Positions 1 through 64,000 of a DNA stretch of 64,000 nucleotides are shown here, piece by piece. Source of the stretch: Candidatus Poribacteria bacterium (GTDB lineage: Bacteria > Poribacteria > WGA-4E > WGA-3G). How positions within the stretch are numbered: the first letter of the stretch is position 1; every line of letters begins with the position of its first letter. The notes beneath the pieces were generated by a model. The model did not search any database and had not been told where the DNA came from. It saw nothing but the letters and a program-made list of their open reading frames with translations. A program made the position numbers and the translations under genes. The stretch covers positions 4,160,001-4,224,000 of the forward strand of contig OZ244048.1 in assembly GCA_965215265.1 (NCBI GenBank), in the 5' to 3' direction.

Positions 1-1276
1 TAAATCCACGGTCAGCGCGTTGGCATTCTCATCAAACGGGGCAGTACTCGCCAGTAGTGGTCATGGTGAGATTCGTTTGTGGGATATGAAGACTGAAAGC
101 GCACTCCGCACGTGTAATAGAGATACAAATCTCATCCATGAATTGCTGTTTTCCACTGATGGCAAAACGCTGACCAGTGTAGATAAGTATGGGACGCTAC
201 GTTTTTGGGAAACTGCCACTGGAAACTTACAGAACACTTTCATGAGACTTTTGGAAATGCCGGATGTCGCTTCGCTCTCGCCGGACGGCACCACTGTCGC
301 CGCCGGATACGCGGATGGTAGTATTAAATTATGGGATACATCCACGGGACACGAGTTATTCACACGCCTCACAGGGCATATGAGTGCAGTCTCCGTTTTG
401 GCTTTCGCACCAGACGGAGAAACAGTTGTCTGTGGCAGCAGGAATGGCACATTCCGTACCTGGGATGTCGCAACAGGCACGCAAAAACAGGCAAACTCTT
501 TAGGGGACACTGATGCAGAATGGATGTTCTCGGTTTCCGCGGATGGTTCTACACTTGCAGGTGTAATACCCTCTGACTCAGAGGCAGAAGGTCAGTTGTG
601 GCATAAGGCAGCTAGCTGGCAACGTCTATCAATTGCACCGAAACACGAGACAGAGATATCAGGATTAGCGCTCTCTACAGATGGAACACACCTCGCCACC
701 GCCGGGAAAAATGGCACAATTATTGTGTTGGATGCACGCACCGGCGAGAGACTGTTTACGTTCACAGAGCATATTTACCTCGTGGATGCATTGACGTTTT
801 CACCAGACGGAACGTTTCTTGCAAGTGGTGACCCGAGCGGCAAAATTGTACTGTGGGATATGCAGCACGGCAAAATTTTGTTGACACTGATACATCCACA
901 TCATTTTTTCTCTATTTTCGCGATAGCACCGGACCGGAAAACCTTAGCGAGTGTTGGCATGCTTGAAATTAAATTGTGGGATGTCGAAACAGGAAACCTT
1001 ATAGACACCATAAGCACAAATGAAGATAGACTCAGAACTTTGACATTTTCACCCGATGGTAAAACGCTTGTTGGTGGAGGTTTCGGCATCACACTGTGGG
1101 ATGTAGCGAGCGGTAACCGCATAGCTCGGGTAGAAGACCCAGAACTATTGGGAATAATTCAAACATTCGCCTTCTCTCCAGACGGTTCAATATTGGCAAC
1201 GGGGAATCGGAGTGGAATCATTAGTTTGTCTATATGGAACAAAAACGTTGCCGGGGCTCCCTTCATAGATAGATGA
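1..1276 (+). CDS. WD40 repeat protein (5' end outside window)
   Basis: About 9 repeats of the form SxDGxxLAxG...IxLWD; frame is open back to the window edge (KSTVSALAFS from position 2). Confidence 0.9.
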   Translation, partial: KSTVSALAFSSNGAVLASSGHGEIRLWDMKTESALRTCNRDTNLIHELLFSTDGKTLTSVDKYGTLRFWETATGNLQNTFMRLLEMPDVASLSPDGTTVAAGYADGSIKLWDTSTGHELFTRLTGHMSAVSVLAFAPDGETVVCGSRNGTFRTWDVATGTQKQANSLGDTDAEWMFSVSADGSTLAGVIPSDSEAEGQLWHKAASWQRLSIAPKHETEISGLALSTDGTHLATAGKNGTIIVLDARTGERLFTFTEHIYLVDALTFSPDGTFLASGDPSGKIVLWDMQHGKILLTLIHPHHFFSIFAIAPDRKTLASVGMLEIKLWDVETGNLIDTISTNEDRLRTLTFSPDGKTLVGGGFGITLWDVASGNRIARVEDPELLGIIQTFAFSPDGSILATGNRSGIISLSIWNKNVAGAPFIDR

Positions 1277-1330
1277 TGCGAGTCCTTTCGACATACGTCA
1301 TCATCTCATAATTGAGACAATAAAGAGGTA

Positions 1331-1615
1331 TTAATAGATAATACACGCACCCCCAGCACAGACACTCCCAGTTTTCTGTGTCATATCACCCGAAAAATTA
1401 TCCGCCTCACCGGCTTCAAACTCCGATAAAAGTTCTGCTGCTTCATTTGTCGGTTTTGATAAACTCAGCTGCAGCGTATCATTTTGTATGAAACTGACTG
1501 TGCACCCGGAGAATAGCACCGCGATGCACAGCACAGTCATTAAAAAAAGGACGGATGCTCCGGTGCGGAGGGGTCCGTATATTAAGCATGCATATTTGCA
1601 AGCACTGTTTTTCAT
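1331..1615 (-). CDS. small hypothetical membrane/lipoprotein with C-terminal CAGGAC motif
   Basis: Hydrophobic segment ending LFSGC (lipobox-like); starts 3 nt after the DUF362 gene stop on the same strand. Confidence 0.5.
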   Translation of the reverse strand: MKNSACKYACLIYGPLRTGASVLFLMTVLCIAVLFSGCTVSFIQNDTLQLSLSKPTNEAAELLSEFEAGEADNFSGDMTQKTGSVCAGGACIIY

Positions 1616-1618
1616 GAT

Positions 1619-2743
1619 TTAAACCTCAACTGTCTGAAGCTCAACTTCGTCTAGTTTATTGCTGCCTAAGCCAAGTCCGCTTGCAGCATTGATATGGCCA
1701 GCCAATTTAGAGACGGAATTTAAATCCATTTCCTCACGTTTTTGGTTCACAGTCTGAAGGACAAGTACGTCGAGGATCACTGGGTCAGCACTGACAAAGA
1801 GCGTATTAAAACGCCACGTGCTGTCGGCGTGGTAGATTGGCCCGTGGTCGAAGGACGCTACGAGTCCATCAACGATATTTAGGATGAGTTTTTCCTTCAG
1901 TACCTTCTGTTCGAGGATCTCGCCGATGGCAGGATTGCAATAGATAGGCTTGGCGTGGAAGCGCCGGGTGTTATCAACACTCCCGAAGGCTAGATTTTTT
2001 AGACATCCGCTCACCCCAGCTATTGCGTGATGTTTCAACACCGGCACGTTAATCAGCACGTCTACCTCTTGCGTTACAATCCGGGAGTAACGGGAACGGA
2101 TGCTTCCGTTTTCTCTACGTGTAAAACTGTCTTTTTCGGATTCATAAAAGAACGCGTCGTCGTATCCGATGCCCTCGGTATCCGAAGCGATAATTCGTAC
2201 ATCCGCTTCATCTTGTCTTATCGGATAGCCGGCGTTAAGGAGATGTTCTGCAAATCGATCCCAGATAATAACCTGCTTTCTGAGAACGCCCGCACCGTAA
2301 AGCCCTTCAATAATTTTATCCACGATGATAGCATGTGTGCTGAGTTCAGGTCCGCCGAGGGGATTAATTTTGATTCCGACAATATCGTCCGGAAATACGA
2401 TGGCCCGCCACGCTTCTTTGGCGGAATCGCGTCCAGTAAGTTTTATCATCGCCTGATCGAGCAATTCGCCGACAGCCTCTTCATCGAGCCGGTCGTTCAC
2501 CCAAAGTTGTTGACCGATCGCTTCAACAACCGGGGTCGCAGGTTGTACCTCACCGGTCTCATCGGCATGTTGTCCGCTGACTTGCGCGACCGCCGGTAAC
2601 GTGCTGAGGGTAACTGCCCCACCGATCGCCCCAAGCCGATTTAAGAATTGCCGGCGGTTGAAGGTATGAGGCAGCTGCTCCTGCCCTGCCGCTGCTCTAC
2701 TATCAGTGATAATGTCGGCTGTAACCTGATCAAAAACTTTCAT
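1619..2743 (-). CDS. DUF362 family protein with Tat signal
   Basis: NRRQFL twin-arginine motif; VGIKIN, INVPVLKHH..GVSGCLKN, DPV.LD motifs typical of DUF362; GGAG RBS upstream. Confidence 0.8.
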   Translation of the reverse strand: MKVFDQVTADIITDSRAAAGQEQLPHTFNRRQFLNRLGAIGGAVTLSTLPAVAQVSGQHADETGEVQPATPVVEAIGQQLWVNDRLDEEAVGELLDQAMIKLTGRDSAKEAWRAIVFPDDIVGIKINPLGGPELSTHAIIVDKIIEGLYGAGVLRKQVIIWDRFAEHLLNAGYPIRQDEADVRIIASDTEGIGYDDAFFYESEKDSFTRRENGSIRSRYSRIVTQEVDVLINVPVLKHHAIAGVSGCLKNLAFGSVDNTRRFHAKPIYCNPAIGEILEQKVLKEKLILNIVDGLVASFDHGPIYHADSTWRFNTLFVSADPVILDVLVLQTVNQKREEMDLNSVSKLAGHINAASGLGLGSNKLDEVELQTVEV

Positions 2744-2889
2744 CGATTTATTGTCTCCTATAGGAGAAGGCAGCGGGACACTGATATTCAGATTTTGCGT
2801 CCCCCGGTTCGGTTAGCTCGGTTTACGGTGAACATCTTTGCCTTTCGCACTTATATCTTCGTGAATCGCTGCCTACTACTTACAACGTT

Positions 2890-4005
2890 TTAGAGTTTGC
2901 CTAACTCATCAAGAATCTGAGCCGGTTGGATCCTGCCTCCTAATCGAACATCAACGAACTTCCAACCAATTTTCCCATCCTGTGTTAGGATATAGGTAGT
3001 TGGACGCGCAATTCTGTTATTGAATGCATCTACGACGTTATAGTCAGAAATAGTTGTTCGCTTTGCATCAGCGAGGACCGGAAATTTGAGACCGCGGTTT
3101 TGAACCGTCCTTTTGGTGTCGGCTTCGTTATCGGAGCTGATGACGATGAGCTCTGCACCGGCGGCTTGAATCGCATCGTAGTTTTGTTGCAACTCACCGA
3201 GTTGCGCTACACAAAACGGTCACCACCCGCCACGGTAGAATATGAGCACCACCTTTTTCTCTCCGGTGTAATCCGCGAGGGCATGAAGCGTCCCATTGCC
3301 ATCCGGCAGCTCAAACGCCGGAGCGTCACTGCCCAGCCTTAACCCTTCCCCCGGTTCCAACGGTTCTACTTGCGGCAGCGGAGTCAGTTCAATATCCAAT
3401 TCAAACGTCGTAGATACCGGTATCGGTTGCAAAGTGACTTCCTGGTTTTCGTACCCTTCATGCACGATTGTCAACGTAAACGTTTGTTCAACCGGCAGGT
3501 TCTCAAAGGTGAAAACACCCCTACCCGTAGTCAATCCTTGGTAATCTTTTCCGGCTCCATCGGAAAGTTGGAGCTGAACTTCGGCAATCGGCTCTCCTGT
3601 GCCAGCATTAATCAAACGCCCGCGCAGGTGCGAAACAGGCATCTCCAACATTTCAAGCGCGACGCTCTCCAACGAAACGACTTGCCCGGCCACCACAGTA
3701 ACGTTTACCTGTTTTGATTCGTAGCCTTTCGCTGAGAATTGGAGCGTGTAGGCACCCGCTTCAATTGCAGCGAGCTTGTAACTTCCGAACACCTCAGTTT
3801 GCGCGACAACGCTACCTGCTTTTAAAAGACGGACCTGGACAGCCACACCTTCAATTGATTGAACCTCTCCACGGAGTATGCCTGTCGAAGATGTTTGTGG
3901 GGCTTCACTCTCTTTTTCTTCACCAACCGGATTCTCTGTTGTGCTACAATTCAATCCAGCCAACAGAATAATCGCTAAGATAAAGATAGTTTGTATCTGT
4001 TTCAT
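2890..4005 (-). CDS. selenoprotein: lipoprotein with two carboxypeptidase-regulatory-like domains fused to an AhpC/TSA (peroxiredoxin-like) domain, Sec at 3220-3222
   Basis: ORFs 3220..4005 and 2890..3192 are in the same frame, joined by FYRGGW-TGA-PFCVAQLGEL (UxxC where WCPFC is normal); lipobox-like LAGLNC. Confidence 0.85.
3181..3219 (-). promoter_or_regulatory. putative bacterial SECIS element
   Basis: Directly 3' of the TGA: GTTTTGT...GCAACTC-GGT-GAGTTGC-A-ACAAAAC forms a two-part stem with a GGT apical loop. Confidence 0.75.
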
Positions 4006-4040
4006 AATTGATTGATTCCCTTAATTCCGTAAATTTAACT

Positions 4041-4832
4041 TTACAGTCCTAGTTTAATTCGTCCCCAGGCGACTGTGAGTTTATCAATAGGTTCAACCGC
4101 AGCGGCAACTTGGATGCCATTGTTCATGATGGTTGCCATCTCATCTTCATCTAAAGCAACATCAAAAAGAGCGACATCATCAATAATGCCGGCGGTGTAC
4201 CTGTCGTAGTGCCGGCCGATGTGTAGCACACCTTCGCTGGTGCCGTAGCCATCTTTTGTGTTGAAAGCAATTTCGCCTTCCATCTTGCCATCAATCCACA
4301 ACGAAGCCATACCCGTATCTGCATCCGCTCTTCCTACGATAAAATGCCATTTGTCATCGCCGATAAATGTGGTTCCGTCCGCCCGGAAACTGGTTGAAGC
4401 ATTATCGCGTAAGTAGAGGGTTACCTTATTCCGGGATCCGTCATCCCATAGCAGATACCAGGGGAGGGCTTGTGAGGTATCCTCATAATTTTTTCCGACG
4501 AGCGAACCGCCCACTTTGCTACCTTTAAAATGAAGTGTAATCGTAAAGGAGGTCCCCGCCTTAAACCCGACAGTTTGTGAGTGCGGCACCTCAACCCAAT
4601 TATCAACACCGTCAAATTCAAGCGCTTTTCCAAATTTCCCATCTACCCATTTAGCACCATGGATGTCACCATCATTGCCTTGTTCTGAGGAATCCTTAGC
4701 GACATTCCCTTTGCCTTCATCAAAAAGCCACATCCCCATGATATTCTGGCTATCAATCTTCGCAACGCTGTACGGAACGATCAACCAACATAGAGCGATG
4801 AAACTTATAAACCCTATTCGTATTATACGCAT
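4041..4832 (-). CDS. secreted LamG/concanavalin A-like domain protein
   Basis: Signal peptide; WLFDEGKG...GKFGKALEFDG; IDDVALF; C-terminus AVEPIDKLTVAWGRIK. Confidence 0.85.
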   Translation of the reverse strand: MRIIRIGFISFIALCWLIVPYSVAKIDSQNIMGMWLFDEGKGNVAKDSSEQGNDGDIHGAKWVDGKFGKALEFDGVDNWVEVPHSQTVGFKAGTSFTITLHFKGSKVGGSLVGKNYEDTSQALPWYLLWDDGSRNKVTLYLRDNASTSFRADGTTFIGDDKWHFIVGRADADTGMASLWIDGKMEGEIAFNTKDGYGTSEGVLHIGRHYDRYTAGIIDDVALFDVALDEDEMATIMNNGIQVAAAVEPIDKLTVAWGRIKLGL

Positions 4833-5166
4833 GACTTTTTATCCTCCTAAATCGGATTTCGATTTTTTTTGTGACGTATAGAACTCACGCAAAAACTAAA
4901 ACGACTATATCATTAAGTTCGCATCTGTTGCAGCGTAGTAACCACGTTCACTTGGGCATAGAGATATTATATCACATTATGCTACTAAAAAAACATTCTA
5001 TATTATTAGACGATTTTAAGATGTATTCGTTGAAGTGCTAGTGGTTTTCACAGCAGCACGCGCGCCTCTGATTTGTTATTGATGAGAGGACGCTGCTTTT
5101 TCCAGTTGCTCAACATCTGGTTTTACGGTACTTCTTGACTGTTTTCGTCAAAAACGCTATCATTAA

Positions 5167-5475
5167 TTGCCTGAGAAAAAGTGGACGTATCTTGCAGCAA
5201 CCTACGATGGACGCACCATGAAACTCTACTACGACGGTGAAGTGAAGGTTGAAGTCGATGCCAAAGGAAAGATTGATACCAACGATGTACCCGTCTCCAT
5301 CGGCAGAAATAGCGAAGGCAATCGAGAACACTACATCGGCCTCATTGATGACGTGGCTATCTGGAGTGTGGCATTGGATGACGCTGAAGTTAACCAAGCC
5401 ATGGAACGGGTTTTCCCCGTTGAGGCGTTGGATAAACTGTCCATAAGGTGGGGTGACTTAAAAAGTCGCTTTTAA
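5167..5475 (+). pseudogene. 5'-truncated LamG domain gene fragment
   Basis: Only the C-terminal half of a LamG domain (WTYLAATYDG...IDDVAIW) plus PVEALDKLSIRWGDLK tail; no signal peptide or RBS seen. Confidence 0.7.
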
Positions 5476-5519
5476 GGCAGCAAGTCCCTTTTTCAGACTT
5501 ATTTTGTAAATTAATGTAA

Positions 5520-5558
5520 ATGGAGTCGGTTCATTTTATTAAAATGCACCGACTCCAT
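5520..5558. terminator. hairpin between convergent genes
   Basis: ATGGAGTCGGT...ACCGACTCCAT inverted repeat. Confidence 0.6.
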
Positions 5559-5564
5559 CCATTC

Positions 5565-6275
5565 TTATAGTCCGCGGATAGACAGACCAGAAAGCGTCTC
5601 AAAAAGTTCGGAGAACTTATCGATGACGTGTCCATTCCAATTTTCAACATCCGGGCGGTGTACATCGTAGACATCGGTTAAATCGGCCCGTTTCAGGATT
5701 GGGAGCATGCCTGCAGCAGCGGCACCTGTCAATTCTTTGCTACTTCCATCACCAACATAGATGCATTCTTCTGGTTTTACCTTCAGTCGTTCACATGCTG
5801 TCTGATAGATGCCGAATGAAGGTTTCTTGATGCCTTCTACACAAGAATAAACAGCGATATCAATGAATTGTGCCAAGGGCGATTGGGGGAAAAGCGACGG
5901 AACGGCTGAACTACAGTTCGTGATAAGCCCCAGAGACCAACCGCGGCGCTTTAGCTGATCCAACACTTTCAAAACCTCTCGCCCGGGGACCAGTGAAGTC
6001 CGCGTGAATTCATACTTCAGACTGACAGCCCGCTGAATTTGCTTCGTACCGACTTTAACATTTAAACGGCCACATACTTCAACAAGATTATCTTCATCGG
6101 AATTATGGCCCCCTAAATGTCTATCATTGATAGTTTCCCCCATGACTCGCCAAAATTCTGGATACGGAACATTAAAAACCCTTGCCATCTGAACATAGAC
6201 CTGATCAGACGCGTGGCGACTGAAATTTGGAACCAACGTCCCAAACAGATCGAAGATAATGGCTGTATACGGCAT
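5565..6275 (-). CDS. HAD family hydrolase
   Basis: IIFDLFGTL motif I, ITN motif II, KP...YVGD motifs III/IV. Confidence 0.9.
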   Translation of the reverse strand: MPYTAIIFDLFGTLVPNFSRHASDQVYVQMARVFNVPYPEFWRVMGETINDRHLGGHNSDEDNLVEVCGRLNVKVGTKQIQRAVSLKYEFTRTSLVPGREVLKVLDQLKRRGWSLGLITNCSSAVPSLFPQSPLAQFIDIAVYSCVEGIKKPSFGIYQTACERLKVKPEECIYVGDGSSKELTGAAAAGMLPILKRADLTDVYDVHRPDVENWNGHVIDKFSELFETLSGLSIRGL

Positions 6276-6504
6276 TCTCCCTCCAATTATCTACCAAGTG
6301 TCCAAACTGTCGTTATATCCGGAAAATCTGATTTATATAATAGCACATCCAAAATCTCGTATGCAATAGCAATAGAAACGTGGAATAGATTTTTGTTGAA
6401 TGGAAAAGCAAATGACGGTAAAATGAATGCTGTATTTAATAGACCGATTCGCTTTAGGATAAAGGTTGGATATAAGTTGCAACACCGAAGCAGGAGGGAA
6501 AATT

Positions 6505-8178
6505 ATGCCGAAAATGACCGGTGCTCGATTTATTGCTGAAACCGTCCACGGCTATGGAATTACACATGTCTTTTTCATGCCTTATATTGGGCCGAGGGCG
6601 TTAATGGAGATGGAAAAACTGGGGATTAAGCGGGTGCAGACGCATGGCGAGAAGGCTGCCGCGTATATGGCGGATGCTTACGCCCGTGTAAAACGGGGTC
6701 CCAGCCTCTGTATGGCGCAATCCGTGGGTGCCCTTAATCTCGCCGCTGGCTTACAAGATGCGTATCTGGCTTGTTCGCCGGTCATCGCGCTGACCGGCCG
6801 CGAAAACCAACTCAATCAGCAGCGGCACGCTTATCAAGAGGTAGATCACGTCAATCCGTTCTCTGCCGTTACCAAATACAGTGCGTTCGTCGCCACACCG
6901 GAGCAGCTGCCTTTCTATCTCAGACAAGTTTTCCGTTCGGCGATGTCAGGCACACCGGGGCCAGTACATCTCGATCTAGAAGGCATTGCTGGCTCTGCAG
7001 TCATAGACCGTGAGTATGAATTGGAGGTGGTTATTGAATCAGAATTTGCACATCTCCCTCCGTTCCGTCCGGAGGCGGAATCCGAGAAAATAGCAGAAGC
7101 CGTCCGGCTGCTTGTAGCTGCGAAACGTCCTATAATTGTGGCAGGTGGCGGCGTAACGACTTCAGATGCGAGAGCGGAGCTCGTCGCACTTGCAGAAAAA
7201 CTTTCCATACCTGTTGCAACGTCCCTTAACGCGAAAGCGATGTTTCCGAGCGAGCATCCGTTGGCTGTAGGTGTCCCCGGTTCATACTCGCGCGCCTGCG
7301 CCAACCAAGCCGTTTGTGAAGCAGATCTCGTCTTCTTCATCGGGAGCCATACCGGCGGGCAAGTAACCAATGGCTACAAGATTCCACCGCAAGGCACACC
7401 GATTATACAACTGGATATCAACCCAGAGGAACTCGGACGGAATTATCCAATTCAGTTGGGGATGCAGGGGGATGTCCGGAATACACTGCGCAGAATGCTC
7501 GAAAGTGCCGAAACCGGCGCACCGCGTACCGCATGGCTCGCCCGCATACAAAAACTAGTGAAGAATTGGAAAGAGAGCGTACAGGAAAAAGTTAACTCCA
7601 ACGCCCGGCCGATGCTACCTGAACGTCTCTGCCGAGAATTAACAGACTATCTCCCCTCAGACGCAATTCTCGTCTCAGACACAGGACATTCAGGCATCTG
7701 GACAGGCACGATGATTGACTTGAAACATCCCGACCAGACTTACATTCGCTGCTCTGGTTCCTTAGGCTGGGGCGTTCCAGCCGCAATGGGGGCGAAATGC
7801 GCGCAACCCGAACGCCCGGTACTCTGTTTCACAGGCGATGGCGGTATTTGGTATCACATGACAGAATTGGATACCGCCATGAAATGTGGCATTAACGCTG
7901 TCATCCTGGTAAATAATAATCACTCGCTAAATCAGGAACAAGGCGGCGTTGAGTCCGTTTACGGGGGGCGCACCCCTGGCTCTGATGAACTCTGGCTTTT
8001 CCCTGATGCTGACTTCGCCAAAATGGCGGAATCTATGGGGTGTTTCGGAATTACGGTGAATAAACCTACTGAGCTGGCGAGTGCCTTGGACGCGGCATTT
8101 GCAGCAGGGAAACCAGCGGTTGTGGATGTCAAAACGCACGTCGAAGGAATCGCCCCGCAAGCATGGATGCCGGCATGA
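6505..8178 (+). CDS. thiamine pyrophosphate-binding protein (acetolactate synthase-like)
   Basis: HGEKAAAYMADAYAR; GPVHLD; GDGG...NN ThDP motif; RBS GGAGGG before ATG at 6505. Confidence 0.9.
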   Translation: MPKMTGARFIAETVHGYGITHVFFMPYIGPRALMEMEKLGIKRVQTHGEKAAAYMADAYARVKRGPSLCMAQSVGALNLAAGLQDAYLACSPVIALTGRENQLNQQRHAYQEVDHVNPFSAVTKYSAFVATPEQLPFYLRQVFRSAMSGTPGPVHLDLEGIAGSAVIDREYELEVVIESEFAHLPPFRPEAESEKIAEAVRLLVAAKRPIIVAGGGVTTSDARAELVALAEKLSIPVATSLNAKAMFPSEHPLAVGVPGSYSRACANQAVCEADLVFFIGSHTGGQVTNGYKIPPQGTPIIQLDINPEELGRNYPIQLGMQGDVRNTLRRMLESAETGAPRTAWLARIQKLVKNWKESVQEKVNSNARPMLPERLCRELTDYLPSDAILVSDTGHSGIWTGTMIDLKHPDQTYIRCSGSLGWGVPAAMGAKCAQPERPVLCFTGDGGIWYHMTELDTAMKCGINAVILVNNNHSLNQEQGGVESVYGGRTPGSDELWLFPDADFAKMAESMGCFGITVNKPTELASALDAAFAAGKPAVVDVKTHVEGIAPQAWMPA

Positions 8179-8184
8179 ACGCCT

Positions 8185-8275
8185 TCTTGTATATCTCAGC
8201 ACGTTACCCCCTGATGTTTTCCCAAAATCTTTACAAAACTCGCCAGAGATTTTCGATGTTATGATGCTAAACCTC
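8185..8275 (+). repeat. modular palindromic intergenic element, left arm only
   Basis: TCTTGTATATCTCAGCAC...AAAACTCGCCAGAG...GATGTTATGA just after the stop at 8178. Confidence 0.7.
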
Positions 8276-8594
8276 AATTCAGCCAAGATGAACGGGTGAA
8301 CGTCGGAAATCGAGTCGTCGTCATGCTATATCTACGAGCAGCAAAAAGAGCACTATAACAAGAAAACGTCTCCATAGGTGAATGCGAAGCATGACCGGTT
8401 GTTTAGGCGGACGAAAAGCATCTGATGTCAAAATCGTTTTGCATGTGCGTATTTTACGATGCACTGACAACGATTGCAATCTTTTTTCTGGTTGGCAATT
8501 CATCGTTAGCCCGATGAAGAGGTTAGAATATTGATTATAACCAGAATAGTCACTTTGTAAGTAAATAATCACGTTTAAGAGAAGCAGGCCAATG

Positions 8595-8650
8595 ATTTTG
8601 TTTAGAGGTTAACATCACATCAGGCGTTGTGGTGCTGCACTATACGAATA
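8595..8650 (-). repeat. modular palindromic intergenic element, left arm remnant
   Basis: Reverse strand reads TATTCGTATAGTGCAGCAC...TGATGTTAAC, downstream of the minus-strand gene ending at 8704. Confidence 0.55.
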
Positions 8651-8703
8651 GAATTCCTGACAACCTCCCGAGAAGATTTCATGGAACAGAATCATTTGTT
8701 CTC

Positions 8704-9309
8704 TTAACGGCTACGCACGCTAATATCCGCAAACGCTTTTGACGGAAGATAAGTGCCTAAAACCTCTTGAGCCTTCGCCTCTGTGAGTCTTTGTGGCGTA
8801 ACTAACGCACATTTGGAACGCCCGCCTCTCCGCCAAGACATCTCAAAATCTGTATAACTGACCCTACGCTCAGAGAAGTTGTTCGGATTCTGAAGAATGA
8901 TTTCGCTAGCACGGTCATCATAACGCACCACAGGCACAAATTCCGGCTTTCGATTTTTGAATTGAATTATCACGACCGGTGCCCATCCTTTGGCAATAAA
9001 GGCTTTCAGAATATCCAGCGAGCCCCCGGAGACAATAGCGATATTATCCACTTTTCCACGCGTCGTTCCATAGATATCATCAATTCCGCCCCGACCAATA
9101 GGTGGAAACGTTTTGAAGGCATTTCTGAGGTAGGGCATCTTTCGTAAATCAACCATCGCGCTTGGCGGCAAATTCCGTTCCGGCTCCACCGACTCGGGTT
9201 CACTAACTGTGCCGGTTTCCGGAACATACGGAAACTGTCCTGTTTGAGGCGGAGGTCCACAACTTATCACCAACAGCACGAGCACGCACAGAAAAAAAAC
9301 AGACTTCAT
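8704..9309 (-). CDS. hypothetical lipoprotein (possible degenerate peptidase C39-like fold)
   Basis: MKSVFFLCVLVLLVISC lipobox; GWAPVVI...VVRYDD...LQNP...FEMSW; upstream in-frame extension is repeat-derived. Confidence 0.65.
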   Translation of the reverse strand: MKSVFFLCVLVLLVISCGPPPQTGQFPYVPETGTVSEPESVEPERNLPPSAMVDLRKMPYLRNAFKTFPPIGRGGIDDIYGTTRGKVDNIAIVSGGSLDILKAFIAKGWAPVVIIQFKNRKPEFVPVVRYDDRASEIILQNPNNFSERRVSYTDFEMSWRRGGRSKCALVTPQRLTEAKAQEVLGTYLPSKAFADISVRSR

Positions 9310-9321
9310 TTTTTTTACTCC

Positions 9322-9430
9322 TTTTTCGTATATCTCCGTACCGTCAACGTTTATGTCTTGTTTCATCGTGTGTAAATCTCGTCAGAGGTTAACTCGGTAA
9401 TGTCTTTAAAATCATAGACATAAACGGCTC
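9322..9430 (-). repeat. modular palindromic intergenic element, middle plus right arm
   Basis: Reverse strand: GAGCCGTTTATG...GACGAGATTTACACACG...GTACGGAGATATACGAAAA, then AGGAG RBS of the 9309 gene. Confidence 0.85.
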
Positions 9431-9484
9431 CGAACATAGAGGCTCATCTCGGATTCATGCACGAATCCCAGAAAACTTTCACTT

Positions 9485-10507
9485 CTAATCTGAACGCACT
9501 ACTATTTCTCGTCTTTCCTTCCAGGATTGAACAATCGCTTCGGTAATCCGCAAGGCTTGTAATCCATCCCTTCCAGTGGGAACAGGGACACGGTTCCCAA
9601 GCAGATCATCCACCAACGCAGCCATCCGCAGTGCAAACGTCCCATTAAACGCAAGTTGTTCATCACGAAAAATTGAGGGCCGGTATTCTTCTATAATCTG
9701 GTTATCGCGTTTCATCAAGGTTGCACTCGTCAGAACGTTATTAACAACGATTTCACCGTCGGATCCACAGATTTCCAACTGTTCAATTGGATGGATAAAA
9801 TCGCTATCCCAACTCGCTAGAAGTGTAGCTACGGCTTCTGTCTCATAACGGAGAGAGATTGCCATGCTGGTGTAGCAGGCATCTTCACCGGCGCGAACTT
9901 GCTGCTTTCTAGGTTTTGCCATTTGTGCACAAACGCCTACAATTTCGCCGCCAAACCACCGAAGGAGGTCAATTGCATGCGTTTCCAATTCGTAAAGTAG
10001 ATAGTACTCACCCTTCCATGTAGATGCTGGCCCACCTTGTGACAATTTCATATCCAAATAGTAGATTTGTCCAATGGCCCCGGCATCAAACCATTTCCGG
10101 GCTTGAACGTACCCGGGGGCAAAACGTCGGTTGTAGTCTATAGCAAGATGCACGCCCATCGCCTCGGCTTTCGCAACCATTGCCTCGGCTTCGTCAATGT
10201 TAAGGGCCAGCGGCTTTTCTGATATAACATGTTTTCTTGCCTCAAGGCACTCCATTACCGGTTCAAAATGCAGATGGTCTGCCGTGACAACGTCTACTAA
10301 ATCGCATTCTTCATGGGCCAGCATCTCTCTAATGGATGGATACCAATTAGCAATACCGAGTTCTGCCGCGCGGGCCCTCGCTTTGGCAGCATCTATATCG
10401 CAAATAGCCACCAGTTCGGCACCCGGATGCTGCAGATATCCTTGTTGGTGAAGATAACCAATCCCACCGCAACCAACTGCTGCAACTTTCAGTTTTCCTT
10501 TCGTCAT
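9485..10507 (-). CDS. Gfo/Idh/MocA family oxidoreductase
   Basis: VGCGGIG nucleotide-binding motif, EKP motif, HAID; RBS GGAG before ATG 10507. Confidence 0.9.
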   Translation of the reverse strand: MTKGKLKVAAVGCGGIGYLHQQGYLQHPGAELVAICDIDAAKARARAAELGIANWYPSIREMLAHEECDLVDVVTADHLHFEPVMECLEARKHVISEKPLALNIDEAEAMVAKAEAMGVHLAIDYNRRFAPGYVQARKWFDAGAIGQIYYLDMKLSQGGPASTWKGEYYLLYELETHAIDLLRWFGGEIVGVCAQMAKPRKQQVRAGEDACYTSMAISLRYETEAVATLLASWDSDFIHPIEQLEICGSDGEIVVNNVLTSATLMKRDNQIIEEYRPSIFRDEQLAFNGTFALRMAALVDDLLGNRVPVPTGRDGLQALRITEAIVQSWKERREIVVRSD

Positions 10508-10865
10508 GATGTTTGCTCCTTCTATTTTTGCGAGGCATCGGAAACCCCTAAGCGAGATTAACTGATAAAGTGCGCGGAACAACATGCATTGTTCAATTTT
10601 TTGTCGAGGGTAGCGAGAAGGCAGGCGAATTAAAGTAAGACCCCGCCAACGCGAGTGTTCCGGTGGATATCCCATCAGAGACTTTTTGGTCGGTTTTCGC
10701 TACAACCAGACGCATACCCCGGGCAAATACAAAAAAGCAATATGCATTTTCCACCTTTATATTATTATAATAAACTATAGCATGAAAAATAGCAAGAAAT
10801 AACTTTACTCTTAGCCTCTTTACTTTTTGTTAGGAAAATGTGATATCCGGTACTTGAAAAAAGAC

Positions 10866-10895
10866 TTGACATTCCTCAGAATCCGTATGTATAAT
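10866..10895 (+). promoter_or_regulatory. sigma70-type promoter for cysC operon
   Basis: TTGACA-N18-TATAAT. Confidence 0.65.
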
Positions 10896-10982
10896 AATCA
10901 CATAGTAAATTATGCTTTGACCAGCATGGGTAAAATGCTATAATTTTTGTATAAAAATTTTCAAATCACGAGGAACAATCGA

Positions 10983-11600
10983 TTGGCACAACAGAAAGCA
11001 ACTCATATCACGTGGCATCCAGCGACTGTTACACAGGAAGACAGAGAAAAATTGCTCAACCAGAAAGGTTGTGTGCTGTGGTTCACCGGACTTTCCGGTT
11101 CCGGTAAATCAACATTAGCGAATGCAGTGGAATATCTCTTACACCAACGACAGCACCACACATATATCTTAGATGGGGACAATGTTCGTCACGGACTGAA
11201 TAAAAATTTAGGCTTCTCACCGGAGGATCGGACAGAAAACATCCGACGTATCGGGGAAGTGGCAAAACTTTTTGCAGATGCAGGCACTATTACGATGACA
11301 GCCTTCATTTCGCCCTACCGAGCAGATCGAGATCAAGCACGAAATCTCCTCCCCAAAGATAGGTTCGTGGAAATTTTCGTTGAATGTCCACTCACAGTTT
11401 GTGAAAAACGTGACACGAAAGGCTTGTACAAAAAAGCACGTACCGGAGAAATCAAGGAATTTACAGGGATCAGCGCGCCCTACGAACCACCACACCATCC
11501 GGAGATAACCGTCAATACAGAGGAACTTTCATTGCAAGAATCTGCCCAAAAAGTGGTCGCATTTCTTGAGAAAGCCAAATTAGTTCTCACAGCACGCTAA
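10983..11600 (+). CDS. cysC: adenylyl-sulfate kinase
   Basis: [13 protein letters not shown]-loop, [19 protein letters not shown]; probable TTG start after GAGG. Confidence 0.95.
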
Positions 11601-11623
11601 GGCACGGAGATGTTTATACAACC

Positions 11624-12583
11624 ATGAAACTGATTCAATTCCATCTACCTAAATTAGGTAAGCGGGTTGGGATTGTTACCCGCGAAAATGAAGTGATTGA
11701 CGTAACCAGCGAAGAATCACAGAACGTCCTTTCCCTACTGGAACTTGCCGATCAAGAACAAGTAAGCCTTGGCGTACTGCTCGCTGATATACAAGAGCAG
11801 TTGTCAGCATCCAAACCCACTCAACTCCCCCCTCTCAATCCGGCCATTAGCGCGCGGGAAGCGACCAACGGAGATAGACTCACACTTGAAAAATTAGATG
11901 TCCCTCCCAACGAAAACGCCGCTCATCTCTTAGCTCCGATTGATTCACCCGAAGTGTGGGGATGTGGGGTTACCTACAAACGCAGTGCTGATATGCGCGA
12001 TGATGACAGTGAACAAGATATCTACAGCCGCGTCTATCATGCCAACCGGCCCGAGATATTCTTCAAAGCAACACCGGCACGATGTGTCGGCCCAAACGGA
12101 TCCATCGGCATCCGGAGAGATTCCACGCTCACAGCAACTGAGCCTGAACTCGCCTATATCTTGGGCAGCAAGGGCGAGATCGTCGGGTACACACTTTGCA
12201 ACGATGTCTCCGCATGGGATATTGAACGCGAAAATCCACTTTATCTTCCACAGTCCAAAATCTTTTACGGATGTTGTGCACTTGGCCCCATGTTTGTTAC
12301 ACCTTCCGAAATTGACGACCCTTACAATCTGGAAATGCACTGTACAGTGCTACGCGAGGAAAATGTTCTCTATGAAGGAACAGTCAATACGTCCCAGATT
12401 AATTGGAAATTTGAACAACTCACTGAATTCTTATGTAGAGATAATCCTGTACCGTTCGGTACCGTGGTCTCTACCGGGACCGGCATCATCGTTCCCAATG
12501 AATTACCGCTTGCCCCCGGGGACATCGTTCAAATTGAAATTGAAGGGTTCGGAACCTTGTCGAATCCAGTGAAGCAACTGTAG
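11624..12583 (+). CDS. fumarylacetoacetate hydrolase family protein (2-keto-3-deoxy sugar-acid dehydratase-like)
   Basis: EVWGCGVTY, RPEIFFK, EPEL, NDVSAWDIE.ENPLYLPQSK, STGTG. Confidence 0.85.
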   Translation: MKLIQFHLPKLGKRVGIVTRENEVIDVTSEESQNVLSLLELADQEQVSLGVLLADIQEQLSASKPTQLPPLNPAISAREATNGDRLTLEKLDVPPNENAAHLLAPIDSPEVWGCGVTYKRSADMRDDDSEQDIYSRVYHANRPEIFFKATPARCVGPNGSIGIRRDSTLTATEPELAYILGSKGEIVGYTLCNDVSAWDIERENPLYLPQSKIFYGCCALGPMFVTPSEIDDPYNLEMHCTVLREENVLYEGTVNTSQINWKFEQLTEFLCRDNPVPFGTVVSTGTGIIVPNELPLAPGDIVQIEIEGFGTLSNPVKQL

Positions 12584-12594
12584 GAGCCTTATTT

Positions 12595-13701
12595 ATGCAA
12601 CCACCCGAAACTTTTATTGGATTGCCAAAAACCGAATTGGATACACCGGCCCTGCTCATCGACCTGGATAAGATGGAAACCAACATCCAGACGATGGCGA
12701 ACTATTTCAAAACGGTAAATGCCGTACTGAGACCGCACGTCAAAACACATAAAACGCCTATTTTGTCACATAAACAGATTGCTGCCGGTGCAATCGGAGT
12801 CACTTGTGCAAAACTTGGCGAAGCAGAAGCGGTAATCCACGCCGGCATCAGAGACGTACTCATTGCTAACCAAGTAGTCGGAAGGCAAAAAATTGCACGA
12901 CTTATTAACCTCGCTAAACATTCTGAAATTATGGTTGCTGTGGACAATACACAAAACGTGAATGATATTTCAGATGCAGCCACCGCGAAAGGTGTAACCA
13001 TCCGGATGCTGATAGAAGTAAACACTGGCATGAACCGATGCGGCGTTGAACCCGGAAAACCAACGTTGGAATTAGCACAGCACGTACGAAGCACTCCGCA
13101 CGTGAAATTTGAAGGTTTGATGGGCTACGAAGGACATACCGTCGCAAACCCGAATTACGCAGAACGTGAAGCGGCTACGCGCGCAGCTGTGCAGCTGCTT
13201 ATTGATGCGAAACGCTATCTTGAAAAGAACAGCATCTCTGTAACTATCATGAGCGGCGGCGGTACTGGCACTTTTAATATCACAGGTAGCATACCAGAAA
13301 TGACAGAAGTTCAGGCGGGCTCATACATTTTTATGGACTCAACCTACCGGAAAGTAAAGGCGGTTGGCGAACAGTTTCAGTGTGCACTGACTGTGTTAGC
13401 AACCGTCGTCAGCCGCCCCGCACCAGATCGTGTAATTGTTGATACAGGACTTAAGGTACTTGCCAAAGAATTCGGCATTCCACAACCTACCGGCTTGGAC
13501 GGAATCGAAATGACAGGTCTTTCTGAAGAGCATGGAAAAATGAACGCAAAGGAAAACGTTACTCTCATACCAGGTGATAAACTTGAAATTTTACCAACAC
13601 ACTGCTGTACGACAGTGAATCTCCATGACAAGTATTACGGGATTCGTGACGGTATTGTCGAATCTGTCTGGGAGATAGCAGCACGAGGCAAAGCACAATA
13701 A
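12595..13701 (+). CDS. DSD1/D-threonine aldolase family PLP-dependent enzyme
   Basis: [15 protein letters not shown] (PLP Lys), SGGGTGT, QAGSY, SEEHG, HCCTTVN. Confidence 0.9.
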
Positions 13702-13711
13702 GGAGAATAGA

Positions 13712-14026
13712 ATGATTACGACTACAACTCACAGCGTTGAAGGCAAGCAAATTACGGACTACCTCGGTATTGTTACCGGCGAAGCCATTATGGGGGCAAA
13801 TATGTTTCGCGATTTTCTTGCCGGAATTACCGATTTGGTCGGCGGCCGCTCAGGAACCTATGAAAACAAACTCGCGGATGGTCGCGAAACGGCCATTCTC
13901 GAGATGGAACAACTGGCAAGACAACGCGGCGCTAACGCTGTCGTTGCCGTTGACATTGATTATGAAGTGATCGGCGACAGTATGTTAATGGTAAGCGCAA
14001 GCGGAACCGCCGTTAAAATTGAATGA
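13712..14026 (+). CDS. YbjQ/UPF0145 family protein
   Basis: [16 protein letters not shown]...GGRSGTYE...GANAVV.VD.DYE...SASGTAV. Confidence 0.9.
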
Positions 14027-14141
14027 AATCACTTTGTGACTGCTAGACTTGCGGATGGCACGAGTGCCCCCTACTATAAAAAACTCACTGCCGAATACTG
14101 ATAACTGATAACTCAATGTTCCTCTTTTTTGCGAATTTGGT

Positions 14142-14170
14142 TTGACAAGCATTGTTTGGCGGTGTATAAT
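14142..14170 (+). promoter_or_regulatory. consensus sigma70 promoter of the nos operon
   Basis: TTGACA-N17-TATAAT about 175 nt upstream of the nosZ ATG. Confidence 0.7.
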
Positions 14171-14344
14171 TATTAACGGTTTCTTTTTAATAACAGATAC
14201 CTTCATTGATTAACGAGAATCCGCATTAGCGTAAAATTCACGAAAACCACAAACTTGATTAGATATTTGGAGGGTTTACGATTGCAATTCGGAATGACAT
14301 TATGCGACGCAACACCCTCTGAAACAACGAAGGAGACTTTACCC

Positions 14345-16348
14345 ATGCAAAACAAAACGCTACACACCTTATTTTCAATTCCAGCACTAGGCGCTGTAAT
14401 TCTGGGGCTAGTACTGTATATGTTAGTTACGCCGGAAACTGCCCACCCCCAATTCCCCAATGGTGCAATGGATATTGTGCAGGAACGCCAATTAACGCCT
14501 GATGATATCAAGGCTGCCCTCGCAACCTATACACCCACTGGCAGGCATGACGAGTATGTGATGTTCACATCAGGTGGGCACAGCGGGCAAGTGATAGTAA
14601 TCGGTATGCCCTCAATGCGTATCCTTAAAGTCATCGCCGTCTTCACACCAGATCCATGGCAGGGCTACGGATACGGTGTCAAGGAATTACCACTAAACGC
14701 CGCAAACGCCGGCGTTACAGTTGATGGACAAACCCTAACCTGGGCGGATACCCATCACCCCGCATTAAGCGAAACTAAAGGCGATTACGACGGACAATAC
14801 CTTTTCATCAATGACAAAGCCAACGGCCGCGTTGCAACAATTGACCTGAGAGATTTTGAGACAAAACAGATAGTAAAAAATCCTGTGGTACACAATGACC
14901 ATGGAGCGACGATGGTAACGCCTGACACGGAATACGTCATTGAAGGCTCACAATACGCAATGCCCTTGGGCAATGAATATGCCCCGATTTCTGAATACAA
15001 GGCAAAATATCGCGGATTGATGACTTTTTGGAAATTCCATCGAGAGCAGGGACGAATTGTGACAGATCAGTCCTTCGCACTAGAACTCCCCCCTTACTGG
15101 CAAGATTTAGCCGATGCCGGAAAACTAACCAGCGACGGATGGATTTTCTGCGGCTCTTTTAACTCTGAAATGGCCACAGGCGGGATTGAAGATGGGAACC
15201 CACCTTTTGAGGCCGGCACCACCGAACGAGATATGGATTACCTGCACCTTGTCAACTGGCGGAAAGCTGAACAGGTTTTCAAGGACGGAAAAACCACCAA
15301 CATAAACGGATTCCCGGTGATTTCGCTCGAGACTTCTGTCGCAGAAGGACTCCTCTACCTCACACCGGAACCCAAGAGCCCGCACGGCGTCGATGTGAGC
15401 CCTAGTGGAAACTACATCGTTGTTTCCGGCAAACTTGATCCGCACGTCACAGTCTATCACATCAATAAAATTAAAAAAGCAATAGAAGATAAAGATTACG
15501 AAGGTACAGATGAATACGGTGTCCCTATTCTGCGATTCGATGCTGTTCTTGAAGCACAGATCGAGGTTGGCCTAGGACCACTTCATACTCAGTTTGATAA
15601 CCAGGGCTATGCATACACCAGTCTTTTCCTTGACAGTGCTGTTGCTCGATGGACCCTTGGACCAGATGCGAAATACAAAGCCCCTGAACGCCACTGGAGA
15701 CTCATTCAGCAGCTCCCTGTTCACTACAACATTGGACATCTTGTTGCTGCCGAAGGTGACACCGTCGAACCAGATGGAAAGTACCTGGTCGCGCTAAACA
15801 AATGGGCAGTAGATCGATTCTTGAATGTTGGGCCCTTACTGCCACAAAATCTCCAACTGGTTGATATATCTGATACCGGGGACAATATGTCCCTCCTTTA
15901 CGATCTCCCGCTTGGAATTGGCGAACCGCATTATGCACAGATTATAAAAGCCGATAAACTTTCGGCATGGGAAATCTATCCAGAAGTCGGATGGGATACC
16001 GTCAAACAACAGAAACATGCAAAAGCATCAGAAAAGGGCGCTATCACCCGTAACGGAAACACCGTGGAAATCTCAATGACTGCCATCCGGAGCCACTTTG
16101 AACCCGAGATTATAGAGGTTAATAAAGGCGATAAAATTGTCTGGCACCTGACGAATCTTGAACGCACCTACGATGCGACCCACGGCTTCGCGCTACCCGG
16201 TTACAACATCACCTCAAGTATTGAGGCAGGCGAAACAGTAACGCTCGATTTCATTGCTGACAAAACAGGCGTCTTCTCGTTCTACTGCACAGAGTTCTGT
16301 TCAGCACTACACTTGGAGATGGTGGGATATTTCCTCGTCAAACCCTAA
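14345..16348 (+). CDS. nosZ: Sec-dependent (clade II) nitrous-oxide reductase
   Basis: FTSGGHSGQ, DTHHP, NDHG, SPHG, GPLHT, EPHY CuZ histidines; CuA motif CTEFCSALHLEM; no twin-arginine signal; AAGGAG RBS. Confidence 0.95.
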   Translation: MQNKTLHTLFSIPALGAVILGLVLYMLVTPETAHPQFPNGAMDIVQERQLTPDDIKAALATYTPTGRHDEYVMFTSGGHSGQVIVIGMPSMRILKVIAVFTPDPWQGYGYGVKELPLNAANAGVTVDGQTLTWADTHHPALSETKGDYDGQYLFINDKANGRVATIDLRDFETKQIVKNPVVHNDHGATMVTPDTEYVIEGSQYAMPLGNEYAPISEYKAKYRGLMTFWKFHREQGRIVTDQSFALELPPYWQDLADAGKLTSDGWIFCGSFNSEMATGGIEDGNPPFEAGTTERDMDYLHLVNWRKAEQVFKDGKTTNINGFPVISLETSVAEGLLYLTPEPKSPHGVDVSPSGNYIVVSGKLDPHVTVYHINKIKKAIEDKDYEGTDEYGVPILRFDAVLEAQIEVGLGPLHTQFDNQGYAYTSLFLDSAVARWTLGPDAKYKAPERHWRLIQQLPVHYNIGHLVAAEGDTVEPDGKYLVALNKWAVDRFLNVGPLLPQNLQLVDISDTGDNMSLLYDLPLGIGEPHYAQIIKADKLSAWEIYPEVGWDTVKQQKHAKASEKGAITRNGNTVEISMTAIRSHFEPEIIEVNKGDKIVWHLTNLERTYDATHGFALPGYNITSSIEAGETVTLDFIADKTGVFSFYCTEFCSALHLEMVGYFLVKP

Positions 16349-16350
16349 CA

Positions 16351-16708
16351 CATCTTGGTATACTGCAGCACACCAACACTCTATGTTATGATAACCTTAG
16401 CACAAAACTCGTCAGAGAGTTCCGATGTTATGAATCTAAACATCTTGGTATACTGCAGCACATCAACACTCTATGTTATGATAACCTTAGCACAAAACTC
16501 GTCAGAGAGTTCCGATGTTATGAATCTAAACATCTTGGTATACTGCAGCACATCAACACTCTATGTTATGATAACCTTAGCACAAAACTCGTCAGAGAGT
16601 TCCGATGTTATGAATCTAAACAGAGAGAGGATTTGGGTGGGCGGGCGACGAGATTGACACACGAGTACCCACGACATAAGCGGTGACGGTACGGAGATAT
16701 ACAAAAAA
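16351..16708 (+). repeat. modular palindromic intergenic element with three tandem 90-bp left units
   Basis: Near-identical 90-bp units at 16351, 16441 and 16531, then GACGAGATTGACACACG...GTACGGAGATATACAAAAA and AAGGAG-ATG. Confidence 0.9.
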
Positions 16709-16718
16709 TAAGGAGTTA

Positions 16719-19700
16719 ATGCCCGTGCAACCTGTAGGAAAAGTCCGGCAACATTGGTTAGTAAAAGTGCTGCTGATCGTCGCCGGTATCCTCTTGCTGA
16801 TTTCGCTGTTTTTTCCTTATTGGAGCGTAGAACTTGAAACGGGTATCTATCCCAAGGGACTGACGCTGCAGATCCGGCCTTATCGGCTTGAGGGCGACGT
16901 TGAAGAAATTGACCAACTTAACCACTACATCGGAATGCGGACGCTGAAAACTGCCGGGCAGCTTGAACGCGCCATCGCCATCCCTTCAATTATTCTCGCA
17001 GCTGTGTGTCTTCTCATCGCGCCCTTTGTTCCGAAAAAGTGGTCCCTATGGCTAACGTTGCCCGGGCTCGTGTTCCCTGCGATATTTCTTGGTGAGCTGT
17101 ATTGGTGGCTCCGCGAGAGCGGTCTAAATTTGCATCCCGATGCGCCTCTCAATCAGACAATCAAGCCATTCATACCGCCGCTCTTTGGCGATGGACAAAT
17201 CGCGCAGTTCAATGCAAAAGCCGCTTTCCAATTAGGCTTCTTCCTTGCCCTGCTCGCAGGGGCGTTGTCACGGGTGGCATTTTACCTGATGAAACCTCAA
17301 TGGTTAGCGAAAAGCCTGGTCGTTGATGCCGCCCTACTGTTGATGGTTTCGGTGCTCTTCCCATATTGGCGCGTGGATTTTGAAGCCAAGAAATTCCCGA
17401 AACCGCTGATTCTGCAGGTGCGCCCGCACCGCCTTGAAGGAAATATCCGCCAGATTGACAAACTCAACCAGGATTTGGGCATGCGCGAATTGGAAACCGT
17501 CGCAGAATTTGAGCGAAAAGTGGCCTTGCCGGCAATCGCCATCGCCACGTTCTGTTTGCTCATATCTCCTATTGTACACAAAAAATGGGCCTTCTGGTGC
17601 ACCCTTCCAAGTCTGCTGTTTCCACTTATATTCATTGCGGAACTCTATAGGTGGCTCCGAAACATAGGGCTAAATCTTGATCCGGAAATGGCACTCTATC
17701 CTGACGTACAACCTTTTGTGCCACCCCTTATTGGTATGGAAAAGGTAGGTTCACTCACAACTATCGCCACATTCCAAATAGGGTTCTATTTTGCTATCTT
17801 TGCCGCGTTGATAGCAGGCGTTTCACTCTATCTACAAAAACTGAAGCGACTCGACCTTCACAAGCAGCGCCTTACAATTTTCATGGGCGTGCTAACCCTC
17901 TCGATGACAATGCCGACAATGGCAGAGACGCGAATTGTCGAATCTGATACAACCATTGAGGAGACACTGAAGTTAGCTGAAAATGGCGACACAATTATTG
18001 TGAAAGGTGGGTACCATCAGGAACGTTTCGTGATAGATACATCCGTGACACTCATCGGTGAAGATAATCCGGTGATTGATGGAGCAGGTTTGGGCAGCGT
18101 TGTCATGGTGAACGCACCGGAAGTCACTATCCGTGGATTCACAATCCGCAACACAGGCATCCAACTTTCTTCCGGCGACGCGGGCATCATGATAAAAAAA
18201 GCAGAAGGCGCACTTATTGAGGAGAACCGCTTTGAAGATGTATTGTTCGGGGTTCAAGTACGAAACTCACCGTATACCCGTGTTCAAAACAACACATTTG
18301 AAGGCAAAGCCTTAGATGTGGGACGCCGCGGAGATCTCATTCGGGTTTGGTATAGTAATGGCACTCTTGTCGAAAACAATCATGTATCCGACGGGCGAGA
18401 TGTGGTGATCTGGTACTCAAAAGAGGTAACAGTCCAGCAAAACGAAGTGCGGAACGGGCGCTACGGCATTCATTTCATGTATTGCGACGACGCGACTATC
18501 ACTGAGAATCGGTTAATCGGAAACTCTGTCGGCATCTACCTGATGTACAGTTATCGTCTACAGTTGACGAAAAATTGGATTGTGGGCAACCGCGGCGCAA
18601 GTGGCTATGGAATCGGGCTCAAAGATATGCTTGATGGGGAAATCACGGATAACTTTATCGCAGACAACCGGGCCGGAATGTTCATGGATAACGCAACAAA
18701 TACCTTTAATAACAATCTGATTGCCTTCAACGATTCCGGGCTTTTAGTCCTACCCTCCGCACGAAAAAATCATTTCGCCAAAAATAGCTTTGTTGATAAT
18801 GGAGAGCAGGTAACGATTGAGGGACAAGGCTCAATTCGGAGTAATCAATGGACTGGAAATTATTGGAGTGATTACAGCGGTTACGATGCAAATCACGACG
18901 GCACCGGCGATGCACCCTACCAATCTGTGCATCTGTTTGAGAGGTTGACAGAACAACACCCAGTCCTGCGGCTTTTTACCTACAGCCCCTCAGTAAGTGC
19001 GATTGATTTTGCAACCCGCCTGTTTCCTCTATTTATGCCACAACCGAAACTCACCGATGAAGCGCCTCGCATGCACCCGATGCCTCCAATGCTTGAAACC
19101 CCTCAAAACCGAGTGTCAGCAGTCTGGCTGATCGGTTCTGCTATCTTATGTCTCTCAGGGCTCACCTGTGCCGGATCAGGCAAATGGGTTTCGCGTTTCG
19201 CAGGGCACATTTCACACAGTAGGCACCGCGAAAACCTCAAGATGGATGCGATGCCACATCACACAAGACTCGCACCTGCTATCTTCGTCCGCAATCTGAC
19301 CAAACGCTATGGGCGTGTAACCGCTGTGGACGATTTGAGTTTTGACGTGACTGCCGGTGAAACAGTTGCACTATGGGGCGCAAATGGTGCAGGGAAAACG
19401 ACGGTGCTACGGTGTATATTGGGTATCCTGCCTTTTGATGGAACGGTAACGGTAGGCAATAACGGCGAAGAGGCATCAGCTATATCCGCGTCAAATTCAT
19501 CTCGTACAGAAGGCAAAGTACTCCGTGGACAAATGGGTTACGTCCCGCAAGAGGTAAGGCTCCACAGCGACCTAACGGTGAAAGAGACAGTCACGTTTTA
19601 CGCCCGGCTTCGATCGGTACCGCAAATCGAGGTCGAGCAGCTCATGAAAGAGTGGCAGCTTTTCGAGATTCTAAATAAGCGGGTAGGCACACTTTCTGGC

Positions 19701-20171
19701 GGTATGAAACAGCGGCTGTCGCTCGCAATTGCGCTGCTCTCGAATCCACCGATTCTTTTATTAGATGAACCGACGAGTAATTTAGACAGAGAAACACGTC
19801 AGGAATTTTGGGCTGCATTGGAACATCTCAGGGCAGCGGGCAAAACACTCATCTTCTGCTCGCATCGACTTGATGAAATCACCGCGCTCGCAGACCGCGT
19901 CATCGTTATAAAGAACGGAAAAAAGGTCACAGAAGGCCCGCCCACTTCTCTTAACAGTCATCTTTCAACGGACGTGTTGTTGAATCTGACTATCCCCGAG
20001 GCGTTTCACGGGCGTGCGAAAACGCTCCTCGCGCAGCACGGTTTCTCTGTGCAGTGCAGCGGCATGAATCTCTCAGTCCACACAGCGAATAACATGAAAA
20101 TTGAGGTCTTTCAAGTCTTGATGGATGCCGCTATTCCTATACACGATTTTGAGTACTGCAGCCAATTTTAG
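16719..20171 (+). CDS. fusion protein: two NosB-like membrane domains + NosD + NosF ABC ATPase
   Basis: Two copies of PYW...L.G...ID.LN..GMR...PF.PPL.G; CASH beta-helix with GRYGIHFMY and GNYWSDY.GYD; Walker A GANGAGKT, LSGGMKQR, LLLDEPT. Confidence 0.85.
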   Translation: MPVQPVGKVRQHWLVKVLLIVAGILLLISLFFPYWSVELETGIYPKGLTLQIRPYRLEGDVEEIDQLNHYIGMRTLKTAGQLERAIAIPSIILAAVCLLIAPFVPKKWSLWLTLPGLVFPAIFLGELYWWLRESGLNLHPDAPLNQTIKPFIPPLFGDGQIAQFNAKAAFQLGFFLALLAGALSRVAFYLMKPQWLAKSLVVDAALLLMVSVLFPYWRVDFEAKKFPKPLILQVRPHRLEGNIRQIDKLNQDLGMRELETVAEFERKVALPAIAIATFCLLISPIVHKKWAFWCTLPSLLFPLIFIAELYRWLRNIGLNLDPEMALYPDVQPFVPPLIGMEKVGSLTTIATFQIGFYFAIFAALIAGVSLYLQKLKRLDLHKQRLTIFMGVLTLSMTMPTMAETRIVESDTTIEETLKLAENGDTIIVKGGYHQERFVIDTSVTLIGEDNPVIDGAGLGSVVMVNAPEVTIRGFTIRNTGIQLSSGDAGIMIKKAEGALIEENRFEDVLFGVQVRNSPYTRVQNNTFEGKALDVGRRGDLIRVWYSNGTLVENNHVSDGRDVVIWYSKEVTVQQNEVRNGRYGIHFMYCDDATITENRLIGNSVGIYLMYSYRLQLTKNWIVGNRGASGYGIGLKDMLDGEITDNFIADNRAGMFMDNATNTFNNNLIAFNDSGLLVLPSARKNHFAKNSFVDNGEQVTIEGQGSIRSNQWTGNYWSDYSGYDANHDGTGDAPYQSVHLFERLTEQHPVLRLFTYSPSVSAIDFATRLFPLFMPQPKLTDEAPRMHPMPPMLETPQNRVSAVWLIGSAILCLSGLTCAGSGKWVSRFAGHISHSRHRENLKMDAMPHHTRLAPAIFVRNLTKRYGRVTAVDDLSFDVTAGETVALWGANGAGKTTVLRCILGILPFDGTVTVGNNGEEASAISASNSSRTEGKVLRGQMGYVPQEVRLHSDLTVKETVTFYARLRSVPQIEVEQLMKEWQLFEILNKRVGTLSGGMKQRLSLAIALLSNPPILLLDEPTSNLDRETRQEFWAALEHLRAAGKTLIFCSHRLDEITALADRVIVIKNGKKVTEGPPTSLNSHLSTDVLLNLTIPEAFHGRAKTLLAQHGFSVQCSGMNLSVHTANNMKIEVFQVLMDAAIPIHDFEYCSQF

Positions 20172-20484
20172 TCTACGGCAGCACAACAAAGATTGCTGTA
20201 ATGTTCAATCCACTATAAATCTCGCCAGAGCCGTTTGATGTTATGATTTTAAAGGCTATACCTAGAGCGGCTCCGACGAGATTTACACACGAGCCATCAA
20301 AAGCATAAGTGCTGATGGTACGGAGATATACGAAAACACGAGATTTACACACGAGCCATCAAAGCATAAGCGCTGATGGCACGGAGATATACAAAAGATT
20401 GAATCTAAACATCAGGAGTCTCAGACGAGATTTACACACGAATACTCACGACATAAACGTCGACGGTACGGAGATATACAAAAA
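20166..20484 (+). repeat. modular palindromic intergenic element, complete, with three right-arm units
   Basis: TTTTAGTCTACGGCAGCAC (overlaps the stop)...AAATCTCGCCAGAG...CTCCGACGAGATTTAC...3x G(T/C)ACGGAGATATAC. Confidence 0.9.
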
Positions 20485-20498
20485 GAAGGGGACGAGGC

Positions 20499-21335
20499 AT
20501 GACAAATTCAGCAATTGTAAACATTGCGATTGTGATGCGTAAAGAGGCAGCGGATTCTAGACGTAATAAATGGTTTATCCTATTTACCGTGGTTTTTGCA
20601 GGATTAGCACTCGGATTCAGTCTGCTTGGATTTTCAGGGCTTGGCACTTTCGGCATTGCCGGGTTTGGTCGAACAGTCGCAAGCTTGATTAATCTTGTGA
20701 TGCTGATCGTACCGCTTATGGGGCTTATGTTAGGGGCTATCAGCATTTCCGGCGAACGCGAGCGCGGCAGCCTACTCCCCTTGCTCGCCCAACCCATAGT
20801 GCCCACAGAGCTTTTGCTCGGCAAATACTGCGGCACAGCAGTCGCGCTCACAGCATCAATTCTATTCGGCTTTGGATTCAGCGGCATCGTTATCGCTTGG
20901 CAGGGCGGGCTCGCACAATTCAGCGATTACTTGATGCTAGTTGGATTGACCTTACTAATTGGGCTGGTACATGTAAGCATCGGATTCCTCCTCTCTGCGT
21001 TTACATCGAAAAGCACAACAGCTATAAGTATCGCACTGCTCCTCTGGCTAACCATTGTCTTTATCAGCGACTTGGGGTTAATCGGGACAGCTGTTGTACT
21101 GCGGCTCGCACCTTCCGTAATGCTGGCATTCGCATTGATTAACCCTGCGCAGGTGTTCAAATTAGCAGCAGTTCATATCATACAAGGGAATCTCGAAATA
21201 CTCGGCGCAGCAGGACTTTATGCCGCCGATGTTTTTGGAGGTTTGCTGTTACCTACACTGATAGCGTTGCTTTCCCTATGGGTATTTATCCCCCTCTTGC
21301 TGGCAATTGGTGTCTTTCGACGAAGGAGTTTCTAA
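20499..21335 (+). CDS. nosY: NosY ABC transporter permease
   Basis: RTVASLINL..IVPL, ISGERERGSL..LLAQP, GKY.G, LINPAQVF; position in nos cluster. Confidence 0.85.
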   Translation: MTNSAIVNIAIVMRKEAADSRRNKWFILFTVVFAGLALGFSLLGFSGLGTFGIAGFGRTVASLINLVMLIVPLMGLMLGAISISGERERGSLLPLLAQPIVPTELLLGKYCGTAVALTASILFGFGFSGIVIAWQGGLAQFSDYLMLVGLTLLIGLVHVSIGFLLSAFTSKSTTAISIALLLWLTIVFISDLGLIGTAVVLRLAPSVMLAFALINPAQVFKLAAVHIIQGNLEILGAAGLYAADVFGGLLLPTLIALLSLWVFIPLLLAIGVFRRRSF

Positions 21336-21799
21336 TGAAACAGAGAACAAGCGGCACGTTACGCCTCACGTTGACGGTTATCATCATGAGTGTGATAACT
21401 CTCAGTTGTAACACAAAAGAGGAAACGCTTCCACGGATCCGCTACGGAGAGGAAACCTGTGATCGATGTCGCATGATCATCAGCGAAAAACGTTTTGCAG
21501 CCGCATACCAGACCGGTGAAAATGTGATGCAGAAATTCGACGATTTAGGATGTGCTGTCATTTATCGTAACGAACACAGTGAACGGATTAAACATTTTTG
21601 GGTATATGATTACGAAGAAACCGCTTGGTTAGATACAGCACAAGTGTTCTTCGTACGGAGTACAGACCTATTGACACCGATGGGCTACGGAATTGTCGCA
21701 GTAAAAACAAAAATAGAAGCGCAACGCTTGGCGGAAAATACAAACGGTGAACTTGTAGAATTTAACCAACTTCAACACATCTTAACCGATAATCAATAA
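21335..21799 (+). CDS. nosL: NosL copper chaperone lipoprotein
   Basis: Lipobox TLSC; CDRCRMII; KFDDLGC; TPMGYG. Confidence 0.9.
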   Translation: MKQRTSGTLRLTLTVIIMSVITLSCNTKEETLPRIRYGEETCDRCRMIISEKRFAAAYQTGENVMQKFDDLGCAVIYRNEHSERIKHFWVYDYEETAWLDTAQVFFVRSTDLLTPMGYGIVAVKTKIEAQRLAENTNGELVEFNQLQHILTDNQ

Positions 21800-21803
21800 A
21801 GTC

Positions 21804-22028
21804 TTTAGTATATCTTAGCACGTCACAAGTTGCTGCTATGTTAATAACTTTACAAATCTCGTTCCCTCGTCTACAGGAGCCCGATACAAGGCTACTGCTA
21901 TGTTAATAACTTTACAACACGAGCCATCAAAAGCATAAGCGGCGGTGGTACGGAGATATACGAAAATACGAGATTTACACACAAGCCATCACAACATAAA
22001 CGATGATGGTACGGAGATATACAAAAAA
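21804..22028 (+). repeat. modular palindromic intergenic element
   Basis: TTTAGTATATCTTAGCAC...2x GTACGGAGATATAC, ending directly at ATG 22029. Confidence 0.85.
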
Positions 22029-22829
22029 ATGAAAATTATTATTGCAGTGTTTACTGCTTGTTTACTGATTGTCACTGGATACCGACACCTAGTACTCAAA
22101 GAAACACGCTCAACAGCATGGGCAGCGGATGAAAGCACAGACACTTCTGTATCAAACACGGTGGAGACACCCGATACCGGCACCATTAAAGGTACAGTTA
22201 CATTTGAAGGTGACGCACCATTTAGGCGCGCAATCAACTTCGGGGCAGAATTGCAATGCAAAAAACTACACGAAGGAAAAGTGTACTACGAAGACCTTGT
22301 CGTCAGCGATGACGGAACACTTCGCGATGCCTTCATCTATATAAGAGGCAGCGTTAAGGGTGAATTTAAACCGACAACGGAACCCGTTGTCATCGATCAG
22401 AAGGGATGCATTTTTATACCACATGTGGTAGGGGCAATGGTCGGACAACCAGTAGAATTTCTGAACAGCGATCCGGTCCTTCACAATGTCCGAACGGTAT
22501 CCACACAAAAGAAACCGCTGAAAGAAACACCCTTTAACATTTCCCAGCCAAAGCAGGGAATGAAGTATACCCACACCTTTACCAAAATGGATATCGGCAT
22601 CCCGCTGCGATGTGATGTTCACCATTGGATGGCGGCGTATATTCATGTTGTACCGCATCCATTTTTTGCAGTCACAGACGAAAAAGGTACTTTTAAAATT
22701 CAAGGGCTCCCGCCACGCACTTACACTTTAGAGGTATGGCATGGAAAATTAGGGACGCAGAAAGTCAAAGTCACAGTTGAAGCGGGAAAAACGCAGAATG
22801 TGGATTTTTCGTATACTGCACCCCAATAA
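22029..22829 (+). CDS. secreted cupredoxin-like / carboxypeptidase-regulatory-like domain protein
   Basis: DQKGC.F.PHV, NSDPVLHNV, CDVHHWM.AYI, PHPFFAVTD..G.F.I.GLP. Confidence 0.75.
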   Translation: MKIIIAVFTACLLIVTGYRHLVLKETRSTAWAADESTDTSVSNTVETPDTGTIKGTVTFEGDAPFRRAINFGAELQCKKLHEGKVYYEDLVVSDDGTLRDAFIYIRGSVKGEFKPTTEPVVIDQKGCIFIPHVVGAMVGQPVEFLNSDPVLHNVRTVSTQKKPLKETPFNISQPKQGMKYTHTFTKMDIGIPLRCDVHHWMAAYIHVVPHPFFAVTDEKGTFKIQGLPPRTYTLEVWHGKLGTQKVKVTVEAGKTQNVDFSYTAPQ

Positions 22830-23099
22830 AGGCAGTTGTTATGTTTAGTCCTTTACAAACCTCGCCAGAGCCATTCGAGCTATTGAATCATAACAACGTA
22901 AATCCCTGGCGAAATTTATCTATAGATTGGCAGGATAAGGTAATCAGGTCCCAATGGGTGGCAGGAGAGACAAGAATACCGAACCTGCCAACACAAGTAT
23001 TAGCAAAACATAAACCGTTATGGTACGGAGATATACGAAAGATCAAAACAGAGCACGTTGATGTGCTGAAATATGCGAAAAAGGGAGATATACGAAAAA
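22805..23099 (+). repeat. modular palindromic intergenic element with nested second palindrome
   Basis: Left terminus inside the last codons of the upstream gene; insert TGGCAGG...AGGAGAGACAAGAATACC..CCTGCCA; ends GGAGATATACGAAAAA-ATG. Confidence 0.75.
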
Positions 23100-24302
23100 A
23101 TGAGATTTGTGCAAGCATTATCATTAAATCCGTCTTTGTGGTGCTGCTGTAGACGAATTATCCTTCTCAGCCTGTTTACTGTCGGAGGTGTTCTGTTCAT
23201 GCATCCGCACGCCGAAGGATATATCACAAAACGTTATACCGTCGAAAAAATCATCCAGGAAAGTAGCAACGTCGTTTTCGGAACCGTGACAGAAGTCGAT
23301 GCTAAACGACGCACTGCAACGGTTAAGGTTGAAGAAAATCTCAAAGGGACTAACGAATTTAACGAGATTAAGATCCGGTTTGATGTCTATAAAGGTGAAA
23401 AAGATCAGCGGCGCGAAATTGCAGCACTGTTAAAGAGAGATAAACCGATTATCTTCTTTTATCTCCATGAACGCGGACGGAGAATTGATGCACTTGGACA
23501 TATAGACGGGACTTGGTTTCAGACCCAAGCGACATATCGGAACAATAAACCACCGCGCTGGTGGATGTTCACTCACCTTGAAATATATCTCAATAAGGAT
23601 GAAGTCTCGAAAAGAGAATCAACACCGGATTTTCAGAAAGAACTACGGGCCGCCCTGAAACCACCAGAAGGGGTCGAGTTGACTCACATGTTGGTACTTA
23701 AAGCCGAGCGCTACGATTCCGAACACCGAATCCTATCTCAGATTAAACAAGTTGGAAAACAGTGGATGGCATATCAGGATACCCGAAACCGGGATTTACC
23801 CGGAATTGAGGACACCGACATCTTGTGGCTCGGCTTCCGCGCACTCTCCGAAGGGCGCTACACGCTCAACAAAACACAAGAAATTCGGATTAAAAAATTT
23901 GTCCGAGCAGGCGGTGTCGTGATTGCCTCTGGGCAGGATAGCGATACCGACCGGCCATGCAGAACCGGTTGGTTACCAGAACCGCTCCGTGGTGTTGAAA
24001 GCAAGTCCCGCAATGATTTTAAACCCACATCCCGCGCCGGCGAACTGTTTAAAGCACCACACCGCATCCGCTCCGGGCAGCTTGTCCTTGACGATTCATG
24101 GGACGGATGGAACCAGAAATATGAAGTACTCGCAACTACTAATAACGGAAAGGAAATTGTTGTCGCTAAACTGAAATATGGGAAAGGGATGTACCTCATT
24201 ACGAGTCTTCACAATCGTAATAATTCGCATGTTTCTAAAAATCGCCGGATGCTGGAGAACCTGATGCATTTCGCTATAGAATTTCTGAGTCAATCTAGAT
24301 AG
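23100..24302 (+). CDS. hypothetical secreted protein with C-terminal GATase-like (DUF4350-like) domain
   Basis: Hydrophobic signal ending HAEG; IKKFVRAGGVVI and YGKGMYLIT motifs; start uncertain. Confidence 0.65.
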   Translation: MRFVQALSLNPSLWCCCRRIILLSLFTVGGVLFMHPHAEGYITKRYTVEKIIQESSNVVFGTVTEVDAKRRTATVKVEENLKGTNEFNEIKIRFDVYKGEKDQRREIAALLKRDKPIIFFYLHERGRRIDALGHIDGTWFQTQATYRNNKPPRWWMFTHLEIYLNKDEVSKRESTPDFQKELRAALKPPEGVELTHMLVLKAERYDSEHRILSQIKQVGKQWMAYQDTRNRDLPGIEDTDILWLGFRALSEGRYTLNKTQEIRIKKFVRAGGVVIASGQDSDTDRPCRTGWLPEPLRGVESKSRNDFKPTSRAGELFKAPHRIRSGQLVLDDSWDGWNQKYEVLATTNNGKEIVVAKLKYGKGMYLITSLHNRNNSHVSKNRRMLENLMHFAIEFLSQSR

Positions 24303-24310
24303 CACAACTC

Positions 24311-24623
24311 TTTAGTATCTCTTAGCACAACAAAGACTGCTTTTATGAACACCTTCGCACAAATCTCGTCTGAGCCCTTCGCGGTTTAGATTCTAAACAG
24401 AGAAAGCCTCCGACGAGATTTATACACGAGCCTTCAAAAGCATAAGCGATGATGGCACGGAGATATACAAAAGATTGAATCTAAACATCAGGAGCCTCCG
24501 ACGAGATTTACACACGAGCCTTCAAAAGCATAAGCGATGATGGTACAGAGATATACGAAAAAACGAGATTTACACACGAGCCTTCAAAAGCATAAGCGAT
24601 GATGGCACGGAGATATACAAAAA
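24311..24623 (+). repeat. modular palindromic intergenic element, complete, with three right-arm units
   Basis: TTTAGTATCTCTTAGCAC...AAATCTCGTC...3x ACGAGATTTA(C/T)ACACGAGCCTTCAAAAGCATAAGCGATGATGG(C/T)AC(G/A)GAGATATAC. Confidence 0.9.
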
Positions 24624-24669
24624 CGTCAGCCTTTATTGTGCTGCACCATACGAAAAGAGGTAACCTCAC

Positions 24670-26190
24670 ATGCGAAAAGCCATATTATTAATGCTGAGTT
24701 TTCTATTGGTCTTAGTTAACTTCGCGAACCCCGCACATGCTGTGATTCCGCAGCTCCTCGGGCCCCTGTCTGCGTTGCTTAGCATCATCCCGCAGATTCT
24801 CGCCTTTGTTGGCATTGCACTCATAACCGTGCTTGTGTTCGCGCGAGATACCACGAAGATGTTTTTCTACCGTCTTCGAGACTTCGCAGTAGCACACAAA
24901 GCGATTGCTTCAGGCGTCGCACTGGTTACCCTCGTCGCACTAATGTGGAGCATCTACTATCTCATCGGGCCGCTGACAAAGCCTGTCACAACCGCAGTTA
25001 ACACTAACACTATCAGGACAGGTACTCCAATTAGCCCTTGGACAACCTTCAGAGGAAATCAGAACCGCACCGGCTACGCGAACGACGTACCGGGTCCAGC
25101 ATCTGGAAATCCAGTTTGGATTTTCGCTGCGAAAGACGCTGTAGCGGTTGACTTTTCTTCATCTCCCGCCGTTACCGGAAATCGGCTCTATATCGGTGCC
25201 TCTCGCGGCTCAATCTTTGCACTTGGCGGCGCAACCTATTGCATTGACATAGAGAAAGGCGAGGAACTCTGGCGACACGATTCGGATATCCCAATTTTCT
25301 CCTCTCCTGCTGTCGCTGGAGGCCGTGTCTACATCGGTGAAGGATACCACCAAGATAGTCGATGTCACCTCCGTTGTCTGGATGCAAAAACTGGGGAACT
25401 GATATGGAGTTTTAGGACAGAAAGCCACGTAGAATCAACGCCTTTCATCAGTCAAGGTAAGCTCTATTTTACAGCCGGGGCAGATGGTGTCTATTGCGTT
25501 GATGCCCTAGAAGGAAAACTCATCTGGCACTACCCGGCGGTCCATGCAGATATGTCACCCTTGGTTCATAAAGGCAAGGTCTACTTCGGCACCGGTTATG
25601 GCGATTACCGTGTTTATGCTGTTGACGCACAAACCGGCAAAGAGATTTGGACTATACCTATGCCTTATCCTGTCTGGGGCAGTCCGAGTATTTACCAAAC
25701 CCTCGTCTTTTTTGGACTCGGTACGGGCAATTTTTCCGATAGTGCCTCAAATCCCAACGGCAGGGTTGTAGCGATTAACGCTGATACCGGAGAGAGTGTA
25801 TGGGAGTATGAAGCAAAAGATGCTGTGCTAACCGCCATTGCAAGCCATAACGGGTACGTGACGTTCGGCGCTCGTGACGGATTTGTGTACACGCTTATCG
25901 CGAAAGACGGAAAAAAGCATTGGGCAACAGAGCTCGGAGCACCCGTTGTTTCTTCACCTGCTGTAGCAGCGAATAACGTTTATGTTGCCGCACAGAACGG
26001 GCGCATTTACGCACTCTCTGTTGATGACGGGGAAGTAGAGTGGGAATTCAATATGCGAGATGTAGCACGAGGAATTGAACTCTACTCGTCGCCCGCAATC
26101 GCAAACGGCCATCTGTACATCGGCTCTAGCGACCGGTACATCTTTTGTTTGGGCGGAAAGGGTAGCAAGCAGCACCACACAGACCGGTAG
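24670..26190 (+). CDS. membrane-anchored PQQ-binding-like (BamB-like) beta-propeller protein
   Basis: N-terminal TM helices; repeated SSPAV...YIG...D.xTG..xW blades. Confidence 0.85.
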   Translation: MRKAILLMLSFLLVLVNFANPAHAVIPQLLGPLSALLSIIPQILAFVGIALITVLVFARDTTKMFFYRLRDFAVAHKAIASGVALVTLVALMWSIYYLIGPLTKPVTTAVNTNTIRTGTPISPWTTFRGNQNRTGYANDVPGPASGNPVWIFAAKDAVAVDFSSSPAVTGNRLYIGASRGSIFALGGATYCIDIEKGEELWRHDSDIPIFSSPAVAGGRVYIGEGYHQDSRCHLRCLDAKTGELIWSFRTESHVESTPFISQGKLYFTAGADGVYCVDALEGKLIWHYPAVHADMSPLVHKGKVYFGTGYGDYRVYAVDAQTGKEIWTIPMPYPVWGSPSIYQTLVFFGLGTGNFSDSASNPNGRVVAINADTGESVWEYEAKDAVLTAIASHNGYVTFGARDGFVYTLIAKDGKKHWATELGAPVVSSPAVAANNVYVAAQNGRIYALSVDDGEVEWEFNMRDVARGIELYSSPAIANGHLYIGSSDRYIFCLGGKGSKQHHTDR

Positions 26191-26331
26191 AAATACAAAA
26201 AAATAAGATAACAAAAATTCAACTGCACAAACTAAAAATATTAACCCTTACAACGCACTAATTCGCGTTGTAGCAAGCAAATTCGCGCAGCTTGCCAGAA
26301 ATGCACGACAATTAAAACAAGGAGAATTAAA

Positions 26332-27159
26332 ATGAACAAACTAACGGCCATACTAACGATACTGCTCGTTACAGCAGCCGCTGCAGATGCCCAGTGGCGT
26401 AGCAAAACACATGACGTTTACAATGCACTCACTGGCGTTGAGGTTGAAATTGATGGAGACCTTGGTGAATGGGACGGCATTTTAGAAGCCGTAACAGGCA
26501 CCGACGGAACGCCTTTCTGTGGAATCGAATATGCAGGAGATGTGTTCCAAGAACACGCCGGCGGTAAATGGGAAGGACCTGATGATCACGAAACCTGTTT
26601 TATGATTGTCTGGGACACGGATGCCGTTTACATCGCGCTTATCGTCACAGATGATGAGCATGAACATGCCGAAGCTGCAGCATGGAACGGCGATGGCGCA
26701 CAGCTCGCCTTTGAAATGAGCGGCAAACGGGGTGCTGGACAGCCGTTGCGGTTATACAATATCGGATTAGACGATAAAGCCGAAAGCATCATCGCAAATG
26801 CACTGAATGAGAACCCCGGTGGAGCAGGTATTGTCCCTGATGATGACATCGCCGTTGTACGGGCAGAAGATGACAAGAAAACCTACTATGAACTGAGGTT
26901 TACAGCCGAAGAACTAAACGTGAAAGGCAAAAAATTCAGTGACGGGTCTGAATTTGGACTCGGTATCTGTGTCAACGATGGCGACAAAGCCGCTGGCCAA
27001 GGAGGCCAAAAAGGCTGGAGCGGCTGGTATACACATTCTATCGTTTTCGGAAAGAATTCCGAACATACCGGACTTGTCAAACTCACCGCTGAGAGAGCTT
27101 CTGTTGAACCCTCGCATAAGTTGGCAACAACCTGGAGTACCTTAAAAAACGCTCAGTAA
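26332..27159 (+). CDS. secreted CBM9/DOMON-like sugar-binding protein
   Basis: Signal peptide; IDGDLGEW, WD...YIAL.VTDD, YELRF, GICVNDGD; C-terminus SVEPSHKLATTWSTLK. Confidence 0.75.
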   Translation: MNKLTAILTILLVTAAAADAQWRSKTHDVYNALTGVEVEIDGDLGEWDGILEAVTGTDGTPFCGIEYAGDVFQEHAGGKWEGPDDHETCFMIVWDTDAVYIALIVTDDEHEHAEAAAWNGDGAQLAFEMSGKRGAGQPLRLYNIGLDDKAESIIANALNENPGGAGIVPDDDIAVVRAEDDKKTYYELRFTAEELNVKGKKFSDGSEFGLGICVNDGDKAAGQGGQKGWSGWYTHSIVFGKNSEHTGLVKLTAERASVEPSHKLATTWSTLKNAQ

Positions 27160-27178
27160 GAGTTGTTCTGAGCAAACC

Positions 27179-27217
27179 ATATCTGAAAGCCGCAAACGCT
27201 GGCGGCCTTCAGATATA
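27179..27217 (+). terminator. intrinsic terminator-like hairpin
   Basis: ATATCTGAAAGCCGC...GCGGCCTTCAGATAT followed by T-rich tract. Confidence 0.55.
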
Positions 27218-27219
27218 AC

Positions 27220-27428
27220 TTTTCCTATATTTCAGCACATCACAAGTCGCTGCTATGTTAAATCCTTTACAAATCTCGTTCTTTCGTCTACAGGAGCCCG
27301 CTAAAGGCTGCTGCTATGTTAATAACTTTACAACACGAACCATCAAAAGCATAAGCGGCGATGGCACGGAGATATACGAAAAAACGAGATTTACACACGA
27401 GTTATTATTACATAAGCATTGATGGTAA
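27220..27428 (+). repeat. modular palindromic intergenic element
   Basis: TTTTCCTATATTTCAGCAC...AAATCTCG...GCACGGAGATATACGAAAA...ACGAGATTTACACACG. Confidence 0.85.
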
Positions 27429-27475
27429 GGATTTAACATGGCAGCCGCATTTATGGGGCTGTAGACGAGAGAACG

Positions 27476-27860
27476 TTACTTGCGTATAAACATCTTGCGT
27501 GTAGCGGTGAAGTCCCCAGCGGTGAGCGTGTAGAAGTAGACACTGCTCGCCACCGGCTCCCCGACGGCGTTACGCCCATCCCAATACGCGGCACGATTCT
27601 GAGCGTGATACAACCCCCCCTGCTGATGCCCAAGCGACAGTGTCCGGACGAGCGTGCCGTGGGCGGTGTGGATGTGCACCGTCACGTCCGCCGGTTTTTC
27701 CAACTGATACGGCATCCACGTCTCGGGGTTGAACGGGTTGGGGTAGTTCGGCAAAAGGGCACTCTCTTCATTCACAACTCTATCCCCATTAACATCCGCA
27801 CGATTTTGACCTGTTGCCCCAAATGCTGCCGCCACTAAAACGAGGTCTTGAATGTTGACG
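27476..27860 (-). pseudogene. remnant of dockerin-like + FlgD-Ig/T9SS-type C-terminal domain gene
   Basis: ADVNGD..VN joined with an internal deletion to LLPNYPNPFNPETW...TATRKMFIRK; close paralog of 29249-29830; no N-terminal part. Confidence 0.75.
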
Positions 27861-28016
27861 TGCCGCTCGCCGGCGCGTTCTTCGGTGCCGGTGGCATCGG
27901 GCTAGAAAAAAAGGGTGGCATCTTTACTGCCAAAAGTGGTATAATTTGAGTAGAGTCTTCACCGCTTTTCACCGGCGGGCTGCCCAAACGGCAGGCACCC
28001 GGCATAGAGGAGAGAA

Positions 28017-29174
28017 ATGACGGAAGAAACCAAAGACGTGGACACGCAGATGCAGCATATCCGCGCGCTGCTTGATGGACGCGTTGAACACTTCGCCGAC
28101 AGGAGTGTGCGGCGCTTGCTACAAAACGGCGAAAACGTCCGGGGTGTGCTAGAAATCGTCGCCGCTGACATCGCAGCACGCATAGATTTTAGCCAACTCG
28201 TTCCACTCCCGAGAAGCCTGCTGCCAGAAGTGCTGCGGGAGCAGGAAGCGGATAGCGTGTTTCGCGTCCCGTTTAGAACCGAGACAGCCACCGAGGCGCT
28301 GCTCATCTATCTGCTCGTCGAACATCAATCGACGGTGGATACGACGATGGGGTTTCGGGTGCTGTTTTATATGATGCTGATTTGGGACGCACATCGCAGG
28401 CAATGGGAACACGACAAGGTGCCCAAACAGGCACGACGGTTGCCCCCGATACTGCCGGTTGTGTTTTATACCGGCGAGCAGCAGTGGAAAACCCCGCTGA
28501 CACTTGAGGCACTGATGGACATCCCTGCTGAACTCGCCCGGTTCGTTCCGGCTTTTGAGACGCTGTTTCTGAGCGTGAAGCAAACCGATGTCGCCACGCT
28601 GACTCAAACGCATCATCCGTTCGGGTGGCTGTTGACGGTGCTGCAAAAAGAGAGAGCAGACGAGGCGGAGATTCGGGATGCGTTACGCACGGCGATAGCG
28701 CACCTTGATGAGTTTGATACGGTTGGTGCCGAACAGCGGCGTGAGGCGATAGTCTATTTCTTGTTACTCATCTTGCATCGTCGGCCGCTATCAGAACAAA
28801 GTGGCTTAGTAGCATTAGTGGAGCAACTCGCAGAAGATAAGATGGAGGTAAAACAGATGGCAGAAACCATGGCAGAAATCCTGGTGCAACAAGGACTCAA
28901 ACAAGGCATTGAACAAGGCATTGAGCAAGGCATTGAGCAAGGCATTGAGCAAGGCATTGAACAAGGCATTGAGCAAGGTATTGAACAAGGTGCACGCCGG
29001 AATGCGATAGAAAACGTCATCGCGGTGCTCACCGCACGGTTCCCGCAGAGCGACGTGCAGACGACTCAACCGCGTCTTGAAGCGATACCAGACCTGGTGC
29101 GGCTCAAGCAGCTGCATCTCATCGCCGTTGAAACACCCAATTTTGAAGCGTTCCTGCAAGCGCTGCACACTTAG
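28017..29174 (+). CDS. Rpn family recombination-promoting nuclease / putative transposase (PD-(D/E)XK)
   Basis: EADSVF, YLLVEHQS, LPPILPVVFYTG...W motifs; C-terminal (QGIE)n repeats. Confidence 0.9.
   Translation: MTEETKDVDTQMQHIRALLDGRVEHFADRSVRRLLQNGENVRGVLEIVAADIAARIDFSQLVPLPRSLLPEVLREQEADSVFRVPFRTETATEALLIYLLVEHQSTVDTTMGFRVLFYMMLIWDAHRRQWEHDKVPKQARRLPPILPVVFYTGEQQWKTPLTLEALMDIPAELARFVPAFETLFLSVKQTDVATLTQTHHPFGWLLTVLQKERADEAEIRDALRTAIAHLDEFDTVGAEQRREAIVYFLLLILHRRPLSEQSGLVALVEQLAEDKMEVKQMAETMAEILVQQGLKQGIEQGIEQGIEQGIEQGIEQGIEQGIEQGARRNAIENVIAVLTARFPQSDVQTTQPRLEAIPDLVRLKQLHLIAVETPNFEAFLQALHT
28857..29174 (+). CDS. putative internally initiated small Rpn C-terminal protein (RpnS-type antitoxin)
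   Basis: GGAGGT at 28844-28849, then in-frame ATG at 28857 (MAETMAEILVQQG...). Confidence 0.6.
   Translation: MAETMAEILVQQGLKQGIEQGIEQGIEQGIEQGIEQGIEQGIEQGARRNAIENVIAVLTARFPQSDVQTTQPRLEAIPDLVRLKQLHLIAVETPNFEAFLQALHT
28902..28985 (+). repeat. 12-bp tandem repeat x7 (QGIE)
   Basis: CAAGG(C/T)ATTGA(A/G) repeated. Confidence 0.9.
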
Positions 29175-29248
29175 AGAGACAAACCGAAAGAACGGATATG
29201 GCGAAATGGGCACGTGCCAAGTTCCCACCAGACCCGTTCAAGGAAAAG

Positions 29249-31799
29249 TTACTTGCGTATCAACATTTTGCGTGTGGCGGTGAAATCCCCAGCGGTGAGC
29301 GTGTAGAAGTAGACACCGCTCGCCACCGGCTCCCCGACGGCGTTTCTGCCATCCCAATACGCTGCGCGTGCACGAGCTCGGTAAAATCCCGCCTGCTGAT
29401 GCCCGAGCGACAGTGTCCGAACGAGCATGCCGTGTGCGGAATAGAGCTGCACCGTCACGTCTGCCGGTTTTGCCAATTGATAAGGTATCCACGTCTCGGG
29501 GTTGAACGGGTTAGGGAAGTTCGGCAAAAGGCGGCTCTCTTGCGGTGTGAGTGCGGCGAGGAGCTGCTCGAGGACCACAAGCCCACGCTGGACACCCGCG
29601 TCTGTGAGATTCAGCTGCCGCGCTGCCTGCAGCCACTGCTGCACTTCTGCGCGCATCAGCGCCTGGCCCTGCTGTCCTGCTGCCGGTGCTGCAGGGGCTT
29701 TCCCGAATGCTGCCGCCACGAGCGTCAGATCCAGGATATTGACGAGTTCATCGCCGTTGACATCTGCACGGCTCTCCCCTGTCTCCCCAAACGCTGCGGA
29801 GACTAAAACAAGGTCTTGAATGTTGACAAGCCCATCCGCGTTGATGTCCTCCGCTGCAGCAGGGGCAGTAGGAGGACGGAGGTCCCAGAGCAGCACGGTG
29901 CCGTCCCTACTCCCACTAGCGAGCGTGCTACCATCTGGACTGAACGCTACGCTCCAGACAAGCTCCGTATGCCCGTTGAGAGTTTTGAAAGTCTCGCCCG
30001 TGTTGACATCCCACAGACGAATGGTTTTGTCCGAACTCCCACTAGCGAGCGAGCGCCCATCAGGGCTGAACGCGACGCTCCAGACAAGCTCCGTATGCCC
30101 GTTGAGAGTTTTGAGAGTCTCGCCTGTGTTGACATCCCACAGCCGAATGGTGGAGTCCAAACTCCCGGTAGCGATGTGTGCGCCATCGGGGCTAAACGCT
30201 ACGCTCCTGACGGCAGCCGTATGCCCGCTGAAAGTGTGGATTGTATCGCCTGTGTTGACATCCCAGAGCCGAATGGTGGAGTCCAAACTCCCAGTTGCGA
30301 GCGTTCTGCCATCAGGACTGAACGCCACGCTCCAGACAGCCCCCGTATGCCCTGTGAGTGTTTTGAGGTTTTCGCCTGTGTTGACATCCCACAGCCGAAT
30401 GGTTTCGTCCTCACCCCCACTAGCGAGCGTTCTGCCATCAGGACTGAACGCTACGCTCATGACATACCCCGTATGCGCAGTGAGTGTTTTGAGGTTTTCG
30501 CTTGTGTTCACATCCCACAGCCGAATGGTTTCGTCCTCACCCCCACTAGCGAGCGTTCTGCCATCAGGACTGAACGCCACGCTCCAGACCCACCACGTAT
30601 GCTCTGTGTGAGTTTTGAGAGTTTCGCCTGTGTTCACATCCCACAGCCGAATGGTGTCGTCCCCACTCCCACTAGCGAGCGTGCGCCCATCTGGACTGAA
30701 CGCCACGCTATAGACCCACCACGTATGCCCGTTGAGTGTTTTGAGGGGTTCGCTTGTGTTCACATCCCACAGATGAATGGTGCCGTCATTCAATATGATC
30801 GTTGAACGTATTGGAGATGTAGTGTTCACATCCCACAGCTGAATGGTGGAGTCCCGACTCCCACTAGCGAACGTGCGCCCATCTCCGCTGAACGCTATGC
30901 TATAGACAGGCCACCTATGCCCGTTGAGAAGTTTGAGAGTCTCGCCTGTGTTGACATCCCATAGCCGAATGGTGGTGTCCGAACTCCCACTAGCGAGCGT
31001 GCGCCCATCAGGGCTGAACGCGACGCTATTGACAGCCGCCCTATGCCTGAGAGTTTTGAGAGTCTCGCCCGTGTTCACATCCCACAGACGAATGGTGAAC
31101 TCCCCACTCCCACTAGCGAGCGTGCGCCCATCTACGCTGAACGCCACGCTATAGACATCCCACCTATGCCCGTTGAGAGTTTTGAGAGTCTCGCCCGTGT
31201 TCACATCCCACAGACGAATGGTGAAGTCCTGACTCCCACTAGCGAGCGTGCGCCCATCTACGCTGAACGCCACGCTATAGACCCTCCCACCTATGCCCGG
31301 TGAGAGTTTTGAGGTTTTCGCTTGTGTTGACATCCCACAGCCGAATGGTGGTGTCCGAACTCCCACTTGCGAGCGTGCGCCCATCTACGCTGAACGCGAC
31401 GCTATTGACAGCCGTCCTATGCCCGTTGAGAGTTTTGAGAGTCTCGCCCGTGTTCACATCCCACAGACGAATCGTGTCGTCCCCACTCCCACTAGCGAGC
31501 GTGCGCCCATCTGGACTGAACGCTACGCTTATGACAACCCCCGTATGCCCGGTGAGTAGGTCGAGCGGCTCACCCGTCTCCGCATCATACAGCCAAATAC
31601 CAATGCCACTTGCTACTGCAAGCTGAGAACCATCCGGCGAATACGCTACCTCAGTTATCCTGCCTCTGCCCAGACGTGCAATCGCCCCCTCCGGTAAACC
31701 CCACTGTGTCTCCGCAGGATACTGACCCGACGCAACAGGGAGAAAAACACTCGTTACCAGAAGAGCTAATAAACCGAATACCGTTAGACTCTTTTTCAT
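29249..31799 (-). pseudogene. secreted WD40 repeat protein with dockerin-like and FlgD-Ig/T9SS-type C-terminal domain, +1 frameshift near 31283
   Basis: Signal MKKSLTVFG...; GLPEGAIARLG; 13 near-identical 126-bp WD40 repeats; extra G in TGG-GAG-G-GTC-TAT compared with sibling repeats; LLPNFPNPFNPETW...RKMLIRK tail. Confidence 0.85.
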
Positions 31800-32068
31800 T
31801 TCACTTCCTCCAGTCATTTTTGGTTTGCCTGCATGGGTGCAAGCGGCTCTTTTTTTACAGTTTTCCACTTGGTTCTTAAAGAAGTATACCACAGATTGTA
31901 AAAAAAGTCAACCTTTTTTTAGAGGTTTGCTGGAAAGGGCCACAATAATCCCTAAAAAAAAGCATAAAGTAAAGTTCTTTTTCATCGTTAGCGGTGACGG
32001 ACAAGAATTCACCCTTTGGGAACTTCTCCCTGCTCGCAGGGAGGAATCCCCTCCGCAGGGACAATTCT

Positions 32069-32089
32069 TTACGGAGATATACAAAAAAA
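32069..32089 (+). repeat. isolated right terminus of the modular element
   Basis: TTACGGAGATATACAAAAAAA, preceded by hairpin TCCCTGC...GCAGGGA. Confidence 0.5.
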
Positions 32090-32118
32090 CAGCAGCCCTT
32101 GAAGGGCTGAAATATACC

Positions 32119-33165
32119 TTAATGTTCATGATGCTTGGCTTTATCGTAGTGGAGCCGAAGCAAATCTACCCCGAAGTCGTCCTCAATGTGGCGCCACACG
32201 GAGTGAATGTGGTTTGCATTGTTCTGCGTGTTATCATACTCCACGAAGAAAAATGGTCCGTGCAGACGGTAATAGTGGGGTGCCCCACGCGCCTCACCAC
32301 CTGCCCAAGCAAAGTGAATATCATTGAGACTGCCCTCGCGTAACTTCCGGTGCTCAATCTGAGCAATCTCCTCAGGGAGCCGATCAATGTATTCACTAAT
32401 TAGCATCATCAAGACTTCACGTTGCTGCGTTTCCATAGATTCTGCCGCGAGGCCCTCAACAGCATCAAACTCAACTTTGGGGACATCGCGTGTCAAAATA
32501 TCGGATGGAGCATCCGCGTTAATAATACACCGGCTTTTCTGAGCCAAATTCAGACTGCCGACGAACTTCCGGGCTATATCCTCTTCAGCAGAAAGAATTC
32601 TTAACCCCTTTTTCTTACCTTGCGGTACCTCGGCAGGATTTGAGCCGAAGAAGAACGGATTCGGAGAAATGAGCGATCGATTGACAACCGTAAAATTGAG
32701 TGAAACATGATGCCCCTCAGCGCGCCAGCCCCAGGCACCATTGCCCGACGGATCACCAAACACAGTAAAAAAGTAGTAGCCCGGATCCCGGACGAGTCTC
32801 GCCTCACCGGATGCCGCTTCAATCTCACCGAGCGTCGTCTCTAAATTGATAATCGCCCGCGCTTTCTGGTACCCTCTCGCACTGAGCCCGCTTGCCATCA
32901 GCGCAAACGCAGCTGCTTGCTGTTTCTGATTCAGCTCCTTGAGTGAAACTCCTTCCCGTTCCCACATCTCAATTGGGATATAGTGCCAACGGAACCGTTC
33001 ATTTCCATCAAACGGAAGTGCCGCTTTTTCCCGCAGTGCCGGAGTGAGCGTATCCAAGAAATTCACCGCTACATTTGCCATTTGCGATGCAGTCTCCGAT
33101 GCAGGAACCACCAAAACTTTGGATTGTGAGTTGCTATCTGTATGTACCACCGAAAATACCTCCAT
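32119..33165 (-). CDS. DUF3500 domain-containing protein
   Basis: WHYIP, LSARGY, EGHHVSLN, P.FFGSNP, YYRLHGP, NHIHSVWR...DFG. Confidence 0.9.
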   Translation of the reverse strand: MEVFSVVHTDSNSQSKVLVVPASETASQMANVAVNFLDTLTPALREKAALPFDGNERFRWHYIPIEMWEREGVSLKELNQKQQAAAFALMASGLSARGYQKARAIINLETTLGEIEAASGEARLVRDPGYYFFTVFGDPSGNGAWGWRAEGHHVSLNFTVVNRSLISPNPFFFGSNPAEVPQGKKKGLRILSAEEDIARKFVGSLNLAQKSRCIINADAPSDILTRDVPKVEFDAVEGLAAESMETQQREVLMMLISEYIDRLPEEIAQIEHRKLREGSLNDIHFAWAGGEARGAPHYYRLHGPFFFVEYDNTQNNANHIHSVWRHIEDDFGVDLLRLHYDKAKHHEH

Positions 33166-33480
33166 TTTTCAGATTAAATGCTATTCTAAACCAATAGCAC
33201 TTGAAAAGCAAGTTTTTAATCACGCGAAAAAATTACGGATATTTCGTTCTCCAACAATCACTTACCAAAGGTTAGTTTAGAATAGATTTTATCATTGATG
33301 TGAAACAACAACTGTTTTTTTTTTTGCGGGGGCGGGAAAATAACGAATGGTGTCAAATACATTGACATTTCCATGGCAGTGACCTTCGGGTGGCTGTCCC
33401 TGTTTTTTTTACACTTGCGTGCGAATCGATGATTTCGAGAGTTCCGCAGGTCATTCGGAGCCTTTTTTTTCGCATTCCAC

Positions 33481-33509
33481 TTGACTTTTGCCCTTTGATA
33501 CGGTATCAT
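33481..33509 (+). promoter_or_regulatory. sigma70-like promoter
   Basis: TTGACT-N17-TATCAT upstream of the ABC permease gene. Confidence 0.5.
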
Positions 33510-33572
33510 TAATTAACATCGCGACGATAACATAACAAAAAATAGCAACTCGGAAGCAGCCTGCACAAAAAG

Positions 33573-35372
33573 ATGGCCAACCCTCACAGGGCAAAACTTA
33601 ACTCAGAGAAAACAGTCCGGTTGATGAACAAGATCCGGCAAAAATACGATTTAACGCCCTCGATCAGTTCCATCTTTCTGCTGATCCTCTTATTCTTCGT
33701 CCTATTCCTCATATACCCCCTCCTTTATGTCTTCAAAGAAGCTTTCTGGATAGAGAATACCTTCAGCCTGACATATTTCAAATTGATGACGACAGATCCG
33801 AACATCCGTACGCTAGTCATCAACAGTTTTAAAATTGGCGTGATGGTCACATGCGTCACGAGCATTGTAAGTCTCCCGCTAGCATATTTCATGAGCCGCT
33901 ACCGCTACCCAGGGCGCAATCTGTTCCGCTCTGTCATTCTCATCCCGATGATTATGCCCCCGTTTGTTGGTGCTATCGGCATGAAGCAGTTCTTCGGTCC
34001 ATACGGCAGCGTCAATATGCTTTTGGTTAAACTTAACCTGATTGATATAACAGAGACGATAGACTGGTTCGGTGGTGGGTTCTGGGGCGTAGTGCTGCTG
34101 TCAACCTTACACTTGTATCCGATAATGTATCTGAACATCGTCGCCGCCTTGGCGAACGTAGATCCGAGCTTAGAGGAAGCAGCAGAGAATATGGGGGCAT
34201 CACGATTCCAAGTGTTCCGTCGGATAACCTTACCGTTGATGATGCCAGGGTACTTTGCAGGTGCAATCCTCGTCTTTATTTGGGCGTTCACGGACCTCGG
34301 GACACCCCTTATCTTTAACTACAATGAAGTCATTGCCGTCAAAATTTTCCGACAAGTCACCGAAGCAAACACGAATCCGATGGGATACGCGCTCGTCGTC
34401 CTGATCATTATGTTAACAGCCTTTGCCTTTTACTTTTCTAAACGCTGGACAGGCAGTAAGCACTACGAAATGCTCGGAAAAGGACACGTAACCTCGCGTG
34501 AGGTAGATGCGAATTGGGCGATGCGATGCCTTATCTACCTCTTTATCGGCGGCTTGACGTTCATGGCCCTGTTACCGCATATCAGCGTCATCCTCGTCTC
34601 TTTAACACCAGATGCGAGCCAATGGAGGTTAAGCGTCCTCCCTCAATCGTGGACGTTCGCGCATTACGTTGAGACGTTTACACATTCAGATACACTGCCG
34701 AGTATCCTCAACAGTTTAAAATACAGCATTTTTAGCACCCTACTCGCACTCTTAATCGGAGTCGTCGTCTCGTATCTCTTGACGCGCAAACGGATCCCAT
34801 TCCAAAATCTGCTGGATGCAGTCGCGATGCTGCCGTTAGCGTTACCCGGTGTCGCGATAGCATTTGGATACCTAGGCAGCTTCGCCGATACGACGCTGCT
34901 CTTACGGCACCTCCCAGAACGGTTAGTCTCTGTTTTGGATCCAAGGCAGAACCCCACATTCCTCCTGATTATCAGTTATGCCGTACGGCGCTTACCGTAT
35001 ATGTTACGTTCCATCTACGCTGGACTTCAGCAGACAAGCATCAGCTACGAAGAAGCATCGCACAACCTCGGCGCGAATCCGATGCGCACCTTATATAAAA
35101 TCACGTTGCCGCTAGTCATCGCCAACATCCTGGCAGGTGCAATTTTGGTATTCTCTTTCTCTATGCTGGAGGTAAGCGACAGCCTGATTTTAGCAATGCG
35201 CGACGAACACTATCCGATTACCAAAGCTATCTGGGCACTTTCGCAACGCCCAGATCACGGTGCACATACAGCGAGCGCACTGGGGGTAGTCGGTATGTTA
35301 ATCTTAATCGCGTGTCTATTAGGCGCGGGGCGGGTGCTTGGCGGAAAACTCGGAGAGCTCTTCCGGATTTAG
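33573..35372 (+). CDS. Fe3+/thiamine-type ABC transporter permease (two-repeat, FbpB-like)
   Basis: Two EAA loops (EEAAENMGA, EEASHNLGA), about 12 TM segments; start may be at a downstream Met. Confidence 0.9.
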   Translation: MANPHRAKLNSEKTVRLMNKIRQKYDLTPSISSIFLLILLFFVLFLIYPLLYVFKEAFWIENTFSLTYFKLMTTDPNIRTLVINSFKIGVMVTCVTSIVSLPLAYFMSRYRYPGRNLFRSVILIPMIMPPFVGAIGMKQFFGPYGSVNMLLVKLNLIDITETIDWFGGGFWGVVLLSTLHLYPIMYLNIVAALANVDPSLEEAAENMGASRFQVFRRITLPLMMPGYFAGAILVFIWAFTDLGTPLIFNYNEVIAVKIFRQVTEANTNPMGYALVVLIIMLTAFAFYFSKRWTGSKHYEMLGKGHVTSREVDANWAMRCLIYLFIGGLTFMALLPHISVILVSLTPDASQWRLSVLPQSWTFAHYVETFTHSDTLPSILNSLKYSIFSTLLALLIGVVVSYLLTRKRIPFQNLLDAVAMLPLALPGVAIAFGYLGSFADTTLLLRHLPERLVSVLDPRQNPTFLLIISYAVRRLPYMLRSIYAGLQQTSISYEEASHNLGANPMRTLYKITLPLVIANILAGAILVFSFSMLEVSDSLILAMRDEHYPITKAIWALSQRPDHGAHTASALGVVGMLILIACLLGAGRVLGGKLGELFRI

Positions 35373-35385
35373 CTGCGTTCAAAAG

Positions 35386-36828
35386 TTAACGGACATCCCT
35401 GCGCAGCCCGGCACCGTCTATTGCCCGATGTGGGTCTATGAAACTGTTCGTCTCATCCTTCCGCCGTGGTGGCGGTAAGGCACTCGCTTTCGCACGTAGA
35501 CCTGCCAGGACATTAGCATAAACAGCATCTCCAATCAGATTGGTTCGCTCATCCGGATCTTTAGACAAATCAAAGAGTTGTTCCGGCCACCCACGTCCGT
35601 TATCAAATCGGAAGTACTTCAAGCTGCCTTCCTTCACCATCACAGATGGCCCGTTTTGGGCCCTCCATAATTCACTGTAAACGGTATTGGGCCAATTCTC
35701 TACGTCCCCTTCTATTAAAGGCACGAGGGAACGTCCATCAATTTCGTCGGGTTTAGGGATCTCTGCTAACTCGCACAAGGTAGGAAACAGATCTACTAAG
35801 GACACATTTTCCGTAACCAGCCCCGCGTTTTTGCCAAACCGCTGCGGATACCAGATAGCAAGGGGCACACGCGCAGAAGCGTCAAAGAAACTCTGTTTCT
35901 CCCAGAGCCCTTTTGTACCGAGCATCTCTCCATGGTCAGACAGGAATACCACGATGAAATCCTCAAGTACATTCAAGTGTTCCAGCTTCTCAATGACGCG
36001 TGCAAATTGGGCATCCATCCACTCGATCATTCCGTAATACGCCGCGGTTGCACGATGCGCCTGACGATAGGTAACATCTTGGTTAACCCTTACCTTGAAA
36101 AAGTCATCGCATTCAAATTGCTCGTTAGGCCCTTCAATAATCGGCTCCACCCGCTGCATATAATAATTGAATAAATCGAGTGGACACTGATACGGATAGT
36201 GTGGTGCCCAGAGGCTCACCGCCATACAGAGCGGATTTGCCCGAGGCCGATCGTAAGATGCGTTTACGAAATACTCTTCAAGGAAAAGCAACGCACCAGC
36301 TACCGTATATTGGTCGTGTAGCATCCAGTGTCCTAAGCCGGGTTGCGCATCCCGGATCTCTTGCACGACTTTGTGCTGTTTCGCACCTGTGCCCGGCTCC
36401 GGTTCAATCCTCGCGTAGTGTTCATCCTTAACAGGAGCGTAGGGATAGCCGTTGCTCCCAATAACATCGCGGCCAATCCGTTCACGCCACCCGTGCATCA
36501 CATCCGTGCCGACAAAGTGCATCTTCCCCGCACAGCAGGTGTAATACCCGTAGTTTCCGAAATGCCCCGGAATCGTGCGAACCGTTGTCGGCATCGCATC
36601 TCCAAAGTTGAGACTCCCACAGTTACGAGGATAGAGCCCGGAAAGGAAACTCTGCCGCGCAGGAACACAGATCGGCGAGGGCGTGTAGGCGTTGCGAAAG
36701 TAGACACCTTCATCCATAAACCGCGATAAGGTCGGTGTCTGGATAGTCGTGTTCCCTTCAACCGGCAATATATCCGGACGGTGCTCATCATTGATGAGAA
36801 GGAGTACATGTGGCTTCTTTTTTTGCAT
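35386..36828 (-). CDS. sulfatase (choline-sulfatase-like)
   Basis: SPICVPARQSFLSG (CxPxR), GKMH, SDHGEMLG, QLFDL..DP.E. Confidence 0.9.
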   Translation of the reverse strand: MQKKKPHVLLLINDEHRPDILPVEGNTTIQTPTLSRFMDEGVYFRNAYTPSPICVPARQSFLSGLYPRNCGSLNFGDAMPTTVRTIPGHFGNYGYYTCCAGKMHFVGTDVMHGWRERIGRDVIGSNGYPYAPVKDEHYARIEPEPGTGAKQHKVVQEIRDAQPGLGHWMLHDQYTVAGALLFLEEYFVNASYDRPRANPLCMAVSLWAPHYPYQCPLDLFNYYMQRVEPIIEGPNEQFECDDFFKVRVNQDVTYRQAHRATAAYYGMIEWMDAQFARVIEKLEHLNVLEDFIVVFLSDHGEMLGTKGLWEKQSFFDASARVPLAIWYPQRFGKNAGLVTENVSLVDLFPTLCELAEIPKPDEIDGRSLVPLIEGDVENWPNTVYSELWRAQNGPSVMVKEGSLKYFRFDNGRGWPEQLFDLSKDPDERTNLIGDAVYANVLAGLRAKASALPPPRRKDETNSFIDPHRAIDGAGLRRDVR

Positions 36829-36864
36829 AATAGATGTCGCCCTTTATAAGAGAGAGAAACGCTT

Positions 36865-37719
36865 TTATCTCAATTCCGGCCCCGGTGAGCGATTCCACGT
36901 CTGGGGCTCAACGTCGCCATCATAAACAGGGGCAAGTTCCGAGATCTTCTCGTAATCTGCTTCTAACCATGCACGCTGCTGCCGAAGTCGACCGATCTGT
37001 GCACGCAGCCCCGCTGGAAGCAGCGCAAAGAATGGGTGGTACCAGAGCGTAATCACGGTGCGGCGTTCATTAGCGTTATTGCTATGTGAGGCATGCAGCA
37101 GCCTTGAATCTCCGATGACCAGGTCGCCAGCACGCACCGGCACATCAAGCTCATCAACTAACGATTGATACGCAGGATGATCCGGATTGTTTACACGCTG
37201 CAAACTTTCACCGTGCGCGTCCGGCAGGATATCATGCATCGGATGACGCTTGACATGCGAACCCGGCAGCACCCGTAAGCAGCCATTATGCTGCGTCGTG
37301 TTAACCAAATAGTACATGAGGAAGAACTGTTGCGGTAGAGGCGTGTAGCTGCATGGGTCGTCCCAGCCCCACCAGTCTTGATGCCAGAACAACGGCGGAC
37401 TCTGTGGCGGTTTACTGATGATGTAACCCGATGACCATTTCGGCCTCAGGAACCCTAACGCCGCTAAGGTTTCCAATGCACGCGGATAGACCACCAATTC
37501 AGCGAAAAACGGATGCTCATACACACTAAGCATACTACCCGATGAACGGTAGGCCGCACGCTCCTCTTCAGTTTGTGCGTCAAGCAGGGCATCTGTCACG
37601 ACACGAAGCCGAATCAGCATGTCTTCCATTAACACGCCTCTAATCACACAGTAACCGTCCTCTATTAATTGATCGTATTTCTGTTTCGGTCTTTCAATAT
37701 TCATGGCAATCTGTACCAC
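36865..37719 (-). CDS. phytanoyl-CoA dioxygenase family protein
   Basis: WHQD, NGCLRVLPGSH, GDLVIGDSRLLHAS..N...RR. Confidence 0.9.
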   Translation of the reverse strand: MVQIAMNIERPKQKYDQLIEDGYCVIRGVLMEDMLIRLRVVTDALLDAQTEEERAAYRSSGSMLSVYEHPFFAELVVYPRALETLAALGFLRPKWSSGYIISKPPQSPPLFWHQDWWGWDDPCSYTPLPQQFFLMYYLVNTTQHNGCLRVLPGSHVKRHPMHDILPDAHGESLQRVNNPDHPAYQSLVDELDVPVRAGDLVIGDSRLLHASHSNNANERRTVITLWYHPFFALLPAGLRAQIGRLRQQRAWLEADYEKISELAPVYDGDVEPQTWNRSPGPELR

Positions 37720-37989
37720 TCTTCGCCCTCTTTCATAGACATTTATTAAAGTTTATGCAAATTTGCAGCCTTTGTCAAACTGTTTTTTATTTTTTCCTGC
37801 GATTTCTTATTGTGCATCCCCACATTTCTCTTACAATTTTTTTTAAAATATGATATATTAATGTGAACACCATAAAAATCTGCCTGACAATTTTGCAAAC
37901 CTGCTTATCAGAGGAGACAACCGCATGCACAATAAACTCACAAAGCCCAGCCTCGTCCCTCAACCGCATGGCCCCAGAGGAGCAAACGC

Positions 37990-40900
37990 ATGAACAAAGA
38001 ACACATCAGAGAGGCTCTCGCTGCAATATGCACTGGCCCCTTTTTACAAACCGCGAAAAACCTGCTCGCCACGCTCGGCTACCGCAGCGATTTGACAGAA
38101 GCATTCTCTGGAACAGCCGGCGACTTTATAGAGACTTTCCCCGCATTCAACCCGAACACCCAAACGGAACAAGCCCTCCGAAACCACGCAGCCTCGATAC
38201 ACTTCATCTTCCAACTCACAGACGCAGAAATAGATGCCGAAACGCAACAGCGGTTAGAACTCTTTGAAGGAAACGATGCGGAAAGTTTCTTTTTCTTCGC
38301 CGTAGAACTAAAAGAGAAAACCTACTCCCGCGGTGCGTACGCAGAATTGACGCGAGAAATCAATAAGCGTCTGATTGTTCCGACGGTGGTGTTATTTCGT
38401 GTGTCAACCCGGCTAACCCTCGGTTTTGTGGGACGCCGTCCACACGCGCACCACCCAGGGCGCGATGTTCTCCAGCAAGTGACACTCATCAAGGACATTC
38501 GTCTTGAGGCGCCGCACCGCGCGCATTTAGATATCCTCTCTGAACTTTCACGAACAGAATGCCTGAACTGGATGGACGCAAATAACAGACAGAAAAACTT
38601 CGACGGACTGCTATCCGCCTGGGTTGCGAAACTCAACACCGAAGCGCTCAACAAGCAGTTCTACGGAAGGTTGTTCAGCTGGTTCGAGTGGGCAATGAGA
38701 GAAGCGAAGTTCCCGACAGCCGAACTGAAGCCGTTGGGTTCCGAAGCACACATCATCCGGCTCATCACGCGGCTGCTCTTTATATGGTTCTTGAAAGAAA
38801 AAGGGCTTGTCCCCGAGTGGCTGTTTGAAGATTCCGAGGGGAAAGAGCAGGCGGGCACGCAAAACAATGATGCGTTGGAGAGAGGGCGGGTGGGCCTGCA
38901 AAACAACGCGCCGTCTGAAGATTCCGGGCAGAGTGAGCAGGTGAGCCTGCAAAACAACCAACAGTCTGAATACCCCCCCCTTACAGACGTTAAGTCTTCT
39001 GCCGAACGCCACGACAGAAAGCAGCCTGCACGCACACCTCAAAAACTTTGAGCCCGACACATCCGATTACTACCAAGCCATCCTCCAAAACCTATTCTTT
39101 GCTACTCTCAACACACCTATAAATCAACGCACCTTTAGCACACACGATAACAGGAGCCACCGCGATTCAAGCAAATATCGCTATGCTGACTTGCTGCAAT
39201 CACCCCAAACCTTCCTTCAACACCTAAAGCACGTCCCATTTGTCAACGGCGGACTGTTTGACTGCTTGGATACCTTTGAGGCAACCAGCGACGGCGGTGT
39301 CCGAATAGACTGTTTCTCTGATAACAAAACGGTTCGACAAAAATTACACGTCCCCGCAAAACTCTTTTTTCACAAAACACAGGGCCTCTTTCCTCTCTTC
39401 GCTCACTATAAGTTTACCGTCGAGGAAAACACACCCATTGAACAAGAAGTCGCGCTCGATCCAGAACTGCTCGGACAAGTGTTTGAAAACCTGCTCGGCA
39501 CCTATAACCCCGAAACACAATCCACCGCACGCAAAGCCACAGGCTCTTACTACACACCCCGCCAAATCGTTGAACACATGGTAGACGAGGCACTCAGCGC
39601 CTATCTCATCCAAAACGTCAAACCCTACGACGGAAACACACAATCCCTTGAGGAACGCCTCCGCGAAGACCTCCTCGCTTATGAATCCCAAGGCAACATT
39701 GATGAAGACGCACATCACCTCATTCATCCAGAGGAAATTCAACCCCTCATTCAGGCGATAGACGCACTCAAAATCATAGATCCAGCCGTCGGCTCCGGGG
39801 CTTTCGCTATGGGCATCCTCAATAAACTCGTGCTCATCCTCCGAAAACTCGATCCGCAGAATCAAAACTGGAAGCAGCGACAACTTCAACAAGCTGAGAA
39901 CATACCAGACCTCCATAGCCGCGAAAGCGCAAAGCAGGCAATAGAGGCAGTCTTCTCTCAACAAAACCGATACAACGACTACGGACGCAAACTCTACCTC
40001 ATCCAAAACGGCCTCTACGGCATAGATATCCAACCCATCGCCGTCACCATTGCCAAACTCCGCTTTTTCATCTCTCTCATCATAGAGCAGATACCCAACC
40101 AGAACCCTGACGACAACTACGGCATCAGACCCCTCCCCAACTTGGAGACGAAGTTCGTCGCCGCAAACACCCTCATCGGCTTAAAGGGGGCAAAAGAAAC
40201 GGATTTTCAGCGCTTGCTTGAAACAGACACCATCCAACAACTCCGCAACGACATTGAAGTCATCCGCGCCACACACTTCTCCGGCAGCACCCGTCGGCAA
40301 AAACTTGAGGCGATGCGAAAAGAGGAAAAGTGCCGTGAAAAATTGGCACTCGCGCTAAGAACACAGTCGGAACAGTGGACGGTGCAGGAGCAAAGCCGGA
40401 TATCCCAACAGATTGCGCAGCTGCCCAAAAAAGAGGCGCGCAACCAACTCCGGGAAAAACTCGAGAAAGCGTATGCAATTCGTCAGCAAAAACTAACAGC
40501 CAGCGTAGAAGAGGCACAGAAAATCGCAAACTGGAATCCATACAACCAGAACGCCGTCGCCGATTTCTTTGAACCCGCATGGATGTTCGGCATCCACCAC
40601 GGCTTTCACATCGTCATCGGCAATCCACCCTACATCCGACACGAAAAGATTCGCCATCTCAAGCAGGCCTTGCAAACCCACTTCGGCGACTTCTTCTCCA
40701 GCACCGCAGACATCAGCGTCTACTTCTACAAACGCGGAGCCGAGCTGCTACGCCAAGGCGGGTTGCTCACCTATATCTGCACAAACAAGTTTATGCGTGG
40801 CGGCTACGGAAAAAAACTCAGACAATTCCTTACCGCTGAGATGGCACTAAAAACAATTTTGGACTTCGGCAGCCTCGCCGTCTTTGACGCAGCAGTAAAT

Positions 40901-41935
40901 GCATCCATCGTCCTCGTTCAAAAGTCGCCACCTACTCCAAACCACACCCTCCATGCAACAACCCTAAGGCATGTTTCAGCGGAATTTAACGTCCGGGAGG
41001 CATTTCAAACGCAGGCATTCCCAATGCAGCTCGCCCACTTATCTTCAGAAGGATGGACGTTAGCACGCACAGAAACACTCGCCCTACTACAGAAATTGCA
41101 ACACACAGGAACATCATTCAGCGAATCAATACAAGGCAAATTCTATTCGGGTATCAAGACAGGATGCAATGACGCTTTTATCATAGATGAACCTCTCTGT
41201 CAGCAGCTAATAGCAGAGGATGCCAAAAGTGCACAACTCATAAAACCTTTACTTCGTGGACGGAATCTTCGCAAATGGAAAGCGGTATCAGCAAACGAGC
41301 ACTTGATAGCAATAGCCAGCAGTGCCAATAAGCAGTGGCCCTGGTCAAACGCAGCAAGCGAATCTGAAGCCGAACAGATTTTTGAAAAAACCTATCCAGC
41401 AATCTATCGCCATCTAATACGCTATAAAGAGCGGCTTTTACCCCGTGATGCTCAGGGAAAATTCTACTGGGAGTTGCGTTCGTGCGCCTATTACGACGCA
41501 TTCGAAAAGCCGAAGATCATCTATCCGGATATTAGCTCATCTATGCGTGCGTGTTATGATACTACAAAGACTTTTTGCTTAGCCCCTGCCTTCGTCTTAC
41601 CCACAGATGACCTCTCCTTGCTTGCAATTTTAAACAGCCAACTTTTTGATTGGTATGCGCGCTACAAATTTCAAACCCTTAACAACCCATGGGCAGGAGG
41701 TGGATTACTGTTAAAGACAATATACATGCAACACGTCCCGATAGCCAATAGAACAGAAGCACAGAAAGCCGCACTCTCACGCCTCGTCGTGCAGCTCTTG
41801 GCAGAACCCACGGGCGATGCCGTGCACGCGCTTGAGAAAGAGATAGATACCTTAGTCTATCAGTTATATGAGTTAACGCCACAAGAAATTCAACTCATAG
41901 AACAGACGTATCGGGATGCAGGAATGACAGTATGA
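37990..41935 (+). pseudogene. type IIG (Eco57I-like) restriction-modification enzyme, frameshifted at or near C8 tract 38973-38980
   Basis: RLITRLLFIWFLKEK in first ORF; YYQAILQNLFFATLN, TGSYYTP, DPAVGSGAF (motif I), GNPPY (motif IV) and TaqI-like C-terminal region in the +1 frame; removing one C fuses them. Confidence 0.85.
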
Positions 41936-42030
41936 AGCACCACGCTCTATATTATAGCAACCCACCAGAATTGCGGTTTGGAGCCAAACATCTGAAGTTG
42001 CGATATAAGCCAGTTTCACGAAAAAAGACG

Positions 42031-42060
42031 TTGACAAAAAAGCAGAGACGCTGCTATACT
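42031..42060 (+). promoter_or_regulatory. sigma70-like promoter upstream of the 128-bp repeat array
   Basis: TTGACA-N18-TATACT; near-identical context to 62542. Confidence 0.5.
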
Positions 42061-42182
42061 TTATCATGAGAAGTCAACAGCCTAAGCAGATAGATAAGGA
42101 TATCAAGATTTATTTCAAACGCGTCTGCGCGAAGTGGCGACGACTTTGGGGCCGAAGCGGCTGTCGGCGATAACCGCCTCCG

Positions 42183-42642
42183 TTCGTGAATTGGATAGTT
42201 TATAGTCAAACAGAGGCAGCTGCCAGCTAACCCGTTTTCACGAAAGAAACGGCTTTGTATTTTATGAACGCAGTGGTAGTCTACGCTCACGAAAACCTCT
42301 CGTGAAACTTTTCGTGAATTGCATACCACGAACCAAAACAGAGGAAACTGCCAGATAAGCCAGTTTCACGAAAAAACGCATTTTGTATTTTATGAACGCA
42401 GTGGTAGTCTACGCTCACGAAAATCCCTCGTGAAACTTTTCGTGAATTGGAGACTTTGGAGCTAAACAGAGGAAATTACCACAGAATCCAGTTTCACGAA
42501 AAAACGCATGTCGAATCTTCTGAACGCAGTGGTAGTCTACGCTCACGAAAACCTCTCGTGAAACTTTTCGTGAATTGGAGACTTTGCAGCTAAACAGAGG
42601 AAATTACCACAGAATCCAGTTTCACGACGGAGATATACGAAA
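42183..42642. repeat. 128-bp tandem repeat (about 3.5 copies) rich in TTCACGA/TCGTGAA inverted motifs
   Basis: GTGGTAGTCTACGCTCACGAAAA at 42273, 42401, 42529; ends in a CGGAGATATACGAAA terminus. Confidence 0.9.
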
Positions 42643-42774
42643 GATCAAAACAAAAACCTTTCACGACAAACCTTCAAAAAAATCAGGGTAAGTGACGTTA
42701 GAAAACGGTGTTGACTTTTTTACAAAATATATTATCATATCTTTTAAGCCATAAAAGAGACAAAGGAGAAGAAA

Positions 42775-43776
42775 ATGCCCAATCGCGTCAGTCGAGAAAT
42801 TCATCTCAAGAACCGCATCATCGGTCTTCCCACAGAAAGTGATTTCGAACTTGTTGAAGTCACGATTCGTGAACCGGAGGAAGGCGAAGTATTCGTTCAA
42901 AATCTGTACACATCCGTAGATCCCTACATGCGAGGTGTGATGCGTTCTGCCGAGTTGGGGAAACCGTTAGAGGGCGGTTGTGTCGGCCAGATTGTAGAAT
43001 CAAATAGCCCGTCGTTTCAGCCGGGTGACTACGTCTCCGGAATGCTTGGTTGGCGAGACAGTTATGTTGCACAGGCGAAAGACGTAACTCACATTGATGT
43101 GACGATTGCTCCGATCCAATCCTTTTTAGGCGCGGTTGGAATGCCAGGGCGCACCGCCTACTTTGGCCTATTGGAAATAGGGCAACCTAAAGCAGGAGAA
43201 ACGGTTTTCGTTTCCGCCGCAACCGGGGCCGTCGGCTCTGTGGTTTGCCAAATTGCAAAAATTAAGGGATGCCGAGTGGTCGCCAGCACCGGCTCCGATC
43301 AGAAAGTCCAGTGGCTCATGGAGACAGCCGGTGCCGACGCGGCGTTTAACTATAAGCACGTCGATGACTTGGCAACTGAACTGCGGAAGCACTGCCCAGA
43401 CGGACTCGATGTCTACTTTGAAAATGTCGGAGGCAAACACCTAGAGGCTGCTCTTGCAGTCATGAACATGTACGGGCGGGTCGCCCTATGCGGGATGATC
43501 TCCCACTATAACGATATTGAACCAACACCGGGACCCTCAAATCTCAGTACTGCCATCGGCAAACGACTACGGCTAGAGGGTTTTATCGTCACAGATTTTA
43601 TGGAGCGCAACGTTGAATTTTATCGCGATATGCACGAGTGGATTAAGGCAGGAAAAATGAAGTGGGAGGAGACGGTTGTAAACGGCTTAGAGAATGCACC
43701 AAAGGCTTTTATCTCCCTTTTTACAGGTGAGAAATTTGGAAAAATCGTTGTCAAGGTTGAATCCGCATCCAGCTGA
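42775..43776 (+). CDS. NADP-dependent oxidoreductase (CurA/prostaglandin reductase-like MDR)
   Basis: SVDPYMRG, GMPGRTAYFGL, VSAATGAVGS, YFENVGG, CGMISHYN. Confidence 0.9.
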   Translation: MPNRVSREIHLKNRIIGLPTESDFELVEVTIREPEEGEVFVQNLYTSVDPYMRGVMRSAELGKPLEGGCVGQIVESNSPSFQPGDYVSGMLGWRDSYVAQAKDVTHIDVTIAPIQSFLGAVGMPGRTAYFGLLEIGQPKAGETVFVSAATGAVGSVVCQIAKIKGCRVVASTGSDQKVQWLMETAGADAAFNYKHVDDLATELRKHCPDGLDVYFENVGGKHLEAALAVMNMYGRVALCGMISHYNDIEPTPGPSNLSTAIGKRLRLEGFIVTDFMERNVEFYRDMHEWIKAGKMKWEETVVNGLENAPKAFISLFTGEKFGKIVVKVESASS

Positions 43777-43809
43777 AAACGCTATCGTCGCGTAAAGAGA
43801 CAAAAAACA

Positions 43810-44397
43810 GTGGATACTTTGCATAGCATCCGTCGCTCACTCCTAGAGAGCCGCGAAGTCCTCAATCAGTTTATCCAAAAACCGGAGAACCTCGCTATCA
43901 TCGCGCAAGCCGTAACACGGATACACGCCGTTTTTGAACGGCAAGGCAGAATCTTTACGTGTGGTAACGGCGGAAGCCTGTGCGATGCCATCCATTTTGC
44001 AGAAGAATGCAGCGGGAAGTTTCGCGACGAACGGAGACCGCTGCCAGCAATTGCACTCAGCGATGCAGGACATCTTACATGCACCGCTAACGATTTCGGA
44101 TTTGACGAGGTGTTTGCACGGCCCGTATTAGCTTTAGGGCACCCAGGCGACCTGCTTCTCGCACTCTCAACGAGCGGGAATTCCGCCAACGTCACCCGGG
44201 CAGCAGAAGCCGCCAAATCACGCGGCATGCACGTGCTCGGATTGCTCGGTAAGGATGGCGGTGTACTTAAAAACCACTGCGATATTTACCTTATTGCCCC
44301 GGGGCAGACCGCAGATCGGATTCAGGAAATCCATACTAAGGTGTTGCATATCCTCATTGAACACGTGGAACGATTGATGTTTCCGGAAAATTACTGA
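43810..44397 (+). CDS. gmhA: sedoheptulose-7-phosphate isomerase (SIS domain)
   Basis: CGNGGS..DA.HFAEE, TANDFG, STSGNS.N, DRIQEIH. Confidence 0.85.
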   Translation: MDTLHSIRRSLLESREVLNQFIQKPENLAIIAQAVTRIHAVFERQGRIFTCGNGGSLCDAIHFAEECSGKFRDERRPLPAIALSDAGHLTCTANDFGFDEVFARPVLALGHPGDLLLALSTSGNSANVTRAAEAAKSRGMHVLGLLGKDGGVLKNHCDIYLIAPGQTADRIQEIHTKVLHILIEHVERLMFPENY

Positions 44398-44431
44398 ATA
44401 GCATCTTTTACTAACTAGCAAAGGAGACCTC

Positions 44432-44710
44432 GTGATGGAGACAACACAACTAAACCGGACCTATTGGCGAAAAAATCTACAGTATCTAGCTATTTTACCC
44501 GGACCCTGGTTTATAACCTCGTATCTCTGCTCAATTGTATTCGTTGAACAGTTAGACAAAATCCAAATCGGCGGTTACCGCCTCGGTTTCTACTTCGCAC
44601 AGCAGGCCTCGATATGGATTTTCGTCAGCCTGAGCTTTGTCTATGCAGGGTTGATGAACCGCTTAGAGAAAAAGCATCTAGGCAGTGAAGAAACAGAGGA
44701 AACTGAGTAG
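44432..44710 (+). CDS. DUF4212 family small membrane protein (solute:sodium symporter small subunit)
   Basis: YWRKNL...GFYFAQQASI..F....Y...MNRL. Confidence 0.8.
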   Translation: MMETTQLNRTYWRKNLQYLAILPGPWFITSYLCSIVFVEQLDKIQIGGYRLGFYFAQQASIWIFVSLSFVYAGLMNRLEKKHLGSEETEETE

Positions 44711-44731
44711 ATATGAACGTACAAGCAATGA

Positions 44732-44894
44732 TTTTTCGCCTACTGCAGCACTAGACTAATTAATGTAATGTAAACCCTAGCACAAATCTCGTCTGAGCCC
44801 TTCGAGGTCTAGAATCTAAACAGAGAAAGCCTCCGACGAGATTTACACACGAATACTCACAACATAAACGTTAACGGTACGGAGATATACAAAA
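44732..44894 (+). repeat. modular palindromic intergenic element, single complete copy (about 163 bp)
   Basis: TTTTTCGCCTACTGCAGCAC...AAATCTCGTC...GACGAGATTT...GTACGGAGATATACAAAA. Confidence 0.9.
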
Positions 44895-45054
44895 CTTCAT
44901 TGTTTCCATCGGAGTTTCAGCCTTCACACCCCACCACCGGACGAAGTGCGAGAACTCGTCGAGGAGATCCGACTTCCTTAAAAACTGGCAGCACGCATCT
45001 GTTCAATATGCGCGTAAATATCTGCGTAAAAGAAATCTAAGTAGAGGTACTTCA

Positions 45055-46713
45055 ATGAGACAAAAACTGATACCGACGATTCTTATTCTCAGCGGCATCC
45101 TGCTTTTAGCAATATTAGCAAACGCAGCAAAAGTTAAAGACTTTATTCCGAAAGAGACCGCACTCTATCTGAAATTACAAGATATTGACGAAGCATACGC
45201 CGCACTCGGTAGGTCTGAAAACTGGAAAAAAGTGCACACACTCTTGCAAGATACCGCCCCAGAAGTACAGCAAGGACTCACAACAGCACTCACACTGTTC
45301 GGGACTGACTTGCCAACCTTGATCGGGAGCATAGGCTACCGGACAGGAATAGCGATCTGGAAAAATGAAACGAGCGAACTTCAAATGGGGTTCGTTGTCC
45401 ATTCTGGTGGGCATATAGGCGAACTCCAACGGTTGACTAAAATCCTCACCGGTATGATAGGCATGCAGGCTAACAATACGCTACAGCCCGAAGCCGGAGA
45501 ATATAGAAAAGTTAAATACGGTACCCTCGAATTGCCCGGGCAACTCATCAGCTACGGATTTGTAGATGAATTTTTGGTTGCAGGTATTGGCGATGGAAGT
45601 TTTGAGAAACTGATTGATACCTTCCAAAAAAGCACACCGTCTATTGCAAAAAAGCCAGAATTTGCCGCCGGTAAAAAATTAGATTCTGGACAAGTTATAG
45701 CGTTTGCCAATGTTCAAGAGATACTGCCATTAATCAGAGAACTAGATGAGATTGAGCAAGCACAATTCTCCATTTTTCAAACTGTGTTTGGAAGGCTCAA
45801 TTTATTGGAGACTGGGCCGGTGCTTGAGGTGACTGCACAATTTCGGCAAAACTCGCAAGAAGATGCCGAACACCCAGAAAACATTATTGGGCTTTTTTTG
45901 AAGGAAGGGGCACCTCTCAAAACGCTCAATGCGGTGTCAAGGCACACAGATCTATTTATTGCTGTTGCCCCTGCAATTTTGGAGGCAGCCTGGCAACTTG
46001 TGCGCAACCATCTCGAAAAAGACGCTACAAATGACACCCATGCAGCGATGACGTTTATTGAAGGGTTTTTGAATCTGAATTTTGAAGAAGATGTCGTGGC
46101 TGGAGTCACCGGCGAATTGGCACTCTCTGCATCTGATTTAACCCAATTTAATCCAGAGGCATTGGATAACCTCAATTTAAACTTTGATAATGGAACATTT
46201 GAACCTGATGCCGGACAGGTGGATACACAATTCTGCTTCGTTTTCAACCCAAGTTACCCCGTAAAATGGAATCAGGTAGGCAACAGTCTTGCCAATTTAC
46301 AGAACGTCTCTGTAATTCAATCCGATTATAGAGGCTCAACGGTGTCTGAGTTTGCTGAAAATATCTACTACGGTGAGACAGCCGGTATGTCTCTTTTAGG
46401 TTTTTCTGAAGACGAGATACACGTAGTGATTGACACGAGCATGGAAAAAAAGCAACCCGCACATTTAAAGCAGTTGCCTAAATCACCCACAGCCGTTGTG
46501 CAGCTCAACGTCGCACGACTCTTAGAAATCAACCGAGGCATACCACCAACAGAACGATTCATTGCAGATGCGTCAGAAATTATGCCCTTGCTGGCATGGG
46601 TTTCAGTAAAAGACCAGACTGCACTTTTAACAGTAACACTATCAGACAAAGAGATACCTATTGAGGTTCTTGCGAAACTAGCACCCTTTGTCGTAGGGAG
46701 TCTAAACAAATAG
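45055..46713 (+). CDS. hypothetical secreted protein (DUF3352-like)
   Basis: Signal peptide ending ANA; 552-aa ORF with GAGGT RBS; family assignment tentative. Confidence 0.65.
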   Translation: MRQKLIPTILILSGILLLAILANAAKVKDFIPKETALYLKLQDIDEAYAALGRSENWKKVHTLLQDTAPEVQQGLTTALTLFGTDLPTLIGSIGYRTGIAIWKNETSELQMGFVVHSGGHIGELQRLTKILTGMIGMQANNTLQPEAGEYRKVKYGTLELPGQLISYGFVDEFLVAGIGDGSFEKLIDTFQKSTPSIAKKPEFAAGKKLDSGQVIAFANVQEILPLIRELDEIEQAQFSIFQTVFGRLNLLETGPVLEVTAQFRQNSQEDAEHPENIIGLFLKEGAPLKTLNAVSRHTDLFIAVAPAILEAAWQLVRNHLEKDATNDTHAAMTFIEGFLNLNFEEDVVAGVTGELALSASDLTQFNPEALDNLNLNFDNGTFEPDAGQVDTQFCFVFNPSYPVKWNQVGNSLANLQNVSVIQSDYRGSTVSEFAENIYYGETAGMSLLGFSEDEIHVVIDTSMEKKQPAHLKQLPKSPTAVVQLNVARLLEINRGIPPTERFIADASEIMPLLAWVSVKDQTALLTVTLSDKEIPIEVLAKLAPFVVGSLNK

Positions 46714-46772
46714 CGGTTAATCCTACCTATATAGGCGGGATGTGACATCTCGCCGCATCCGGAGTATTTAGC

Positions 46773-47585
46773 ATGATTGATGTCTGTTTTTTTGCTGATG
46801 AAATTTCCAAAACCGATTTTGAAGAAGCCGTCAAGCTTGGTGTTGAAGCCGGCGCAAATACCGTGGAAGTCCGAGGTGGTGTCTGGGGCAAACACGTTAC
46901 CGAAATTGACGACGACGATGTGAAGCGCGCACAGGATGTGCTGAGCACCTACAACGTCCGTGTCGCCAGCATCGGCTCACCGTTCGGCAAATGCGCTATA
47001 GACAATCCGAAAGAATATGAGCAGCACCTCCGTTATTTTGACCGGATGGTTGAACTCGCGCATGCCTTTGATACGAACATAATTCGAGGCTTTGCATTTT
47101 GGAATCCCAATCGAAGAGTTAAAGGGGCACCGCGCCCTGATATTAACGACTATCTGGAGGACATCGCGGAGAAACTCGCACCAGTCGTCCCAATTGCCGA
47201 GAGCGCGAAGGTCACACTCTCCTTTGAAAATGAAAACGCAACACTCGCCGGAACCTGTGAGGAGACGCGCACTGTCATCAATGCACTCGGCAATAGTTCC
47301 GCGCTAACTTCCTGCTGGGATGTCAATAACGGGTTGCATTGCGGAGAAAACCCTCTCCCGGATGGCTACGCTCACATCAAAGGACTCGTGACGCACGTCC
47401 ACGTCAAACCTAACACTCAAAAAAAACTTAATCCTATTGGAGAAACCGGATTACAATATGAACAACTCTTAGAAACGCTCGCCGCAGACGGATTTACCGG
47501 GGCAGCGAGTATTGAGCACTGGGGCACACCAGAGCAGATGCTAGCAGGTGTCCGTCAACTCCGCGCAGTCGTTGACGCGATGTAA
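46773..47585 (+). CDS. sugar phosphate isomerase/epimerase (AP endonuclease 2 TIM barrel)
   Basis: FADEIS, IGSPFGK, FENE, WDVNN, HVHVK, SIEH. Confidence 0.85.
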   Translation: MIDVCFFADEISKTDFEEAVKLGVEAGANTVEVRGGVWGKHVTEIDDDDVKRAQDVLSTYNVRVASIGSPFGKCAIDNPKEYEQHLRYFDRMVELAHAFDTNIIRGFAFWNPNRRVKGAPRPDINDYLEDIAEKLAPVVPIAESAKVTLSFENENATLAGTCEETRTVINALGNSSALTSCWDVNNGLHCGENPLPDGYAHIKGLVTHVHVKPNTQKKLNPIGETGLQYEQLLETLAADGFTGAASIEHWGTPEQMLAGVRQLRAVVDAM

Positions 47586-47591
47586 CCAAAG

Positions 47592-48593
47592 ATGAGAACC
47601 CTGAACATGAAAATAAAACCGGACTATGCAAACCTCAATTGGCAAGGGGCCATTTCCCTTCAGAAGGCAACAGACTGGGTGATGCCGTGGCGCACACCGC
47701 ATCCAGAACATCTCTTATTTCCTGAACCGTTGCTCGAACGTTCGGCGATGCCTGCCGGCGTTCGCATCAGTTTTAAAAGTGATACAACGCACATCGCAGG
47801 CAGCATTGTCCCGCAACTCGAAAGCGGCACCCTTGATCTCTGTTGTGATAGCGAATTTATAGCAGGTTACGAGTTAGCCGGAAAAGAGCGTTTTGTATTT
47901 GAGAACCTACCGGCGAAACCAAAATTGATTGAATTGTGGCTGCCCCAATACGGCACCTTTCAACTCCGAAGTTTGGAAATCGATGACGGCGCAACGTTGG
48001 AAGCCTTCACCGACTCTCGTCCGAAATGGATTACCTACGGCAGCTCCATAACGCAATGCCGAGCGGCAGCCTCACCTACACAGACATGGCCGGCCATTGT
48101 CGCACGCGAACACGGGCTCAATTTAACCTGTCTCGGCTATGGTGGACAGTGTCATCTTGATGCAATGGTGTCGCGAATGATTCGTGACAGCTCCGCAGAT
48201 TACCTCTCTATGTGTCTCGGAATCAACATCCAAGGCGCATCAAGCTTAGGACCGCGCGCGTTCCGACCAGCGATTATCGGGGCAGTGCAGATTCTTCGAG
48301 AGAAGCACCCAGATACGCCCCTCGTGCTAATGTCACCAATTTATTCCGAACCCAGAGAAGAAACACCAAACGCCGTCGGATTCCATCTCAAAAAGATGCG
48401 TGAAGAAGTTCAAGAAGCCGCTGAAACCCTTCAAACATACGGAGACCGGAACCTCCATTACGTGGACGGCCTAGACGTGTTCGGAACCGATTATGCACAT
48501 CTGCTCCCAGATGACCTTCACCCCGATGCAGAAGGCTATCGTACAATGGGCAGGAATTTCTTAGAGCAGGTGGCGCGCAAATTTTTCATTTGA
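47592..48593 (+). CDS. SGNH/GDSL hydrolase family protein
   Basis: YGSSITQ, LGYGG, GIN, DDLHP. Confidence 0.85.
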   Translation: MRTLNMKIKPDYANLNWQGAISLQKATDWVMPWRTPHPEHLLFPEPLLERSAMPAGVRISFKSDTTHIAGSIVPQLESGTLDLCCDSEFIAGYELAGKERFVFENLPAKPKLIELWLPQYGTFQLRSLEIDDGATLEAFTDSRPKWITYGSSITQCRAAASPTQTWPAIVAREHGLNLTCLGYGGQCHLDAMVSRMIRDSSADYLSMCLGINIQGASSLGPRAFRPAIIGAVQILREKHPDTPLVLMSPIYSEPREETPNAVGFHLKKMREEVQEAAETLQTYGDRNLHYVDGLDVFGTDYAHLLPDDLHPDAEGYRTMGRNFLEQVARKFFI

Positions 48594-48834
48594 AACATTC
48601 AAACTTTGACTGATTCAAAGATCCGGTTGCAAAGAAATCCTATTGCCACACAACCGATGATCGAATAAACTGAAAATTGTGGTATTTTCGGACAGAATCT
48701 GTTAGAATTATACAAAGACATTAAATGCCGAAACAAAAGCAGAACAGGTTAAGGGAAGAGAGAACCTTGTTGAAACGATAATCGCCATCGTTCAACATGT
48801 CTTAACGCTAGTTACGCATCCAGGAGGAATCTCC

Positions 48835-49551
48835 ATGAAAGCGACAACGTATTGTTTACTCGTTATGACTGTAATGTTTATTGCACCTGCACTTTTCGCA
48901 CTGCATGAAGATCAACAGGGACCCGAGAAATTCGGAAGATACGAGTTTAAGGAACAGGATATCAAGGCAGCGACAGATGCCTGCGAAGCAGACGGGAAAC
49001 CAGGACCTGAATTCGTACCGACGGTTCGCGATAATGAACCCAACTTAGCGCTACTCAAAGATGCGAAAGCCGAGGTATCTTCTCAATTGGAGGGATGGTG
49101 CCCCCGACGGCACTGCATCGAATATCTCAACGACGGATTTTATAATAACTGCCGCAGCTGGATCATTGGTGCAATACCCGGCTGGGCACAGATTGACATC
49201 GGGGATGTCGCGAATGTCAACCGTATCTTTTTCGGCAGTGACCACTCGCAAGGATTTAACGACCGGACAACTGCTGATTTTGATATCCTCGTGGCAACCA
49301 CGAAGGCAGATGCAAACTCAGATGCAAACACGTGGAAGAAGGTTTATACCCATAAGAATGGCCCAGTCAGCAAGACAACAGAGTTTACATTCAAGGATGT
49401 GGAAGCACGATGGGTGCGTATCCATATCCGCGCGAATGGCGGCGCACGGATTGATGAACTCGAAATTTATGGAGGCAAAGACCCCATGCCTGTTAAGCCC
49501 GCAGCGAAACTAACCACAACCTGGGGCAACGTAAAAAACTTCTTGCCATAA
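48835..49551 (+). CDS. secreted discoidin/F5-8 type C domain protein
   Basis: Signal peptide; NLAL...LNDG...W.QIDIG...ARWVRI...IDELEIY; C-terminus PVKPAAKLTTTWGNVK. Confidence 0.75.
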   Translation: MKATTYCLLVMTVMFIAPALFALHEDQQGPEKFGRYEFKEQDIKAATDACEADGKPGPEFVPTVRDNEPNLALLKDAKAEVSSQLEGWCPRRHCIEYLNDGFYNNCRSWIIGAIPGWAQIDIGDVANVNRIFFGSDHSQGFNDRTTADFDILVATTKADANSDANTWKKVYTHKNGPVSKTTEFTFKDVEARWVRIHIRANGGARIDELEIYGGKDPMPVKPAAKLTTTWGNVKNFLP

Positions 49552-49647
49552 CAATCTATACGGAAATTAGAATGCGACACGCTATCTTTTTCATACTCGT
49601 GAGGCCCGTCGGAACGGTTTCCGCTGATATTCTTTTTCATGACGAGA

Positions 49648-50047
49648 TTTTTAGTATATTTTAGTACAATAAAGGCTGCTGCAAGGTTTAACCTTAGCAT
49701 AAACCTCACCAGAGCCGTTTGGTGTTATGATTTTAAAGACTATACCCAGAGAGTCTCCTACGAAATTTACATCGGAGCGTTTAAACATAACCTTTGACGG
49801 TACGGAGATATACGAAAGATCAAAGCATAAACGGTGATGGTACGAAGATATACAAAAGATTGAATCTAAACATCGGAAACCTCCGACGAGATTTACACAC
49901 GAATACTCACAACATAAACGCCGACGGTACGAAGAGATACAAAAGATTGAATCTAAACATCGGAAACCTCCGACGAGATTTACACGCGAGTTGTCAATAC
50001 CTAAGCGTTGATGGTACGGAGATATACGAAAACGGAGATATACGAAA
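49648..50047 (+). repeat. modular palindromic intergenic element with multiple right-arm units
   Basis: TTTTTAGTATATTTTAGTAC...several GTACG(G/A)AGATATAC and GACGAGATTTACAC units. Confidence 0.9.
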
Positions 50048-50067
50048 GAAGGAGGCAATGTTTCATA

Positions 50068-53000
50068 GTGGACAGCATACACCAATCAAGTTTAGAACGA
50101 AACCCGCAGATCCGCTTCGTGCAGAATTTGCGAATGCTAGCATATAATTCCGTCAGAGGCCCCTTAGTGCTCCTGTTTCTACTAGGCATAGTCGCGCAAT
50201 CCGCCGATGCCGAACGGATTTACTTCGACCGGGATATCCGCCCCATTTTGGCAGATAAGTGCTACGCCTGCCACGGTCCAGATCCCGCACAACGCCAAGC
50301 TGAGCTAAGACTTGACACGAAGGAGGAGGCATTCTCCGCACCCAGTGGATATCCAATTATTGTGCCAGGGGATATAGAAAATAGTGAGCTCGTCAGACGG
50401 ATTACACATCCAGATCCCGCACAGCGGATGCCCCCCCAGACCTCAAATCGCCAGCCAACCCAGACGCAAATTAACACCCTTATACAATGGATTAAACAAG
50501 GCGCAGAATGGGAGGAGCATTGGGTCTACAAATTGCCACAGCACGTTGAGCCACCCAACCTGCAAAACAGCGAGTGGGGGCGAAACCGCATTGATGAATT
50601 TATACTCGGAAGATTGGAAGCTGAAGCACTTAAACCATCAGCAGAAGCAGACAAACGCACCCTCATCCGCCGGCTATACTCTGATCTTACCGGGCTGCTG
50701 CCTAAACCTACCGAAGTCGATCGGTTCGTAAAAGATGAACACCCGAAGGCTTATGAACAACTTGTCAACAGGTTGCTATCTGCACCACAATATGGCGAAC
50801 GGATGGCAACTTACTGGCTCGATCTGGTCCGTTACGCCGATACCAGCGGATACCACGCTGATGAGAACGTTAGCACCTGGCCCTATCGCGACTACGTAAT
50901 TCGTGCCTTTAATGAAAATATGCCCTTTGATCAATTCACTTTGGAAAATCTTGCCGGAGACCTAATGCCTAACCCTACCCTCCAGCAGAAGGTTGCATCA
51001 GGCTACAACCGCCTCAACCAGACAACTTCAGAGGGCGGTGCCCAGGCAAAGGAGTACCTCGCTATTTACGCCGCCGATCGCGTCCGAACCACAGCCTCTG
51101 TCTGGCTCGGCGCTACGCTCGGATGCGCACAGTGCCACGACCACAAATTTGATCCATACACCGCAAAAGATTTTTACAGCTTCGCAGCTTTCTTTGCTGA
51201 TGTTGAGGGACCCGGTGTATACGGCGGACGCAGCAAATGGCTCCCAATTGTCATGCTACCTACACCTGAACAGCAGGCAGTCATCCAAGAAATTGACCAC
51301 GAATTAGCAAAATTGAGAAAGGTGTTCGAAGCATCATCACCAGCATTAGAAGCAGAACAGGCACGTTGGGAGACTCAAATTCTTTCGCAGCTCTCTTCAA
51401 ACGAGAAAGCTGACTTCGCATGGGTAGACGATGCACAAGCCAACGGCGGCAGGACCGAAGGCAAGTGGAATTTTGTTCCCCAAAATGAAGCACCGGTTTT
51501 CAGCAAGCAGTTCTCGCGTCAGCAGAAAGCATCCGCTGAACAGACGCTCCAGCACAGCTTCCGCGGGGCGAATCGTACATTCACCTTGGCTGAAGGAGAC
51601 CGGCTGTTTGCCTACATCTGGATAGACACCGAAAATCCACCCAAAACCCTCATGCTCCAATGGAATGACGGCGATTGGGAGCACCGAGCATTCTGGGGTG
51701 AAGATAAAATTAACTTTGGCGAAATAGGAACCGATACACCCGCCCACAAACCGATGGGCAATCTGCCAACCGCAGGAAAATGGGTAAGACTTGAAGTAGC
51801 TCCAGCAGACATTGGACTGGAGCCCGGAAATGTCTTAAACGGTATGGCGTTCGCTCAATTGGGCGGCACCGTCTATTGGGATGTCGCAGGCATCGCCACA
51901 ACGCGCGGCTCGGCGGTTAAACATACCCACACGGAAAAGGTGATTGAGACAATTCAGGTAGATGCCGCTGTCAGAACCACACGGCAACGCAAACAAATTG
52001 CCGACGAGTACCGCCGCACCACACCTGCACTTGATGGAATACGGAATCAGATCGCCGATTTAGAGAAACGGAGAACTGATACTGAATCACAGAGCCCATA
52101 CTCGTTGACAACCGTATCAGTGCAACCACGTACAACGCGCGTACTGCCGAGAGGAAATTGGATGGACGATTCCGGTGAAATCGTTGAGCCGACAGTACCG
52201 GAATTCCTTGGCGACTTAGGTATCAAAAACCGCCGCCCGACTCGCCTGGACCTCGCCAACTGGATTGTGTCAAAGGAAAATCCACTGACGGCACGCGCGT
52301 TTGTGAATCGTCTCTGGGCACTCTTCTTCGGCACGGGGCTCTCACGCGTACTAGATGATCTCGGCGCACAAGGCGAATCTCCCGTCCATCCCGAGCTCCT
52401 CGATTGGCTCGCTGTCGAATTTATGGAGAATGGGTGGAATGTCAAACACATCGTCAAACTCATCGTAACCTCTAATACATACCGCCAATCTTCAAAAATG
52501 ACTGATGAATTGTATGAAAGGGATGCTTACAACCGCCTCTTAGCACGCCAGTCTCACTGGAGACTCAGCGCAGAATTCGTCCGAGATAATGCACTGCTCT
52601 TGAGTGGGCTGCTTGTCCCTAGAATTGGCGGACCGAGCGTAAGACCTTATCAGCCAAAAGGCTACTACGCAAACCTCAATTTCCCCAAACGCACCTACCT
52701 TCACGACAAAGGTGAAAGCCAGTACCGCCGCGGGCTTTATACGCATTGGCAGCGGACTTTCTTGCACCCAAGCTTGATGGCGTTTGATGCACCAAGCCGA
52801 CAGGAATGCACCGCCGAGCGCGCAACGTCTAATACACCGATGCAGGCACTCACACTGCTTAATGACCCAACCTACGTCGAGGCAGCACGCGTATTCGCAG
52901 CACGGATCATTAAAGAGGGCGGACAAACCGTGCCCGAGCGAATCAACTGGGCATACCAAGCCGCTTTATCTCGTCTACCGCAGCCCCAAGAATTCGAGGT

Positions 53001-53181
53001 TATAACGACACTCTACGAAAAGCACAGCAGCGATTACACGAGTCATCAAGACGCTGCAAAGAGTTTCGTCGCAACCGGCGAATCACCTGCAACGGAAGGG
53101 GTTAAACCTCATGAGTTAGCAGCATGGACCTCTGTTGCACGCGTGATATTGAACCTGCATGAGACAATTACACGGTATTGA
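50068..53181 (+). CDS. planctomycete cytochrome c / DUF1549 / DUF1553 (PSD1) domain protein
   Basis: CYACHG, YGERMA..WLDLVRYAD, GCAQCHDHKFDP, NPLTARAFVNRLW, SNTPMQAL; start uncertain (GTG 50068 or ATG 50134). Confidence 0.9.
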   Translation: MDSIHQSSLERNPQIRFVQNLRMLAYNSVRGPLVLLFLLGIVAQSADAERIYFDRDIRPILADKCYACHGPDPAQRQAELRLDTKEEAFSAPSGYPIIVPGDIENSELVRRITHPDPAQRMPPQTSNRQPTQTQINTLIQWIKQGAEWEEHWVYKLPQHVEPPNLQNSEWGRNRIDEFILGRLEAEALKPSAEADKRTLIRRLYSDLTGLLPKPTEVDRFVKDEHPKAYEQLVNRLLSAPQYGERMATYWLDLVRYADTSGYHADENVSTWPYRDYVIRAFNENMPFDQFTLENLAGDLMPNPTLQQKVASGYNRLNQTTSEGGAQAKEYLAIYAADRVRTTASVWLGATLGCAQCHDHKFDPYTAKDFYSFAAFFADVEGPGVYGGRSKWLPIVMLPTPEQQAVIQEIDHELAKLRKVFEASSPALEAEQARWETQILSQLSSNEKADFAWVDDAQANGGRTEGKWNFVPQNEAPVFSKQFSRQQKASAEQTLQHSFRGANRTFTLAEGDRLFAYIWIDTENPPKTLMLQWNDGDWEHRAFWGEDKINFGEIGTDTPAHKPMGNLPTAGKWVRLEVAPADIGLEPGNVLNGMAFAQLGGTVYWDVAGIATTRGSAVKHTHTEKVIETIQVDAAVRTTRQRKQIADEYRRTTPALDGIRNQIADLEKRRTDTESQSPYSLTTVSVQPRTTRVLPRGNWMDDSGEIVEPTVPEFLGDLGIKNRRPTRLDLANWIVSKENPLTARAFVNRLWALFFGTGLSRVLDDLGAQGESPVHPELLDWLAVEFMENGWNVKHIVKLIVTSNTYRQSSKMTDELYERDAYNRLLARQSHWRLSAEFVRDNALLLSGLLVPRIGGPSVRPYQPKGYYANLNFPKRTYLHDKGESQYRRGLYTHWQRTFLHPSLMAFDAPSRQECTAERATSNTPMQALTLLNDPTYVEAARVFAARIIKEGGQTVPERINWAYQAALSRLPQPQEFEVITTLYEKHSSDYTSHQDAAKSFVATGESPATEGVKPHELAAWTSVARVILNLHETITRY

Positions 53182-53202
53182 TGATGAATAACATGAAATC
53201 TA

Positions 53203-53604
53203 TTTGTCTACTGCAGCACAATACCAATTGCTGCAATGTAAACCTTAGCACAAATCTCGTTCTTTCGTCTACAGGCACCCCATAAAGGCTGCTGCGATTT
53301 ACAAACCTTTACAAATCTCGCCAGAGCCGCTTTATGCTATGCCTAAGGAATCTCCGACGAGATTTACACAAGAGCAGCGTTGTAAAATCATAACCTTTGA
53401 TGGTACGGAGATAGACAAAAAACGAGATTTACACACGAGTTATTATTACATACGCGGTGATAGTACGGAGATATACGAAAAAACGAGATTTACACACGAG
53501 TTATTATTACATACGCGGTGATAGTACGGAGATAGACAAAAAAACGAGATTTACATCGGAGTTGACACAACATAACCTTTGATGGTACGAAGATAGACAA
53601 AAAA
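53203..53604 (+). repeat. modular palindromic intergenic element with four right-arm units
   Basis: TTTGTCTACTGCAGCAC...; 4x ACGAGATTTACA...GTACG(G/A)AGATA(T/G)AC. Confidence 0.9.
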
Positions 53605-53723
53605 GCGGATAAAATCGGCCCAAGACTCTCTCGTGGGGTTTCTTCTCGGTTTCGCTCCATTTTTTGGGTTGACTTGGTTTGTTTACTGCGTCGCTTACTT
53701 TGTCGTAATAGGAGGAATCAGAT

Positions 53724-55163
53724 ATGCCTACCAATATTCACGAAGAAACCAATCTCTGTCTAACGAGGCGGACGTTTTTAGGGAAAACGGTGCGAAGTGT
53801 CGGCTCACTGGCATTAGGCTCCTTGCTTATGCCATCGCTACTCAATGCCGTCCCACAGATTGAACGATGGCCAGGAATCATTACTGAACCCCACGTAACA
53901 CCGAAGGCGAAACGCGTGATTCATCTCTGCATGGCAGGAGGGCCATCGCACTTGGAAACCTTGGATTACAAGCCGAAGTTGGCAGAGATGCACGGGAAGC
54001 CGATGCCAGAGTCGTTCACGAAAGGCCAACCGATCGCCCAACTCCAAGGACAGGCAAATTCCCTCAAATGCTTAGGCCCCACACATGAATTCAAAAAGTG
54101 GGGCGCATCCGGGCAAGAGATGAGCACAGCGTTTCCACACATTGGGGGACTCGCAGACGATATTTGCATTGTACGCTCGCTGCAAACTGAGCAGATTAAT
54201 CACGACCCGGCCCATACTTTTATGAATACAGGCACGGCAATCTCTGGCAGACCTAGCATGGGCTCTTGGTTGCTTTACGGACTGGGCAGCGAAAATGAGA
54301 ACCTGCCGGGCTATGTTGTACTGATATCCTCCGGCGGTGGACAAGATCAGCCGATTGCAACGCGACAGTGGCATAGCGGATTTCTACCCGGGCAGTTTCA
54401 AGGGGTGCAATTTCATTCCACCGGAGACCCAGTACATTATGTCACCAACCCTGATGGCGTGAACACAGAACAGCAGCGCGATGTTGTCGATGCTGTCCAA
54501 ACGTTGAATAGCATCTTTGATGAAACAGTAGACGATCCGGCAATCGCCACACGTATTAGTCAATATGAGATGGCATTCCGCATGCAGACAAGCGTGCCGG
54601 AGTTGACTGACATCTCCAAAGAACCGCAGCACGTTCTTGATATGTACGGGGCGACACCAGGCGACGGTTCTTACGCGTCCAACTGTCTGCTTGCACGCAG
54701 ACTTGCAGAACGCGGGGTCCGCTTTATTCAACTTTACCACCGCGGCTGGGACCATCACGGCGGTATTGAAAACGCTATCAAAACAACCGCAGGATACGTC
54801 GATAAGGCAACCGCCGCACTTCTCAACGAGCTAAAACAGCGCAGCATGTTGGACGAAACTTTGGTCATTTGGGGAGGCGAATTCGGAAGAACCCCAATGG
54901 CACAAGGCACCGGACGCGACCATCACATCCGTGGATTCTCTATGTGGATGGCCGGCGGAGGTACCAAGGGCGGTATCAGCTACGGCAATACCGACGAGTT
55001 AGGGTATAATGCCGTTGAAAACATTGTCCATGTTCACGACTTCCATGCCACAATGCTGCATCTCTTGGGTATCAACCATGAAAAACTGACCTATCGTTTC
55101 CAAGGACGAGATTTCCGTCTCACCGATGTCCATGGACATGTCGTACACGATATTTTGGCTTAA
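53724..55163 (+). CDS. DUF1501 domain protein (Tat signal)
   Basis: TRRTFL; AKRVIHL.MAGGPS, CLLARRL.ERGVRF, WDHH, GEFGRTP, RLTDVHG. Confidence 0.9.
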   Translation: MPTNIHEETNLCLTRRTFLGKTVRSVGSLALGSLLMPSLLNAVPQIERWPGIITEPHVTPKAKRVIHLCMAGGPSHLETLDYKPKLAEMHGKPMPESFTKGQPIAQLQGQANSLKCLGPTHEFKKWGASGQEMSTAFPHIGGLADDICIVRSLQTEQINHDPAHTFMNTGTAISGRPSMGSWLLYGLGSENENLPGYVVLISSGGGQDQPIATRQWHSGFLPGQFQGVQFHSTGDPVHYVTNPDGVNTEQQRDVVDAVQTLNSIFDETVDDPAIATRISQYEMAFRMQTSVPELTDISKEPQHVLDMYGATPGDGSYASNCLLARRLAERGVRFIQLYHRGWDHHGGIENAIKTTAGYVDKATAALLNELKQRSMLDETLVIWGGEFGRTPMAQGTGRDHHIRGFSMWMAGGGTKGGISYGNTDELGYNAVENIVHVHDFHATMLHLLGINHEKLTYRFQGRDFRLTDVHGHVVHDILA

Positions 55164-55304
55164 ATTAACAACAATTTAAATCGTACCTGATTTGAGCGGT
55201 TTTCCGATTCACCTGAGCCAATTGTCAGTAAATAGAGAAATCCGCTTTCATGCAGGGATCCGCGGGAGGTTGAGGAGCTGGTATTGCGAAAGTTGCAGGA
55301 AGAA

Positions 55305-55470
55305 GATGAGGTTTAGAGTCAATACATCAAACGGCTCCCAGTGGGTGGCAGGTAAAAGGTTATCTTGTCTCTCCTTTCAGGAGAGACAAAGAATACCTAT
55401 CCTGCCACTGACGAGATTTACCTATAAGACACCGTGACATCAGTGATGATGGTACGGAGATATACAAAAA
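55305..55470 (+). repeat. modular element right arm with nested second palindrome
   Basis: GTGGCAGG...TCTTGTCTCTCCT-TTC-AGGAGAGACAAAGA...CCTGCCAC, then GACGAGATTTAC...GTACGGAGATATACAAAA. Confidence 0.75.
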
Positions 55471-55491
55471 ATGCAAGGAGGTTAAGGTAAC

Positions 55492-56214
55492 ATGCGTTAC
55501 GTAATCTATTTAATGTTGATTTTGTCTATTGGCACTGTCTCTGCCGAGATTCTGTTTCAAGATGATTTTGAGAGTAATGAGATTGACGAGTCTAAATGGG
55601 AAGCACTAGCCACTTGGATAATTGAGGACAATGCCGATGAGCATGATGTACTAGGCGCGAAAGTCCTTGACGTATGGGGCGGCGGTGTCGGACTCAGCGT
55701 TGATGAATTCCCAGAAGAATTTGACTATTACGCCGATTTCAAAACTATGGATGCCGGGCTCACCGGCTTTGTCTTTCATGGCGAAGACGGCGATAATATT
55801 TACATGCACCAGGTCTCAACGGCAGGCTCTGGTCATACACCTCAACATATCCGATGGCACAGAAGAGTGGGCGGCTCCTGGGCAGCAGAACCGGGCGCGT
55901 TTACCGATGGCGTAGACCGGGAGCAGGATGTCTGGTATCGGATTAAGTTTGAGGTTCGCACCGGCCACAATTTTAAGGCGTATATCGGTACCGTCGGGGC
56001 AAGCGTTGGCGAGCTCAGCCTCGTTAGCGAATGGACCGATTCGGAAAGTGCACATACAGACGGAAAAATAGGGTTCCGGATGAGCGGCGGCGATCGGGCC
56101 GGTGAACACGCGCAATACGATAACGTCCTGGTTGTAACCCCGAATTTTGACATCACGCCCGTTGAACCAAAGGAGAAACTCGCAGTGATGTGGGGCACCC
56201 TGAAATCCAAATGA
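55492..56214 (+). CDS. secreted DUF1080-like beta-jelly-roll protein
   Basis: Signal peptide; LFQDDFE; WYRIK; GKIGFR; YDNV; C-terminus PVEPKEKLAVMWGTLK. Confidence 0.7.
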   Translation: MRYVIYLMLILSIGTVSAEILFQDDFESNEIDESKWEALATWIIEDNADEHDVLGAKVLDVWGGGVGLSVDEFPEEFDYYADFKTMDAGLTGFVFHGEDGDNIYMHQVSTAGSGHTPQHIRWHRRVGGSWAAEPGAFTDGVDREQDVWYRIKFEVRTGHNFKAYIGTVGASVGELSLVSEWTDSESAHTDGKIGFRMSGGDRAGEHAQYDNVLVVTPNFDITPVEPKEKLAVMWGTLKSK

Positions 56215-57218
56215 AACCCCAGCACCCTTTAGCTATAGGCATCATCGGAGCAGGTGCGATGGGTAACTCCCATCACGCAGCGATTGTCGACTACGGTGCA
56301 ACCGTTGTCGCAGTTCACGATATCGTACCTGAAGCAGTACAACAATTGGCAACAGTTGCGGGTGCTGAAATTGCCACGGACGACTTAGATGCCTTTTTTG
56401 AAGTGGAGTTGGATGGCGTAGTTATTACCACGCCACCGCCCGTTCGATTCGAACCCATCCGATTGGCTTGTGAACGCGGCATCCCCCTCATGGTTGAAAA
56501 ACCACCGGCACTGAATATGAAAGACGGGCGGCGATGCCTCGCATCCATTCAGAAGACGAATCTACTCACAGCAGTCGGTTTCCAACTCCGCTATCATCCA
56601 CTCTATGAACAACTTAAAGACTTAATTGCTGCAGAAACTGTTCACTTAGTACGGACAGTATGCACAGTTGATTACTACCATAGCTTCCGCATGTCTCCGT
56701 GGTTCCTACAGTCGGAAATTAGCGGAGGCCCTTTGCCCGAACAAGCAATTCATGTACTAGACTGTGCACGGTTCATCATGGGAAACCCCAAACCCATTCA
56801 GGCACACGCCTTAGCCACCAAGAATATGGCGTTGGAACGGACCGAATTTGATGCCGAAAATGCCATCCAGATGACTTACGAATTAGACAACGGCGTTTTT
56901 GGAACACACATGAACCATTGCGGCACAGAACGCTTTAGTTTTGATATTGAAATTGTCGGACCGCATCTGCGATTACAAGCAAATATGACCAGCAATCGTA
57001 TTGTCGGATATCTCAACGGACAAGAGCTCAATAAACCTGCCCCGACTCAAAACAGTGTAGGCTTGGATAAAACAGGCACGTGGTTACGTGCGATTGAGAC
57101 CGGAGACCGCTCGCTCATCCGATCTGATTTCACCGATGCGCTTCACACATTAGCACTCATCGACGCAGCCGTCAAAAGCCGCGGCACCGGAAAATTTATT
57201 CACGTGGAGGAACTGTAA
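56211..57218 (+). CDS. Gfo/Idh/MocA family oxidoreductase
   Basis: IIGAGAMG, VEKP, SGGPLPEQAIH.LD; ATG overlaps upstream TGA. Confidence 0.9.
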   Translation: MKPQHPLAIGIIGAGAMGNSHHAAIVDYGATVVAVHDIVPEAVQQLATVAGAEIATDDLDAFFEVELDGVVITTPPPVRFEPIRLACERGIPLMVEKPPALNMKDGRRCLASIQKTNLLTAVGFQLRYHPLYEQLKDLIAAETVHLVRTVCTVDYYHSFRMSPWFLQSEISGGPLPEQAIHVLDCARFIMGNPKPIQAHALATKNMALERTEFDAENAIQMTYELDNGVFGTHMNHCGTERFSFDIEIVGPHLRLQANMTSNRIVGYLNGQELNKPAPTQNSVGLDKTGTWLRAIETGDRSLIRSDFTDALHTLALIDAAVKSRGTGKFIHVEEL

Positions 57219-57562
57219 TGGCACGGATTAATTGGATGTATTTTCGGAACAACTGAACTTCTTGCCGAAAAGCGCAGGAGGTTCTTGACGCAAACAACTT
57301 TAAAGTGGAAACACGGACAAATGCCCGGAAGGAAAAACTGGATGCAACGGCTACGTGGGAATTACTCCACAATGCCACGGAAATTACTGTCGCCAAAGGT
57401 AAGCGGATTGAAACGTTTATCCCAACACCGGATTCACAAGAAGCAATCCTGAAAGCGGTTATGGGACGCAGCGGTAACTTGCGCGCCCCAACGGTGCAAA
57501 TAGCCAATGCCTTTTTTGTCGGTTTCAACGAAGCACTCTATACAGAAGCAACACTGCTTTAA
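57218..57562 (+). CDS. ArsC-family selenoprotein, Sec at 57254-57256
   Basis: GGAGG then ATG overlapping the upstream TAA; MARINWMYFRNN-TGA-TSCRKAQEVL in frame with ORF 57305..57562 (GRSGNLRAPT...VGFN). Confidence 0.85.
57257..57291 (+). promoter_or_regulatory. putative SECIS element
   Basis: GCG-CAGGA-GGT-TCTTG-A-CGC hairpin with GGT loop 23 nt after the TGA. Confidence 0.55.
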
Positions 57563-57635
57563 TCTCACTTTGCTCGAGCCGGAATAACCAAGGCAATATC
57601 AGAAAATTCGATTCTAGGCAGAAGGAAAGCAACTT

Positions 57636-58424
57636 ATGGCAATAAATAAAATTCTGATTACCGGGGCGTGTGGATATCTGGCACGGTTTATCGTAGAACG
57701 GTTGCAAAGTCCATATCAGTTAACATTAGCAGACATAGTCGAACCGCCTCAGCAGTTTAGCAATACCCGTTTTATCAAAACCGATGTTACGAAAGCCGCT
57801 GAAATTGAAGAGGCGTGCATCGATCAAGATGCTGTTATCCACCTCGTTGCACTGGTGCGAGAACGGCACGGCAAACCCGCATCGCTATTTGCAGATGTCA
57901 TGGTTAAAGGCACTTGGAATGTTGCTGAAGCGTGTATCAAACGTGGCGTGCAAAAACTGATTAATATCTCTAGTATTTCGGCATGCCATCCTATCCCTGG
58001 CGGAAAATTGCCGTATCAAGTTGGCGATGAATTCCATTTTGGCATCGGGGATTTATACTATTCACTCGCGAAACACCTCGGCGAACAGATCGGCTTGGCG
58101 TACCATCAAGCACACGGATTGAACGTTATTCACATCCGTCCCGGTGTCATCGCAGGGGATGGACACAACCCCGGTCCTTCGCCACCTGATATTGTAACGG
58201 AACCGTGGTTTGTTTACGTGCATCCTAGGGATATCGCGCAGTGCGTAGCGTGTGCAATTGAAACCGAAACGGTGAGATATGGCACTTATAACGCTGTTGC
58301 AGGGCGCACAGACTCGCGCTTTGATTGGAAACAGGCAAATCAGGAACTCGGATATTCTCCACAACACAATTGGCCAGAAATCCCTGACAAAGACAAGCAT
58401 TCGTCTACTGCAGCACAACAATGA
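57636..58424 (+). CDS. NAD-dependent epimerase/dehydratase (uronate dehydrogenase-like SDR)
   Basis: ITGACGYLA, YSLAK (YxxxK); last codons supplied by the repeat element terminus. Confidence 0.85.
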   Translation: MAINKILITGACGYLARFIVERLQSPYQLTLADIVEPPQQFSNTRFIKTDVTKAAEIEEACIDQDAVIHLVALVRERHGKPASLFADVMVKGTWNVAEACIKRGVQKLINISSISACHPIPGGKLPYQVGDEFHFGIGDLYYSLAKHLGEQIGLAYHQAHGLNVIHIRPGVIAGDGHNPGPSPPDIVTEPWFVYVHPRDIAQCVACAIETETVRYGTYNAVAGRTDSRFDWKQANQELGYSPQHNWPEIPDKDKHSSTAAQQ

Positions 58425-58817
58425 TTGCTGTTCCACAACATACGCCTTTATCGTGCTACCGTATACTAATATTTATTTGTGCAGGCTTCCTTGCTTTTAG
58501 CAAGCAACTCCTTTTGTTAAACAAGCAAAAGCATTGAAATTTTCGGCAATGCAGACTAAAAATCCCCCCCGATACAAGGCTGCTGCTCTTTCGTCTACAG
58601 ATGCCCCATAAAGGCGGCTGCTATGTTAATAACTTTACAAATCTCGCCAGAGCCGTTTATGTCTACGATTTTAAAGACATTACCTAGTTAACCTCCGACG
58701 AGATTTACATCGGATTTAACAATACATAACCCTTGATGGGGCTGAAATATACAAAAAAACGAGATTTATACAGTACTGAATACAACATAAACCTTTACGG
58801 TACGGAGATAGACAAAG
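58400..58817 (+). repeat. modular palindromic intergenic element (interrupted)
   Basis: TTCGTCTACTGCAGCAC inside the gene end; AAATCTCGCCAGAG...GACGAGATTT...GTACGGAGATAGACAAA then GAGG RBS. Confidence 0.8.
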
Positions 58818-58828
58818 AGGCAATTTAG

Positions 58829-59848
58829 ATGACAAACCTAAAAAAAGAGCATAAACGCACCATTGGACGTTACTATACCCGCGGAAATCCGTTTCAATTA
58901 GAGCCTTTCCGTGCATGGGCAGCGGAACTTAACTTAGCACAACGTACCGTTTTAGAACCGTTTGCCGGTGAAAACAGCATCCCACAGTTAATGAATCAAG
59001 CACAGTTTCAGTGTCGAGAATGGGCACTTTTTGACGTAGAACCGGGGACAAAGAGGGTTCAGCAACGCGACACACTCGCCGACTTCCCAAAAGGATTTGA
59101 CATCTGTATCACGAATCCACCTTGGCTCGCACGTAACTCAGCAACGCGCCGAGGCCTGTCTTTTCCAAAGGCTACCCACTACGACGATCTCTACAAATAC
59201 GCCCTAGAGCAGTGTTTAGCACATTGTGACTGGATAGCTGTGATCATCCCAGAGGCATTCATCCGGAGTGGACTATTTCTTCACCGTTTACGTGATTTCA
59301 TCTCCTTGGTTCCGTTATCACCTAATAGCGAGTTTATGTTTGAAGAGACAGAACATCCAGTCGGACTTGCACTGTTCGCCCCTTACAGAACATCCGATGT
59401 CAGAGTGTGGCGCAACAATCAGTTCCTTGGCAGCCTTCAGGAACTCCGTGTACATCTCCCTATGCCCTCTGCCAATCGTTCCATCCGATTCAATGAACCA
59501 AGTGGAAATCTCGGACTCATCGCAATTGATAACACCTTTTCCGCCTCCATCCGTTTCTGTATTCCCGCAGAGTTAGGGGGGTACCCTATCCGTTATCAGG
59601 GGCGTTTAATTACAAAGATTGACGCACCATGGCGGATAGATGTGGACCAGCTCAATGCAGACTTGGCGACAATTCGGGAGAAAACCCATGATGTCTTCCT
59701 AACCGCTTTCAAAGGGGTACGCCGTGATGGGCAGTACCGGCGACGGTTGGATTGGGCATTGGCACGGGCTATCGTGGATAGAGCGCAGCCACAACTGAAA
59801 CTGCAGCACAGTACCCCTAGAGAACAGCAAAATTCTCTGGATTTATAA
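58829..59848 (+). CDS. orphan amino-DNA methyltransferase-like protein
   Basis: GRYYT, LEPFAG (motif I), ITNPPW (motif IV), IIPE.F. Confidence 0.7.
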   Translation: MTNLKKEHKRTIGRYYTRGNPFQLEPFRAWAAELNLAQRTVLEPFAGENSIPQLMNQAQFQCREWALFDVEPGTKRVQQRDTLADFPKGFDICITNPPWLARNSATRRGLSFPKATHYDDLYKYALEQCLAHCDWIAVIIPEAFIRSGLFLHRLRDFISLVPLSPNSEFMFEETEHPVGLALFAPYRTSDVRVWRNNQFLGSLQELRVHLPMPSANRSIRFNEPSGNLGLIAIDNTFSASIRFCIPAELGGYPIRYQGRLITKIDAPWRIDVDQLNADLATIREKTHDVFLTAFKGVRRDGQYRRRLDWALARAIVDRAQPQLKLQHSTPREQQNSLDL

Positions 59849-60142
59849 AGAAACTACGGATATAATAAGTCAACATAGTTTCAAAACAAAAAGATAAAAC
59901 GTGTTAAAACACTTAACCTGCCTTATCCTCTCCATCGCAGTATTCACCGTATCAGGGTGCATTCCTGGTGACGGAAAACATAAGTCATAATGTCTTTATA
60001 GATTTTTATTAACCTAGATGGAATTATTAGCACGTAGAAATAAATTGGTACCAACTCACGCATGTGATAGAATTAACGTAGGTAAAGATTAGCTCGTCAA
60101 GAAAATAGAACTCTACCTTGCTATATTCCGCATATTTTTAAT

Positions 60143-60171
60143 TTGACAAACACTTCTTTTTGAGATATAAT
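60143..60171 (+). promoter_or_regulatory. consensus sigma70 promoter
   Basis: TTGACA-N17-TATAAT about 280 nt upstream of the LRR gene. Confidence 0.7.
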
Positions 60172-60448
60172 TAAATTAAAGAACCCTTTGCAGGGTTAGA
60201 AGAGAGCAAAAGTGTTCTTTAAAAGTGAAAGAATGAGTTGACGTGCCCGTTGAGAGTTTGTGAATGCACTTCATTTTTTGGAAAGGGATTCACAAACACG
60301 ATTTCATTTCCTTGAACACCTGTGTGCACGTCTGACGAATTGGCAAAAAAGGTTGAAAACGTAGTCTGTTCGGAAACTTAGTCCGAACTATAAAGTCAAG
60401 TAAAGTTTATTCCGTAACGGGATAAAGAATAACAAGGAGTTAGATAAG

Positions 60449-62228
60449 ATGAAGAGAAGAATGCACCCCCCCCCTATGTATGTTAAGTGTTTTGGTTCTA
60501 TTCTTAATCGCTGGGCTCTGCATGCCGTCCCACGTACAGGCAGATGCAGCAGATCAGGATCGCCCGACAATAGCAGCAGATGGATATGAGATAGTTGAGA
60601 CCCGCACTAACCCCGCGGGGCATGCTCTTTATACGCATGTTCGCCAAGGGGCTTTTGAAGCTATGCCAGGTTGGGGGGATGTAAGGGCTACCCTAGACCG
60701 AGAGCGTTGGAGAGTCGATGCGAAAAGAAGGGAGGCACAGGCCACATTGGCAGGGCTTGTAAATGCGGAGACCGGTTATACTACTGCTAACGAGGTAGCT
60801 TGGGATGACGCTAGAATGGCTCGACAGTACGGGCCAGGTGATACGATTAAAATTCGCGTGAAGTTCACCAGGCCGGTGATAATCCATCAGGATACGAAAT
60901 TAATCATATGGCTGGGCCGTAATGTACCCATGGACATAGACACAGCGGTGCATGATGAAGCCAAAGTCGCTCTCAATCCTGATACTGACAATCTGGGAGA
61001 TGTATTTATAAAGAGCGTCGATGAAAGTGGTAATATTAGCAATACATCCGCGAATAACGTTTATGTCACCTTTGAATACACGGTACAAGAGGGTGACATC
61101 AGGGTACAAGGTATAGAGATGTTTGCCTGGGATGCGCCCTTTTATCGCGACGCCAATAGGGATGGTACGTTCCACAAGGACGATGAGAGGCAGGGTGAGG
61201 GTTTCAAATTGATTTATTCGGCAGCAGATAACACCCATCTCTATGTGCGTTTGGGAGTGCCCCACGTAAGGGGCACACAAGATGGCAATAATCCCTTTCC
61301 GGGTACCGCCCCCGGAGGAGACTATTTCGGTGCTTTCGTGTGGCCTATCCTTCCTGAGGTTTCTGGTGGATTTACCTACCTTGGTCAATCGCTTGCGAAT
61401 GGACGCCTTGATCCAGATGAGACGGATCCTAATCTTTATGCGGTAGATACGTTTCGAGCCGAGACAGTCGTCACCCACATCGTTGACGGCATCGGTGCCA
61501 GACGCTCACCGCTCAAAAACACAGATCATCCAACAATTGGCGATGCCGTAGCGGAGCAAACCGGTGCGTTTGATATAGAAATCAAGTTCACTAATTCTGG
61601 TGAGGGCGCGGAACAACCGAACAGCGATACCTTTGGTGCGGCTAAGATTCTGCTCGCTGGTGAAGACGTGGAGCGCGCTGATTGGACGATCTCCGATGCG
61701 GCATTTTATGGCTTGGATGCGGTTGCCACCGAGGGGGATCCTTTTGCCGGTGAGATAAAACACAGTGCGGCCTATACAGTCTATCGTGCGACGATTACCC
61801 CGCCTGCTAATTTTGATGGGAATGTAGTGATATCGATTGCTGAAGGCGCTATTACAGATCTTGCCGGTAACACGAGCAAGGCCTCCGATGTCGAGTCCGT
61901 CCTTGGGAGTACGCTGACGGTGCCTGTAAATACAGTCGTCGAGGTGAACATTCCGGATGAGACGCTCCGTGCGAAAATAGAGGAGACACTCAACATCTCC
62001 GCGGGGACGGCTGTGACCTCGGTAGATATGCTAGGCTTGACAAGCCTCGATTTAAGTGGCTCAGCCGTTAGGGATCTGACAGGACTTGAATACGCCACCA
62101 ACTTGGAAGAGCTGGATCTTGGGGGTACGCAAGTAGAGGATGTCTCGCCTCTGTCAAACCTCACCAACTTGAGAGTGCTGGATCTCAGTGATACACAAGT
62201 GTCGGATATCTCGCCGCTGGCAAATTAA
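60449..62228 (+). CDS. secreted Ig-like / internalin-type LRR protein; probable true start is out of frame across C9 tract 60466-60474
   Basis: AAGGAG-ATG at 60449; removing one C gives MKRRMHPPLCMLSVLVLFLIAGLCMPSHVQA signal peptide; DLAGN Ig-like motif; IPD..LR and LTGLEYATNL..L.L LRRs. Confidence 0.75.
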
Positions 62229-62424
62229 CATGGAGGTAAAGTCGTGTTAGAATCAGGCGTTTCGGACACCGGTCGCACCTCTGGCCACTTCACTTCCCTG
62301 ATGCACGTGTCATCAACCTGCGGTGCGAGAGTGCTTATCGCGATAAACTGGACTGGGAACGGCGTTCGCCAGTGCAAGCCATCACCGCAGTGAGCTCTAA
62401 GTTAAACTAAACTAAACTAAACTA

Positions 62425-62468
62425 ACCAGGGGCAGCCACCCTCACAAGTGGCTGCCCCTGGTTTTTTT
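62425..62468 (+). terminator. rho-independent terminator
   Basis: CCAGGGGCAGCCAC-loop-GTGGCTGCCCCTGG-TTTTTTT, preceded by (AAACT)n microsatellite. Confidence 0.85.
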
Positions 62469-62541
62469 GCTTTGGATAGATGGCTCTGCTTTTGTGCCGG
62501 AAAATCCGATGCCCTGGTGCGAGTCAAAACAGGTTCGATTG

Positions 62542-62571
62542 TTGACAAAAAAGCATCGATGCGGCTATACT
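62542..62571 (+). promoter_or_regulatory. sigma70-like promoter
   Basis: TTGACA-N18-TATACT. Confidence 0.5.
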
Positions 62572-62602
62572 ATGAAGTAAAGAGACTCAGGAGGGGTGAG
62601 TT

Positions 62603-62926
62603 ATGCCCAGAGCCGAGGATGAAAAACCGCGCGGTGTCCGGGCGGCCTATGATGCGTGCTTCAAACAGAATCTCAACGCGCAGCTCGGAGAGAGACTCGG
62701 CCTGCCGATATAGGCAGAACTCGCCGTCAGCTGCTTGTCTCTCACGATAGACATCGGCGTGATTTTGCGAGACACCGCCTGGAGCGAAACCCGCCGGATT
62801 CTTTTGGGGAATTTGGCACGGTTGGCTCGCCCCTATATCGCTAATATGGAGTTGATTCAAATATCCGCCTTTATGAACAGAACAACACCGGGTGGTGGTA
62901 CGACTTCGGATTTTACATGGCAGTGA
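62603..62926 (+). pseudogene. degenerate gene remnant, possibly PD-(D/E)XK/Rpn-like N-terminus
   Basis: GGAGG RBS; MPRAEDEK...YDACFKQ...LPI-TAG(62711)-AELAV...TIDIGVI in the same frame. Confidence 0.4.
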
Positions 62927-63054
62927 TTAGCGGCTTCGGCGGCATCTCCCTTTCGCGGCGTAAACGCAAAGAGACGACTTCCTGAACAACTACAGTATAT
63001 AACTTATATGCATTAAGGCATCAAAAAACCATATCGATAGAGGGGGTATACCCT

Positions 63055-64000
63055 ATGAAAGTTTTAGTCATCGGCGGCACCGGCAACATCAGCCGCGGCA
63101 TTGTCGCGGCATTGCAACAACAGAATCACGAAGTCGTCCTTTTTAATCGCGGGCAACACGTGGATGCCGCACCTCCGGACATCCGGGTAATCCTCGGAGA
63201 CCGGCAACACCGCGAAGATTTTGAGGCAAAAGTGGGCGCAGAACGTTGGGATGCTGTCATAGATATGATTAGTTTCAATGCAGACGATGCAGCATCCGCT
63301 ATGAGGGCATGTCAAGGACGCGTCGGCCATTTTGTGCACTGTTCAACGGTGATGACGTATGGCCCACCCTTCAGCGGCATTAACTTACCGGAGAGCGCCC
63401 CACTGCAAGGAACATCGGGCTATGGACTCGGAAAAATTGCCGCGGACAACTTGCTCTTGGAAGCTTATCAACAAGATGGATTCCCTGTAACCATTTTCAA
63501 GCCTTCTTATACGCACGGCCCCGGCATGAACCTACATCGACAAGTGGGTGGAGATGGCAGTTGGCTCGATCGCCTCCGCAAATGGAAACCGATTCTCTCC
63601 GCAGGCGACGGGTTGAACTATTTCCAATTTTTGGCATCACGGGATGCAGGTGTTGCATTTGCCGAGGTCCTCGGCAGATCTGATTGTTTCGGTCAAATTT
63701 ATAATCTCGTTCATCCGCAGGCACGCACCTGGGATGAATGGCACCGTGCCGCCGCTGCGGCACTCGGTGTCTCTATAGAAATTGTGCATGTCTCCCAAGA
63801 GACACTTATCGCTATGGCACCTGAACGGTTTGGCGGATTGCAAGGCAACTTCGGGCATACCCAAATCTTCAGCGGTGTAAAATTGGAGAAAGTACTCCGC
63901 GCGTTTCGCCCACAAATTCCTATCATCGAAAGCGTCGCAGAAAATATCACATGGATGGAGAAGCACAACCGCATCCCTAATAGCGATGAAGCTGATCTCG
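63055..64000 (+). CDS. NAD-dependent epimerase/dehydratase family protein (3' end outside window)
   Basis: MKVLVIGGTGNIS, FNRG, YGLGK (YxxxK); absent from the ORF track because it runs off the window. Confidence 0.85.
   Translation, partial: MKVLVIGGTGNISRGIVAALQQQNHEVVLFNRGQHVDAAPPDIRVILGDRQHREDFEAKVGAERWDAVIDMISFNADDAASAMRACQGRVGHFVHCSTVMTYGPPFSGINLPESAPLQGTSGYGLGKIAADNLLLEAYQQDGFPVTIFKPSYTHGPGMNLHRQVGGDGSWLDRLRKWKPILSAGDGLNYFQFLASRDAGVAFAEVLGRSDCFGQIYNLVHPQARTWDEWHRAAAAALGVSIEIVHVSQETLIAMAPERFGGLQGNFGHTQIFSGVKLEKVLRAFRPQIPIIESVAENITWMEKHNRIPNSDEADL

Follow-up and report, generated by a model that had tools for sequence, protein, structure and literature searches.

One-sided intergenic repeats in a Poribacteria genome carry truncated tails of a terminase small-subunit gene

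Twenty-eight arms of an intergenic repeat in this Poribacteria genome are preceded, in fixed register, by 5′-truncated tails of a terminase small-subunit gene (terS), and one whole orphan terS gene survives outside the 64-kb window (the entire 64,000-nucleotide stretch of DNA analyzed here); both observations are new. The tails suggest that we are dealing with the terminal part of a packaging-gene element and not with an ordinary jumping repeat. We favor, at a probability of roughly 0.55, the reading that the repeats are one-ended deposits of a terminase element's end, made by an enzyme acting in trans.

Architecture and extent of the repeat family

The basic unit is a one-sided 88-bp arm. The first-pass annotation had taken a 163-bp inverted repeat as the basic unit; head-to-head full copies of this kind do exist, but the one-sidedness of the unit and the terminase gene tail before the copy at 55305 had been overlooked. 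A genome-wide profile scan of the kind that annotation called for (88 positions, accepted at 14 bits or more) returned 901 matches, against 0 in the same genome reversed, and a motif check with a box scan found motifs at all 16 loci listed there. Within the window, the profile marked 43 units at 14 places (Table 1). The outer end was reached by 828 of the 901 matches and the core end by 542, with 344 outer-only versus 58 core-only matches. Of 167 strict matches, 143 have a spacing of 44 bp between the two boxes of the arm and 18 a spacing of 45 bp, which replaces the earlier figure of 45–55 bp. Since the arm extends about 30 bp further inwards, up to a palindromic core around GANTC, a full copy consists of two 88-bp units head to head, with cores falling into classes of 39, 47, and 54–55 bp; solo arms stop at the core centre. 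Units are stacked in tandem, as originally described, and also head to head. Copies retain the outer end but differ in how much of the inner side is left: some consist of the outer box alone, others of 61 or 88 bp, others of 88 bp followed inwards by 22–150 bp of terS, and one includes the whole gene.

Across the genome, 336 loci are decorated with the repeat, 186 of them with a single recognised arm only, and terminal inverted repeats are present on the head-to-head full copies. Spacers shared at 90% or more were found in 7.7% of 156 pairs of neighbouring loci versus 2.2% of random pairs, indicating modest local copying between neighbouring loci. Beyond the outer end, no sequence is shared except for duplicated host cassettes. 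An ATG was considered as part of the unit and rejected, as an A-run plus TG follows only 35 of 465 terminal ends. The strict motif was present in 1 of 41 genomes searched; its six matches in metagenome contigs were all discarded as chance on the basis of profile score and context, and a looser motif matched viral contigs once.

The two arms of a full copy resemble each other no more than random arms do (similarity 0.46 vs 0.49), so they represent unrelated alleles. No arm-to-arm covariation was found; for the comparison of core halves, only 5 cores fitted the pattern used, too few to assess covariation. The DNA of the copy at 44732 folded no better than its shuffles (z 0.05), and Rfam covariance models gave 0 matches in the window at the gathering threshold. 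The arm comparison, the fold, and the Rfam search thus give no support to the structured RNA module that had been offered as one explanation.

Table 1. Repeat copies and the terminase gene tail in the window; strand denotes the direction from core to outer box.
Feature	Position	Strand	Basis	Remark
Whole 88-bp unit, outer end toward stop of gene 6466-8178	8187..8271	-	profile	
Outer half of unit, toward stop of minus-strand gene ending at 8704	8604..8648	+	profile	
Whole unit, GGAG-type outer box, before start of minus-strand gene	9324..9410	-	motifs + profile	
Three near-identical tandem units and one opposite, between nosZ and nosD/F	16355..16706	.	profile	G098: bare gap between nosZ and nosD/F
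Head-to-head pair, 61-bp unit and 88-bp unit, between nosD/F and nosY	20167..20483	.	profile	G098: 14-bp gap
Four short units after nosL	21805..22025	.	profile	Last outer box in place of ribosome-binding region present in G098
Units carrying inserted TGGCAGG hairpin module	22807..23157	.	profile	First unit overlaps upstream gene, rewriting its last codons
Head-to-head pair and two tandem units	24311..24622	.	profile	G001 and G004: 15-bp gap
Four short units	27222..27427	.	profile	
Lone outer box	32069..32087	+	motifs + box scan	
Lone outer box	42623..42642	+	motifs + box scan	
Simplest full copy: two 88-bp units head to head, 47-bp-class core	44734..44893	.	profile + core classes	
Head-to-head pair and tandem units	49651..50048	.	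box scan + profile	
Head-to-head pair (39-bp core class) and 61-bp tandem units	53203..53602	.	core classes + profile	
5′-truncated 62-bp terminase small-subunit gene tail	55255..55316	+	sequence match	Stop codon within core of next unit
Unit behind terminase tail, split by TGGCAGG hairpin module	55310..55469	+	profile	
Lone outer box at 58400, then head-to-head pair and 61-bp unit	58400..58816	.	box scan + profile	

Terminase tails and their possible origin

Matches to terS tails occupy 29 places (28 fragments, including the one at window position 55255, and the whole gene), each followed by a unit at an offset that is constant within each allele group. An arm was visible in 39 of 44 BLAST rows; the 5 armless rows comprise one from a locus with an arm further on, three of low complexity, and one internal terS piece (246899). 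A looser count gave 38 rows, but its control reached 15/600, so the stricter figure of 28 tails is used. Pairwise codon differences, from pairs that are not independent, numbered 272 synonymous versus 90 non-synonymous among 13 tails, with none at second positions, and 136 versus 52 among 7 longer tails. Most differences among the tails are thus silent, so the tails stem from many functional donors; the diverged donors are absent from this genome. Three tails begin at the CGAGATT word where 61-bp units also begin. At 156 free core ends, judged by eye, the terS tail was the only coding sequence recurring as truncated pieces, the other shared flanks being other repeats or duplicated host segments.

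The 240-aa terS ORF matches terminase small-subunit families (phrog_4102, E 1.4e-11). Its structure model had a pLDDT of 86, compared with only 39 for a single-sequence fold; the best solved fold was Sf6 TerS, with a middling score (Z 6.3, rmsd 7.6, 116 aligned), and the best viral matches were terminase subunits. Profile and fold both match TerS. No phage genes flank the orphan gene, whose neighbours are an ECF sigma cassette and an IS remnant, and no terL was found in this genome (G000). Neither a circle nor a parent was detected at the terS locus in contigs from 4 of 23 sequencing runs (X7 barely covers the locus), and viral contigs yielded no locus for terS or its closest relative, with alignments too variable for locus finding. 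One contig of X6 appears to skip the element in the IS remnant at this locus.

In related genomes, terminase genes lie among host genes with no portal or capsid genes nearby, and terS homologs in G157 and G085 directly precede terL-type ORFs. Three 3-kb terS–terL copies, 90–92% alike, lie at unrelated places in G029, and terL occurs in 2–6 copies in 4/4 genomes of genus g8 and 9/10 of g10. These terminase units look mobile. The g8 and g10 units do not end in arms of the present kind: those of g10 stop at the terL stop codon, and in g8 a dispersed motif (7–13 copies per genome) with less sharp ends lies upstream of terS.

In the explanation that we favor, the 88-bp unit would be the downstream end of a mobile element carrying a phage-type terminase small-subunit gene, the parent possibly being a phage satellite or a stand-alone terminase cassette. 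Transfer would begin at the outer end and stop at variable points in a one-ended fashion, with an enzyme supplied in trans by an element that this genome no longer contains; new copies may be drawn to existing ones, and most of the stop-to-start pattern would stem from selection and not from targeting. As for cutting, TerS might read the two 44-bp-spaced modules, after which the TerL nuclease of a helper would cut and host repair would finish. The terminase itself is the single most likely cutter, although only a tentative candidate, and a rolling-circle-type enzyme of the parent could replace it within the same explanation. Against a terminase-end origin stand the small share of units with a recognisable tail (28 of 901), the missing terL, the non-phage surroundings of the orphan terS, the viral contigs devoid of a detected parent, and the armless g8 and g10 units.

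Moreover, the core of the unit supplies the stop codon in all three terS allele groups, much as units rewrite the ends of host genes, so the arms may have invaded terS. This would agree with a selfish repeat of the REP/BIME type, mobilized by an enzyme that has nothing to do with terminase, whose arms hit the stop of a passenger terS; arm-bearing copies of a multi-copy terS family would then have become prolific donors that dragged flanking DNA. We regard this scenario as possible but distinctly less probable than deposition from a terminase element. In each of three different terS endings the stop comes from the core, CGTC and GACG words lie beside the core hairpin of dimers, the target is not duplicated, and the copies are intergenic, clustered, dimeric, and partly in-frame, traits that the consulted excerpt describes for REPs (PMC3733652). 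However, the dragged tails come from terS only, with many silent-site-diverged donors outside this genome, and no Y1 (RAYT) transposase (PF01797) was matched in G000 (0 matches; control positive in 6/14). Since CGTC REPs also go without a Y1 transposase, this absence is compatible with the CGTC branch.

Insertion sites and gene context

Orthologous gaps without the repeat in G098, G001, and G004, together with paralogous empty sites within this genome, bear out the initial proposal of non-autonomous mobile DNA: as in MITEs, the copies are small, noncoding, and numerous, with empty orthologous sites. The empty-site pairs speak against the classical MITE version of that proposal, as no target-site duplication and no overlap was seen in 31 filled/empty pairs at 11 loci, several of the pairs being noisy; 0–57 target bases were missing, and the target often loses bases. 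A constant end with variable 5′ truncation and no duplication is instead the pattern of one-ended IS91-type elements. Among the enzyme families searched in this genome, the DDE transposase families covered left weak remnants only, and neither an IS110 transposase nor Ku (control positive in 1/14) was found; in the search for PF04986 (Y2), the control matched nowhere. A single reverse transcriptase match appears to belong to a complete diversity-generating retroelement with an Avd-like gene and a template repeat, and no link between it and the arms was found.

Immediately after one full copy, whose core is an almost perfect palindrome, comes the start of a resolvase gene (PF00239, E 3.7e-45). 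The repeat could accordingly be imagined as a serine recombinase resolution or attachment site, with the core as crossover, the boxes as accessory sites, and head-to-head copies as products of antiparallel recombination, in keeping with solo arms ending at the core centre. We consider this unlikely, as a TGGCAGG module interrupts the gene ahead of the helix-turn-helix, the DNA upstream of its relatives in G028, G037, and G048 (three homologs, one shared region) is unrelated, and a single adjacency of this sort is what chance would produce among 336 decorated loci. Lone outer boxes, 61-bp units, and variable terS tails are also left unexplained by core recombination. An integron-like recombination site assembling gene arrays, akin to the attC-like cassette site suggested initially, would account for the one element per junction along long gene runs. 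It is nonetheless extremely improbable: the genes belong to core operons whose order is conserved, G098 has nosZ-nosD/F-nosY-nosL and the next four genes in an identical arrangement with bare gaps in place of the repeat, and the only tyrosine recombinase match in the genome is broken.

Co-orientation with neighbouring genes, evident in the window, is weak genome-wide, where co-oriented genes flank 259 of 320 loci (81%) versus 2608 of 3436 neighbouring gene pairs (76%), a count based on crude gene calls. The stop-to-start placement reported in the first-pass annotation holds as an enrichment: outer ends lie within 30 nt of an in-frame start in 149/550 cases, compared with 33/600 random intergenic positions, and near a stop in 106/550, compared with 37/600, but 295/550 lie at neither. 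Thirteen of the 336 loci fall inside called ORFs, some of them spurious, with clear in-frame copies within uvrA and a glycyl-tRNA ligase gene (both named from sequence). GGAG-type terminal ends were found at in-frame starts (68/190) more often than at stops (23/190), with a peak two bases past the profile end (19/68), and often land at the expected position of a ribosome-binding site. This bias, and the replacement of the native ribosome-binding region before at least one window gene, would suit a host-selected expression module (a translation start or mRNA processing signal) spread by helping the genes it precedes. Such a module is very unlikely, given the lack of an Rfam match and of covariation between arms, the restriction to one species, the 295 ends at neither start nor stop, and the copies that break the IS remnant and the resolvase region.

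Implications and known systems

For many bacterial interspersed repeats, CGTC-type REPs included, the origin and the moving enzyme are unknown. The present family keeps physical traces of its source, which would be a phage packaging gene and not a transposase. If the terminase does make the end, the packaging motor would also act as a one-ended mobility enzyme and the repeats would be mass-produced packaging starts. It is conceivable, if doubtful, that Poribacteria host mobile DNA consisting of phage packaging parts only, in the form of stand-alone terminase cassettes with cut ends that are inserted into the chromosome, and that in this species the packaging-site end has multiplied out of control into a non-autonomous family of 900 copies. 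Nearly every decorated operon would then have a potential packaging start, and the chromosome would turn into a substrate for high-rate transduction each time a helper phage provides heads and a large subunit. Under a weaker interpretation, the variety of the tails at silent sites still documents repeated deposition by an unseen element population in an uncultured symbiont; on either reading, the stand-alone terminase genes of related genomes call for explanation. Our search of freely accessible article texts found no description of terminase-mediated insertion, nor of a standalone, orphan, or solitary terminase or terminase-only element, and titles and abstract openings held no description of repeats, MITEs, or terminases of this kind in Poribacteria.

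Among known systems, REP, BIME, and REPIN sequences share hundreds of species-limited intergenic copies, head-to-head dimers, clusters, and some in-frame copies, and the excerpt of Di Nocera et al. (2013) reports no dedicated transposase for CGTC-tagged REPs (PMC3733652). A REP unit is, in the same excerpt, an 8–9-bp stem-loop with a GTAG or CGTC tag, whereas the present unit is 88 bp long, has two boxes spaced by 44 bp, is strongly one-sided, and is attached to terminase small-subunit tails in a genome with no Y1 transposase match. Prokaryotic MITEs are likewise described, in a review, as small, noncoding, non-autonomous, intergenic, and nested with other repeats (PMC10969869); unlike them, the present family shows no target-site duplication and frequent loss of target bases, and most units are one-sided, with full copies built from unrelated alleles. 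The words "terminase" and "phage" are absent from the main text of that review (PMC10969869).

One-ended miniature derivatives of IS801/IS91 resemble the present family in the constant right end downstream of a gene, in discrete, variable 5′ truncations with capture of upstream DNA, and in an enzyme able to act in trans, as set out in the excerpt consulted (PMC3189936). In the present family, however, the constant end follows terS and not a rolling-circle transposase gene (PMC3189936), and the A-run at the outer end does not resemble a target tetranucleotide, since most empty sites lack it. The small terminases of SaPI/PICI elements are the other close parallel: terS without its own terL, as here, would need the large subunit of a helper (PMC6687093, in part). 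In contrast to SaPI/PICI, terS in this genome comes with neither an integrase nor a replicase nor an island, and the arm would be a putative pac only. Related sites occur across the host chromosome in both cases, but SaPI pseudo-pac sites are described in that excerpt as look-alikes distributed in the genome and not as inserted copies (PMC6687093).

Distribution and architecture of the 88-bp repeat

The window belongs to a 4.83-Mb single-contig genome (G000), and the motifs described in the first-pass annotation were found where it had placed them. The strict two-box pattern occurred 167 times in G000 versus 0 in the reversed genome and was absent from 40 relatives, one of the same genus; BLAST for the repeat in five relatives returned a single 19-base match and nothing else. 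Box profiles detected 600 two-box arms spread over 336 loci, and an 88-position unit profile gave 901 matches, 43 of them inside the window, with 0 in the control. Loci were clumped, with 46% lying less than 3 kb from the next (19% expected).

Each unit, or arm, begins with half of a palindromic core (around GANTC), followed by an inner box (GAGATTTAC), a spacer variable in sequence but constant in length, and, 44 bp beyond the inner box, an outer box (GAGATATAC); it ends in a short A-run. The 163-bp copy previously described as the simplest full element exists and comprises two head-to-head units that meet at the core. Full copies fell into core-length classes of 39, 47, and 54-55 bp. Paired arms within a full copy resembled each other no more than random arms did (mean, 0.46 [n=86] versus 0.49), and tandem neighbors were near-identical in 26% of 122 pairs. 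The repeat family is one-sided: 828 of the 901 profile matches reached the outer end and 542 the core end, with 344 reaching the outer end alone and 58 the core end alone. A separate family, the TGGCAGG hairpin modules, was found inserted in units. Cores at G000:926382 and 2322483 carry an approximately 30-bp duplication around a 34-37 bp insert.

In the relative G098, nosZ, nosD/F, nosY, nosL, and the four genes that follow occur in identical order with short, element-free gaps, and the last three genes of this series retain their order and element-free gaps in G001 and G004 as well. Other copies lie between core genes of conserved operons, with gene names read off the sequences. The elements invaded pre-existing operons. 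Among 31 filled/empty pairs at 11 loci, several of them noisy, target bases were usually lost at the paralogous empty sites and no target-site duplication was found. The proposed co-orientation with flanking genes was little above background genome-wide (81% versus 76%), whereas the claimed placement at stops and starts held for outer ends, which were enriched at starts (149/550) and stops (106/550) compared with 33 starts and 37 stops among 600 random intergenic points. GGAG-type ends preferred starts (68 versus 23 at stops), and some copies are read in frame within genes. Selection probably filters where copies survive, and the GGAG end could substitute for a ribosome-binding site. The nitrous-oxide reductase cluster at window positions 14255-21799 contains a long nosD-nosF fusion; the fusion cluster is also present in G098.

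Terminase small-subunit tails

In front of many solo arms stand the same few codons, with the stop codon inside the core. These codons are 5′-truncated tails of one gene family, the sole whole copy of which (Table) has profile matches to terminase small-subunit (TerS) families. Its predicted structure resembles Sf6 TerS (Z 6.3, middling), and its best viral structure matches are terminase subunits. Homologs in G157 and G085 sit ahead of large-subunit (terL)-type ORFs; G000 has no terL. BLAST with eight seed tails yielded 44 rows, corresponding to 28 fragments (22-150 bp) and the whole gene, and the unit follows every one in a fixed register. The five rows without an arm comprise three hits to low-complexity sequence, an internal piece of terS, and one row from a locus where the arm sits further along. 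Three tails begin at CGAGATT, the same word where 61-bp units begin. In the largest of three allele groups (13 tails, last 12 codons), 272 silent versus 90 replacement changes were counted, with 0 at second positions, and seven longer tails gave 136 versus 52, all counts being pairwise over non-independent pairs. Because silent changes dominate, the tails diverged as working genes, and the deposits thus derive from many donors. The main rival, a REP-like repeat that invaded terS, is favored by the core supplying the stop codon in each of the three allele groups, but no comparable tails from other genes were found, and we consider it less likely than the terS-element reading proposed below. The terS island at L035:3675-6012 showed depth below its left flank in sequencing runs X5 and X6 and was nearly uncovered in X7 (contigs only); it may vary between strains.

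Features of G000 and of related genomes (L, individual loci)
Feature	Location	Description
Whole terS	G000:3557480-3558202	240-aa ORF, two helix-turn-helix stretches
terS tail fragment	window 55255-55316	one of 28
Tyrosine recombinase, sole match	G000:4117565	internal stop
Serine resolvase gene	L005:6473-7200 (G000:3344472)	directly behind full element
Diversity-generating retroelement, complete-looking	L051, G000:1416700-1421400	two target genes, Avd-like gene, reverse transcriptase, template repeat
DNA methylase cassettes	G000:548625, 818061, 1395792, 4115554, 4829267, others	
terL amid host genes	L087, L088, L089, L099-L101, L110-L128	2-6 copies/genome, several genera

Candidate enzymes and terminase genes in relatives

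No match to Y1, IS110, or Ku was found in G000, nor any intact XerC/XerD-type tyrosine recombinase (one match among six candidates). The only reverse transcriptase is part of the diversity-generating retroelement. The serine resolvase gene is cut by a TGGCAGG hairpin module before its helix-turn-helix; it is an improbable mover, as the gene is broken and its relatives have other upstream DNA. About ten near-identical DNA methylase cassettes occur, five of which stop exactly at an arm. A repeated promoter with an approximately 400-bp leader, often with arms, stands before paralogous exported-protein genes at G000:1415700-1416620 and about ten other places.

Of the phylum's 176 genomes, 35 matched a TerS profile built from 101 homologs. 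G029 carries three 3-kb terS-terL units, 90-92% alike, each amid unrelated host genes. A 30-base motif upstream of their terS occurs in 7-13 copies per genome in all four genomes of that genus and is absent from 155 other genomes; several copies reach variable distances towards terS. Matches to terL came from 34 of 159 genomes, frequently with 2-6 copies each. Of 20 contexts inspected among 82 listed matches, picked to span several genomes, 19 lay amid host genes and one in a phage contig. No portal or capsid genes were evident within 11 kb at those 19, and when 30 nearby ORFs (of the 68 next neighbors plus two) were scanned for family matches, a portal was identified at the phage locus only and an integrase at one other. 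A 170-230 aa ORF, presumably the small subunit, abuts terL at 14 of the 19. Many of the tabulated terL genes have a small-subunit-sized ORF in front, with frames mostly intact and places differing; such loci may represent a terminase-only unit that is mobile or defensive. The G000 arm is absent from these terminase units. Orphan terS-like genes, some broken, occur in genus g3 (L082, L083, L084, L085, L086), and those in G110 and G013 face genes that we take to be Rpn-like nucleases; the arm precedes 5-6 copies of the G000 relatives of these genes.

Proposed mechanism and comparison with known systems

One end of the repeat is fixed and the other variable with preferred stops, upstream DNA is captured, and no duplication is made, a pattern that by analogy is that of one-ended transfer. 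According to PMC6687093, a lone TerS of SaPIs can direct the TerL of a helper to its own pac site as well as to look-alike chromosomal sites. Given the one-ended pattern, terS at the fixed end, the enzyme searches, and the SaPI precedent, the arm would serve as the functional end of an element that carries terS and is moved in one-ended fashion by an enzyme acting in trans (probability roughly 0.55), with terminase itself a candidate for that enzyme at a lower probability, below even odds.

The literature covered, largely open-access, described neither a repeat family linked to terS nor terminase cassettes that stand alone. Membership failed for MITEs (no target-site duplication), REPs (unit shape), IS91 derivatives (wrong gene, terS, at the end), and attC; with this last failure and the element-free gaps between genes kept in order in relatives, the earlier attC-like cassette idea is not supported. 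The repeat works as a one-ended, BIME-like filler. One-ended transfer, the pattern it shows, was measured for IS801 (PMC3189936); here, however, terS occupies the fixed end.
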